Below, in pieces: positions 1 through 64,000 of a stretch of DNA of 64,000 bases; within the stretch, counting starts at the first letter, position 1, and each line of letters starts with the position of its first letter. Where the stretch lies: NCBI GenBank assembly GCA_003971905.1, contig RSEE01000008.1:620001-684000 (forward strand), read 5' to 3'. This stretch comes from Moniliella sp. 'wahieum' (taxonomy: Eukaryota). The translations under genes and the position numbers were made by a program. The notes below the pieces were generated by a model. That model saw only the letters and a program-made list of their open reading frames with translations. It searched no databases and was not told the origin of the DNA.

Positions 1-1361
1 CGCGTCTTGCCCTTGTTGGACCTTGCTGCGCCCAGCACCGACACGGCCAACGCGTGGCGCGCTCGCCTGGTGAGCCTCGTGACCAGTACCGCGTTCCAGT
101 ACAACCCGCACGTTCAGTCTCGCGCCTTTGTCTTGCTCGGTGCCCTGGCCCAGGGCGAGATCGACGACGATCTCATGTACCAGATCTTGGTTTCGCTCCG
201 TGGCGCCATGCTCGAATGGGGTGCCAATGCCAACCCGGGACCTCTGGCTTCGATTGTGACCTGTCTGGCTAAGGTTGTCCGCGCCCTCCCACCCCAGAGC
301 AAGTACCTGCCTCAGATGGCCTGGGTGGCCATTGCGATGCTCGAGACGAGTGTGCCTGAGATCTTCAGTGCGGCTGCGCAGCTGCTCAATGCAGCGCTGT
401 CCACCCTGGCGGCCGTGCAATTGCCCCTCGCGGCTGGCCTGGACCCGCTCACGTTCCTCCTCGAGGCCCGCAACGAGTTCCGCGATGCCTCGTGCCGTCT
501 CGACGATGAAGCCGGGGTGGACTTTGAGATTGACTTTGGCTTTGCGCTGGCGGCACTGCTCGTGCGTGGTCTGCGGGACAGCACAACACGGGCAACGACG
601 GTGGGTGGAGGTGCTTCTGTGCCTACTCCGCGTCTCCTCGACTAATGAGAAGGAGAACGGTGAGGCCGGGCGAGGCAGCAAAGTGTCACCGGCCGCGGTG
701 GGCTTGTTCGTCGCTTTACTGCCCTCAGCTACCAGTGAGAGCGGACTGGCATCACTCTCCTCGACTGGGATTGCCAGTAATGTGGTGGAGGCAGCGGTCA
801 AGGCGCGCAGGGAAGGGGAATGGTCTCTCGCCTCTTTGCTCTTGCCAGTCGACAATAAGCAAGCGCTCCTGGTCACTGCACTGCTGGCAGCATTGCTTGA
901 CCACGCTCAGGACGAGGATGAAAAGGTGCTGCTTTACACGCTGCTGCGCGACATGGCGGTGGCCAAGCCCGCCATCTTGTCTATCATGTACGTTTGTCTT
1001 CCCGTCTGCGTTACATTTTTTTTCGCTCAGCTTTTACTGACTGTCCGGACTGAACGGGTACGAGTGGGTTGCTGCTGGAATGCAGACCGAAATTGAGTCG
1101 TCGACGAACGAACTGATTTTGGACGCAGTGCAGGCCATTACGTCGGTGGCGGTGTGCGAGCCGGTGGTGGCCGCCCAGGCGGCGGAGACGGCACGGCGCG
1201 GTGGTCTCGGTGCTTACCTCGATGAAGCTGGGTTTGCCTCCTTCCTTGAGTGTGGTGCGTTCAGCGCGGCGCCAGAGTTGGACGAGACTCAGCGTGTGCT
1301 GGTCGCTCGGTTGGCTGCCGCGTTGCTAGCGGGCGCCATCGATGCGGGGGCGCATGATTAA
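1..1361 (+). CDS. Neurofibromin/Ira1-Ira2-like Ras GTPase-activating protein, C-terminal part (gene begins before the window)
   Basis: AFQYNPHVQSRAFVLLGALAQGEIDDDLMYQILVSL resembles the FQYNPxxQxRA segment of the NF1/IRA C-terminal armadillo region. ORFs 7..645 and 275..1096 join via a frameshift near 605. Intron about 988..1057, last exon ends at TAA 1361. Confidence 0.8.
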
Positions 1362-2544
1362 GTCATTTTTTGCATGGCAACGCTCCCTCTCTCAAACCTC
1401 TCACCAAGTGACTCCTTGCCTGGGCTCGATCCATCATTATCCACATGATATCCCCCTCTCACGCTACAGCTGGGCTGGGCCTACTTTGCCACTGCTCCGA
1501 GTGCTGCAGCTGGTTGGCCCGCCTCTGTGCCTTTGTTCCCTAGTTCGCCCGCGTATGTTTTTACCTACGATGGCACCCTGGTTTCGCGACATGTTTCCTC
1601 TTCTTTGCTCTATCTTTCCTGATTTTTTGGCTCTTTGAATGGATTGAATGTTCCGTGGGTTTGGAGTAGTTGAACAGATCGCACGTTCAACGTTCAACCA
1701 ACGAATGTAATAACAGCGTATAACCGGTAGCCCGTTCAACTGGCACCATGTGGGCATGTTGTGACGTGGAGATGTGAGCTTCGGAACAAGACAGCAGTTG
1801 TGTGCTGCATCGACACTACTAGGCCACTGCTTTATTCTGGCTCCTGCGCCTTCCCTTCGTAACGTTCTGGTCTTCCCTTAACCAATCTTCACGTCATGAA
1901 CCGGCACCGCTGCCACACTCGATACTTTGTCGGGGTTACCGACCAGATCCCTAGCTCTTTCAGTGGGTCGGGGGTCGGATCTCTGATTGCGAACAGGTGC
2001 TATAGTCACAGTGCAACAAGGGAATAAACGTTGAATTTCCAACCTGCAGCTCTTGAGCTACAGTATCGCCACGGCTAGTAGTACTACGTGCAGCAATTGA
2101 ACAGCTGCCAATGAGTTCAAAGAGCCCATGAGGATGCCCCATGAAGCTGGCAGGATATTGCTTGGGTTACTGAGCCTTCCCCCCTTCAGGTATCATCGTC
2201 CAACACGCACGTGCAGAACCAAGAAAACCACCTCGTCTCGATCTCATTTACACGTAAGCGAAAGTCATTTTGTCTGGAACCAGAAAAGCCAGACTTCTTA
2301 GGATAGAAGCGCATACTACCTTAATTACACACAGTCTCTCCTTCAATTTGTCCCTGCTTGGTTGGCGCTTGCGAGGGATCACAAATAGCCTTGCATGTCC
2401 TAGCAAAGTACGAACGGGTTACCTGGCTGGGACTGGAGTCGCGTAGTACAATCTTGTGTGGAACGGACCAAGTGCGAAAAGCTGCATCGTGCAACACCAG
2501 GGAGGGGGAGAGGGGTATAGTCGTCACAATGGGGCACGCCCACT

Positions 2545-3419
2545 GGTCATTCGATCATGACTGAGTCTGGATCGCATTCCAGCCTGCAGGAAATTCCGGT
2601 CAGTATGTTGCGCGATGAAACGAAGGGATGGCGCAGAGTGGGAAGTGCGCACGTACCAGTCCATGCCTTCTTCGATGCCGGTACCTCGGTCGCAACAGTA
2701 GGAACGATGGTCCAACTGCGGTCGCGGAGGGTGTGGAGCGCCAGAGCTTCGGAGACCTCAGCAGGAGAGGCAGCTCCGGCCAGATCTTGTTTGTTGGCGA
2801 GGACTAAGAGCTTTGCGTTGCGCAGTTCGTCCGCGTCCAGAAGTGAGTGTAGTTCCCGCTTGGTGAGGCCTAGACGCCTTATCCGCCGAGTCTACCACAT
2901 AAACAATCGCTTTGGTCTCGTCACTGAAGCAGTGCCAGTAGCTCCTACACAAACGTCAGACATTACCAATGCGGAGAGGGAGCGGGAAGGCGGAGAGAGT
3001 CGTACCTGGTGGAAGCTTGGCCTCCAAGATCCCAGATTAAGAGATGGAGCGATTTGTATTGTACCTCCTCGACGTTAAAGCTCACCGCTGGAAAGAGTAA
3101 GGAGGTTAGCACACAAGACAGGAGGCGTTGCAGGAATGATACCAGCATACTTGGTACGACATGGACATAGGAGTTGAGCTTGAGCCTGTAAAGGATAGTC
3201 GTCTTGCCCGCACTGTAGAGAAGGGAGAATAGAAGAGGAAAAGGGGTGGGCAAGGGTCAGAACATACTAAGCGCTCAGCTGAGCACCGGGCAGTGGGCTT
3301 TGCTTAGCGCGGGAGACGCACCTATCCAAACCCAGCATCATGATCTTGAGCTCTTCCTGGCGCACCCAGAACATGAGGCTCGTCATCCAGCTCGACAGCG
3401 AGGAGAAGGTGACACCCAT
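2545..3419 (-). CDS. ARF-family small GTPase, Arl1-like (multi-exon, divergent)
   Basis: Spliced reading MGVTFSSL...KIMMLGLD|SAGKTTILYRLK...PT|VSFNVEEVQYKSLHLLIWDLGGQAST|RSYW...AIVYVVDSAD...LLVLANKQDL...GIEEGMDW. Shows G1 GLDSAGKTT, G3 WDLGGQ, G4 NKQD and an N-terminal MG. Intron 1 is 3213..3321 (GTGCGT...CAG). The 3' end is approximate. Confidence 0.88.
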
Positions 3420-4136
3420 CGTGCGATGACTCGAGGGGAGAACGAGGGAGGGGGGGCGATGGATGACGAGCAAGAGAGACAGCGAGTGCGTTGCCACTGG
3501 GCGCCGACTCGGTCGTTCGACGTGCAACGCGAAAGCGCGAAGCGCAAAGCGCGAAGCTGTCCCAAGGCCTAACTGTCAGCAATCGGGCAGCGCGTCAGCG
3601 GTCCACTCATTCCTCAGTCTTCACGCTTCACTGGCCACGTACCACCGGCGTGGTCACCGTCGCCGCGTCACCGGCGTCACCCGACACTACACAAAAAACG
3701 AGTCACTAGTCACCACAGTCACCTGGTTGCCGAGGATCTGCATTGGATGGCGTCGATGACGTGGAGACCGCAGCCGGCGGAGCGAAACCACCTCGTCCTC
3801 AGCGTTTGCCGCCTGACGTGTGTTCACATCTGTACCCACCCAACCCACGGCAGTCTATGCCCGACTACAGCGAACACAGTACATATAACTGTTCTGCCAA
3901 CTTGGGGGGCGATGGGCACAAAGCATCATACCGATGAGAGTCCCATGCGACCATGGCGGGCCGTGGATGATATCCGCCGCATGGATACAGTGTCCGCTGG
4001 CTCGTCTCTCTCGCTACTAGTCTAACTGGACTGATGCGTGTTTGGATGAGATGTCTACGACATGCGGGGCTCAGCGGCAGGAGATAACCGGAGCGCCCCG
4101 TAACACGACGAGGATATAGCGTATGGAGTACGACCG

Positions 4137-4833
4137 TCATGGTGTCCAGACGTCCAGCGCAGAGATGGGGGCGGCGGCAGACATGATGGCAAGAAGTCCA
4201 GAACATGACAGAATGGGGAGAGGGGTAGTCCAGAACAGGGACGGTGTGTGGGTGAGATTGCCAGTTCCCACGTATCCCACTCTTTCGCGAGGGGGTGTCC
4301 CGATGGTGGAAACGCTAGCAGTGCACACTGATGTTTTCATCTCAGAGGTCCTAAGGGTGAGGAGTGAAGAAACCGAGGGCACGCGCAGAGTGGTCGCCAA
4401 AGGTGGACTGATGTGTGATGATGGGGAGAGGAGGGGAGGGTGATCTGTCCGGGACCGGATCTAAGTGCGTAGCGGGACGTGGATGGACACCCGGGACAAA
4501 CGAAGCTGCTTTGAGCACTCGCGGCCCAACTGCGAGTCGGATGCGAGCCGACGCAAGGTCTTTTTGGGAGGCGTGTGAGGGGGCGCATTCAGGGCTGCTG
4601 TAGTGTCGTGAGAGGGTGAGAGGTGGAGAAGCTGTGGGACAGCTTATACGGTGATTCTGGAGAACGGGCTCCCACCACCGCGTCCGTCTTTCTCGAGTGA
4701 CAGGACGAGGTGCAGGCTTTTGTTCGGAAGTGGAAGAAGGAATCTCGGTAAGGGCAGTCGTAGTTTTGTTGAGGTTCGATACTTTTGTGGCAGAGCGAGA
4801 GGTTGGGTCACGCGCCTTGATTCGATAGAACAC
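4137..4833 (-). CDS. Possible hypothetical Ser/Pro/Thr-rich protein
   Basis: Overlapping same-strand ORFs 4351..4833 and 4137..4400 with low-complexity, protein-like composition. No recognisable domain. Confidence 0.2.
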
Positions 4834-6927
4834 GTTGTGACATCGAGTGTTGAAGATGTGTGAGAGATGGACAAAGATTTGGTTTTCCGTGGTTCGACGG
4901 GAGAGATGTCCCAGAGAACGTAGTGATTGTTCTGGGCGGGCATGGATGGGTTACTTAGGGCGCTAGTGTGTGGCGGAGGGGGCGGTCTATGATGTTTGAT
5001 ACTTTGCTCTGCTCCGTGTGGAACCGCCGAAGGTGAGGGGAATGAGAGCCCTAATCCGTCTGTCATCACTTTGCTAGGGTGTCTTCTCGGGGCCGATACG
5101 CAACATTTTCAGAGTTCGCTGAAAGGCGTAAGGAGGTTATGAGAACCATCACCTTGGAGGCCAACTGAGGATCGACGATTCCCATGGCCCGCAGGTAAGA
5201 GGGTCGGAGATCCAAGAGGGCACGCCGTCGATTTCCTCCGCTACAAAGGTGGGAGCGAGAATGGATAGGCCTTTGTACCGCAGCCAATCAGCAACGTTCG
5301 AGGTCGACCAGGAGTATACTGCACCTGTTTATATGGTTAATTTAATGTGGGTCACAAAGAAGAAAGAATGTGTAGGTTTGAGGAGGGGGGGGCAGGTCAA
5401 TGACTTCATTAACGTACTGTTCATCATGTCACCCCGGGGTTCAGGGGCCCGGCGTCATCATCAACAGATGATGTTGCGGGGGATTGCCTTTGCAAGATGA
5501 GATGAATAGCTCTTTCTCGACGAACATATCTGTTGGAAATGCTGGGCACAGGACATGGACCATGGTGGCCGAGGGTTGGGGGACGGGATCAAAGATTTGC
5601 CCTTCGTACACTTTTGATGCGGTAAATATAATGATCCGTTGTTTTGTGTAAGGCGCACAACAGTTGTCCGTCCCAAAGAGATAAATAAAAGATCGTAGAT
5701 GTGTCAGTACAGCTTATCGGCAAGGTAGACCACGCCACGCCCTTCTTCTCGGGAAGAGCTGTGGAAGCAGGAGAGGAGATGGGAGAAAAGAAAGGAGATG
5801 AGGAGGTAGACGAGAAACGCAAAGCAGCAAGCGAAAGGGAAAACGAAATCCGCATCCTTCCAAAATACGTAGCGAGAATTTAAACGTGGAACGGCTAGCA
5901 GAGTCGCCAACTATACCATCGCGCTCTCAACCAATCTCAGACTGAGATCTCATTCCGAGCAATGGCTTGCCTGCTCGCCTACCTGCTCGCCTGCCCCTCA
6001 GTTCCCATACGAAGGATGAGAGTGGTCCTTCGACACGTCTTCTGGCATGAGAAAGGCCATCATGACCCGACACGTTAGGACAAACGGCACTATGTGCATA
6101 ACCCTAAGACCGGCCATAACATTAATGGGAGGACATGCCTGAACGTTGGCCTAACCCCGCAAGCTATTGCCACTGAACAGCGCGTATAGCTAGCCCCCAT
6201 TGTAATGGCATTTTCCTCGACCATCGACCATCGATCATCGATCATTGTTTATTGACGCAACTATATGATTAAGGTCCAAAGTACTTCGGCTTACTACACC
6301 ACCTGCTATGCAACTGCATCATACTCCTGTGCACTGTGATTAGACAGGAGCCCACGTCGTCGACTTGTCCCGAATCGGCATTTCGATTAGCGAGTACAGA
6401 GTGAGGTTTTCAACTACCCTACTGGGAATCTGCCGTACTGCGTCGTGGAACAGAACACTCGCTCCGGCGAGTAACTCAGCCTCTACAGTCGAGAGGTCGC
6501 CAATCGACCAACAGCCGCAGTGAGCGGAAACAAGAGGGTGCAAGTGCAGCGAAGAGCGTAGCGGTGGAGAGGCAGGTAGTACACGAAAACTGCACGGAGC
6601 AGGCAAGGACCAAGGACGAGGTGCGACCGAGCAACACTGCTTGTGGTTGGTTCCCGATTTGGGTGGCCCACAGGGTACACCCGAACGTCCTTCATCTCTA
6701 TGTAATAGTGTGTGAACAGCATCAAATAGCAGTACCAGCGGCGTGTGGATACCATGCCACCAGGAAAATAGATGACTATATCGTTGAGGAGCAACACATT
6801 GGTTACCCTCTGGTGACGTGCTTCGGAAGGACCAATAGCAAACAGACGACAGAGAGCATCATAATCGTGGGGTGGGAGGAGGGGAGGGGGGGTGGAAGGG
6901 ATGACGAGCTCAGGAGTGTAGAGAGAA

Positions 6928-8568
6928 CTACAATTCATCTCCCGCCAGCCAGCGGTTAATCATAGCCTGGGCTTGAGCAGGCTTGTCATAAGGCACCATG
7001 TGGCCTGCTTGGAAGACGGTGGCCCAAGTCAGACCGTCCAAAGCACGTGTCTCGCCCGCCGGAGTGCCATCCACCAGCCACGGACGGAGTGGGAGAGCTG
7101 TGAACGCATCAGTGGAGGACCAGATCATTTGGTCCACCGCCGCTCGGTGGCCCACACCGTTGCACTGGAAGTCCAAGTCGCCATTGTAGATCAGGGCCTT
7201 GACGCCGTGTTCGAGGAGAAGGGCGACATGGGGTTTGTTGTCGTGCGCCCCGTCCTGAGCGGCGGCAAAGAGGGTACCAACATGGTTGCTGCAGGCCTGG
7301 AAGGGCCCAAGACTTTCAATAGGCTCCGCGCCCACCAGGGCCCGAACATCTGCCCGGTCCAGGTAGGTGCGAATGTCGGGCTGTGACGCTGTAACAGAGA
7401 TTGGGACTGATACCGGCGCGGCAGGGGTCGGAGATATCGTAGGGATTGACCCAGTGGCGTACACCGGTCCAGCCAACTCGGGCTGCACACTGCTAGGGCA
7501 TCGTGGCACTTGTCCGGGTTGAAGGCGTCGCGGCAATGTTCGCCCAGGGAGAGTGCGCAAGAGGCTGCATAACCCTTCATTCGCCTGCATTGGTCAATAC
7601 CGACGATCGGCTTGCCAAGACCATTGTGCCGGGTGCAGGCAAACTCGTAAATCTTTGGCACCTGCACCGAGCGGTCGGTGATGCCGTTTCCAATCACGAT
7701 GGATTTGAGGGGGATCAGGTCCTTGGGATCGACAGGTTTGTCTTTGCGCCAGGCATCTGTCTCATAGGCCAAGTTGCGATCCACGATCTCGGCGGCAAAG
7801 ATTGGTACGTAGCGGCCCGCATACGACTCGCCTGCGAGATGGAAGCCCTCGTTGGTGGCGGCCGTGTGGAAGTCAGGGAAGGCAGCAAAGAAGATCCGGA
7901 GAAAGTGGTAGAGGTCTGTGGCTCCGGCTTCCGTGGTACCCACCTCGACGCCATAGCGGGTGTAAGAGTAGCCCACCCACAGGTTGATCGATAAAGATGG
8001 TGTTGGCCCTTTCGTTCCACGAGTAGGGGTTGTACTCGGTCGCATTGATGGGAGGACCGTCACGAAGAACCGACTCAGCAGTCACGCGGCACGGTCCTAG
8101 CTCCATGAACAAGCCTAGCTGAGAGCTGCACCCAGGGCCGCCATTGGTCCAGAGCAGTACGGGGTCGTGGTGCGGGCTATGGCGCGACTCGAAAAAGTAA
8201 AAGAAGAGCGACTTGCCATCGCGTGTATCAATGTAGCCACTCCAGCTTGTCACACCAGGGTCACAGAAGGCCTCGTCGGTGGAGGAGCTGTTGGCGGCGT
8301 GGATGCGCTTGATGCGCACGCTGGTGCCAGGGAAGGCGGCGTGGGTGAGGACCGCGTGGGTGTGGGTGAGGGCGTTGGCAGCAACAATCTGGTCCTGGAC
8401 GCTGCGTGCATCGGCGGGGGCAACGGGAGAGCCGAGCTCGATGTGGACGGGGGGGAGGCTGGAGGGGGGGGCAGCAGCGGGCGCGGAGAGGTGGGGGCCG
8501 AGGGGCGTCTGGAACGCAACAGCGCCCACCGCAGCGACCAGAAGCGCAACGCACGTCCCAACACGCAT
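6928..8568 (-). CDS. Serine carboxypeptidase, family S10 (carboxypeptidase Y-like), secreted/vacuolar
   Basis: Signal peptide MRVGTCVALLVAAVGAVA; WSGYID, FFYFFESR, WTNGGPGCSS, FIDQPVG, catalytic GESYAG, IYNGDLDFQC, AGHMVP. Spread over three ORFs joined by frameshifts. Confidence 0.93.
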
Positions 8569-10753
8569 GGGGCTGAGCAGCTGTGGGGCGAAGCGAGCCA
8601 GCTAGTCGATAGGCGCTGGGCTGGGCAAAAGAAGCACCGCACGCGCGCTTTGAGCCTCGCCGCTCCATTTCCATCGCTTCTCCACGTGGTCCGAGCACCG
8701 GAGATATGCGGCTGGCATGCGATTTCCACCTGGAGATGCGCATTAGTCACCGTCACGAATCACACAGTACTCACCAGCAAATTCATCACTACACCACTAG
8801 CCCTACGCGGACGCTGGATCTAACCCCCACCTTCCTCCACCAGCCAACGCAAGCGGCACAGTAAATGCCCGAGCAGCGCCGCAGGACAAATGGGCGTGAA
8901 CCGCCTGCATCGCCACACTCCTACCTCCCCTTGAATCTCCCATGAAATCCCTGGGTTCAAGGAGGCATTTGCCCTGATCAACATCGACTCGGGCAGCGTA
9001 AGGCGGCTATACTCTTCACCGCGAACGTGTGGGCGCAAGGCTCCATTATCTTGGGAGATGATCGATGATGGTGCATCGAGTAAGGTCAGACTAACATACA
9101 GCACACATGAAGGCACCTCTCGCTATGCGGCGTGACTAGTGACTAGTGACTGCACATCACGTTAGGTTTGACCAGGGAACAGAAAACGAACATATTTCAT
9201 CCAACAGCTTCTTACCATGTTTTGCGAGTATCTCGCCTCTCTGGACGAGGCGTCAGATGCGTCAGATGCGTCAGAGCTGATGGAGGCCCATTAGTACCTT
9301 CATGAACACGGAGATCGACTGGCTGGTCCCACCAAACTGCGCTGCTGAGCAGTTGAGTAAGAGGGCGTTCGGATGAACGATGGGGCAGTGGTCTTCCCGG
9401 GCCCCTTTTGCCACGTCATGTGTCCCCAGGAAAGCCCTCAGCGGGCCAACCTGCTTTAGGCTGTTTTTCCAAACCAGATTGAGCATGCTGTTAAGGGCAT
9501 CATTGAGTCCTTGGCAGCACTGGGCATGAGTCTGCGCAAGTTTGACTACACAGCATGTGCGGTGCGTCTTCATTCTTTTTGTTGTTGTGTATGTGGGTTC
9601 GATCGATGATTCATCTGACCTACTCCGCAGGTGTGGAGGGAGGCCTTAACAACAGGGGTGGCGGGGCGGAATTAAAGGCCCACATGCCCTGGGATAGCAA
9701 GCGTTGCCCTCTCTTGGCAGTCCTCGCGATCTATTGAGTGGTTGTGATGTAATAATCCGTTCCACGAACCCCGCTGGAGATCTTAGCCGTGGTGTCTGCT
9801 ACAAAATGTTGTGGATCCTCCACAAGTTGAGGGCTGGGAGAGGGCGCGAGAGGGGGAGGGGTTCGGAGCTACACAGACGTGGGAGCTTGAAAAAAGGTTT
9901 TGTAACATGTCGCAAGACTTTATGAAGCGCCTATTCTTCGCTATACTGCAAGTCATCTCTTCTATTATCCGCGTCCGAGCCTGCAACTAGCGGAGCGATG
10001 AGGCTGGGGAAGGCCACAGGGAAGGCCCCTGGCAGACCCATTGAGTTGCTGAGGGGCTATAGTAGGCAGTCGATATCCGGCGCGGTAACCTAATTGTCAC
10101 TCTGATGGGCGCAGGCGACCGAGCTGCTAGACGGATGCGCAGCAGCGACGACCACGCAGAGTACTAGTAGTGGGGTCCAGGTGTAGCAGACTGCAAGCGC
10201 CATACACTTGCTGTCGGTCGGTTGGCTGAGGGCGGGGACACGGCCTTTTTATAGGTGTTTTTAGGCGATAGGCCTACGAGCCTTGCGTCGTCCCGTCGAT
10301 CGCCTATGAAGAAGAGGGAGTGCTGCGTGTGCGTCAGCGGTGCAGAGCACTGCTGGTCCTCCTCGGCCTCCGCGATGATCAGGTGCACCAGGCCTGCGGC
10401 TGAGGCTTATCGAGAGGGGATACGTATGCGCTTGCGCTTGCGCAGTGCGCTTTAAGCGAGCTCGATCGATAGTTTCTCTTATACAGGCGATCCCAGCCCA
10501 CACACTCGCCCTGTGCTCCAACGATCGGCGCTGTCAGCCGGGGCCGACAGGAGCGGACACTGGCGCTGTGCTGCCCCGCCCGAAGCCCGTGCCCTGTCGC
10601 ACTGCCCCCACTGGCAAGATCCCACATCACCCGCTGGTTCTGTCCCCTCCTCCGTCTCCCTCCTCTCCTGCTCCTCCGCCTCCTGTGGCCCCCTCTCCTT
10701 CTCTTGGCGCCCCCACCCCCAACCCTCCCCCTACCCGCCCCCTCCCCTCCTCC

Positions 10754-12998
10754 ATGCCGCCTTTCGCGCGGCCGCGCCAGGCATCTGACCAGGACAGCCG
10801 CAGCGCCAGCCGTGCAAGTAAGGCCTCTTCCCGCGCCTCGTCCCGCAGTACCAAGTCTGTCGCCCACGCCTCCTCGCGCTCGGTCGCATCTGCTTCTCGC
10901 GCCTCCCGCTCGGTCGCCTCCGCTTCTCGCGCCTCCTCGCGCTCCCAAGCATCCGTCTCCCGCACTGCAAGCACCAGCAGCCCCGCCACCACTTCCATCT
11001 CTCCTTCGGCCTCGGCTTCTACCAACACAGCCTCAACATCAGTCTCGGCCTCAGCCTCGTCTTCTACTCCGGCTTCAGTCTCGACTTCTACTCCGGCTTC
11101 AGCCTCGATTCTACCCCGGCTACGTCCCAAACAGCATCTCCATCACCCAGCACAACGACAACACCAGCAACAGCTCCAACCTCCACACCATCACCTTCCT
11201 CCTCCCTAACACCGGTTCATTATCCAACACACTGACCAGCACAGCTCTCAGTTCCTCTCCACTCCGATCTTCGCTCAGCTCCTCCCTTCCTATGCTAGCA
11301 GCAGTTCCAGTGCCAGCAGCAGTGCGTTTCCTGTACCCACCGGGGCCCACCACCGAGGCTTATCCGGTGGGCAGATTGCCGGTATTGGGTGGGGAAGTGT
11401 GTTTGGTGCGATCCTCCTCCTCCTCCTCTTCGGATTAGCAATCTGGTTTCTCCGCCGACGAACCAAAGCGCAATCGAAGTACAACAACACGGAGGTGCCT
11501 ACCTCGAGGTCCGCAGAGGCCGTTTCGCCTAGCACAGCGGCGCAGCCCCCCCCACCCCCGGGACCCACAACAGCCCCGATAGTTATCCCCTCCCACTCGA
11601 CCAATGCCATCGATGACACCACCCAATCACCTTTGTCCCCCCATTCCGTCGAGACGCCATCGAGCAAGAATCATGCAGTTTCTTCCTCGGTTCGCCCTGA
11701 AGTTGCGGTTGGAGCAGTACGGCGAACATCGAAACGCAAGGCAGTCACCCCACTTTCCTCAGAGGAAACAGCTCACGCGCCTTCTCCCGCTGGACGACTG
11801 TCATGGCTTTCCCCCATTCTCCCCGGCCCCTGGGGCACTACTAGAGATGAAAGCCACCCCACCACGACGTCCTCCCCTCAATCGTTTCCCGTGCAGTCGC
11901 CTCCTTCAGCCGCACCGGAGGAAACTCATGACCCTTCACAAGCGGTCTCGCTGGCTCCCCCGCGAATGGAGACGAGCCAGTCAGAAGGCTCCCTTACCGA
12001 GCAGGGCGTGTACCTCCCTGCTTCCGACGGAGTCCTGCGCAGAGCAACGGTGGCCCGAGGAGAAAGTGGGGGGTCACATGCCGAACCGATTCCGCAGAGG
12101 AGGGAAGGGCGCACATCTGTGTCGGATGATGCCTTATTGGCCCCCACCTCAGCGCTCGGCAGGCTGGCTGCCTCACCCGTCGAACTCCGGCCAGGGATGC
12201 AGCAGCCCGTGACCACCGACTTGGACCGTAGTTCCGGGGGGAGCAACGTTCCCTGGGTCCAGAAGCGGCTCCGGCACGCAAATCGGCCTATTCCACCTTT
12301 CTTTCGGAAGGGACTAATCTTCTCGGTCCCGGCGCAGATGCCCTTCTTCTGGATCGGGGAGCAATGAGGACAACACCGATGTTTCGGGGCATGCATCGCA
12401 AGAATCGCACGCCCCAGGCACCCACCCTGGACCATCTCACTCTTCTCGCGATGTGATTCCTTCTCGCGAGGATGAAGAGCCGCGACCCGATATCAGTACA
12501 CAAGGAGGGGGAGCGCGAGAGGAGCCCTTGACCGTAGGGATGGTTTCGATGCCTTCGGGATGGGGGTCTAAAGAGAGAAGAGGAGAGCGAGACAACGGCA
12601 AGTACGGTGGTGACTCAATCCTACTACCCAAGTGGAGTGGCAAGCACAGCAGCCACATCTCCTTCCCCTCCTGGGTCGCGGCGACAGAGCCATCTCCGCC
12701 CCATCTTGCCCAAGACGAAAGAAGAGCCCGAACGTCAACCCACCTCTCTCGTTACCCGAACCCAGACCAGGGCACCGATCAGCGGCGGTTCACATTTGGT
12801 CCGCCGGATTCACCAAGTGAGATGCAAGCCAGGTTGGCCAGCGCTGGCGAGGTGCCCATGGGACAGATCCAAGCGCCCACCTCTTCCCCGAGAAGCGGGG
12901 ACACCCCCACCACGCCCCTCTCCCCTCTCGGCTCTTCAGATGGAGCCGAGCCGAGTGGGCAGACGAGCGAGCAAGACTCCCACCCTTCCTCCCACTAG
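10754..12998 (+). CDS. Hypothetical single-pass membrane protein with Ser/Ala/Thr-rich N-terminus and long disordered cytoplasmic tail (Mid2/mucin-sensor-like architecture)
   Basis: SRASSRSVASAS-type Ser-rich tract, then TM segment GSVFGAILLLLLFGLAIWFL followed by RRR (about 11390-11460), then Pro/Ser-rich tail in ORFs 11399..12367 and 12453..12998. Frameshifts are needed and the start is uncertain. Confidence 0.6.
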
Positions 12999-14407
12999 GG
13001 GCACCGCGGTTGAAATGCCCCTCTCCTCTTCCCACCTGTCCCTGCCCCTCTTCCCTGCTTCATCCTCTATAACCCTGTAAACTCCAGGACCAGAATGTCT
13101 GTTACCCTCTGTTTCCTGTCGGTTTTACCACCACTTTGGCTGTCTTTGGCCCGTCCTGTGTCCGTTATGGGTGCCGCGTGTCTAAGGTGCGCGCCTCTCC
13201 GTCTCCTTTTATTACTTTTCTCAAGGTGCATAATTCCTCCCTTTCTTTCCTGTCGGGTTCGCGAAGCTCTCGTTGTTTTCGCTCTTTTGCCGTTGTGTGC
13301 ATGCCCCCTCTTCGAGATTGCATTCGCTTTTTGGGCGCCACCAAGGTGGTCGCACGCCCCCCTCCTGCTCTTACTATACTCTCTCATTTTCCTTTCATCC
13401 GTGCAAACCGTAGAAAGTACCAAACGCAACCGTGCAGAAAAGATGTGTGGACGCCACTGTTGATGACAGAAGACATGTCGATGCATGATGTGATGGACCA
13501 GCCCCGTATTGAGTGTTGGAGGGTCTACACCTTCCTACTTTTCCTCCCGGTTTTATTTGATGTGCATACCAAACACTGTAGCAACCATCCTAGATGGGAT
13601 GACAGCGATGCCACACCTTCGGCCTTGGCCCCCTTGCTGATGGCAGGGTCTTCCCAACAGCCGTGCAATGCTTAGAAAAGCTCGCCTCAAAGAAATGGCT
13701 GGTGTTTGTCGCCAGGTCTGGTTCGGGGGGCGGTGTGGTGATTGAGAACAACGTTACATTGACGCTCCCCCGATTTGCTTCCGTAGGTTTGGAATGAAAG
13801 TGCGGTACAGTGCAGTCGACATTCACGACGGCATCGTGGTGTGTAGCCAATTCCCATTCCACCCACCCCAGCCTCTATACCACACTCTCTCGGGAGCTTT
13901 CCTCCCTTTGACAACCGCCATGTACTACCGATTCCAAAGCGCGAGAAGCATACCACGTTCACCAAAAGGTCTACTACCCAAGACGAACAACCAGGATCAC
14001 ATGCAAAGGGGAAAACATGGGACATCAAAACATGCCAAGGGGCGGGGATGAGCACGGCGAGAGGCCACGTAGTGCCGTTCAAGTATGTTTGTGCTCCTGC
14101 GTAGCTCGCGGGCCAGCATGCGCACTCTTTTACATCCACATACTCTTTTCCATCCCTCTCTTAGTCCCGGGTATCTTACTTCGTGTGTAGTAGTTCCGTC
14201 GCGACTATACTTCAACTTCTCTGTTCAACTGTTATCATCCTGACTCCAATTTGATATGGGACACATCCGGCAGAAAAAAGAGTCGTAAAGAGTCTGTCTG
14301 TGATTAAGCATGCAATAGCGAGTCAAGACGAAGCACTGGTGTAGAAAGGGCAGGGAAACGTGTATGGTGGGGCACTGAGGGTTTAAGGGAACCCTGTTGC
14401 GGCCCTC

Positions 14408-15577
14408 TTATAGTGTGTCGGTCAAAGTTCCGACAGGTCGGCCATTGTAGGCCACCTCATACACTTCAGTGAAAAGCGGGTAATCTTGCGTCCGTCCTCT
14501 GGCAGCGAGGAAAAGGTGGATCTCCTTTGCGGTCACTGTACCCTGTAGTTTTTGACCATTGAGCAACTCCGCCTCCTCCAATCAAACGACTTGCCCGTCT
14601 TGACGAACGCCTCCGCCACCCGTCGGTTCCTCCCTCCATAGCACGTAGTGATCAAGTCAGCAACTCCGGCGGAGGTCTCGGTAAATGTCTCTGACTTGAC
14701 AGGGAAGAACTCTTGGGCGAAAGTCTTCATCTCAATCAGCCCAATCCGCATGATGGCGGCCTTGGCATTATCGCCCCAGCCCAGGCCATCCACAAGGCCA
14801 GCAGCGATGGCCACCACATTTTTCAGCGCACCCCCAAGCGAAACACCGTACACGTCTTCCACCAGCCCCACCCGGAACTTGGGCGTCTCAAACAGCTTGT
14901 GAAACAGCTCTGCCCATGCTCTCTGGCCCTCTCGGTAGCCAATCGTTGTTTCGGAAAACTTGCCACGCGCCACTTCTGACGCAATGTTGGCCCCCGACAA
15001 AGCTGAACACTTGCACCCCAGGTACTCTTCAATCACATCGGCAAAGACACGAACGTGGGTCGTCTGCACCTCCACACCCTTGATCATGGAGATGGCGTGG
15101 GAGTGCGGAGCGATATGCCCTTGGAGCTGCTTGCACAGCCCATCGATAAATTGGTGGGGGGTGACAAAGATGAGCAGGTTCGCATCCCACGCCGTCTCGA
15201 CGGGGTCGGGGCAGGCATAGATGTTGTTAGGCAAACGGACGCCGGGGAGGTACTTGACATTCTCGTGGTCCGAGTTAATAATCTCGGTGAGCTTGCGGCC
15301 GTTGACCTCCTCCTCATAAACGTACATCCATACCCGCTCTTGGAAGAGGTGCGGGAACCGGCGTACGTTATCCCACAATCTTGGCAATAGCGCTGCCCCT
15401 ACAGAAAGGGGGTCGGGGGACAAGGGTGGAGTCAGTAGCTATCCTTGGCATGAGCGCAGAGGCTCAGCCTCAACCACGGTAGAAAGTACACCAGGGACGA
15501 CGGAGGGAGACGTACCAGTTGCCGGAGCCAATGATGGCAATCTTGAATTGCGTGTTGGCAGGTGGAACGGCGGACAT
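14408..15577 (-). CDS. GPD1: Glycerol-3-phosphate dehydrogenase (NAD+)
   Basis: [76 protein letters not shown]. One intron near 15400-15514. Stop TAA at 14408-14410. Confidence 0.95.
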
Positions 15578-17872
15578 GGCGGTGGTGGAGGGGAGGTGAA
15601 GAGGCTAAGAAGAAAAAGGTTGGGGAATGTCTGCAGCTGGTGGGGGGGCAAGCTCTTTTCAGCGGGCGCTTCTAGATCCAGGCACAAGTCCGAGGCACGG
15701 CTATTTGCGAGATGGATGACAAGGAAAATTATTGCCCAGCCCCCCAACGCCCGCCCAGAGGATTAATGTCAGTCAGTCGGCTCCGGCTCCGGCTCCGGCT
15801 TCTGAAGAGCCGGCGGCGCCCAAAGCAGCAGGGGGCGAGGCAGTCGCGTGGCGCACCGGATGAGCGATGAGCGCTGAGCACGAGTAATACTGTAGGCGCA
15901 TTGTGTGGGATGTGGGCCCCAATTCCTTGGTTTGGCGCGTCCCAGCGCCGTACTGAGCATGATTATTGAGCAGCCTGAGCTGTGCAAAGGAGTTCAGCAA
16001 CCCGTCGACTTTGAGTGTTGAGTGTTGCGTGTCGAGCACACTGAGGGGTCTGAGGCCTCACCTGAGGCCTGAGGGCCTGAGGAAGCACGGAGTTCTCAAT
16101 GAGTCCGTTGCCAATTGCGCCCAGCGGGCACACGAAAGGCACGTGAAAACCGCCTGGCAGAGGCCAGCCACAGCCGGAAGCCAGCGGCCAAGAGCTTTAA
16201 AAGCTTCTCAAGCTTCTAGCGTCCAAGCTGATCACATGCAGATCACAAGCTTCAAGCAAGTGTCCAACAGTGCCACAGGTTGCCTCAGTTCCCCGGGCGT
16301 GTCCAACCAGGCCCAACTCTGCCCAACCCCGACCACCTAGCGACCCCACCAGCCAACCATCAAAGCGTCAACCCCACAGCCGCCCTTAACAGTGAGCGGA
16401 ACCTGCGTCCAGACTGGTAATAGCCGCCGTCTGCTGCTCCGTCGGCCAATGCCCCTGCGCCTAGGCGGTCGTAGCAGCCACGTGACGTACGGCACGTGAT
16501 GCGGATGTCGCCGCTTCATTTGCACCGATGGCCGCAAAAGCTGCGACACATACCTGTTTCCGCCCTGCACTGCGGATCTCGGTTGGCTCGGCTGAGATCT
16601 AGGGCTAGTATACGAACAAGGGACGAACAACATGTCCTGTGGACGTGTTGAGCAGCGTTGAACATTGAGCCGTCACGCCAATAGCATGAGGAGCTTGAAA
16701 CCCTGTGGCTGGTGCCCCACCGAATCATCCCAATGTCGGATGGGCTCAAACTCGTTCTTCCCCCAAAATCCAGTGCGTTTAGCACACTCGGACAACTGTT
16801 GTTGGGGACAAGCCAGCAGCGTCAAAAAGCTCCAAGTTGGCTCACGCCGAACGGCTGATATGCCAGGTGGCCCACAACAGGATGGCAGTGCGGAACTAAT
16901 CCTGCTCCCGGAATCCCAACAGCCTCTATCTGATGTTCCCGCTCCCTTACTGATTATCAAACCCTTTCCGGGCCCTGGGCCACCAGAACAAGTCAAACAT
17001 CCCACACCGCCCTCCCACAGTGTGATTTCTGCCCTTGGTGCTCCATCGACGCCGGCACCCCTCATTAATGTCGACTTGGTGACCAAGATGCGGGAGAGTG
17101 TCCGGATGCTCCCATATACGTATCCCAGATGTGGATAATAGCGTGCTGGTCGCAGACTCCGGGAGCGGGACGAGTTACGGGGCGGGAAACGAACAGGATG
17201 TGATTGTGTGCAGAAGCTTCACATCTTTAGGGGGCATACCTGCTATACGACATCCTTTCCACCCCAAGGTGATCGATGGCCGCCTTCCTCGTCTACTATA
17301 GGCATGCAATATAGCTTGCCCCCACAGGCTTCCTCAACATTACATGTTTTGCGCGCGGAGTCTCTCTCAGCGCTCACTCAGCTGTTCACAATAGCCCTTC
17401 TGGATCATGCAGATCATGCAAGCTCAACGTTCAACCCTGAGTTCTGAGAACTGAGATCTGGCCCCTGGGCAGGATGACGTTGATCATGATGGGTGCAGAG
17501 TGCGGGGGATACGGATTGGGGGATGCGTGATCGATATGCAACGAATTATTGTGGTGTGCAAGTATATAACGAAGTGCTCAAGATCTGAGACGAGGTACGG
17601 TCTGGTACGGCACCGGTACGGCGTTATATATGTACTCTCGAGTACAAGTGGCGCCGCCGGGTTTCACTGCGGCCTGATCACACATGGAGACAAAAATGCC
17701 GCCACAGGGTTAATCGATCGATTATCGATTTAATCGATTAGATCTAGACCTTTTTGAGACGCGTGATGGAATAGAATCAGAGTTCTGAGATAGATCTTCA
17801 TTATAATGATCCTAGTTACCCAGCGATGTCCTAAGTGCAGTTATGCAGTGGTAAAGAGAAGACAGGAGCTGG

Positions 17873-17900
17873 GTTGAACGTTGAACGTTGAACGTTGAAC
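17873..17900. repeat. (GTTGAAC)4 heptamer tandem repeat
   Basis: gttgaac gttgaac gttgaac gttgaac read directly. The junctions form AACGTT palindromes. Confidence 0.95.
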
Positions 17901-17907
17901 CCAGACT

Positions 17908-18398
17908 GAGGAAGAAAGAAGAAGAAGAAGAAAGAGAAGAAGAAGAAGAAGAGAAAGAAGAAGAAGAAGAAGAAGAAGAAGAAGAGAAGAAAGAAGAAGA
18001 AGAGAAAAGAAGAGAAGAAGAAAGAAGAAGAAGAGAAGAAGAAAGAAGAAAGAAGAAGAAAGAAGAAGAAGAAGAAGAAGAAGAAGAAGAAAGAGAAGAA
18101 AGAAAGAGAAAAGAGAAAAGAAGAAGAAGAAAAGAGAAAGAAGAAGAAGAGAAGAAGAAAAGAAGAAAGAAGAAGAAGAAGAAAGGAAGAAAAGAAGAAG
18201 AAGGAAGAAGAGAAGAAGAAAAAGAAAGAAGAAGAAGAAGAAGAAGAAGAGAAGAAGAAGAAGAGAAGAAGAAGAAGAAGAAGAAAGAAGAAAGAAGAAG
18301 AAGAAGAAGAAGAAAAGAAGAGAGAAGAAGAAGAAGAAAAGAAGAAGAAGAAAGAAGAAGAAGAGAAGAAGAAGAAGAAGAGGAGAAGAGGAAAAGAG
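17908..18398 (+). repeat. Degenerate (GAA)n microsatellite, purine-only strand, 491 nt
   Basis: Only A and G on the + strand across the interval, dominated by GAA with frequent 1-nt slips. Confidence 0.97.
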
Positions 18399-19521
18399 TG
18401 GCACAAGACCAGAGAGGATAGGGATGCTGGCGTGGTGCCTGGATGTTGAGTAAGGTGGTCAGCGGATCGATATGACCGGGAGGTGGCTGACCCATAGGAT
18501 CCTGGCCATTGACCATCCATGCATCCCATATATCTCGTGCATGCAACGATTCTGTCGAAGATGACAGACAGAAAGGGTTGTTTCAACTTGAACGGGAACA
18601 TAGTATGGTGGGAACTGAAAGTAATGAAGAACGGTATACCCAAGAGAAAGGCTGGATTTTGAAGTACACCATCACGTATCTATGGCACACCGGCCACGAC
18701 CGTTTGCACCAAAAGCACAAAAATGCACCACACCACACACCATACACCATACACCATACACCACATACATCTTTCTTGCAAACCACACGGCCCTATCATG
18801 CCGCATTCTTAAAAAAAGCCATCAGTGTGGCATGTATAGAGTAGGGGCAGATATCAACGCACATTCGTTGTGCACGTCTGTTTTTATATGTATTGGCTCA
18901 CACACAGTCGGAATGCTCGAAACTGAGAAGTAGTATCTCCTGTGTTAATACAGATAGAAAAAAGAGAGTCTGATACAAAAGAATATACTGACAACGTTCT
19001 ACCGGATACCGCGTCTCATATACGATTGTCGGAGCTTCCTATAGTTTCCTTCAGAGCACGGGACGCCATATATATATGGCGGTAAGAAATTGTGATAAAG
19101 GGGGCAATATACCCCCACACCCGAGAGACAGCATGAGTATATGGAATGGAGAGACGAGAGCTATAGTCAATTGCTCTCTAAGAAAGATACACGAGACGGA
19201 TGAGACACAGGGAGATCATGAAAAGCCAAAAAGAGAATTTGAGGCAAGAGAAGATGTAAGGGAGCAGGGTGAATTTTGCCGGTACCGTGGTCAACAGAAT
19301 GGGGAAAGGGGAGAGGAAGGGAGGGGGGGGGGAAGTCCGGCCGGGGGCGAGATACACAAGGGAAATTTGATGCTTGTGCCACAACCTGGATGAAAAGGTT
19401 GAAAACTTTTGCAGAGATGCAAAAAGATATGACAGGACAGAGAGGATGACCGAACGAAGGTAATGAGGAAAAAACCGCATCACACGTCAACGGGAAAAGG
19501 GGATCTTACATCGTGATCGGG

Positions 19522-21104
19522 CTAAAGGAAAGATAGGGGGTAAGGATGAGCGCACCGATAAGTCAAGGGGGGGCAGCGTGCCATGTTCTTCTTCACCTCC
19601 AGTTGAAGGGGAAGTATTTTCCGTGTTTTTGATGGGCAGGGGACAAAAGTCGATGCGGTAGCCAATTCCTCAGATTTAGAAGAGGGAGGGCAGGCATGCT
19701 CCTGTTTGAGAGACGGTGTGGTGCGGAGGGACCCAACTTGGCAAGAAACAGATGCATCTCCATCAAGAGCTACTGGGTCTGGGTCAGCTTCATGAGAAGC
19801 AAGCACTGGTGGCCACTTGCTCTTCGGTTTGGCAGGTGCACCGTGGGTCGTCTGCTTGAAGCTGGGGCTGCGTATGCGCTGATCTTTGTGTTTCCCATCG
19901 GACTCGGCAGGAGTGACTACGCCTCCGTCGGACGTCACGCCCTTCATCTCTTCAAGAATGATATCCCCTAGGTGGCCAGAAATTGAAATATGTGGGACGC
20001 GACCCAGGAAATGTGTTTCGTCAGGAGAATCCAGCGTTTCAGCCGCAGGAGGAGAGGCTGCTTTAGCTTCCGGAATACCGCTAGACCGAGGGAAAGGTGC
20101 TTTTATCTGTGCAGGAGGTGGTCTGGGAGGAGACAAGATAATCGGTGGGGCGGGGCGAAAGGAAAAGTCGGGTTTCCATTTGCGTCGCCTATATGCATCG
20201 TCAAAACGAGAGCGATCGGAGTGGTCAGCAATGCGTTGCACAACAGCAGTCTCATCGGGGGCGAAAAACTAACATGTGCAAAAAGTGTTGCAAGTCCTCT
20301 TGCGTTCGTTGCGCTTCGACACGCCGCGCATCCAGTCCTTCGCCATGCAGGTTGAGATCTGCTGGATGATCTGAGCCGAAGCGTGAGACGATGGGCCCTT
20401 GCGATGTGGTGGCGTCCCCTCCAGGGGTGATGGAGATGGGGGTGAATTCCAAGAGGGTGTGGTGGTGTCGGTAGTAGAACGATGGACAGGTGGCATGGAT
20501 GTTGAAGATGTGGTATGGATGGAAATGGCAGAAGGGGCCGATTGACTGCTGATTGCCACGAGCGGAAGCTGGGGGGGAGAGAGTTAACATCACTTTACTG
20601 TGGTGTAGGCTACTGCGAGGGGGAGAGGGATGAAGGCTGGGGGAAAGGTGGGGTTCGGGATTGTTTTGGGCTGGTGAAGCTGGTTCAACAAACTCGACAG
20701 AAACCGCATCAGGTTCCACCACTGGCGGAGGAACTTGCACTGATACTGGTTTTCGCTGCACGGCTGTTGGAACGGAAGGTGGTGGGGACGGAGGTGATGG
20801 AGGGGGCTGGGGGAGAGGGAGCGATGGAATCGAGCCGTGGGGTTTCGAGGGAGGAGCGGGCAACAAGAGTGTGGGTGCGGAGGTTGTGGCTGTGCCTGCG
20901 CATGCTAATGACTTGCTGGTGGTTGCGCGTCGGATCTTGACTTTGGCCAAGACCATCAATCAAGTCTGCCTCATTGGAGGCGGAGTCTTGGGCGAGGTCA
21001 GGCCCCCAACTACGGTGGAACCAGCGCGACAGCAAGCCAATCTTGCCCATGATGATCGTGGAGAAGATGAACAACAGAATCAGGAGTGCTCCACACGCAG
21101 CCAA
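19522..21104 (-). CDS. Hypothetical protein with N-terminal hydrophobic segment and Pro/Ser-rich body
   Basis: Chain of minus-strand ORFs (20709..21104, 20252..20959, 20269..20559, 19522..20241). Hydrophobic ALLILLFIFSTIIMG near the start. No family recognised. Confidence 0.35.
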
Positions 21105-21494
21105 AGGGGGGCCGGTCCAACACGGCGAGGGTGTGTGTGTGGCTATACGATGAAATTAAGGGGCTAAACGTTAAGAGGGTGTATATACTGGAACCATATC
21201 ATATGACAGAGCTTAAGCTGCTTAAGGCTGTGGGACAAGAAGAAACGCTGCTTCTAAACCGGCCGGTACATCCATCCGATTCAAGCTCTGATGTATATAC
21301 TTTTTGCGGGAGCATTTGGGTGGCGGGTAGCCCGGCAGTGGCGCCCATTGGTGGGTGCCACAACCGCTCAAAAATCTTTTATCTCTAGACTTCATCCATA
21401 TCATTGACAGTGAGCTTAAGGCTGGGACAGGGAAACGCCACGCCTAAACCCACCCGTTCATCTTGCATGTGCTGCTTAGTAGCGCCAACCTCGT

Positions 21495-22717
21495 TTAAGG
21501 AACCAGGAGAATCACTAGGTGATCAGGACCCTCTGGTGCCTGCCATCCGTTCCCGTACCCGAGGTAGCGCGTGTGGACATGGATGAACTCGATGAATGTG
21601 GTAGACATCCGAGCGAGGAACCATTTCCATTGAGAGTCAGTAGTGAAATCCTTCCAGTGCGCAAGCATCTTGCCCGCTGTCTTGGTGCCGTAGTAACCTC
21701 GCGTCGTCAAAACCAGGGGGGAAAACAGCTCTTGGATGCGTCCCTGGTACTTGTCGTTCTTGTCACATTCTGCTTGTTCCACAGCAGCTGAAGCAGCCCC
21801 TTCTCCCAGCGTTCCAAAGGCGTCGCGGTGCTCTCATGCACTACCCTCCGGTACGCGCTTTGCGCCTCCTGCGATCCTATGTCGCGCAACGTGTGGTCCA
21901 CCTCCATTCCTGATCCTCCGATTGCTCCAGGCCCGAACCCCAGCTGACTGGGCCGTAGTCCCGGTGGTCCCCTCGTAATTCTTGTATACATGCAATGGGT
22001 ATATTGTCACGCCCCGCACCCAGTATGATTAGTCTGCTCTTCTATAAACCGGCGCGATATTGCTGGTGTATTGACGCCTGCCACAAAGAATACTATGGGT
22101 TCATCCGCCAAAGAACAGACGGGCTACAATGTGGTTTATGGTGAGATCCCCTACTGAGAAGAGATCGCCAATTTAGTGAAAGATTTTTATACGCAAAGCC
22201 AAGGAGAGAGTGCCGCCATCACGATTTTCGGATAAGAACCAGGCATTACCGGCCGAGCTGCGGAGATTTTGGAAGACGACACGCCATGCCTCGCACTCAA
22301 CCTGCACAAATGCGTCGAGCAGGACCGGGACCAACAGAATTGGGGGATGGACTCCAGGTCCTGGGTACTTGTGTGGTGGGAGGGGTGGATTTTGTCGCCG
22401 ATCGCGGCTCCGGGACCAACTGCCAGCCACAGCCTGAGGCAGGACATGCTCAAGTTTGATGGCATTACCCGTCAGGGAGACACCTCTTGCAATGGCGGTA
22501 TACAGTACTCAAACCACAATTGTTGTGCCACCTGCTCCGCACCATGCAGATGGAGGGTGCAAAGGCCGATCATTTCGACGTGCTCATGAGCTTGCCTCTC
22601 CGGATGGGAGGATGCGGCAGCACGCTTTACTCGTATATTGCGCCCCACGCACGTGCTGTGGCCAACGAGGTCAAGGACTATCTTATTCCGAAGATCAGTC
22701 ACTTGACTATAGCTTGA
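21495..22717. mobile_element. Degenerate non-LTR retrotransposon with restriction-like endonuclease (CRE/Cnl1-like), in two oppositely oriented pieces
   Basis: The + strand (about 22030-22717) gives RT C-terminal-like motifs LALNLHKC, DGLQVLGTCV, LLCHLLRT and LMSLPLRMGGCG...IAPHARA. The - strand (about 21990-21495) gives RLE-like LRP...GPGAIGG..MEVDHTL and KNDKY...FSPLVLTTRG...LAHW...RMS. Many stops and frameshifts. Confidence 0.65.
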
Positions 22718-23447
22718 CTAGCTTGAAGCTTGCAATGAAGCTTGAAGCTTTTTGACTTAGTCATGCAGTCTTCTACATGTCACATGTCACAGATGCCACT
22801 AGTCAATGGCATGTGGGTACAAAATATATGTGTGGGAGGGGTGTGGCGTGGGGTAGCGGCGATGCGATATAGGAGTTTTACTCGCGCGTTGCGCGATCGA
22901 TGAAGGACACAATTGTGCGTTGCGCGTATCCCCGCAATATATGTTCAACGAAGTTAACCCAAAAAACTCCTCGTTCTCATTTTATCTTATTGCTGTGAAG
23001 CATGCGAAGTTTATGTTGAGGAGCTCCGATGCTTTGCTGCACTCGTATCTCGGCCAAAATTGCAGGCTCGCGCTGCGTTATAGAGGCGAATTATTCGGAA
23101 CAGTTCTCAGAGACCAAAGGCTGTGGAGCAGCCACGGGGTGGCTGGTGCGTTTGGCCAAGATCCCTTCAGTCCCTCCTTAGGCCTATGAGTCCCGTTGTC
23201 TTCCTCATTCCGCAGCAAGGCGCGGCAGCGCGACCGGCTACTTGATGTTCCTCTGTGTAGGTGTTGTTGGTTGGCTTGACCACAACCAAAACCACACCAC
23301 CACACACTCGCGGATTTTGCATCGCTGTACACTCTCTCCATGAGGGCCACCGGAATAACTCCAGGTCTCCATCATCACAACTGCGTGGAGGATAGTGGCA
23401 TAAGCCCAAGTCTTAAAAATATGTTTAAAAGGGAAAGAGACCGGAGG

Positions 23448-23484
<37 letters not shown>
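23448..23484. repeat. (CAGGAGA)5 heptamer tandem repeat
   Basis: caggagacaggagacaggagacaggagacaggagac read directly. Confidence 0.9.
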
Positions 23485-25099
23485 TCGACTAATGACTGGT
23501 GACTATAGTGCGCGCTGAGCAGGGAAGGGTGGGTGCGCACACAGCCCACGAACGGGGGACCCCGTTTTCCACCCGACTAATAAGTGAGCGGGAGGGATCA
23601 ATATATGATTTGGAGGGCCGTGCAGGGGAACCCTAACACTCCTACCCGCAGTGGCACACTGGTGCAATGGATATACCCCCGATAGTGCGCGATGATCGAT
23701 GATGTCATCAATGATGCCGATTATGCGGGGAGTGCGGGGTGGCCGCGGCGATAAAAAATGGACAGATACGCGTCACGCGCCACCGACGAATCGCGATATC
23801 GTCACGCGTGTCACCTGCATCACACTACGTCAACACAGTGCGTGTTTTAAAGCAAAGAACTGGTCACCCGTAAGCGAGGTAACCGGTAACCGGTTACCGG
23901 TAATCGATCATCATTAATCACATGCATCACATGCACAATCGAGATCCATCTCTGCGGCTGCACCTAGAGTAGACGTCGGGTGCAAGGGGGGGGATGGGTG
24001 TAGCAGCTCCCCTCTGTTCGTGCCTCTTCTCTGTGCGTTATGCTTTCCGAAGCACATACACAGTATAAGTAGCTCGAACCAATTGTAAGTGTGGCCTGGG
24101 GTAGCAGGTGTAGCTCTCTGTAGGGGTGGTGAGACCGGCGGTGAGGCCTGAGGCCGCCGCGAGGCACTGGCCGCCGGCCTCGCGGCGGCGGCCGGCCCCC
24201 GAAGGGAAATTTGCCCCCCTAAATTCACCGGTTGAGGGAGCTGGAGCACACCTGGGCTGGCACGGAGGCGCTTGCGGGCCTTGCGGAGTTCGCTGAGGTC
24301 GATGCCACCTCTCAGGCCCTGTGGCCTGAGGCCCCTGAGAGTATCGATAACCGGTTATTATTAGCCGATAACCCTCAGGCTGAGGGCCTGAGCCTCAGGC
24401 CTCACTATCAATGATCAATGAGTGACCCGTGACCACGGTCTGATCGAATAGGTAATGAAAACCGGCCGGTAGTTCCGGTAATTACCAGGCGGGTTACTCC
24501 GGCACTGGTTACTCCTCTGGGGTTCTCCGCGGTGATAAAACTTGGTTTCTTGTTTGCTACCATAGGAAAACATTTGTGACACCGTGGGGGGGGGGCAGCA
24601 GAAAACCTATGGCCCCTAAAAACGATTGCCCAGAGTCCAACAATCGCACCCTTTGTGGATGAGAGGCCACGCCAGCAACACCAGGCAACACCACACACTC
24701 CCCCTTTGCCTGCAACAGATGTCTCTTTTGACCTTATTCGATGTGGGCCTTCTTAGTAGGCCCTATGACTGTCACTGGAATTCGTGTGTGAAATTGGGTT
24801 GAATGAAGACTGGTGGGAATGCGCTTGATTCATGAGCGCACGATCCATAAGCGCATAAGCATGGAAGATGAGCATGTTGAATGCCGAACGGTGGTGACCA
24901 GTGAGTACTGTGTGTTGATCGTCACCAGTGAGTGTACTGAAATGCGCTGGCGAGTATCTGTACAGTGAATTAGTATTTGAGCTAAACACAGTTGATGAGT
25001 TCATTAGTCCTCGTATTGAGTACAGTACCCACCGACTGTGATTTCGCACTCAACGCGAGTTGCTGTCCTGAGGCATGACGGCCTCTGATCGGCTGAATA

Positions 25100-25441
25100 C
25101 TCGAACTGACTAGTGACTGAGTACGAGTACTCAGTACTTACTCAGTACTCAATGTTCAACTGAGTACTCAATTTAGTACTCAAAGGGAGTTGCTGCCCTC
25201 AGACTGAGGCCTCAGATCTCAGACTCAATCGCACTCGATACTCGGTCAACGTTCAACGTTCAACGTTCAACCCGAAGCGATTAAATGAGTACTCCGAGCA
25301 CTGTTAGTTCACTGTTGGACTGGGTCTTTGGACTTCCGAGCTCACTCAGTACTCACTGTGCTCAAGTAGTGGTCGCTCGCCACGTTGTCAGCAGTCAGTT
25401 CACTATTCACTAGCAACTAGTCACTAGTCACTAGTCACTTC
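25100..25441. repeat. Mosaic of short palindromic heptamer repeats (AGTACTC, GTTCAAC, ACTAGTC units; AGGCCT and AGATCT sites)
   Basis: gagtactcagtacttactcagtactca; ctgaggcctcagatctcaga; gtcaacgttcaacgttcaacgttcaac; actagtcactagtcactagtcac. Confidence 0.85.
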
Positions 25442-26111
25442 AGCAACCGTTCTTGGCGCTCGCACGGAATTAATTGAACGTTGACGCATTGAAGGTTGTG
25501 GGGAGAAGAGCGGGGTAGTCGCGGTGGCCGAAGAGGACTGGGTACTGGGTACTGATGTGGCGCTGATGCGGCAACATAGCGGGTAACTGGTAACCGGCAA
25601 TGTTAATGAAGACTCGATGACGTATGTTGCCATAGGGGACGTGTGTGCATGGCGAGGGAACAATACTGTCCGTGTGCTTCGTCCTGTACTACCTACCACC
25701 TTGGGCACCAACAGGCACTTATTGACTGTTGCCAGCTCGTAAATGGAAGACACTGTGTGACTGGTGCGGATGTGGGGGCGGGGGCAAGAGCTCCGGGTGT
25801 GGACTGCTGCGGGCTCGTCTCTAGCTTCAAGCTTTGCCGGTGAGGCCTAAGGCGAGGGGTCGCCTACTGCACCATTAGTTGCAGTAGTATGCATCACACG
25901 CACATCACAAATGCCGCAGCAGTCGCGAGAGGGGGATCAACGTTCAACGTTTAACACCCGCAATTGGTGGTGCATTTGTGCGTTTGTGAGGGATGCCAGG
26001 GATACGATCGATCGGATACCGACCCTACGGGGGTCGCGCTGCCAAGGCCGGAGATAGTAGTCGGCCAGTTGGTGGCAATGCTGTACTTACCAGAGGTGGG
26101 GCTTGCTAGGA

Positions 26112-26162
26112 CCTGCGTTCCTGTGCACGTTCCTGCGTTCCTGTGCACGTTCCTGCGTTCCT
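26112..26162. repeat. 20-bp tandem repeat (CCTGCGTTCCTGTGCACGTT) x2.5
   Basis: Read directly. A 10-bp GGCCAAGGAA x3 repeat follows at about 26288-26316. Confidence 0.85.
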
Positions 26163-28265
26163 ATGCCGGTTCCTTTGCCTTAATAGTTTGGCAGGTGCTG
26201 TTCTACTGCTGCACCTTTTATTTTTGTTCATAGCACAAGGCCACACGGCCAGTGCAATGGGACAATGTGGGTGAGAGCAGCGACTGGGGCCAAGGAAGGC
26301 CAAGGAAGGCCAAGGACCAAGTGGCAGAGCGGAGCGGCGGTATGTCCATTTGTAGTAGTAGGAGCTTCCACCTGCTCTCTGCAGCTCGAAGAATCGCGCT
26401 GCTGAAAGCGTCACGCGTCACGCGCCATGCGTCATGCGTCGCTTCTGCCACTTTGGATCAAGGTGGCGATCGGCTGCTGCAGCGCAGCGGAGTGACTAGT
26501 GACTAATGACTAGTCAGTGAAACTAGTGACTACCATTCGCGCGTGTTCGTTCACGCGTCACGCTCAGCGGTGAGGCTCACCGGCCACCCCGCTCACCGGC
26601 AATTATCGGCACCGAGTTCATCTTGTTCATGCGTCACAAGTCACACCTCACCTAGGTCCATCACTTTTTTTTCTTTTTTCGTTTGTCGACCATTGATCGA
26701 TCCATGGCCATGCCTTCCAATGCGGGGTGCGCAAGGCGCAAGAGTATGAAGTGGAAGCAGTTGGAGGGGCGAGAGCTCTGGAGACTATTTCGGGGAACAT
26801 TGCACCGTTCCACATTTCTTCGCCCATCGATCATCGTACTCATCGATCATCGATCATCAGTACTCAGTACGTGCCCACTACCCACGCACTCACGTACTCC
26901 CATAAAGACCGTGCCATGCTGTGCGTGTGATGCACTTGCATGGCATGGTTGCACTGGGTGGCGCAGCCGGGGGGCTGTGTGGGATGGTACTGCAATGAGA
27001 ATGAATAAGCCATACACTCTTGCGTACTGCGTAGCCCCCCCTTTGGTACGTAAACCATCCAGGTTTTAGATTTTATTGCCTCCTCCCCAAATCCACTGCG
27101 GGGGTGCGGGGATATCTCAGGTTGCTGGCCGCATGGGACGGCTGTCGACTTCCCATCCCTGCCCTTGCCGCAGCAGCCGCGTTTTTTTTTTGCACGCAAT
27201 GCCGTGTGTCAGTGATGTCATCGATCGTCGGCATGGTTCCTCGCTCCCGGGGTCCAGTTGCATTGCTGTGTGTGACAAGCAGACAGCGTGGGGCTCCACC
27301 GGCCTGAACGCTTACACTTGCCGTCCGCCGGAGACACAGCGGCGCCTCCGTTGTACCGCTCGGGCGCCTCGCGCGGCCCGCATACCGCCGGCAGCAGCCG
27401 CTGGAGGGACTGCGAGAGCATCCCAAACGGAGCATGCAGGTGGGATGCTGCGTAGCGAGTACCCAGTATTACTGGCTCAGTACTCAGTACGTGCGCACAC
27501 GCTTTAGCGCTACGAGTGGGGGCTATTGGGCGATGCTGGCGCCCTGCTCTTCGCGCTCCCGGCCTAGCGCGTGCCACGTTTCACCCGTCTGATATCACAC
27601 GCCGGAAGCCGCACCTGCCGCACCATGCACCATGATGCATGCATGATGCATCTCCATCACCTCCCATCTGCAGTCGCGCGTGCGCTTGATGCGTGACGTC
27701 GCCGCGACACCCAAGTGGAAGAGACACGGTGGCGATGTGGATGTTGGGCAGGTGCTGCTGCGTGGCGCCTGGCTGGCAACGAGCCGGCGCTTCCTCGCAT
27801 ACTTCTCCCAACGCGCCCAGCGCGGCGGCGCAGCGCGGCATTAATGGACTCGCTACGTACTGCTTCCTCCCCCGGATTTCTGGCACAAACCAAAGCCGCC
27901 TCGAGCCAGACAGTCGCACTGGATCGGTGTCGACGTTGACCGGTGACCCCCCTGCCTGATGCACCCGAAGCTCCCCGCTTCTGGTGGGGCACTGGCGCCG
28001 TCTGCCGATGACCGGTGGTGATCGATGTGCACCGGCTCTCTGCTCGGCTGCGGTTCTGCGGTCCAGGCTCGGCCCCGCAGAGCAGCAGCCTGCAGCAGCC
28101 CTTCCCCCCTGCGTTCCTGCTGTTCCTGCCGTTCCGCCCGGCAGGCTGGCACATTTTCACTCTCCTGCCCTACCCCCCCAGATTGCATATATACCCGCGC
28201 ATTCGCCCCCCGCTCTTTTCCCCACACACCCCCACAACCACAACTTCCCCTCTCCCTCTACCAAC

Positions 28266-30000
28266 ATGTGGACCAGCACTGCTGGCCTTTCCGGCCGCCA
28301 GCTTCAACTGGCCATTACAGTCACCGCCGTCATGGTTTCTCCCTATTCGGCTACGATCAGGGTCTCATGTCTGGCATCGTGAACGGCGACGCGTTCACTA
28401 AAGAGTTCCATGCTCTCTACACGCTTCCGGTCGATGCGAACGCCCCGCCAGACCCTTATGTCACGGCGTACAATAAGCATGTCTCCGTTCTCCAAGGCGC
28501 CGTGACGGCCTCCTACGAGATCGGGTGTATCATTGGGGCAGTTTTCGTCCTTCTCTACGGTGAGAAGTTTGGTCGTACCCGCAGTATGGTTTCCGGCGGT
28601 CTCATCATCATCATGGGCACTATCATTTCCTGTTCTTCGTTTAAGCACTCCTGGGGCCTCGGTCAATTTGTTACCGGTCGTGTCATTACCGGTGTGGGCA
28701 ACGGGATGAACACGGCGACCATTCCTGTCTGGCAATCGGAGTTGTCGGCGGCGCACAACCGTGGCTTCCTGGTCTGCTTTGAGGGCGCCATCATTGCCGT
28801 TGGCACGTTTGTTGCATACTGGGTTGACTTTGGCATGTCCTACGCCACCAACTCGTCGCAGTGGCGTTTCCCTGTTTCGCTCCAGATCCTCTTTGCCGGT
28901 CTCACCTCGATCGGTGCCTTGCTCCTGCCCGAGTCGCCGCGTTGGTTTATCAGCAAGGGCCTCGACGATGAGGCTTTGTATGTCATGAGCCGCCTGCAAG
29001 GCGTTGATGCACCTGACGAGAAGGCCATGCACGACTTCGAGATTATGAAGGCCGACCATCGGGCCAAGGACAGCGCCAAGTCGGCTTGGTCCCAACTGTT
29101 CCAGTTTGGAAAGGGCCAGGAATTCCAACGCATGATGGTGGGCGCTTCTGGTCAGTTCTACCAGCAATTCACGGGCTGCAACGCTGCGATTTACTACTCG
29201 ACCATTCTCTTCCAGAAAGACCTGAAGCTGAAGGGCAAGCTTCCTCTGATTATCGGTGGCGTGTTTGCGACGGTGTACGCACTTGCCACCATTCCCTCGT
29301 TTTGGATGGTGGAGCACATCGGCCGTCGCAAGCTCTTCATTATTGGTTACGCTGGGCAGGGTCTGAGCTTATTATCACGTTGGGTTGCTTGGCCGGTACT
29401 CATGGAAGCAGCGACCGGGAGACACCTAAGGGTGCGGTTGGTCTCTTCCTTTTCATTATCTTCTTTGCCTTTACTCTTCTCCCTCTGCCCTGGATCTACC
29501 CTCCTGAGATTAACCCGGCCCGTACACGTACTGCCGGTGCCTCGGTCGCGACCTGCACCAACTGGGTTACCAACTTCGCGGTCGTTATGTTCACTCCTGT
29601 CTTTTCCGATGCCACCACCTGGGGTGGAATTTACCTCTTCTTCGCCCTGATGAACTTTACTGCCATCCCGATTGCCTACTTCTTTTACCCCGAAACTGCC
29701 GGCCGGACCCTGGAGGAGATTGACATTATCTACGCGAAGGCCCACGTCGAGGGCAAGTGGGCGTTCCAAGTGGCTAACGAGATGCCCAAGCTGGACCACG
29801 AGGAGATTCTGCGCCTCCAGACCGAGTACGGCCTGGGCAACTCAGGCTCCCCTGCCTACTCGGACACCAACTCTGACCGCCTTGAACGTGACATGGCCAA
29901 GGACTCCCCCACTCAACTTGAGGACCGCGACGAGTTGGGCGAGAAGACTGCGCCTACACGTTTGAATGACACGGACGCTGACGCGCGCGTCTCTCCTTGA
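28266..30000 (+). CDS. STL1: MFS sugar porter, STL1-like glycerol/H+ symporter subfamily
   Basis: MWTSTAGLSGRQLQLAITVTAVM(G)FSLFGYDQGLMSGI, GRVITGVGNGMNTATIPVWQSE, WRFP, LPESPRW, QQFTGCNAAIYYS, LPWIYPPEINP, YPETAGRTLEEID. No intron needed; two frameshifts (about 28335 and 29365). TATA-like element near 28188. Confidence 0.88.
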
Positions 30001-30636
30001 AGATTCCCCCTCCCCTTCCCCTAGATATTCCGTGCGGATTTGACGTTCTTGTCAATTGATGATACACCTGCTCTTTTGCATTTTACACACTGTCTATACA
30101 CATTCCAGTAGTAATTCCACACGGTATATCGTTCTCGCTGCTCGCCCCACTCCGGTGAACCCGTCCCTTTACGCGGAACTGTGCCCATTGTACATCGGAA
30201 ACTTATGTTGTGTCGCCAATACTGCTCTACATTCAGTTGATTGAAGACTATATACCAATTGATGGTCCACCATGCAGAGTATCACCGCACCAATGAACCA
30301 GCACACCTGTAGTAAGCCCCACACGCCCAGGCGACTCCAAAGATGCTCCAAAAGGGGTTCCGACTGACGGTTAGGTGCTGAGTATGGCGGCCACCGGTTT
30401 TTGCCCTCTGGAAGAAAACGCTGCAGTGTAGAGTTCGATACGTTTTTGGTCGCATGTGGAACATTACCGCGGTAGCGCTAAGCAGGAAGGGGGGAGGACA
30501 TCCTTGCGTGTGGAAAATGCCAGAGGACATGATACCGGATGTGCCTTTTTAAAGTGCATTAATTTTGCCACTACTGTGTGCCTCCGTCAGTATACTCAGC
30601 ACTCTCCGACGAGCAAGTCTAAAGGAGAGGGTAGCC

Positions 30637-31648
30637 TGTCACGGGGCGGGCCCCGCCAGGGGTCTCGCCCGGGGTTTGGGGGGCACCATCCCTTAGGAGA
30701 CGGTAGGTCGACTCACGGTAGTTTCGGGCTTGGGCTAGTTGGTGGATCCGAGCGGAGCTAGGGGGACAAGGAGAGACCTTGGGTGGGGCGGGCTCGTGTG
30801 GCAAGGCTGCGTCGGCACCGGCTTGGGCCGTAGTAACGTGTCTGAAGCCTCCGGGACTTAGGGACGGGAGGAGGCAGAGGGGGACAAACACTGCCTCAAC
30901 TAAGACTGGATAGTGACTGGAAATCGACGCGGCCAGAGGAGGGCTCGCGCGACTGGACTGACGGATTGCTGGAGGACGAGGCCGGAGGAGGAGTAGGACG
31001 CTAACAAGAGGAGGCTGCCCCAGTGTACTGGATCAATCGGCTGGAAAACGGGTAGGAGTCGGACAGGATAGACTTGAAAGGACGAGAGAGTTGATGTCAC
31101 AGTCGGGGCTAAGGCGAGGGAGACCAGAATCGGACTAGGCCAAGGGGTGTAGCAATCGTTCGTGGGGAAGAAGCAAGAACAGAGGACAAGGTGCGAAGTG
31201 GAAGAACCAGGGAAGGAGCAAGACGCTCGAGACGAAGAAATTGGAAATGGGAGCGAGATCAGCCAAACTATATGACAGTTGACGAGAATGGAGGGTGGGG
31301 GAAAGGATCCCATCGACCAGGGGTACAGGCAAGATCAAAAGGGAAACGGATACAAGGGGGGGTGTAGAAAGGAAGACACGTCAAAAGCGGAGTTGGTCGC
31401 CGCAGGCGCGACCGAGAATGGAAACGGAAACGGGGACGGGGCGACAGTCGTCGCAACGACACTGGAAGCTCGGTGGCCTTATTTAGGTCAGCGGACTTGG
31501 ACTTGGCCGGGGGGGGGGGGCACTATTGTCGCGCGGATGCATGGCCCTTCGGGCCACGGTACCATCATCACACTTGGTTGGCCTGCGGAGCACGCTCTCC
31601 TGTGAGCATGTGAGGAATAGGCGGGCCTTTCCACCGCAGCCCGTAACA
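30637..31648. mobile_element. Solo LTR (about 820 bp excluding the nested insertion)
   Basis: Termini TGTCACGGG...CCCGTAACA (8/9 inverted match, TG..CA). Flanked by 5-bp TAGCC (30632-30636) and TAGTC (31649-31653), a one-mismatch TSD. Confidence 0.7.
31095..31277. mobile_element. 183-bp solo LTR / TRIM-like element, copy 1 (nested in the larger LTR)
   Basis: TGTCA...TGACA termini, perfect 5-bp TSD GTTGA (31090-31094 and 31278-31282). Homologous in inverted orientation to 52630..52812. Confidence 0.88.
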
Positions 31649-32947
31649 TAGTCGGTCGATAGGTCACACAGAGGGGAGCGAGATTACCGGTTACGCAGTT
31701 ACGAGTGAAGCGAAGAGCGGAGCGGTGGTGGTGACACAGCGGACACCAACTGCAGAGACGGAGGACGGGAAAGGCTGGCGCGCGCACAACGCGCGCTATA
31801 TGGGATGAACTGGCCTAGTATTAGCGCCCCTGAGCCATGGCACCGGCCTTTACTTCGGCAAGCAATCATATATCACCCCCATGTCACAACACCAATAGTC
31901 GTTAGCCTACTGTAGCTCGTCCCAGGACCGCCCAGCCAGGCCAGGGGCCACAACCGGGATTGCGTAGGGAAAACCCATTTCCTGTCACCACATTGGTTTT
32001 CCCGGCCGGCGACAGGTACCCTGCCGGCCGCGACGGGCCAGGGCGCCCCCCCGCCAGCAGTCGCCCTTTGAACCTTCCCACAAACATGCCTGCCCCCAAA
32101 CCGATGCCATAGGGACGGCCACCTGCAGAAGCTCGTGCTCAGGGCGCTCAGGTCGCAGGGGTACGTTGATGGGTGGCCGCAGCGAGTATGCATCACGTGG
32201 AGAGGGGAGGGGGGACGAAGCTGAAGTCGAGGAAGCAGAACCGATTATCCGACACGGTCGAATTGTCGATTGGCAGTTACTCGTTACTAATAGTTACTAG
32301 TTACTGCTACTAGTCAGTACCACTAATACGTAGTCCACAATAAAAACAGAGCATATCTTGCAGCGCCCTTTTTGGCGTTGCTCTGTGGCCAGGGGTGTTC
32401 TATAGCGGCATAGAATTACGTGCGGAAGAGCGAGGATGGCCATGTGCTGTGGTGTAGAATGTGCCAAGGGCCGCAACATAGAGGCTCCCGTACTCCTAGG
32501 TGGCACAATATGTCTGCACGCGCACCAGCTCCATGTGCAACCGATGGCCGCCACGCGTCACGGCGTCACGCCGAAAGTTGCTGGCGCGATTCGATTGATG
32601 GGAGGGAGCGAGCAGCGACGGGGCCAGGGGGGGGCGCTCTGGGCGCTCTGGCTGGAATGGTGACGATGTGACGCGTGACGCATGATGTATGATATGATGC
32701 ATGGTTTGCAACAGGCGAGGGGTGACTGATGTCATGGTGTTTCAGTGGGTGACATTTTTATCGCTCCTTCAGCAGCTTCAGCGCTCAGCCGCGTCGCAGA
32801 CTAGGAGTACGAGGTGGTAGAGTGTGCTACGGTCGATTGCACTGTATTCAAGGCACTACGCCTCCGCGTAAAACCTAGTCAGACCGAAGCTGGTTGACGT
32901 GTGTGGCATTTGCAGTTTGTCCTCTCCTCCCTACCACCTGCTCCCCA

Positions 32948-34125
32948 ATGGTCTTCCACCTCCCGGCCGCTTTCCCCCCCGAGGGCGTTTCGCTCACCGT
33001 CCCCAAGTCCGACAGCTACACCACCCAGCTCAATCTCGTTCCCCAGCCGCCAATACGCGCAGCGGTGGCATCCACGCCTTCCGCCTCGACGCCTGGCCAA
33101 CCTGTCCATCCCACGTTGGGATGAGTCTGATGCGCCTCCCGCCTACCACCCGACATCATACTCGCCCACCCCTCCTTCAACAGCCACCGAACAACTGGCC
33201 AAAGTCAACAACGACAAACAGTCTCCCGCCACCTGCCCTCTCGCGTTTTGTCTAGCACCCAGCCCCTTGCCCTCTCACAACCCGTCCCCCGCACTCCCCT
33301 CCCGATCGGGTCTCTTGGGTAAATTGACTGGGTCCAGGAAGACGACATCGTCATCTAGCTTGCCATGGTGTGCTTCGAGTTGATCTCCGAGGAGCAGTAC
33401 GAGCCGTTGGCCACCATCCAAGAAACGGGACCCAACACGTACATGATTCACGTCACGTCACCTCCATTGGGGGAGAAAAGGTGGCCGAACCAGGGAAGCA
33501 CGTTGCGCGGATCAATAGGCACTTTCGTGATCACAAGCTGGTTGTCTCCACGCCTTGGGGCGAATGGGCGTGGCAAGGATTGTTGAAAGCAACTGTTCCT
33601 TGAACCCGTTCATCCAGATGAGAATGGTGATCGGCCTCGCTATGCGTTTGTAACTTTGGTACGTCTGCTTTTCCGGGTGGATTGGCTTTTCGGTTGTTCC
33701 GTAGGGAATCGACGAGGTCGTTACGTTCGGCGCGACTAACCTATATGATGTTATCCACCAATTCTCGGTGCTGAACAGCGATGAACGTGGTGCCCCGGTT
33801 GGAGGTGATCAGCAAATGTCCGGATGTGGTTCTTGCGCTGGCCAGTCTCTATCCCCTCCTCCACATTCGCAGGGAGGAATACGATACCAAGTTCACCAGC
33901 GAAATCCAGGAAGCCCAGATCAATAGCGTAACACGTGCTCGCCGTTGGGAAACTACCTTGTCCGCGCATTTCCCGGGCAATCCGTCTAAGGGAAAAGCCC
34001 CACTAGAGCATGCTCGCCCGCCCAGCACGACAGAACCCCAAGGCGCCCCTCCCATTTCCTCCATCGGCTTGGATCCTGCCGACCATCAATGCCCGCCCCC
34101 TGGCTATTCTCCTCACTCTGCTTGA
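32948..34125 (+). CDS. Hypothetical protein
   Basis: Consecutive + ORFs from MVFHLPAAFPPEG (32948) through 33365..33586 and 33781..34125. Intron-like GTACGT...CAG near 33659-33778. No family recognised. Confidence 0.4.
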
Positions 34126-34719
34126 GCCGATCACGAGTCAGCGTGGATTGGACGGGGCATACCTTATCAAATGTGCATGTGGTTCCTCTTTTTCTCTTTA
34201 GGCGAAGAAGCATTCCTTCATTTTCGGACTTTTGCATAGACGTTGTGTGTGGGCTGCAGGTGACACGGGCTGGGTCGTTCCACCTGCACAAGCATCGCCC
34301 GTAGTGCAATGCAGCCCTGGGCTCTGTAAGTATGATACACAGCATATACTCCATCCTCCCTCCAATATGAACCACATGGACGCACGTTTAGTCTCAATCT
34401 ACAGGCAAGTGGGCAGAAAGACAGCTACGAAGAGCAGCTGATTCCACTGTAGGGAAGAGATGTCGGCAAGACCCACAACATGTGGTAACACCACACGTAT
34501 GGGGAGAGCATCCAGCAAACACTCTGTCAGTTATACCGGTAGGATTTTGGTTGAGGCAACCCCCTGTACACCGTCCGCACGGTCGGCTCGGTATGAATAC
34601 CACGGGATGAAAGCTACTAACAAATGAACGACTACCCCTAACTTCACCGCCTCGTATGCCCATCGTATTCATTGTGCATCGCATCGTACTGGTAGACATG
34701 ATCGTAGAGACGAACGTGC

Positions 34720-37700
34720 CTAGAACTCTTCGAAATGTGGAGGGCAGCGTAGCGTGTCCCATCGCGCCCAGTACGCCGCCCAGGGGGTGAACTCCACCTC
34801 ACGCAACAGCGAGACGACGTCAGTCTCGCCACTCCGCAATAAGGCTTGAAGGGCGATGCCTGGGCAGGAGCGTTTTCGAGCTGCTATGGCTGCTAGAATG
34901 CCAAATGTGCGCTCCGACGAGTTGCGAGGGAAAAAAGTGCGGTATTCGTCCCAGATCGCGTCAAACTTGTCCGTGTCCTGCAAAAGGAGTGCTTTGTGGT
35001 ATAGGGCTTGCGTCCTAGCCTCCTTCTCGGCATGTGCACTTTGCTTCTCCGAAGGCGATCCCAGCTTCTGCCGCAGTGCAACTAGATCCACTCTGTCCAA
35101 AATGGCGTTGGCTGCAAGCAGGGTCTCCTTCCGGTCCTTGCACCCCACAGCGGTATTCAGACGAGCCACAAGCACCGCCAGTTGGTCAGGGAATTCGGCC
35201 TTCAAGGTATCAAGAAGGGCCAGACGGGCATGCACATCCTCGATTTTTTGAGCGGCATGCAGAAGCACAGTCAACGGGTCCGAACCGCGTTTCTTCCCAG
35301 GTACAACGTAGCGGACTGGCACCTTGCCATGCCCCAACGAAAGTGTGCCTGCTAGCACGTCCCCGGGTGCCGAGGCTGCACGCGTATCGAGAAGAAGTAC
35401 CTTCCGTTCCTGGGGGAGTAAAGTGTATCCCAACCGAGCCGGCCGTCCAGGACCTAGGAGTTGGATATGGTCCTCGTACAAGTCGATCTGGACTGTGCCC
35501 TTGAAGGCACAGCGGGCAGTCAACAGGGCTTGCTTGAGAGTATTGAGTACCGCTACATCCTCATGTAGCATCTGAGCACGGATAGTGTATACTCCTTTTT
35601 CCAACGTAGCAGGACGAGGGTACACATCCCCAAAGAGCAGCGCGCCTGTGGCTGTCATATACTTGCAGAAGCAATGGCAGAGGAGCATCGTACATATGCC
35701 CCTGGTGGGGAGGCTGAACCGCATCGTAGACTTCTCCCGGACGCGGAGGGTGTATGTGAGCACAAGCTCAAACAATGGATGGCCATTGGGAAGGAGGTCA
35801 CGCCGAGGAAGTGCACGGAGCGTACTCCCCTCAGGACGAAGGAATTGTAACCGGGTGTCTAGCTGGATCCTGGGGTTCAGCGTTTCGGGGCGAAAAGATG
35901 ATACACACTCGATCTTACTAACCTCACCCGCGACCAGGGTGAGGTCCGAAGGAAAGACCTGAATCCCGTGAAACTCCAGGGTGAGTTCATAGGAGAAGCT
36001 TTGAGGTGATAGGAAGTACTCAGCCAGGGCAAGTTCGAGCGTCATCCCACCGCGGACAGGGAAGGTGCGCGTAGAGAGCTCTCCTTCGACAGAGGATAGC
36101 ACAGGTGCCGTTTCCACATGGTGGAGCCGCTCATGGGGGAGAAGTTGCAAAAGGTGAATCCAGACACGCGCGTTCGTTCTGCTGAATGGTTGGCTGTGCG
36201 TAGACTAAGTGAGGCCCAGGTGGCACCCTCGGGAACCTCCAGGAAGCGGCGCATCACCTTGCCTTGGGACAAGGGCCCGTATAGCGCATCATCGGCTCGC
36301 ATCGCTCGGACTTGGTAACAGTAACAGGGATGGTGAACAATTTGAGGCCGGTAGTGGAATCATAGGCATCGATCTGGCAATGATGCAGTCCAACAGGAAG
36401 AGAGGTAGGGTCGACACGGACCTCAAACGTGCGTCCGCTGGACCCAAGAAAGACGTGCTCTGGAGCTCGTACATACGTGGCCGAGGGAAGAAAGGTAACG
36501 GGAAATTGGAAAGAGTAACTCTCCTCTGTCTTGTGGGCAGGAAATACGGGGCGAACAGAAACTTGGAATGCGCTGAGACGGGATGTCTCCATAGGTTCGC
36601 GCAAGTAGATGCCGCGTTTGTTGGTGCTTTTGTTCTTGCTGTCCTTGCCTGGCGGGGTGATGGTAAGTTGGAACTCAACATCTTGGGATGGATGATCCTT
36701 CCACTTGGTGAGATGATCCCAAGCGTCGGCGATTTGAAGAAAAGGGACAGAGAGGTCATCCTGCACATCCTTCCCGGTCTGCTGTATGCCCTAAAAACGC
36801 GCCAAGGCGAGATAGGAATACCACGCTGCTTCATCCCAGAGACTAGGAGCGCAATAGCTCCTGCCACATGTGGGGCGGACATTGAAGTCCCATTGAGCAA
36901 CATGCTTTGGGATAGAGTGTATTGGCAAACCGACGTGATTGCTGCACCAGGAGCAAGGATATGGACGCCTGCCGCTCCGTTCGCCGCTGGTCCACGTGAA
37001 GACCAAGTGGTAACGTTGCCTGGTGCCGCGTCAAGCGGTGCGTATTCCGCCTTCTGCATTGAGCCTGGGGTGACGTAGGCACCCACAGAGAGTATGCCCG
37101 TTGTGGTTCCCCCCGGCTGCCCGATTGTGGAGAGCGCGGGACCGTTGTTGCCTGCCGAGGCAATAAAGAGAAGGTTGTGGTCCCGGATTAGCGGCTGGAT
37201 CGCGGTCACAAAAGCGCCGGCGTCCTCTACGCCAAACGCCCCATCTTCCCCAAAAGAGAGGTTTGCCACGTCCACTTGAGCGTCAAGGAGAGCCCGTGCA
37301 GCGCGTAAAAGCGCTTGACCAGTCTCCATGGTCCCCACACGCGGATCACCAATTCGAAGCGAAACAATTTCACAATTGGGTGCGAGCCCATCTTGCTCGG
37401 TGCCAAAGCTGGCTCCAACAATACCTGCGACGTGCGTCCCATGGCTGCCGGACACGGTGACGATACTGAGCGTAGGCGTGGAACCGGGATGATCAAGAAG
37501 GATGTTGACCGAGTAGGAGAGGTGATCCATATGACCAAAGAAACGCCATTGGTGTTCAATACGGAAATCGGTCAAGCCGCGGCCGTAGGATAGGTCCACA
37601 GGCTGCTGCGCGCCCAGGTCGGCCTCAAGGCTGTACGACGGCAAACCCAAGGAAGCGTCATAGGGATCCCCCTCGCCACCTCCGACGAGAGCGCGAAATG

Positions 37701-38305
37701 CTCCCATCATGATACACCACTGCCTCGATAATTGGGCCAGGGTCGTCGTACTGGGCCCAGAGCGCGTCCAGCACCTCCAATCGAGCCTGAAGTTCGTCCT
37801 TTGGCCCATTGGCTGCATCGAGCTTCCTGCGGGCGTCGGCTACCAAACGCGCATGCTCGACGCGGAAGGCCTCTTTGCGTTGAGCAGAAATGCGCTGGAC
37901 CAGATTCGCTGGCCAAAACTCATATGCACGTTTGGCGCCGGCGTACCACACCCCTGAGGGATTGATGAGCGGCGCTAGCTGCAGCCGTCGACGTGTGACA
38001 GGAGAACATAGGGTGTGGTCACAAATGTGCTGCTCACATCCACAAGATGCACGTCACCCGCACCTGCTCCAGTTAGCCGCCGTACACCGAGACGAAGGGG
38101 GACATACCAGAACAGTCGATCGCATCCACCACCTTGCCTGGACCATCAAGCCCAGCAGCAGCAACGTCAACCCCCGTGTCGAGGATGGCGACGCGCACCT
38201 TGGCCATCAATGTGGGGGTGTCCCGCACAAAAGCCCTGGCCTGGGTAGGCGTAGTAGGCATCAGGCCATCCAGAGGGAACGGCGGCAGTGGAGGGGGGTC
38301 GCCAT
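34720..38305 (-). CDS. TPP2: Tripeptidyl peptidase II (subtilase S8)
   Basis: FPLDGLMP, VRVAILDTGVD (Asp), GSHGTHVAGI (His), ASAGNNGPALSTIGQPGG, TWSSRGP, LLNGTSMSAPHVAG (Ser), TPPII-like RRFLEVPEGATW and GDVYP. Intron near 37978-38107 and several frameshifts. Confidence 0.93.
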
Positions 38306-38507
38306 GGGAGGTGGTGGTGTTGGTGCGCGTGAACCAGGGAGGGATGCCTAGGCTGATTAATTGATTGGCGGAGCAGGTGAATCAGAGTTATCAACGTTAA
38401 TCGATCAGCTGCCACGGAGTAACTTATCGATTGGGGCTGCTGCTGAAATGTCGTATTCTGACTGATCTTGGTGAGAGAGAAGTCGACTAATTTTGCCCAA
38501 AAAGTGA

Positions 38508-38594
38508 TGCTTCAAAGGGGAATCGAACCCCTGTCACATCGATACGACACTGGCGTGATGGCAACGATGTAGTATACCACTAACCCATTGAAGC
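38508..38594 (-). tRNA. tRNA-Gly (GCC) with 16-nt canonical intron
   Basis: Minus strand: GCTTCAA TG GGTTAGTGGTATACT A CATCG TTGCCA[tcacgccagtgtcgta]T CGATG TGAC AGGGG TTCGATT CCCCT TTGAAGC A. Acceptor, anticodon and T stems pair. Intron 38543..38558. A T5 Pol III terminator lies just downstream. Confidence 0.93.
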
Positions 38595-38868
38595 GTATGA
38601 AAAATGTGTGCACTGAAACAGTGCCCTTGTGCCTTATCGCTGAGGCCAGAGATCTGCCTATGCGTGCAAGTTCATGTGCAAATTGTTACCCCAGCACTCG
38701 CTCCTATCAACCACATGGCCTTCCGCGTATTCTCAAGCCCTACATTTTGCAAGGCGAACGAGTGGATGATAGCACTTTGGCATGGCATACCGAACATCTA
38801 TGTCAGTGGGTGCCCTGATGTCTCTTCGTCGTCGTCTGCCTTTTTGATCGACCCACACCACAGTGGGC

Positions 38869-40176
38869 CTACAGATGAGGCGTCTGTTCTAGCCACCCGC
38901 GCAGTCCTCGTAGCTCCTTGATTGGCCCGTCTGGACGAGAGGGATCAATAGGGGTGACACCGGGGCGCCAGCGCCAACGATCGAGAGTAGCCTGGTCCAG
39001 GCGACCCAGCAACGCGTCCGCCACATATTGCCCCATAATGGGCAAGAACTTGAACGAGTGGCCCGAGTCACCAGTCGCCAGCAAGAGGCTCTCCCCAAAA
39101 TCTGGGTGGGGACATAAGAGCCAATTGGCGTCGGGGCTGTCGGTGCACCAGCAGATGAGGGGGTCCAGGATTGGGCGACCACTCAACCGGGGCATCATCT
39201 TGGCGATCAGCTTGTGCATCGCCTCCAGTGCCTCGTCCGGCACGGCGTACTTGATCTCGGAAGGCAGCGAGACGGGGCCCCAGGGCGTAGGAGTGGTGTT
39301 TCGGTACCCAGGAAACTCGTTGCACAACTTGATCCTCCCTTCGGCCGACGGCTCAAAGAAGAATCCCATTTCTGAATGGTCAATGACTGGTAGCCCTTGC
39401 AGTTGGGCCGCCTCGTCGGGGCTGAGCTGGATGTGACCCACCGTCCAACACTTGGAGTCACACTGCTGTTTTAGGTCGACCAGCCCTGGGGTCCAGGCGC
39501 CTGTGCAAAGCACTGCGTGCCGTGTGACATGGGTGGTGCCGTCGCGGGTACGCACGCGGGTTATGCGTTGGCCTGTTGCGTCCGTTTCAGGGGCCATGTC
39601 AACCACCTCACCCTTGTCGCCCGAGAGAAAAGTAGCGCCGAGCCGCTGGGCCTCCTGAGCAGCAGAAGCGATCGCATCGCTGGCCATCGCCCAGCCGTTC
39701 ACTCCGTTCCACATACCGAACCAATCATCAATGTCACTCCCGAGCCAGCGGAGTGCAGGGACCTGGTCCTTGATCGCTTGTCCATCGTCCAAAACTTTTG
39801 TCTGTCCCGCAAAGTATGGATCGGCTTGCATGCGCCGATGGGGGGCAAAGATGAGCTGCTCAGCAGCAGGAGTGTGACGCGTAGAGGCGTCGCAGGCAAT
39901 TACCCAGCCTGTTTGGTGGAAGTGGGGGGAAAAGACGGGGTCCGACTTCCAGGTATCAATAGCATCTTTTGCCAAGGCAGTGTAGAACGGGTCCCGGTAT
40001 TCAGTGCGGACAATCTTGTTGAGATCGTTGCCTGCCGACACTTGGCTGGGAGGAGGGAACTTGTCAAGAGCAAGAACCTTGTATCCCCGCCGGACCAAAT
40101 GCAGTGCCGTAGAGGATCCGAATGTGCCACCGCCACCGATAATGAGGATGGTCTCGTCTTTGGTGGGTGGGGGCAT
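38869..40176 (-). CDS. FAD-dependent oxidase, fructosyl-amino acid/peptide oxidase (amadoriase)-like; sarcosine/pipecolate oxidase superfamily
   Basis: ILIIGGGGTFGSSTALHLVRRGY, SAGNDLNKI, FHQTG, GFFFEP, IKLCNEFPG, CWCTDSPD, LATGDSGHSFKFLP. Single uninterrupted ORF with no introns. Confidence 0.88.
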   Translation of the reverse strand: MPPPTKDETILIIGGGGTFGSSTALHLVRRGYKVLALDKFPPPSQVSAGNDLNKIVRTEYRDPFYTALAKDAIDTWKSDPVFSPHFHQTGWVIACDASTRHTPAAEQLIFAPHRRMQADPYFAGQTKVLDDGQAIKDQVPALRWLGSDIDDWFGMWNGVNGWAMASDAIASAAQEAQRLGATFLSGDKGEVVDMAPETDATGQRITRVRTRDGTTHVTRHAVLCTGAWTPGLVDLKQQCDSKCWTVGHIQLSPDEAAQLQGLPVIDHSEMGFFFEPSAEGRIKLCNEFPGYRNTTPTPWGPVSLPSEIKYAVPDEALEAMHKLIAKMMPRLSGRPILDPLICWCTDSPDANWLLCPHPDFGESLLLATGDSGHSFKFLPIMGQYVADALLGRLDQATLDRWRWRPGVTPIDPSRPDGPIKELRGLRGWLEQTPHL

Positions 40177-42114
40177 GGTGGTGGTGGAGAGGCTGATGCA
40201 GGCTAGTGAGAGATGGTGGAGGAAAGGGTCAAGAGTTATAGTACTTAGGCAATCGTGTCCTCTCAAAGGTTGAACAATGTGGCACCAGATCAAAGTATTT
40301 GAAAAGACGCTAGACACGAAGATGGCGGAGAATGAGCGCAACGCCTAGTGGTCGTGCGGTGCTACCTCAGGCATGGGTGTGGGTGGTGTGCCTGGTTGCT
40401 GGAAGGTACTCTCGGCTGATAGTGTTTTGACTCAAAGGGTCCCAGTGACACGGCGCGTGTGTTCGGAAGCCCACAACGTCCTAGATGGTCGTATCGTTGA
40501 CTTCTTTGCTCTATAGTTGCTAGGCGCTGGTTCCTACAATCGCTTTGAGCGCCAACGTCGTCAACGTTCATTAATGGTTCAACGTTGAGTGTTCAACGTG
40601 TTCATCGTTCAACTATAACGCTTTCCTTGGGTCTATGCACCGACCTAAGACCTGCTCTCTGTATTTTACGCCGAAGCGGGTAATAAGCGGAGCGAGCAAT
40701 GGTGTGCTTCCAAGCGCTTGCAGTGGTTTTGCCGGCAGGCACGTGAAGCTGCACATTGACTGAGTTTGACTCTTGAGCTTGAAGGGAGTCGCAAACGGGC
40801 CAAGGGCAGTTGATATTTGGAGCAGATAGCGAGCAGGAGGACTGATCTCGATCGCTCTCTATCGACTATCTCCATTGGTACGAAGATCTAAGATCTAAGA
40901 TTCGGCTCAGGAGCCGAAGCCCAAACCGAACCAGCGACACACCGCCCCCGAGCCATCCCAAACTTGCGCATCGGAGGTGCAGTAGCACCGGAGCAATCGA
41001 TTGAAAATTGGAGGCAATTAGCAGCAGTGTCGGCCCTGGAAGGGAGACAGCTGCTGTGCTGGTATCTGTTGTGGGGCATAATGATAACGGTGATCCCGGT
41101 GATCATCATAACGCCTGCAGCTTTTCTCGCAGTTGATGCATGATGAACGATGCATGATACGCTATACAACTTGCCAGGTGTGTCTCATGCAATCATGCAT
41201 ACCGGGTAGCTGAAGAGTACTGTGATGAGTGCGTGAGTGTATAGTACTGTTGCTTCAAGATGCGCCCCAAGCGACTTGTCGTGCTTTGCTCACCGCCCCT
41301 GAGCTCATAATCGCTCAGACTGAGCGTGCCAAAAAACCCCTGCAATTCCTCCCCGCCCCCCACTGAGTAATGAGTCAGTGCCACGTACTGAACGCGCTGA
41401 GCGCCGAATTAAGAGAGAAACAGAACACGGCTCGATTCAAGTCTTACATGGCATAACCGGCATAACCCCGGAATATCTCACCTTTGAGCCCCCAAGGGCG
41501 AATGCGAGCCGATGCGAGCCCCAGCCGGTACAAGAACATACACTTTTGCTGCAAAGCGCCGCCGTTTGTATGGCGGAGGGGGTGGCAAATGGTAAACCGG
41601 GCCGCTCCCGTGCCTTCTCCCGCATTTCTAACTGTGGAAACCTCTCACAGTGTACAAGAGGGGTGTGGAGGGAGAGCAACGCGCGCCAACCTAGTCTCCG
41701 TGCTTATTTCCCGCACCTCTCCCTGCTCCCCTGCAATGTGAGAGAGATAGCGGAACTGATCCACAAACTGCCGATTGCTTTTCTCGATCCTTGGCACCAA
41801 ACCACTGCTTCTCCTCTGCACAAGGGGGATGTTTTAGGTACAGAGAGATAGCACCTTTTGCGCAACGCGCGTTAGCGGTTCCCGCGTATATGCTTTTCTA
41901 TACTCTGTTGCGTTACCGGGTTACCACTGTCTGTTCCTACTTACCTTTCCACCCCCCCTCTCCCTAGTCTTCCAAGTCGATGACGACAATTGATACTGCG
42001 CGGATAGGTCTTTGAGGTCACCGTATATAGTGTCCCCAATCTCATTTCTCCTTCTCTGCTTATCTCCTCCTATCCCTTCCTTTCGCTTCCACCACATACA
42101 TTCCGACCAACCCC

Positions 42115-43798
42115 ATGCCAACAAACGACGAGCTAACGGACTTCAAGGCTGAGGGCGAGACCAAGCCTGAGGTGGTTGTGGCCACCCCAGAAGGGTACGA
42201 CGACGGCGAAGTTCCAGCATACACCGGCGAGCGTCCAGCCCGCCACTGGCTGGTTCGTTGGGTCCCCGAGGCCGTTTGGCGATGGCGCCGAACCTCATTT
42301 GCCCAGATGCTCACCCTGTCTGCGTTAGCCTTTTGCGGTCCAGCGATGGGCGACGCCATCTCCAACTTAGGTGGCGGCGGGCTGGCCACAGCCAATGCGT
42401 TTCTTGCCGCATCGGCGTCTGAGTATGCCATCATGGCTGTTCTGTGCTTTGTCGGAGGCTTGCTCATCACCCGTTTTGGTGTCGTGCCAGTGGCGATTGT
42501 AGGTTCGGCATGTTTCCCCTTGTACGTTCATTCCTTTTGCATTGTGTTGCATGGCTCGTACCATGTATGTGGACGAGGAGGAGAGGTCACTGACCGTGTT
42601 TTCTTTATTGATCTCTATAGCGATGGTTCTTCCCTCTACGTCAATTCCAAAGGCTCCAACACTGCCTACCTGATCGCGTGTGAAAGCATTGCAGGCATAG
42701 GGAATGCGCTCTGGTACGTGTGCGAGAGCTGTCTCGTGCTTAGTTTGCCCGAGGCCAAGCACCGAGGAAAGTACGTGTCGTCCCCGTTTCTAGTATAAGA
42801 ATTGTGCAGGATCGTTCTTCCCCCTATGCGCGTTTCCCTGACCACATGTGCAATAAACAGATACCTGGGCATGTGGATCCTGTCGCGTAATCTGGGCCAG
42901 TTGGTGGGCGGCGCGATCAACTTGGCGCTGAACGTGGACGATTCGGCTGCGGGGTCAGTGACGCCATCAGTGTACATTATCTTTATGGTGATTGAGTGCC
43001 TTGGCTTTCCCCTCTCCTTTTCCTCACCGACCCCAAGAATGTGATTCGCTCCGATGGCACGACTATCAAGACCACGGCGCATAGCGGATGGAAGAATGAG
43101 TTCAAGCTGCTGCTCAAGACGGCAGTCTGGCCCTTTTTGGTCCTCTTGCTCCCCATGAGTTTCTACTCCTTCTTCTACATTAGCGTGTACAACAAGTACC
43201 TTACCGACATCTTCTCTGTGCGTGCGCGCGCGCTTAGTTCCCTCATCAGCCCCGGGTTCTGCGTTGTGGGTTGCTTTGGCCTGGGCGTGCTGTTGGACTA
43301 CCAGCGGTGGAACCAGCGGACACGCGCCTACGCCGGTCTTGCCGTTGTTTTCCTCAGCGCAGCCGGTCTGTCAGTATGGTCAATTGTGGTGCAGGTGCAG
43401 TTTGACCGTCACAGTCCAGGGGTGGTGGACTGGACGAGTCCGGTATGGGCCAAGGCGTTCCTCAACTTCTTTTTCATCAACACGTTTGGGCCCATTGGGC
43501 AAAGTTATGCGTATTGGCTTTTGAGCTGCCGGGCAAGCGACGTACAGTCCAATGCGCGCCTCGGCGGCGTCTTCCGCTCGGCCGAAGCTATTGGTCAGGC
43601 CGTCTCGTGCGGCCTCATGTCGCGCAAGAATGTGAGTGCCTTGGCTGGCTTCATTGTCAATGCGGCATTGATGGTGGCGTCGTTTGCACCCACGGTCGTT
43701 GCCGCCCACTCGGTGCCGCCGGTCGAGGTCACTTTGACGCCGAAAACGCGGCTTCTGCCAAACCAGAAACCAAAGAAGCCGACAAAGAAGATGCATGA
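42115..43798 (+). CDS. UNC-93-like MFS transporter
   Basis: AFCGPAMGDAISNLGGGGL, PEAKHRGKY|LGMWILSRNLGQLVGGAINL, VIRSDGT, FSVRARALSSL, GVFRSAEAIGQAVS. Introns at about 42522-42620 and 42771-42860. Frameshifts near 43020 and the C-terminus. Confidence 0.85.
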
Positions 43799-44768
43799 AC
43801 CGCGTGAACAGAGGCACCACCGATCCCACTCCTTTTATCACGACTTGCTTGGGTCCTATAAGCAGTACCTAACTACACCTCACGGGCACACCAGGGGCGC
43901 TGCCCACACCCCATTACGTTGTTTGTATAATCTTTCCTGTGGACTGTGCGTCGGGGGGGGGGGGGGGAACATACTACTAATCCCCACCCACCGATATACA
44001 TATCACGTTGATACGACTCATATGCGGGGAGATAGCGCTGGGGTATCCTAGTCTGCATCTGTGCTAGTCGTAGTAGTGTTGCAGCCAGCGTGGCCGATGT
44101 TGCGCCGGAAGAGTAGTCTTCGCTCTTCAGCCCCCCCCCACTGGACGGCTTGACTGGCGGTGCGCGGCTGGGCTGCTGTACACAAAAGGGTATCTCAACG
44201 GTAGCCGTTTCCTTCATTTGCGGTGCCTGCTGGTGCACCTCCCCATGCGTTTGTGGCCGAAGCTAGGAATGAGCATGGCAGTCAGCCTCGGGACTAGTGA
44301 CAAATGCCAGCGGAGAAGACACTGACGACGTATTCGATGGGGCGAAGAGGAGGGCTGGGGATGGACACCGGGATTGAAATTGCAAACCGACGCCGGCATC
44401 GACCAAAAAGAGTGGTCAATATGAGGCTTGAACTCATGACCTTGGCATCACCAACACTCTCCAAGCGGAGACATATTAGTACCACGCTCTGACCAACTGA
44501 GCTAATCGACCATTTACGATCTTGCATCAGGCCTGAGATCGGATGCACTTGTGTTCCACTTGCTGTTGGTGCTTTTCAATGTTGATTGACTGCCCCGGAC
44601 TGAGTCTGGGCTGCTGCTCCTACCTCTCGACATCTCACGCCAATCTGCCCGGAACACACGAAGACGGGCAGGGGTACATGGTATCATTCCAACAACAGGC
44701 CAAACAAGCAGGACAGATCGTCTAGGCTGATCATCAACGGTCCAGGGCAGTAAGGTAGGTGGTATACT

Positions 44769-47480
44769 TCAGCACCTCCCCCAGCAAGTAAACGCGCCGG
44801 GGTGGAAGTTGGCTTGCGCACGCGCCGCGTCGGTGCGCAGCTTCAGTTCGCGTTCCAACGCCACCTCCAACATTGGCACCGTCACATCCCACGTTTTCTG
44901 GCTGGGAGTGGTGAGGCTAGCACGCGACAAGCGCGTGGGCGCCGGGCCCATCGGCCACCGCGCATGGAGCGTAGGCAAGAACGCTTCGTGAGCCAGCAGA
45001 TCGGTCTGAACCTGCAAGAGACGGGTACGCAGTTGTACTTGTTGCTCCGCCACGCTGCGGACAGCACCCACAAGCGGAGGCATCGGTGTGACCCAGAGCG
45101 CAACGTGCAGCGGCATCTCTTTCCTCAGTGCCAACCGTACGGAGGTGGCAAGATGTTCCCGGGATCCTGTGAAGCGTTCGACGAGAGAAGAGGTAGACTT
45201 ATTGGAGCGCAAAGAGGCAAGCGAACGGCCACTGCCGCGCCACACCACACTCGAAGTTGGAGTTGTTGAAGGCGTCTCGATACGCTCCTCCTCATCCGAC
45301 AGCGCAGAGGCCAAAGAGTACGTTGAGGAAGGCCGGGGCAGCGGACCCCAGCCGTACTCCTCTGACCCCACGGCCGGTGGCAGGGGGGCCGCGTGCACCG
45401 GGCCGCCCAATAAAGGCAAGCGTTCACCCACTCACGAGCTAACAGCGGAGTCCCCGCCCCAAATACCCATATAGCCCCCGAAGGAAGATGAAGCGTCCAC
45501 CCTGTCTTGCCTTGCGGGGGTGGGAAGTCCCCCACGGGCCCAGTCCAGGGATCGTTCTTCTCCCCGTGTGCAGGAGCGAGACGAGCTCGGGAATGGGTGA
45601 GGGGAATTTCACCCGTGAGCACCGCATGGGCGCGCCAATTCCCATCACCGAGGGGAGTTATTGTGGGGCAGAGAGCCGACGCCCAGACGATAAAAGCGTA
45701 AACGCCCTTCCTCAACTAGGGCAAAGGTTTCTGTCCACGAACGCAGATCCCGGTCTTTGACTCGCTTGCGCATTTCGCCAAGCGCCTGCTTACGCAACAG
45801 CAGACCTGACATGGGTGCCTCAAGGTCCTCCGAGCCGACCGCCTCTCTTTCGGCCGTAGAACTAGACTGGGAGAGACGGGATGCTGCAGGCGAACCCGAA
45901 GGAGCTGGGGAGCGTGACCTGGATCTCCGAGAAGGGGTGTGGTGGGGACTGGAGGGCGGGATAGTCAATTCGATGGGGGGGAAAGAGCTGGTGCTCGCCC
46001 CCCAGGAGCGAAGAAGGATGCTGCCCCTCTTTGGAACATCGCTGCTGCCTCGTTTGGGAACATCGCTGCTACCAGGCGCAGGGAGCCGGATCTGGTGGGT
46101 CTTGACACCCATGTACATGTCCTTCAAGAGAGTTTTCATGTCGGTCCCCCACGCTTTCTCGCGTTCTTCCGTTTCCGCCTCCTCGTCAGTTGACAGAGTG
46201 GAGAGCCCGGCAACGCCGAACGGCCCTGTCCCCAAAGACATGCTGATCCGATTCAAGGCGCGGGCCGCCCGACCTGGGGCATGTATATGTGCTGCTCCAG
46301 TGCTCGGGGCGGGAGGAGGACCGGGGGGGAGATCGAGGGAGGGAGACTCTCGTCCCAGTCCCAGGGAAGATTCGGATCGTACCTCAGGCTCCTCTTCCAT
46401 ATCGGCTCCGTGTTGGGTGAGCCAGGTGGCAGCAGGTGCCAATCCATCCGCTGCAAGGGCATGCATCGTGTTCAGCACATACTCAGAGCGAGTCATATGC
46501 CGTCCGTTAAGATCCGCAATGTGCAAGTCGGTGTTGAGCAAGACCAACGAGTAAGCAAGCGAATGGACAGCAGCAGGAGAGAGGAAAAGGAGGGTCCGCT
46601 GTGGCGAAGGTAGGCATTCCCAGTAACGCTGAGCAAAAGCAGCGAGTAGGCGGTCGACCTGCTGGGTTTCAGCCTTGAGGTACAAGTGGTCACACAATCG
46701 TCGGAAAGCAGCGTCTAGTCGAAGACCGTGGAAATCAAGGCGAGAGAAGTATGCAGGTAGAGCTGCTTGGGCTTCTGGAAGATCGGAGCCGAGCCAGGCG
46801 GCGACTTTACTGCGCGGGAGGAAGGAGGCGTCACCTGTCCAAATGCGTCGGGCTAATGACTCGCCAATAGAATCGGCGGCGGAATCCGATATGAGCTCCT
46901 GGGTCCTGGGGGCAGGGGGGGAGGCAGAGGTGGTGGTGGTTGGGGCGTGAGGCGAGGCGCGTTTGGAGACCGTGCCATCAGCTGGGGTGGAGATCGGGAG
47001 GGGTGGGGCGGAGAGGGGTACCTTGGAGGCAGAGGTGGGGTCGAGGAAGGATTGGTCCAGAGCGAGAGCAGGCAATACGGGTGGGGCATCGGATATAGGG
47101 AGTGGGTCGTGGGTCGTGTGGGGGTGCGGCGAGAGGCAGCGGCCATGTGCATCCAGGTCAAGAGCCGGCCACTCGTCTCCTTCATTCGCCGCCGAGAATT
47201 GCCAGGGGGAGGGTCATGAGTGGTGGTGGAGATGGAGTCGGTGGCAGTGCTGAGGGAGTGGGAGTGGGATAGGGAGGAGCCTCGCTGGCTCGCGGGGGCG
47301 AGGCGGTGCGCGAGGTTCCACGGCGGGCCATGGGCATGGCGGCGCAGCTGGTGCCAGAGAGGCCGCGAGACGGAGGCGGAGGGGAAGACGAGGGGCGGGG
47401 AGTGGCGGACGCGGGGGATGTGGGGGGTGCGGGGCCTGCTTGGCGCGATGGGCGTGGGAGCTGCCGTGGGAAGGATGCGG
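44769..47480 (-). CDS. Sec7 + PH domain ARF guanine-nucleotide exchange factor (Syt1-like)
   Basis: LDFHGLRLDAAFRRLCDHLYLKAETQQVDRLLAAFAQRYWEC and HSLAYSLVLLNTDLH (Sec7). Later GLLLRK..SWTETFALV..G.LRFY and EWVNACLYWAAR (PH), then EEYGW. Start not resolved. Confidence 0.85.
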
Positions 47481-48249
47481 CACGCGAGATGGGCGCTGTG
47501 GAGGACGTGGGGGGGTCGGGGGGGTCGGGGGCGGCAGGGGCGGCAGGGGTGTGGAGGCTGGGGATCGTCAGGGGCGTGGACGCCGTAAGCTGGCGGGGTG
47601 CGGTGCTCGGCAGCACGTGGACGGAGCACAGGCAGAAGAGCGCACCCGCGCATCCGCGCCACACACACTGGCGCCGTGCCAAGCGGTGGCAACCCTAGGC
47701 CATGCGCCGCGCGCGGCCTGCTCGGCTGCGACCTGCCAGGGCACCCCCCCGCGCCCCCTGCACCAACCTGCACCTCCTTGCAGGGTGTCGAGGCAGGATG
47801 GCTTATCGCCTGGTCACTGCCCCCGCGCCATGTCACATGCTGTCACATGTCACATGACATGTGCTCATCACACGTCACGTGACGCCACCATCGCTTGTCA
47901 CAACGACATGTCACATGCCACTTCACACGTGTCACAGGGGCCAGCCGCGATCACATGATCACAGCGATCCACGAGCCACGGGTCCAAGTGGCACTAGGAA
48001 AAACCCCCTGTTTCCTATGTGGGTTGTTTCCTATGCCCTTTCACCAGTCACCATACACATCATCTCATCGCCATTGAATATGACATGGGACTCCATCAGA
48101 TACTACCCCTTCCGTCCTACAAAAATGGAATCCCTTTTGCTTAGATCTAGACCTCAGAGATCTACACTCAGGCCTTCTTCACAGGCACATGCAACCAGTC
48201 ATATGATTCATCACAGCAGAGCCAGGTGTAATAGTCGCTTTGTGTGTCT

Positions 48250-51200
48250 CTACTCATCCGCGTCCTCGGAGCCAAACCCGTCCGACCATTCGGCGATCAT
48301 GTCGAAGCCCTCTGGTTCCACCATATCCGCCATGTCCAACTCGTAATCCGGATCGTCCCAATCCACCTCTTCGACGTAGTCTGTTCCCTCCGGCACAGCT
48401 GGCTTCTTGTTTCCCGACCCACCCTTGCCCTGGTGCTCAGAGGCCGAATCAGTTTTGCGGTCGACGTTCGTACTCCCTGGGATGCCCTTGGATGAGTCGT
48501 GCACGGTGCCGGAAACATCAGTCTTGCTCTTGACTTCGGATGCAGCTTTCTCATCCTTCAGCCCCTCAGGTACAGACATAACACCATCCGCGGGATCTTC
48601 ATGTTTAGACGTAGGTTCTGCCTGGGGAGCAAGCCGGTGGGAAGCATTTGTCTTGGAGATCTTTGGCTGCGAGTGCACGTGCTCAGGCTTGGATTTGGAC
48701 TCAGACGGCTTCTGCGCCTCTGGAACGGCCACACCAACGGTTTGGGCCTCTTTCTTCTGTTCCGCTTCCTTCCCTTCTTCATTTTCTCCGTCATCTCCTT
48801 CATACTCTGGTTCTCCCAAGAAATCGTCGTACCCTGCATCGTGGTCCACCCCCTCCACCTCGTCCACATCCCCGTCCACATCCAAATCATGCTCCAAGCC
48901 GAGGTCCTCGCTTTCATCCAGGTCGAGACGCGGCGTGGAGCCACCCGGTCTCTCTGGCCGAGGCTGATCAGACCCAGAGGTATGTGGTGCAATAATGCTC
49001 ATAGGGGGCCCGGAAATTCCGTCAACGCCCAAACCCACCCGAGTCGGGTTTGTTGTGGTGAACGTGGCCCTGGTATTGGAAGGAGCAGGAGAACTGGTGG
49101 CGCTTTCATTGGTCTGAGCGGTAGCAGAATTGCTCTCTCGCGAGGCAGACACCCCAGAGCCTAGTGCCCGCTGATCCACCAAGTTAGGAGCGCCGTTAGA
49201 CTCGGATTTAAGCTTTGTTCCAGGGGCGGAGTGAGAGGAGGAAGGTAGGGGCGCGTCAGAGTACGACGTCGATTTCCCCGCCGGCTTCGATCCCTCCGTC
49301 GCCCGGTTCTCAGTTTGATCCTTCCCTTGGTCCTTAAGTTGGGTATTAGCTTGGGCAAGTTGGTCCTTAGTTTGGTCCTTAGTTTGATCCATAGCTTGGT
49401 CCTTACTTTGGCCCATAGCTTGGTCCTTTGCTTTGCCTTTTGCTTTGCGTTTAGCTTTGCCTTTAGCTTTACCTTTAGCTTTATCCTTAGCTTGGACTTT
49501 ACCTTGGTCTTGATCTTGATCATTGGCTTGATCCTTAGCTTGGTCCTTAGCTTGATCATTAGCTTGATCATTAGCTTGATCATTAGCTTGGTCCTTAGCT
49601 TTGCCTTTAGCCTGGTCCTTAATTTGGCCCAGAGACCCGTTCTCGGCCTGATTCTTAGGCTCATTCTTAGCCTCGTCCTCAGTCGTCCCCTTAGTTACGC
49701 CCTTGACCACGCCCTTAGGTTCGTCCTTAGGTTCGTTTTTAGGTTCACCCTTAGGTCCGTCCTTAGGTTCGTCTTTATATTCGGCCGTAGGCCAGCCCTT
49801 GTGCTCTTTTGTGGTTCCCTCCTTGAACTTCGCTTGGGAGTCTTCATTTTCCATCTCTTCAGGTTTCTCCTGGCTCGTGAGAGCGGTCTTGGCTTCATGG
49901 GGCTTGTGAGATTCAAACGTGACCTGCTCGGGTTTGTCACCAGATCCGGCCGTAGTCTGCATAAACATTTTTGAGGTGGCTGGCGCATCCAGCGTTCGCT
50001 CTTTTGTTGGGGGTACCAAAACGGGACCAGTGGGAGCCGAGGCGTTCGTCTTGGGTGCGGGCACAGACACATGGGGGGGCAAGGAAGTAGGCTCTACCTT
50101 GAGCTCATCCTTGACTTTAGACTCTCTACTGGGCGTGTTCTGCTCCTCAGAGTCAAGAGCAGCCTCCTTACCCATCTCATTCACTTTGGGCTTTTGCTTC
50201 TCCTGAGAGCTGGCTTCGGCGTTCGCCTCGGAATTTTCAGACTTGGACACCAGCTTCGCTCCCTTCTTTAGCCCATTTTCTGTATCAGTATCCTTGAGCC
50301 CTTGTGACTGGGGTCCTGGAGAGAGCAAAGTGTCTGGTACAGGCTTGGAAGGTTCCTGCTGCCCCATAGCTCCGGCTGACTCAGCACCCAAAGGAAACGC
50401 AAACTTGAAGCCTGTCATGGCAGGCGCTTTCCTCTCCTCATCAAGGGGAAGGGCTTGGGTCGGATGTTTCTTGGTGCCGAGGGAGTAAAGGAGTGCGCGC
50501 CCGGTCCGCTGGCTGGGGTTAACCCTGCGGCTGCGGCATCACCAATAGCGTGACCAACCAAGGGCGGCTCGGAGGTCTGTCCGAGCGTGCCAGGCCGTTC
50601 ACCCAGACTGAACCGGTCAGTCGAAGGCAGAACATCTGCCGTAGGGGTCCGCGCGCCAAGGACAATGGGAGGCCCCGCGGAAATGGGGAAATCCGGAAGG
50701 GCCTCAGTACTATGAGTGAGAATCGGGGTGGCCTGGGCATGGTAAAAAGCAGTAGCTACAGCGGGACCCGTGCGCATGCGGGTGAGGACCTGTGTAGCCG
50801 TCCTGGAGGATGGGCGAGATGAGGAAGAGGAGGGAGAGGATGAGCTAGCGAGTATGGCAGGTGTGTCGGGCGCGGCCATGTGTGCGCTGAGCTCGAGTTG
50901 GTCCAAAGCGAGCGATGAGACGAGTGATTGAGAGGCGATGTTGCGCATCGTCCCAGGTATCGCGCCAAGAGGGGGCAGACTCGGTGGCTGTGTACGTCGC
51001 GAACGTTGAACCGACAAAGAGGCCAGACGGTCTTCCAACTCATCCGTTTGTCGTTGCATCTCATTCATCTTCTTCCTCAATTGGACCTGAGCCGTGGCTT
51101 GCTCGGCCCCAATTTTTCTGACACGTAGCTGGGCAGCGTACTCAGGGTCCATCTGTGCCTGCACAAAGCACGCAGCCTCGATTCTCTTCGCCTCTAATGC

Positions 51201-52029
51201 CGCCCCCCCATTGCGCAAAGCCGCGATCCGACTGTTTTCCTCTGAACAGTTATTTCCCAGTGATTCGACCTGAGAAGCAAGCTCGTCAATCACTGCTAGC
51301 AGTTGCTGAGTATCTCCAAGAGCCCACGAGCCAGAGAGGTCCGCAAGCTTCTTTTCTCCCGTTCGACGCCTTATGCCAGCAACTTGCTCCCCTGGTCTCG
51401 GGCGCGATTTCTTAACTGGATAAGGAAGTTAGTTCCTGATCAAGCAGTCGAGCAAAACAAAACATACTGATGCCAGATCATGCTTGAGAGACTGGTAGAC
51501 ATCGGAAAACGCAGTTCGCATCTCTTGTGTAACGGCCGCGGGATCTGACCCAGCGACAGTAGGCAGTGAGGAATGATGAGGGGGAATAACGGATGAAGCA
51601 AAAAGGCGCACCAAATGGTGTAGACTTGTCCTTCTCCTCCGCCGCCATGTCAGCATTCAAGTCTGACTGGTTCTTCTTAGGAGTGTCTTCGTTTTGGCCA
51701 ATAATTTCAGTAGGAATACTCGGGCCAGCGAGACTGGAAGATTGCTTCGGACTAGGCGGTGAAGGCGCCGGAGAATCAGCCTTCGGACGCGTAGCCGGAT
51801 CAGAAGCGGTTACAGGAGATGGCGGTTTAGGTGTTGCCTTACTTGTCTCGCCCAGGCCACTGAAAGCAGGAGATGAAGATGCTTCTCCCCCATCTTCCTC
51901 CTTGGCAGTAGGGCGAGATTCCGTTGGCGGCGTCAAGACTGCCTTCGGTGCGGCCGGCCGCTTGTCAAGCCCCTGAGAATGTTGGGTTTTGCCTTTCTTT
52001 CCCTTCGAGTGCTTCCCGCCGGGCTTCAT
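48250..52029 (-). CDS. Protein with a Nup159/Nup146-like C-terminal coiled-coil region and a long low-complexity tail
   Basis: LEAKRIEAACFVQAQMDPEYAAQLRVRKIGAEQATAQVQLRKKM...LEDRLASL...PPLGAIPGTMRNI recalls the fungal Nup159 helical region. Intron-like segments near 51415-51470 and 51555-51620. The 722-aa ORF 48250..50418 continues on the same strand after an apparent frameshift. Confidence 0.5.
49360..49775 (-). repeat. 12-bp coding minisatellite (AKDQ/ANDQ/AKGK/EPKD tetrapeptide repeats)
   Basis: Plus-strand units such as ttggtccttagc and ttgatcattagc repeat in tandem. They translate as QAKDQANDQANDQ...KAKGKAKGK... Confidence 0.9.
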
Positions 52030-52252
52030 AGTCGGGCTTGATGGTGGTTGGGATGGAGAGAGAAGACGATGTTAGATCGTTGATCGTCGATCATTATTGG
52101 TGGGCAGAGCCGTTGTGGACACGCTGTCAATGCTTACGTACACCACTTGGGTAGCCGATCTCTAGGTAATAAAATAGGTTGGTTGCCCTGCACTTTTTAC
52201 ATCAGCTGCCCCGTGACACGTTCCCAGCCACCCGCAGCCAGAGTATCGGTGA

Positions 52253-52443
52253 TATTATTTGCCCTCTCCAGCGTGGAAGGGTTCCAGCGTGGAACGGTAG
52301 CGACGGTGGAACGGTGGCTAAGGTGGCGGAGAGGACCGGTGGCTAAGGTGGCGAAGGGGAACGGTGGCTAAGGTGGCGACGCAGCACCAAGCTGGGGCGA
52401 AGCCCCAGCCGACCGGGCCGTCGGCCCGGTGGTCCTCCTCGTT
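52253..52443 (+). mobile_element. Putative non-autonomous Helentron/HINE-like rolling-circle element
   Basis: 5' TATTATTT plus imperfect hairpin CCCTCTCCA-GCG-TGGAAGGG. Three CGGTGGCTAAGGTGGCG units at 25-bp period (52312, 52337, 52362). Two perfect 3' hairpins (52391-52409, 52412-52430) and terminal CTCGTT. Confidence 0.45.
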
Positions 52444-52629
52444 CTATTTGATGAAGGGGGAAGTCCGTGCGCACAGAAAATGGGACATCCACCCCCGCCC
52501 CACACTCATCACCCTCGTTCGTTTATCCTAACCACGGCCAGCATGAGCCTTGACTTCTTTGCGTCTTCTGATGTATTCATGTCATTTACAGGACTTGAGG
52601 CTGGGACCAAGAAACGCTGCACCTGTCAG

Positions 52630-52812
52630 TGTCATAGTTTGGCTGATCTCGCTCCCACATTTCCAATTTCTTCGTCCACGAGCGTCTCGTTCCTTCCCTG
52701 TTCTTCCGCTTCGCCCCACGTCCTCTGCTGTTGCTTCTACCCCACGAACTATTTCTACAACCCTTGCCTGGTCCCGACTCTGGTCACCCTCGCCTTAGCC
52801 CCGACTGTGACA
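52630..52812. mobile_element. 183-bp solo LTR / TRIM-like element, copy 2
   Basis: TGTCA...TGACA termini, TSD GTCAG/ATCAG (one mismatch). Reverse-complement homolog of 31095..31277. Confidence 0.85.
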
Positions 52813-53094
52813 ATCAGGTTCGTTCATTGAGTTCATCGGGCGAATAAACCGCAAACAAGGCCATGCATCCCTATTGGCCTTCCCTTCATCGATCCTCAGT
52901 CCCTCTTCATCCTCTCAGTAGTACTAAGCACAGGGACGTTCACGACATAAAATGCCCGACCACCACTCATCAACATACATTCAAACTTGATTCGCCACTG
53001 TGTATATACGCCCACGCAACCTCATCACTCACAACCATCCCCCGCTTCAGTGTTCTCCCCCTCCTTTGTTAATGTCGTTGATGGTGTCCAACCC

Positions 53095-56000
53095 TCAGGG
53101 TATCCAACCCCCCAATCTCAACTGAGCTGTTATTCTCGACAGCCTAGAGAAGATAGGCAAGTCTCCTCTCCATTCCTGCGCGGCAGGAGACAGATTCGTG
53201 CTAATCTGGTGTCCAGCGCCCCCCAGAAGCACCTCCTTCTTTATAGGCACTGAAGCCGGTTGTGCATGTTGTCGGCTTTCGATTCTTGGAGTGACACCAA
53301 AATGTGCTTTCTCCATGTCCGAAGGCTGGAGCAATGCCACTGCCTCCTCATCTTCTTTGGACACGGAAGGGGAAGAGGAAGAGGAACTGAACGGGTCCTC
53401 CGTGTGAGAAGAGAGGGAGGGCAAGGTTGTCCCCTCCGATCTTTGGTTTTCCTCAGGATCATTGACCCTGAGCGCACCTCCTCATCCCCAAGACGGAGGC
53501 ACTTTGTTGCAGTGGAACTGGAGTTGATGATGCGTTCACTGGAGGAAAGGCATCCAGCGGAAGTAAAGGAGTGATATTTTTCCCCTCCACCTCTTCATCC
53601 ACGGGAATCTTCGGTGGGTTGTACGTGGCAGGTCGATCCCAGCTTTCCTGAATCAATCCATGGCTATTACCCCCGAGGTAGCTGTCCGTTCGCCGACGGT
53701 AGAATAAGAGGTAAGCAGCGGGAGTCTTGATCGCATCTGTAACCATGATGGGGGTGACTGTGTCATCATTAAACTGGTACCACTTTCCCCCTTCAGCGGG
53801 TCTTGCAAAAGCAGTATAATGGCCACCCCATTGCAATCCATAATGGTTAACCACCGCATACAAGTCATACACGCATCCTTCCTTAGTGTCCCGCACAGAC
53901 AAAGGGGCGTGCCCATATGCCCCCAAGTCCAATTCGTAGGGGAAGTCCACCAAATCGTCCAATTTGCAACTCGGAGAGACGGCTGAAAGCGTTTAAGGTG
54001 AATGACAAGAACGTCGGGCAACTTCCACAACTGGATTTGCTTGGTGGCTCTTCGACGGCGCTCGCAATTGGTGCAATACCAAAGGTCTCCTTCTCCCAGC
54101 TGTTCAGTCCGGGTAAACTCATCTAAACAGTCCCGAAGCGTCAGGCCCTGCTTCTTTTTCTTCCCCTGTGGCAGAAGAGATATCTTCTGTTCCTTCTGGT
54201 CCTTTTGAGACATTTTCTTGGTTCCCTCATGTGGAAGAGACTCGTCCGACTTGCGCTGTGTTGACTCCTTGTTCTGCAAATTTTCTTTTCCCCCCGTAGG
54301 CCGAGAGTTTTGGACCTCGAACATTCCTGTGCTTGCCCCCTCGGACCATACACACGCAATCCCTGCCCACGAAGAGATGAATGAAGTGGGAGGCCTTTCC
54401 CCTGATGGTTCACCAGGCCTGTTGGAGTGCTCGTCGCGCTCAGAGAGTAGCCGCTCAGCCCGGATTTTAAAGCTCTCGTGGTTTAATCCACCAACTGAAC
54501 GAGGGAGTTCTCCCTCGCCCTCGAAATATAAATACTCTCTTGTACCGAGGAGACGTGGTGTTGCCTTCTCTGCAAATAGCGAGGCAGTAGTAGACCCGGG
54601 GACTTCATCCCCACTTGACGGATGATCGAGAAGGGAAGAGTACGGCCCACAATAATATTGCTTGGTGTAACGCATCTCCACCCGACGGCGGACCCCATCC
54701 GGTTTATCCCGCAAAGCGGCCGGCACAGTAACGAGAAACGGGATGCCAAAAGCCTCATATCCATCTCCCTTTCGCTGGAAGCTGAACACAGGTACAACGA
54801 CACCGCATTGCCCCTTCCTTTCTGGGCCCAACATGTGCCGATCCACTTTCCAAGGCAGCAAGTACGCGACAAGGACGTCTTGGCCTTCTCCCAGTTCGGC
54901 GACGGGATCCCAGTCGTTGCACCAGTGTTGGATAACATGATCGCGGACCAAGGCGAGGACAAGACGATCAACAACGAGAACGTGACAAGCAGTAGCAACG
55001 CGTTCCTTGACATGAACCAGAATGCTATCTCGGCGCACCTCGATGGGCAGCCACCAGGCTCGGTTGTGGTAGGGGATTACCAACACGTTGGCGCTCCAGG
55101 TGCGGTGTGTCGGAACAGGCAGAGTGAGATACATAAAGGGGTCAAAAGTGAGGGACTCCCTCTTGCACGTAGAGCAAACCAAAGTAGACTGGAACTGGCC
55201 CTGGAAAAGATCCACAATGATACTGTCGTTTCTGCCTTTGTAGAGATCCCAATGGGCCTGGGCAAATGCAGCTCGTGCTTCGTCGTTACCACCTTTCCAC
55301 TCGGGGAGAGAGGAGGATGGCTTGACCCGCGCGCGATTTAGGTCCTCGTGTAGTGCATCCAGCAGGAAGGCGAGCAATTCCTGGCTATCTTGCTGCTCAA
55401 AACCAGCAAACTGCGATCCCAGCGCCGCAAGTGAGTTTTTGAACTCCTTTGGGTTGACAGAATTTTTGGAGTATGCAACTCCATCGTTCTTGCTCTTCCG
55501 GTTTGGATCCCACATGGCCTTCAGAAGCCGTTGAAACGCTAGGGCCAGTTTTCCTCCAGATCCCAGCGGGTTGTGGCGATTAAGTTCCTGGGACACGATG
55601 GGCGCCATAAAGTAGGCTTGCATCTCACGCGTATGAGAAAGACATTGGATGGCACTGTTCATATAGCAGGTGTTGCCCAAGTTGTCCAACCCCACCACAC
55701 CCGGTACAACGGTGTTGGGGGCCAGCCTGGGTTTCCCCTCTTCAGAACATAAATAGTATCCTTCAGGCGTGTATTAGGGTAGGCAGGGGTGGGAATAGCT
55801 TGCTCTACTGCCTTGACAGTGGCGGAAGGCAACGTGAGAGGGCTCGTATGAGTTGCGAAAGAGGGCTTGGGGTTCATTTTTCTCTCGGACTCTACTAGAG
55901 ACGGGGAGGACGATGAAAGCCTGGGCTCATCTTTCCCATTGGTGCTTTTCACTCTTTTTTCCAACTTATTCTCCTTCTTGACGTTCAAATCCTCCCGCTG

Positions 56001-57092
56001 GCGCTCCCATTTCGCCCACTTACTGGTAGAATAGGTCCGATTTTCAACAGGGAGTAACTCTGTCCCAGCCCTAGGATATGGATGAAATCTGGTGCCAGGT
56101 AACTTGCTGTAAATGGGATTGCGTTCTTGTCGCTCCAGTTGCGCGGGTACGGGGTCGGCGAGTTCTTCCACTCCCAACACATGGAGGGGCAGGGAACACT
56201 CTCCGATCATTGGATCTACTTTATCCATCTCGATGGTCTCCCACAGAGAACCAGTTGACGCAATTAGCGCGAGGCTTATATCCGAAGGGATGATACCAAA
56301 TCGGGGACATAAGCTTGGGGGAGACGGGCAAGGCGAAGAGATTTGGAAGAAAGGTTGAGTCCAGCTTGGGCTTGAGCCATTACGACGCTCAATCGGGTGT
56401 CGTGGGAAGGGTAGAGCGTCACTTTTGTGACTGCATTTGGTGGGGGTTGGAAAGAGCCGATTCGGACAACCCAAATGTCCACGGGGTAGAGGTCAATGCT
56501 TAGATTTCCACGGGGGGGTGCGGCTACAACGACGCCGGGGAAAGCGGTCCGTCGACCTTATAATCTGAGCTAGAATAGGAAACAAATCAGGCAGGCAACG
56601 GTTAGTCTCGCGCTGTTTTGGGTATTGTATAGAGTGAAGACGGGAGGACTACTCCTAAACGACGAATATACGTACCCATTTGCTAGAGAGAGCCAGATGT
56701 TTTCGGGGACTGTGAAGAATTCCTCTTCACGCAAATTCCGGCGGAGATGAGAGAACCGTCTGGTCCGGTGGACCAGCAGCAAGGCGCCATGTTTGGATAT
56801 GCCCACTTTCAAAGTACTTAGGAAGCACGTACCATGTCTCCCCCAGTCCAAACGGAATGTTATAGCAGAGGGCACATAAGAATTCCTCAAAAATGGCGGT
56901 AAAGGGAGGCCAGAAACTTTCCCTCCTAGAGTTAAAAAAGCAGGAGGCGACGGAGTGGGACGGTAGTAACGGGCTCGAGCGACGAACTGGGTCGGACTGC
57001 TCTTCAGGAAGAAGGATTGGGGGCGGGAGCGGGGACGAGCTGCGAAGTCGTTTGGGTGGCATGGTCTCGTGGAGAGAGAACATGTTGCCCAT
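53095..57092 (-). CDS. Ubiquitin C-terminal hydrolase (USP), DUSP-USP4/15/Ubp12-like
   Basis: DUSP-like GETWYVLP and FFTVPENIW; Cys box GLDNLGNTCYMNSAIQCL; QQDSQELLAFLLDALHEDLNR; FDPFMYLTLP; WYCTNC..RRATK; LPDVLVIHLKRF; His box YDLYAVVNHYG..GGHYTA, WYQFND, AYLLFYRRR. Ends approximate. Confidence 0.92.
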
Positions 57093-58185
57093 TTTTAGTG
57101 TTCAAGTCACACTGCAGCCACCGAAAGAAAAGCCGTAAGGTGTGGAGGAACGGGAAATGTGGGAGGTGGGGGTGTCGGAGGTGGAGGTGGGTTTAGGTGG
57201 AGGTGGCGGGCATCTATATCGCCTTTCTTTCTCTATGCGACGATGCCACATGACGTGGCCACTGTTGTTCGTGAAAGAGAGGTGCGACAGGGTGTGTATG
57301 TGGTCAAAACCCGACGCACAAACCCCCAAGAATTTGTGTACCTCACCCCAAACGTGAGTAGACTTCCACATTTGCGTTGTGCACAGTATGACCCTAACCC
57401 CGCGCGGTACCCACAGACCACCTATATGCCAGTGATTATACTAGTCACGTATATGAGTGCTACTCTATGTAGTAGTCACTACTACCTAGTCTATTATAAC
57501 GCGCTACTACTATACACCTCATTAGTAGTAGTATCTCTCTAGTTCCCTTCTATACTGTCGAGCAAGATACAAAAATCCACTGTACAGGGAAGACGCGCAA
57601 AAGGGATGAGGTCGATGAGGTGTAGAAGCATAGGCAAGAGCAAGAGAAGCAAGTTAAAAAACAGAAGGGGTAACAATGAGTAGTACGAGAGATTGCGAAA
57701 GAAAGCATGGACAAAGCATAGAGTATAGGGGAAGAGCACTCGGATTACGCATTCGAGACGATCCCAATGTCGCCTTCATTACAGAAGCCATTCAAGCTTC
57801 GACTGAGGCCGAAACATGTACTGTTGTAACAAAACTGAACATAGTGGCGGAAGAGCGAGAGAGTTGGCACAATCGGCGGCGTTGACAACAAGCTCTCAGC
57901 TCAGGCCTGCTGTGTCTCTTCGGTCCAGGGCCTGCTGCTGCGGGCCTGATGCTGGATCCAAGCTGATACATCGCCCGAGGGGCGGTACCGGCGACCGTAC
58001 CCACTCCCTTCGCCATCAGGACGGGAACGGCGCCGGGCAAGTTTGCGTGTCTCGCCTTCTACCACACCTGCCAGGCTCGACCCTGGGCGGCGTAGGCTGC
58101 CCTCGGGGTAAAGGGTGGCGGGAGCGTAAGGGTCATACTCGTCGTGGGAGGGCGCCTTGCGCTTGTTGGAGGGGAGCGGATCACT

Positions 58186-59734
58186 TCACCATACAATGGT
58201 TCCGTGGCCTCGTATGGATCCAGGTTCAGGTTGGCCACATGGGACGAGACGGACTCCAGAACTAGAGCGGCGCTGGCCCGCGCGTGGCTCTGTGCCAGCG
58301 GGGTCTGACTCGGAGCAAAGGAAAGGGGCGCTGGGTCCCCTTGGCCGAAGGCTCACTTGGGGCGGAAGTGACAGTGGCGACATCGGTCGCAATGGAATGC
58401 GGGTTTTCCGAGGACGGAACGGAACGAAGCGGATCCGGTTCCTCTTCTTCGTTGCGGACCTTACCGTATTGTCCCCACCAGCCAGAGGCATACGATGTCC
58501 CTTGTTCCTTTGTCTGGCGGAGGGTGGGGAGAGCCTGCAGCCGCACCGGCTCCCCCTCCAATGGCACAGCACGGCGAATCGGGCTCCTTGGGCGCGGTCC
58601 AACGGGTCCTATCCGTGCCTGATTCGATCCACGGGACCCTGTCGAGGGTGTGTCGTAGCTGAGGGAATAGTAGCTCCAGACCTGGTCCGCATCAAATCTC
58701 CTCCCCTGGTGGTGGATGTGGACTTCATGCGCACGTGCCCGTTTTGCTTCCGAGAAGAAAACTCCTGCATTGACATCTTTTCTCGTGGGCGGGTAAATGC
58801 ACCAGGCCGCGGGCGTGGTCCTTGGGTGCGTCCTTGCCGCACTGGACGCTCAGGGGAAGGCGGGCGGTGCTGGTACATTCCGCCCTTTTCAGGAGAAGCG
58901 TTGAGCACCAGTGGCGCATCCTCCTCCAAGTCAGGACGGTAATCTTCCTCCAGAGGAGCTTGGGGGCGTGAGGTAGAGGTGAAGCGGAGAAGACATATGG
59001 TTTGCTATCCAATTTGGAGGGGGGTAGCGGGGGCATATCTCCATACCCTTCCAGCTCAGGCTGGGTGAACTGTGGTGGCGCGGGGTCGCTAAACGGGTTG
59101 GAGAATGGGTCATTCTGTGGCACGGGAGGAAAGTAGGTTGGCTCGGCCAACCCAGAGTGGTGGGCTTGCTGGGCGGCATAGGCCAGTGCCGAGTTGGCAT
59201 GTTTGGGCGCTTTCTTAATGATCAAGGGAACAGTTCCTTCGGAGACCATTTCCACGGGTTCTACTGGCGAGACGGGGCGGCCGTAGCGATCTCCGGAGAC
59301 AAAGGGATCAATGGCGGCGCGGTTGCTGAAGGGGTCGTCGGCCCTGTGGGCCAGGGAGCCAAAGACAGCCGCGGCCGAGGAGGGATAGGTGGGGTCGTCG
59401 TCTGTGAGCATGGCTCGGTGTGTGGGGCCCGGGCCCCGATGGCCACGTAAGACGGTGTTCTTCTCTGCTTGAGAGCGGACGTGCTGAGTTGCGGAAGAGC
59501 CTGGGCGGCGGCGACAGAGGTAGATGAGGCCAGCCATGAGTGCGACCCATGCAATGGCGCCAAAGAGGAGAAGAGCGGGGTGGTGAAGAGGATGTGGCCA
59601 TTGCCATAGACAATGCCCTCGGGGAAGTCGCCTGGGTTGGCTGCGGCGAGGTCCGTGACAACCTCGGACGCCTTGATGGATCTGGGGGCGAGTGCCTGGG
59701 AGGCCGCGTGGGCGAGGGAGCGGGTGGGGGGCAT
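58186..59734 (-). CDS. Hypothetical single-pass membrane protein with long Pro/Arg-rich tail
   Basis: MPPTRSLAHAASQ...PGDFPEGIVYGNG, then a hydrophobic stretch ending LMAGLIYLC followed by RRR. Continues via frameshifted ORFs 58725..59537, 58609..58929 and 58186..58602. Confidence 0.5.
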
Positions 59735-60295
59735 TCTGGTGGCGCCCGGGGCGGTGCAGCGTCGAGGCGTGGCAGCGGACGAGGGGTGTGGGCGGGAGTG
59801 GCGGGCAGGCAGCGGGGGTGCTGGGCTATAGCGGGCCGGCGTGCGGCGAGGCAGGATTGTGCACTGAACATCTATCTGCGCAGCCATCCTGCTCGCCCCG
59901 CCTCAGCTCGCACGCAGGGCCAGTGTGGGTGCTGGCGGCTCAAACCATGCGAGGTGCGGCGCCGGGCGTCGACAGCCAGCATCCACTCCAGTCGTTGAAT
60001 GTTCAAAACGGGCATCGATTGAACCTTCAAAGGGCTAGAGTTTCAAGTTTACCTGGTAACATCGCACGAACGCCAGCGCTGAGTCTGAACGCTGACTTCA
60101 ACCTTCACCCGAGGATGCTGGTGCGTGTCCGTCGGGCACCCCCCTGTCCCGCAATCTGAGTAGGCTATTGGATCCCTCTCGGCGCCATTCTGCGTGGACT
60201 GAGGCTTGAACACTTCTTTCCGCTACTCATCTCTTTCTCCTTTGGGGCTACAAGCCCACGTTGCGAAAAGAGGCTGATGAAACATCATGATGGGC

Positions 60296-63200
60296 TTATG
60301 ATTTCCACACTGGCAGGTGTCCGTGTTCTCTTTTCATCCGTCTAGCCTGGAAAACATACCAGAGGTGCAAAAATGCGAAGCAGCAGTATATGAGTGGTAG
60401 TGAATCCGGTGAAGGGTGGTATGCAGTGCTTGGGCGACAAGGAGGGAGACTACGGAGAGTGGGGGAGGGCGGGGTAGGGGGTCGCTGTCGCCGAGTGCGG
60501 GATGCTCCGTTTGGGGCATGGGGAAGGTGGAGGCGTGTACGGGGTATGCAGGCGGCTGAGGCTGAGCAGGTTGTGGACTCTGCCCATGTCGTTGGAACGG
60601 GCGCCAGAAAGCGCACTGCCCGAGGGAGCGCGCTGCATGCTGCTTGTTGCCCCAAGCGCGAGATCTCCATCGAGGTCAGAATCGGAGCTGGCGGACAAGT
60701 ACCGGCCAGCTCTCTATCGGGGGATTTGGGCTCGGCAGTTCTCCCCGCGCTGAGCCTTGGCCGCACAGAAGCGGCTTGCTTGCGCACCTTGTCTCGCAGC
60801 GCTAGGCGCTTGGCGACATTTCTGGGGCGATGCCGAAGGAAGCCCTTAAGGATTGTGGTGCGCTGGCTCCAAGCAGCAGCTAGAATCCAATGTCAGCACC
60901 AGTGCGTCAGAACAGGGGCAAGGGCATGAGACAAACCTTTCTTGAACGCATCCATGACAGCCTCCAATGTGCCTGTGGTTTGTCTCAGTTCCAGGGGGGG
61001 CGTCTCGACGACCGAGTCGTAGAGGTTGACCAGTTTGTTGTCCCCGCGATAGGAGAGGCAAACAAGCGTTTTGGGAATGCGAACATACACAAACGTGCGA
61101 TTCCGTGCTGCCCGCTCCCGCATCACCGATGCAATCTGCATCGTGGTCAGATCCACATCGTCCATTCGGTCAAAGTCGGGGTGCGACTTGCCCGCAGTCT
61201 TGTTCTGCCCTCGCTCTAAGCTCAACGATACAGTGGAGGCATCGCGGTCGTTGCTGCCCGGACGGAGCCGTGCTGCCTCTCGCGTAGGGCTTGACCCCTC
61301 CTGTGTGGGACTGCTGCCGCGACCACCCGAAAACTTGAACACTCCCGAGCGTGTGGAACCACGATCCGCACGGGCCTGAGAATCCGAGTCACGTTGGCTC
61401 GCAGAGTTGGGAGAGGGGGTCAATATGTGTCCGGCCACCCTCAGGCGCTTTTTCTCGTCCAACTCATCCCCTTTTTTGTGGCGCGATGGAAAGACGTATT
61501 CAGCAATCTCTTTGCCGATCGACATCTCTAATTGGACATTCAGCGGGTGGATATCCACTTCAAATCGATCCACAATGTCGATCCCACCGACGGGAGCTAA
61601 CACTTGCCAAACGGCCTCGATGAACCGTTTGTTCTCAGCCATGTAGTGGCCGTTGGCCTCCTTGTACTTGCTAAAGATGAGGGGGAAGATTGCATCCGGC
61701 CGCACGTCCCGTGCCTCGACGTCACAGATCGACAGGGCATTGGCGATGGAACTGTCAGTCTTGCTAACCCATGTGAAGCTGGTGCCATGGACGTGAAGTT
61801 CGGCTAAATGTTCGGCTTCCAGCTCTGTTCGGCGGAAGGCGAGACGGGACTTGGCGGCGGTACGGAGCATGGTCCAGACAATCTGCTCTGCGTTGGCCTC
61901 GAGACGCAACGCACGCTTTTTGTCGGAGTCCTGGCCCGCTTGCTGGTCCTGAGCGGTTTTGATAGCGCTCATGAAAAGAGCCAACTCATCAATCAGGTCA
62001 CGTAAGTGAGACGTGCACTCCCCCGCGTCAAGCCGGCCCTGCTCATTCAGAAATGTGTAACTGGCCTCGTAGTCTTCGTGGAGGTGGGAAGCTGCCCAAA
62101 TTTTTCTTGTAATGACGATACAACGCGGGTCAAGTTGTGCGAATCGGTAAAGTCAAAGGCCAATAGCAAGGTTTTGAGACGCTCTTGGCGCTGCTTGTAA
62201 GCGGGATCACTGTACAAGAGCAATTTGGTTGCACTGTAGATCGCTCCAAACTGGTCCGCATCGGCAACCACTTTTAGCGGGGCGCGGTTACACGGACCAA
62301 ATTCGTCTGGTGAATTAGATGTTCTTGATCCTTTGGGACTTGCATCGGCGTCACAGCCGTATCCTCGTTAGCCAGACGAAGTGGATTGAAATGATCGTAC
62401 TGCACCATGGGCGCAAAATGGGAGCTAAGCTGGTGAAAGCCTTCCCAGACGGTTTGATGTTCCTCCTGGTCGAACGGGTCTAGAAGCGCCTCGATCGGAA
62501 GCACACGGGTGCATCGGCCTTGGCAACCCATAACTTGACACTGTCCGCAATGAAGAAGGTTCTGTTGAGAACGTGAGAGTTGATCTCGTGATCTAATGCC
62601 ATGGGGTCGTGGACGCTGAAGGTGGTAAGACGCAAGCGCACGGCTGTAAGTACGACGGAAGAGGCCCTGTCCAGATCGCTGCGAAGAATGATCTGCGGAC
62701 GCAAGATGGCGCAGACAGTACTCTTGCGTATCTCAAGCTCGGGAAGGATTCCACGATATGGATCGACTATCAACGACGGAGCAAGTGGAGGGGTGCCTTT
62801 TTCCTCCGTCGTAGTCGCTCCTGCGGAATCGAAGAGACGAATCGTGTCATCCAAGAGGGCGCGAAGCATTTCCGCTCCTCCCCCAGGAGCAGCACTGGTA
62901 TCGGGTTTCTGCCCCAAACGCAAATCTTGGATACTTTTGAGGGCAGCTGCTCGGAGAAAATGAGCCTGAGCCCGACGCATACCTCTGGAAACGTAGTACC
63001 GGAGGAGGATGTTCCTTGTACTCTCCGTCCAGAACAAAATGGGGCAATGCACCACATAACGATTGGAAAAGCGTTCCCAATGCCCATGAAGCTCGCTCAG
63101 CTCTCGTCGACGAGCCACCGTTTCGTCCGGTACATACGTCGGAACGGTCCACAACCCATCCGAATGGACTTTGCTCTTCGTGCGGAGAAGATCATCCGGA

Positions 63201-64000
63201 TCTTCCTGGTGTTTCTGGAGTTTATGCTTACGTCGATGGGTTTGCACCCCGCAGCCGTCCATTTGGGCGGGAACGAGTTCAGTAAAGTCACGAATAATGT
63301 GAATCGATCGTTGGCGGTGAGCCGTCTTCGGCTCCGTACGCAGTTCAGCAATTCGCTCATTTAGCAACTTTTGTTGGACCTGGTCCGGACCTAGAACGAA
63401 TTACAATGTTAGTACTTTATTATCCGGATCGATCATGAGAGAAGACGTACTGTGGCATTGGCCCATCAAGCATCTGTGTGTGCCTTCGTGGCCAAACTTG
63501 CTCTCGCCGTAGGCGCCCAAATGAGCATGCTCTCCTGCCTCTTTGGCAGCGGCGAAATTACCCTCCTTCATGGCACGTTCTTGATCTGCTTTGATCTGAA
63601 GTTCAATCTCTCTCCGCGTAGGAGTGCGGCGGAAGTAATTGGATGCAGGCCACTCCAGAACCTTCTCGCTACGAGCGCGAGCGGACCGCAACTCGGGTAC
63701 TCGGCCAATGCGTGAGCCCAATTCCACGTAATCCCGCATGTCCCCCAACCACTCGAATCGCCTTGCGACTCGTCTGGACCATCTTGCAGGAATACCGCCG
63801 CAGCCGAGTCGTCATTAAAATCATCGGCTTTGTCCCCCACATTGCAGCCCAGTGGGCCGCCCGACCGAGGTCGAGAATCCTGGCCGCACAGACCCGCATC
63901 TCTCCCCCTCGGCAATCAACCTCAGCAGCACTAATGGGCTTGTGGAGTCCAGTCTGGGTTTTTCCGGCAGCGTTCTTGAAAAACGTTTCTTGCTGCCGCT
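60296..64000 (-). CDS. FMP27: Bridge-like lipid transfer protein BLTP2/FMP27 (Hob/KIAA0100) family, C-terminal part with Apt1 domain
   Basis: ILLRYY, LRPQIILRS, ADADQFGAIY...LLLYSDP...RLKTLLLAFDF, PVGGIDIVDRFEVDIHPLNVQLE..IG..I.EYVFP, MRERAARNRTFVYVRIPKTLVCLSYRG. The gene continues beyond the window end; the stop position is approximate. Confidence 0.85.

Follow-up and report, generated by a model that had tools for sequence, protein, structure and literature searches.

Period-7 arrays in the M. sp. 'wahieum' window

The DNA analyzed here is a 64,000-nt stretch from Moniliella sp. 'wahieum', a smut-related fungus (RSEE01000008.1, 620,001-684,000), hereafter referred to as the window. It includes a glycerol-3-phosphate dehydrogenase gene, a sugar-transporter ORF, a GAA tract at 17911-18397, and intergenic patches with heptamer periodicity. 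Perfect arrays of at least two copies numbered 38, 50, and 13 for periods 6, 7, and 8, respectively. In 40 simulations each at Markov orders 1, 3, and 5, the mean numbers of period-7 arrays were 2.8, 3.6, and 4.4 (maximum, 9), confirming that the predicted intergenic heptamer pattern is real (50 arrays against 3-4 simulated). Tandem Repeats Finder (TRF) gave a period of 7 in 32 of 113 rows. The GAA tract accounted for 9 of the 50 period-7 arrays, and 24 of the 50 had a unit made of a 6-bp palindrome plus 1 base (simulated mean 0.2-0.5, maximum 2). The palindromes had been described as bounded by A and T, which was true for 23 of these 24 units; the sole exception was TGATCA at 24407.

All 24 places cited in the original prediction carried the named A-nnnn-T palindrome, but heptamer tandems (at least two copies with 7-nt spacing) were present in only 12. 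The other 12 showed a single palindrome between two TNA triplets or a spacing other than 7: the spacing at 16200-16217 is 9, 27633-27651 lies in an 11-nt structure, and the arrangement at 40556-40612 is composite. A preference of non-palindromic repeats for period 7 was not borne out, since with the GAA tract excluded there were 17 such arrays, a number intermediate between those for period 6 (38) and period 8 (13).

Specificity for T-N-A

A TNA triplet, a 4-bp palindrome, and a second TNA triplet occurred 49 times (simulation mean 2.0, maximum 5), supporting the proposed fixed T-N-A core. The remaining 15 outer-letter classes (XNY, 4-bp palindrome, XNY) gave 1-12 occurrences each, approximately the simulated range, and none was clearly enriched. 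Of the 49 TNA occurrences, 44 had C or G as N. The 16 possible palindromic cores were represented by 14, above the 11 listed earlier. Both N bases were identical in 49 of 70 TNA-palindrome-TNA matches, and the copy of the triplet is direct, not inverted.

The other 15 centre classes served as an internal control. The +7 pattern described below, with inverted bases on the left, was found 35 times at TNA and 16 times in the other classes combined; its mirror image was found 18 and 5 times, respectively. The deduced original sites were almost without sequence preference beyond the T and the A.

Anatomy of the putative scars

Each event adds bases beside a T-N-A triplet. What is duplicated directly is a 7-mer with TNA at its centre (ab-TNA-xy), and where the two copies meet there are 1 or 2 bases reverse-complementary to the neighbouring flank. 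The most frequent product, a gain of 7 bp, is abTNAxy-y'x'-TNAxy or its mirror image: 2 inverted bases are kept on one side and the other copy lacks its outer 2 bases, so that a 4-bp palindrome lies between two identical TNA triplets. The minimal unit is thus 12 bp, TNAxy-y'x'-TNAxy. Among 42 in-phase clusters, 24 carried the 7-nt register on by 2 nt or more on a single side, 11 on both sides, and 7 on neither. Because 24 clusters extend one-sidedly, most scars are such 12-mers rather than palindromic heptamers duplicated over 14 bp.

The other products were rarer than +7, with 1-2 inverted flank bases per side: the +9 form, two complete nnTNAnn copies with 2 flank-inverted bases between them (9 distinct sites), the +8 form, two full 7-mers with 1 inverted base (4 sites), and the +11 form, two full 7-mers with 2 + 2 inverted bases (1 site). 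An unbiased scan detected four cases of a 7-nt repeat whose spacer was 2 inverted nt (simulation mean 0.27), and in three of them the repeat was centred on TNA. The scars are listed below by window coordinates, with no strand assigned.

1687-1696: +7 scar TCA-ACGT-TCA, both sides in phase
3666-3681: +9 scar CGTCACC-gg-CGTCACC, complete 7-mer twice plus 2 inverted bases
3703-3712: +7 scar AGTCA-ct-AGTCA, one-sided
6235-6244: +7 scar TCA-TCGA-TCA, within the 6217-6245 array
9059-9068: +7 scar GATGA-tc-GATGA, one-sided
9133-9149: two stacked +7 scars, (TGA-CTAG)2-TGA
9251-9275: two stacked +9 scars, CGTCAGA-tg-CGTCAGA, each side giving one inverted base
15868-15877: +7 scar TGAGC-gc-TGAGC, one-sided
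16063-16082: +7 scar TGA-GGCC-TGA, then +8 variant CCTGAGG-g-CCTGAGG
17403-17418: +9 scar GATCATG-ca-GATCATG
17424-17433: +7 scar TCAAC-gt-TCAAC, one-sided
17875-17898: three stacked +7 scars, (TGA-ACGT)3-TGA
21211-21226: +9 scar GCTTAAG-ct-GCTTAAG
22736-22745: +7 scar TGA-AGCT-TGA
22780-22789: +7 scar TCA-CATG-TCA
23693-23702: +7 scar TGA-TCGA-TGA
23880-23889: +7 scar TAA-CCGG-TAA
24142-24151: +7 scar TGA-GGCC-TGA
24395-24404: +7 scar TCA-GGCC-TCA
24846-24860: +8 scar CATAAGC-g-CATAAGC
25107-25116: +7 scar TGACT-ag-TGACT, one-sided
25142-25151: +7 scar TCA-GTAC-TCA
25212-25221: +7 scar TCA-GATC-TCA
25246-25269: three stacked +7 scars; the array starts exactly at the T of a TCA and runs to 2 nt past the last TCA
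25346-25355: +7 scar ACTCA-gt-ACTCA, one-sided
25421-25437: two stacked +7 scars, (TCA-CTAG)2-TCA
25937-25946: +7 scar TCA-ACGT-TCA
26411-26420: +7 scar TCA-CGCG-TCA
26493-26502: +7 scar TGA-CTAG-TGA
26551-26560: +7 scar TCA-CGCG-TCA
26840-26866: two stacked TCA-TCGA scars adjoining a TCA-GTAC-TCA scar
27477-27486: +7 scar TCA-GTAC-TCA
27631-27648: +11 scar CATGATG-ca-tg-CATGATG, 2 inverted bases retained per side
27937-27946: +7 scar TGACC-gg-TGACC, one-sided, immediately upstream of the sugar-transporter ORF
32137-32152: +9 scar GCTCAGG-gc-GCTCAGG
32294-32303: +7 scar TTA-CTAG-TTA
32556-32570: +8 variant CGTCACG-g-CGTCACG
32669-32678: +7 scar TGA-CGCG-TGA
32767-32789: +9 scar CTTCAGC-ag-CTTCAGC, directly followed by +7 TCAGC-gc-TCAGC; one site, two events
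40889-40898: +7 scar TAA-GATC-TAA
41089-41104: +9 scar GGTGATC-cc-GGTGATC
41134-41143: +7 scar TGATG-ca-TGATG, one-sided
41452-41467: +9 scar CATAACC-gg-CATAACC
47843-47852: +7 scar TCA-CATG-TCA
47949-47963: +8 scar GATCACA-t-GATCACA
57605-57620: +9 scar GATGAGG-tc-GATGAGG

Location and lineage distribution

None of the 42 clusters lay within the eight Pfam-supported coding segments of the window. For comparison, we used seven metagenome contigs of related fungi (93,151 nt) with similar G+C, which carry relatives (64-71% identical) of the window's glycerol-3-phosphate dehydrogenase gene. These gave 4 TNA matches versus 105 in the other 15 classes, and 4 period-7 runs versus 50 period-6 runs. 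The TNA scar signature is therefore absent from these 93 kb and, as far as these sequences go, is apparently lineage-specific. No description of the heptamer scar pattern was found in the literature searched.

Excision scars as the probable origin

The heptamer patches probably (roughly 60%) represent scars, stacked on one another, from excision of a cut-and-paste DNA transposon family that is missing from the window. The element would insert through a 7-bp staggered cut at nnTnAnn, generating a 7-bp target-site duplication. On excision, the transposase would close both flanks as hairpins, exactly where the element borders them, and host enzymes would nick the hairpins, mostly 2 nt off the tip, to yield 4-nt self-complementary overhangs. 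Ligation of one overhang to the opposite flank at its recessed end, with trimming of the second overhang, would give a net gain of exactly 7 bp. Each scar would leave two TNA sites, one of them inside a perfectly palindromic 7-mer, so that renewed cycles of insertion and excision, possibly aided by slippage, would lengthen the patch, in register, to (TNA + palindrome)n arrays. Since +7 shifts reading frames, scars would survive only in non-coding DNA. The dedicated hairpin process at TNA put forward earlier holds in part: each event adds a direct TNA copy and 2 flank-inverted bases, but the unit is a TNA-centred 7-mer, which fits insertion followed by excision of the hairpin type and does not fit synthesis primed by hairpins or template switching.

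Several observations weigh against a transposon. No transposase domain was detected in the 98 ORFs scanned of the 104 of at least 150 aa in the window; as neither element nor transposase is present, we infer the agent. A weak candidate element at 22147-24127 has GGTGAGA flanks and 12-nt inverted ends, with ~0.08 such pairs expected by chance. About 47 of roughly 1600 non-coding TNA sites are scarred, a very high density that would need very many insertion and excision cycles. One scar form dominates, which is unusually stereotyped compared with Ac/Ds in Candida, where 128 events gave 28 different footprints in the data drawn from PMC5873905. Plain 7-bp duplications without inverted bases occurred only once outside palindromic arrays (15859), and slippage instead of repeated hits could account for array growth. 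One-sided scars were oriented 17 versus 7 on the + strand; symmetry predicts an even split, and the difference was not significant.

The density and stereotypy of the scars, and a window devoid of element or transposase, would also suit an enzyme acting independently of a transposon, such as a domesticated transposase or other site-specific nuclease. It would cut nnTnAnn with a 7-nt stagger and leave hairpin-capped ends whose repair writes the +7, +8, +9, and +11 forms, and these products need only two ends that each bear the 7-mer, plus hairpin opening. We regard this origin as unlikely. A 7-bp direct duplication on both ends is the usual result of staggered strand-transfer integration, a nuclease with fill-in should produce mainly plain duplications, which are not enriched at TNA (the single case above), and we know of no nuclease that combines a 7-nt stagger with hairpins.

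Ordinary repeat dynamics, in which chance hairpin-prone quasi-palindromic heptamers grow by replication slippage or unequal exchange, are quite improbable, although slippage can lengthen any two-copy array, some arrays reach 3-4 copies, and the 17 non-palindromic period-7 arrays exist. Slippage needs a pre-existing repeat and, as originally argued, is inadequate: it explains neither the 24 one-sided 12-mers, in which the central 2 bases invert the flank, nor the confinement to T-N-A out of 16 classes, nor the forms +9 and +11, nor the absence of the signature from related contigs of similar G+C. The other original proposal, a selected code of binding-site arrays read by a dimeric transcription factor or chromatin protein at TGA/TCA half-sites with 7-bp spacing, is very improbable. 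Patches do lie in gene-flanking DNA, frequently immediately upstream of genes, and such half-sites are frequent in bZIP-type sites. However, the 14 cores are each taken from the local flank, the minimal units are one-sided, the deduced sites have almost no preference beyond T and A, and duplication plus inversion accounts for the structures base for base. A sequencing, basecalling, or assembly artefact is scarcely credible, as the pattern shuns coding DNA and follows local flank sequence, and several exact variants obey one rule.

Relation to known transposon systems

If the patches are excision scars, features of several systems recur in them. In Ac/Ds, footprints in fungi consist of short deletions together with P-nucleotide insertions that are palindromic, according to the part of PMC5873905 used here. 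As in our scars, the target duplication is kept (plants, budding yeast, and Candida albicans), joints carry small deletions and palindromic insertions, and few products predominate per host (PMC5873905). The Ac duplication is 8 bp, compared with 7 bp here. Palindromes of hAT elements, as described in the source material, are centred on the complement of the element-adjacent base, whereas our scars retain the terminal base and have an even palindrome. Excision of the hAT form fitted none of three candidate sites.

Basidiomycete lineages with 7-bp target duplications, as in our scars, are hAT7 in rust fungi and Kyakuja in Laccaria (PMC12730594); the portion of that paper drawn on contains no report from Ustilaginomycotina, no TNA-centred target, and no excision scars for them, nor any excision chemistry for Kyakuja, and hAT geometry does not fit in the case of hAT7. 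PIF/Harbinger and CACTA families duplicate 3 bp, as stated in that portion of PMC12730594. Their TNA-type duplications share the T-N-A triplet at the insertion point, but the unit directly duplicated here is 7 bp, as seen in the +8, +9, and +11 forms. A 3-bp duplication cannot directly repeat the TNA-flanking bases.

Flanking DNA is made into hairpins by the hAT, Transib, RAG1, and MULE transposases, and footprints remain after end joining (PMC5499845, in part). V(D)J P nucleotides and Transib/RAG-type (CMCT clade) excision resemble the proposed origin of our scars in the flank hairpin (PMC5499845, same part) and its off-tip opening. Their joints likewise have short palindromic additions, even-centred, for which the flank is the template; here the 2-nt inverted additions sit exactly at the end of the intact flank copy. 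Transib makes 5-bp duplications, unlike the 7-bp duplication at nnTNAnn, and, in contrast to V(D)J and Transib joints, our scars are germline, genome-wide, and stacked in tandem arrays. The window showed no RAG/Transib-like gene. With their even centres, the palindromes point towards a border nick of the RAG/Transib/CACTA type and not the nick offset by one base that hAT elements make.

Heptamer arrays in the window

We counted perfect tandem arrays of at least two copies in the window and found 50 of period 7, compared with 38 of period 6 and 13 of period 8; TRF likewise gave period 7 in 32 of its 113 rows. In sequences simulated by Markov models of order 1, 3, and 5 (40 each), period-7 arrays numbered 2.8–4.4, with a maximum of 9. 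Of the 50 period-7 arrays, 24 had a unit consisting of a 6-bp palindrome and one extra base (0.2–0.5 in the simulations, maximum 2), and 23 of these 24 palindromes start with A and end with T. The heptamer pattern of the original prediction, and its near-restriction to palindromes bounded by A and T, were thus confirmed. Of the 24 places for which a palindrome had been named, all contain it, and 12 carry at least two copies 7 nt apart. The further claim that non-palindromic repeats also favor period 7 was not borne out: one purine tract holds 9 of the 50 perfect period-7 runs, unrelated to the rule described below, and the 17 non-palindromic arrays outside it fall between the period-6 and period-8 counts. 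The tract is adjoined by the array (GTTGAAC)4, one of the putative excision footprints that we call scars.

17911-18397, long imperfect GAA/purine tract (TRF: ~165 copies of GAA, 81% matches)

A single triplet class defines the pattern

In its simplest form, the pattern is a TNA triplet (T, any base, A) followed by a 4-bp palindrome and the identical TNA. When XNY-palindrome-XNY was counted for all 16 choices of the outer letters X and Y, TNA gave 49 matches (simulation mean 2.0, maximum 5), and the other 15 classes gave 1 to 12 each, about the simulated level. In 44 of these 49 TNA matches N was C or G, and the cores covered 14 of the 16 possible 4-bp palindromes. The deduced original 7-mers (n = 47) showed little preference beyond the T and A; N was C or G in 88% of them versus 72% of background TNA sites, and the outer positions carried a weak G/C bias.

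As a control with real DNA, seven metagenome contigs encoding relatives of a glycerol-3-phosphate dehydrogenase of the window (93,151 nt, 50–61% G+C; three of the seven may derive from one organism) were analyzed in the same way. TNA matches numbered 4 and those of the other 15 classes 105; period-7 and period-6 runs numbered 4 and 50. These results indicate that the signature is not common to such fungi in general. No look-alike stretches were found among the other genomes scanned.

None of the 42 in-phase clusters into which the 49 matches group lies inside a Pfam-supported coding segment. Most flank genes; 22 of the 42 fall between 21 and 28 kb, where ORFs are sparse, and the gene-dense last 16 kb has a sole scar, at 57605. 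In all, ~47 of ~1600 non-coding TNA sites are scarred.

Anatomy of the scars

Twenty-four of the 42 clusters are one-sided, with the 7-nt register extending at least 2 nt beyond the match in a single direction; in 11 it does so in both directions, and 7 show no such extension. At 17424, a typical case, the sequence reads aagc TCAAC gt TCAAC cctg: a 5-base direct repeat whose middle gt is the reverse complement of its last two bases. The first base of the three-unit array at 25246 is the T of its first TCA, and the array stops two bases past the last TCA. Duplication of an already palindromic heptamer was rejected as a general rule, since the 24 clusters in register on one side only show that the arrays did not arise in that way. 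The palindrome is created by the event itself, out of the local flank.

The products were then compared by the number of bases gained per event (+7, +8, +9, or +11), with the other 15 center classes serving as internal controls.

Scar forms centered on TNA and on the other 15 center classes (xy, flank adjacent to TNA; y'x', its reverse complement)
abTNAxy-y'x'-TNAxy (+7): TNA, 35; other 15 classes summed, 16
Mirror +7 form: TNA, 18; other 15 classes summed, 5
Two full 7-mers plus 2 inverted bases (+9): TNA, 9 distinct sites; other 15 classes, 7 hits
Two full 7-mers plus 1 inverted base (+8): TNA, 4 sites; other 15 classes, 6 hits
Two full 7-mers plus 2+2 inverted bases (+11): TNA, 1 site, at 27631; other 15 classes, 1 hit

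The main +7 class holds one full 7-mer copy and one copy short of 2 nt, and both full TNA-centered copies are kept at 14 sites (9 of +9, 4 of +8, and 1 of +11). These counts indicate that the directly copied unit is the 7-mer nn-TNA-nn. An unbiased scan for direct repeats whose spacer is the inverse of the adjacent bases gave four 7-nt repeats with a 2-nt inverted spacer (simulation mean 0.27), three of which are TNA-centered 7-mers. Plain duplication of a 7-mer, without inverted bases, showed no TNA enrichment in the window; the palindromic arrays aside, a single case occurred. Short inverted copies sit at the joint, taken from whichever flank end survives.

Identical TNA triplets were also in excess at spacing 9 (77 versus 31), and in 19 and 11 of the spacing-9 cases, versus ~2, a 4-bp palindrome and 2 more bases lay between the triplets. 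Two +9 events, with one inverted base per side, account for the period-9 array at 9250-9275, and at 32767-32789 a +9 scar is directly followed by a +7 scar at one site. An excess of TNA pairs at spacing 12 is due to a 12-nt array in an open frame, for which no Pfam match was found and which probably encodes a repeat-containing protein.

49326-49777, 12-nt periodic array (TTGGTCCTTAGC-like, ~22 copies), within a 762-codon minus-strand open frame

Other units were considered. A 5-bp duplication (TNAxy) plus 2 inverted bases would give an identical main product, but it leaves the +8, +9, and +11 forms unaccounted for; these rule it out because the two bases before TNA are repeated as well. A 3-bp TNA duplication with long hairpin opening would, by hand derivation, yield inverted copies, whereas the observed copies are direct, with like N in the paired triplets of 49 of the 70 TNA-palindrome-TNA matches. 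Period-6 repeats with inverted spacers were in apparent excess (40 versus 16), but they are spread through coding DNA and contain TNA in 1 of 40 cases, which identifies a coding-periodicity effect.

Among the 24 one-sided scars, the two mirror forms numbered 17 and 7 on the plus strand, which is not a significant departure from the even split expected from strand symmetry.

A proposed transposon excision model

The products are observed, and from them we infer steps of integration, hairpin excision, and joining. A transposon would integrate with a 7-bp stagger, giving a direct 7-bp duplication, and would later be excised via hairpins formed on the flanking DNA, which would be opened and joined. 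If both hairpins were nicked 2 nt from the tip, each end would bear a 4-nt self-complementary overhang; if one of these were ligated to the recessed strand opposite and the second trimmed away, the two mirror-image +7 products would result exactly. Opening of one hairpin at its tip would give +9, and retention of both overhangs +11. Each scar contains two TNA sites, the second within a perfect palindromic 7-mer, y'x'TNAxy, so that any further event there would extend the patch in phase, with the unit unchanged, whichever overhang was used. Of the 35 clusters in register on at least one side, 11 are so on both, where chance predicts 1 in 16; this excess could reflect either preferential targeting of palindromes or additional events and slippage.

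In a further-reaching reading, whose probability we put somewhat below even (about 0.45), one putative transposon family entered and left ~3% of the TNA sites in non-coding DNA. It would have combined exact-border, RAG/Transib-like hairpin chemistry with an unusual 7-bp nnTNAnn target, and its palindromic target copies would have invited repeated returns, so that the heptamer arrays were self-written.

Ordinary microsatellite or minisatellite slippage would change whole units of an existing repeat and follow no motif rule. It does not account for the 24 of 42 clusters that are one-sided 12-mers with a flank-inverted middle, nor for TNA as the sole enriched class of 16. A sequencing or assembly artefact is improbable, since neither the copying of local flanks nor the avoidance of coding DNA would follow from one. 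The scar maker itself may have been of another kind: end joining does not usually give such a density (~47 scarred among ~1600 non-coding TNA sites), a single dominant product, and so few plain duplications, so that a dedicated nuclease or domesticated transposase may have been at work instead.

In the 21 TNA-palindrome-TNA matches with unlike N, the central bases were complementary in 11 (e.g., TGA...TCA), where one third is expected. Occasional hairpin opening 4–5 nt from the tip, inverting the triplet center, would fit this observation.

Excision footprints are already known, to our knowledge locus by locus and through reporter assays; what would be new is their occurrence across a genome in a single, self-extending form from which tandem repeats arise. 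Among the texts reached by full-text literature searches, none described heptamer arrays of this kind or footprints stacked across a genome. If the excision model is true, this natural genome carries dozens of footprints per 64 kb, limited to a few exact forms, and they make up a record of transposition that would outlast a vanished element. Host hairpin opening and end joining would be readable in a little-studied basidiomycete group, and the hairpin-opening rule (2 nt from the tip) directly legible in a dense fossil record. The model would also provide a new birth route for tandem repeats and explain the de novo origin of one class of promoter-proximal tandem repeats and palindromes, and it would caution against taking such repeats for regulatory codes or ordinary microsatellites.

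Comparison with known transposon families

Footprints of cut-and-paste elements that form hairpins on flanking DNA generally keep both copies of the target duplication at the empty site, as seen here at 14 sites, and carry joint bases that are inverted flank copies (P nucleotides), as in the two +7 forms (35 and 18 for TNA versus 16 and 5). RAG and Transib nick at the exact border, which gives even P-nucleotide palindromes and an intact flank end, a geometry matched by the even palindromes of the window. The target duplication of Transib, however, is 5 bp and does not match the 7-bp unit. The 3-bp duplications of PIF/Harbinger or CACTA elements also differ, as the direct repeat here includes 2 nt on each side of TNA.

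Flanking-DNA hairpin chemistry is described as established for hAT, Transib, RAG1, and MULE enzymes (PMC5499845). In fungi, Ac/Ds scars are described as regularly combining palindromic insertions and small deletions, and hAT scars as centered on the complement of the terminal flank base (PMC5873905). The palindromes in the window are even, the terminal flank base is kept, and none of three five-base runs with a central TNA has the odd-centered hAT-type joint; the joint geometry of hAT elements (Ac/Ds, hAT7) was rejected on these grounds. The hAT duplication is 8 bp, or 7 bp in hAT7, so that the unit here fits hAT7 only. In Basidiomycota, 7-bp duplications are reported for hAT7 and Kyakuja (PMC12730594). 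Kyakuja (KDZ), with CA..TG termini and a KDZ transposase, fits in duplication length (PMC12730594), the comparison here being with scars only.

Candidate element and dispersed repeats

No transposase domain was detected in the 98 ORFs scanned of the 104 in the window of at least 150 aa. The sole candidate element in the window, a weak one, has no long ORF and is flanked by identical TGA-centered 7-mers (GGTGAGA; 22140-24134 overall). It ends in 12-nt inverted repeats (CCCCTACWGAGA), of which ~0.08 such pairs are expected by chance, and is possibly a decayed non-autonomous member of the scar-leaving family. The window has a single dispersed repeat, present as two solo-LTR-like copies of ~190 bp on opposite strands with TGTCA...TGACA ends. 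Used as paralogues to polarize insertions, the copies (87.6% identity over 185 nt) differ by indels of 1–2 nt only, with no 7-nt differences.

22147-24127, candidate element, 1981 bp
31092-31283, solo-LTR-like copy, flanked by the 5-bp direct repeat GTTGA
52634-52816, solo-LTR-like copy, strand opposite to the preceding one

Window setting and host

The window has a G+C content of ~56% and ordinary eukaryotic gene content. Pfam matches include serine carboxypeptidase, glycerol-3-phosphate dehydrogenase, sugar transporter, tripeptidyl peptidase II, FAD oxidoreductase, Sec7 protein, ubiquitin hydrolase, and Hobbit/FMP27 protein. The glycerol-3-phosphate dehydrogenase reaches at most 70–71% identity to any protein in a large collection, and its best named matches are from Microstromatales and other Exobasidiomycetes (Parajaminaea, Sympodiomycopsis, Jaminaea, Tilletiaria, Exobasidium, and Tilletia). 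This places the host in Ustilaginomycotina, with no close relative sequenced. The window also carries two tRNA genes, of 87 and 99 nt, both likely to contain introns.

38508-38594, minus strand, tRNA gene, no anticodon assigned by ARAGORN
44413-44511, minus strand, tRNA gene, missed by ARAGORN and detected by Rfam
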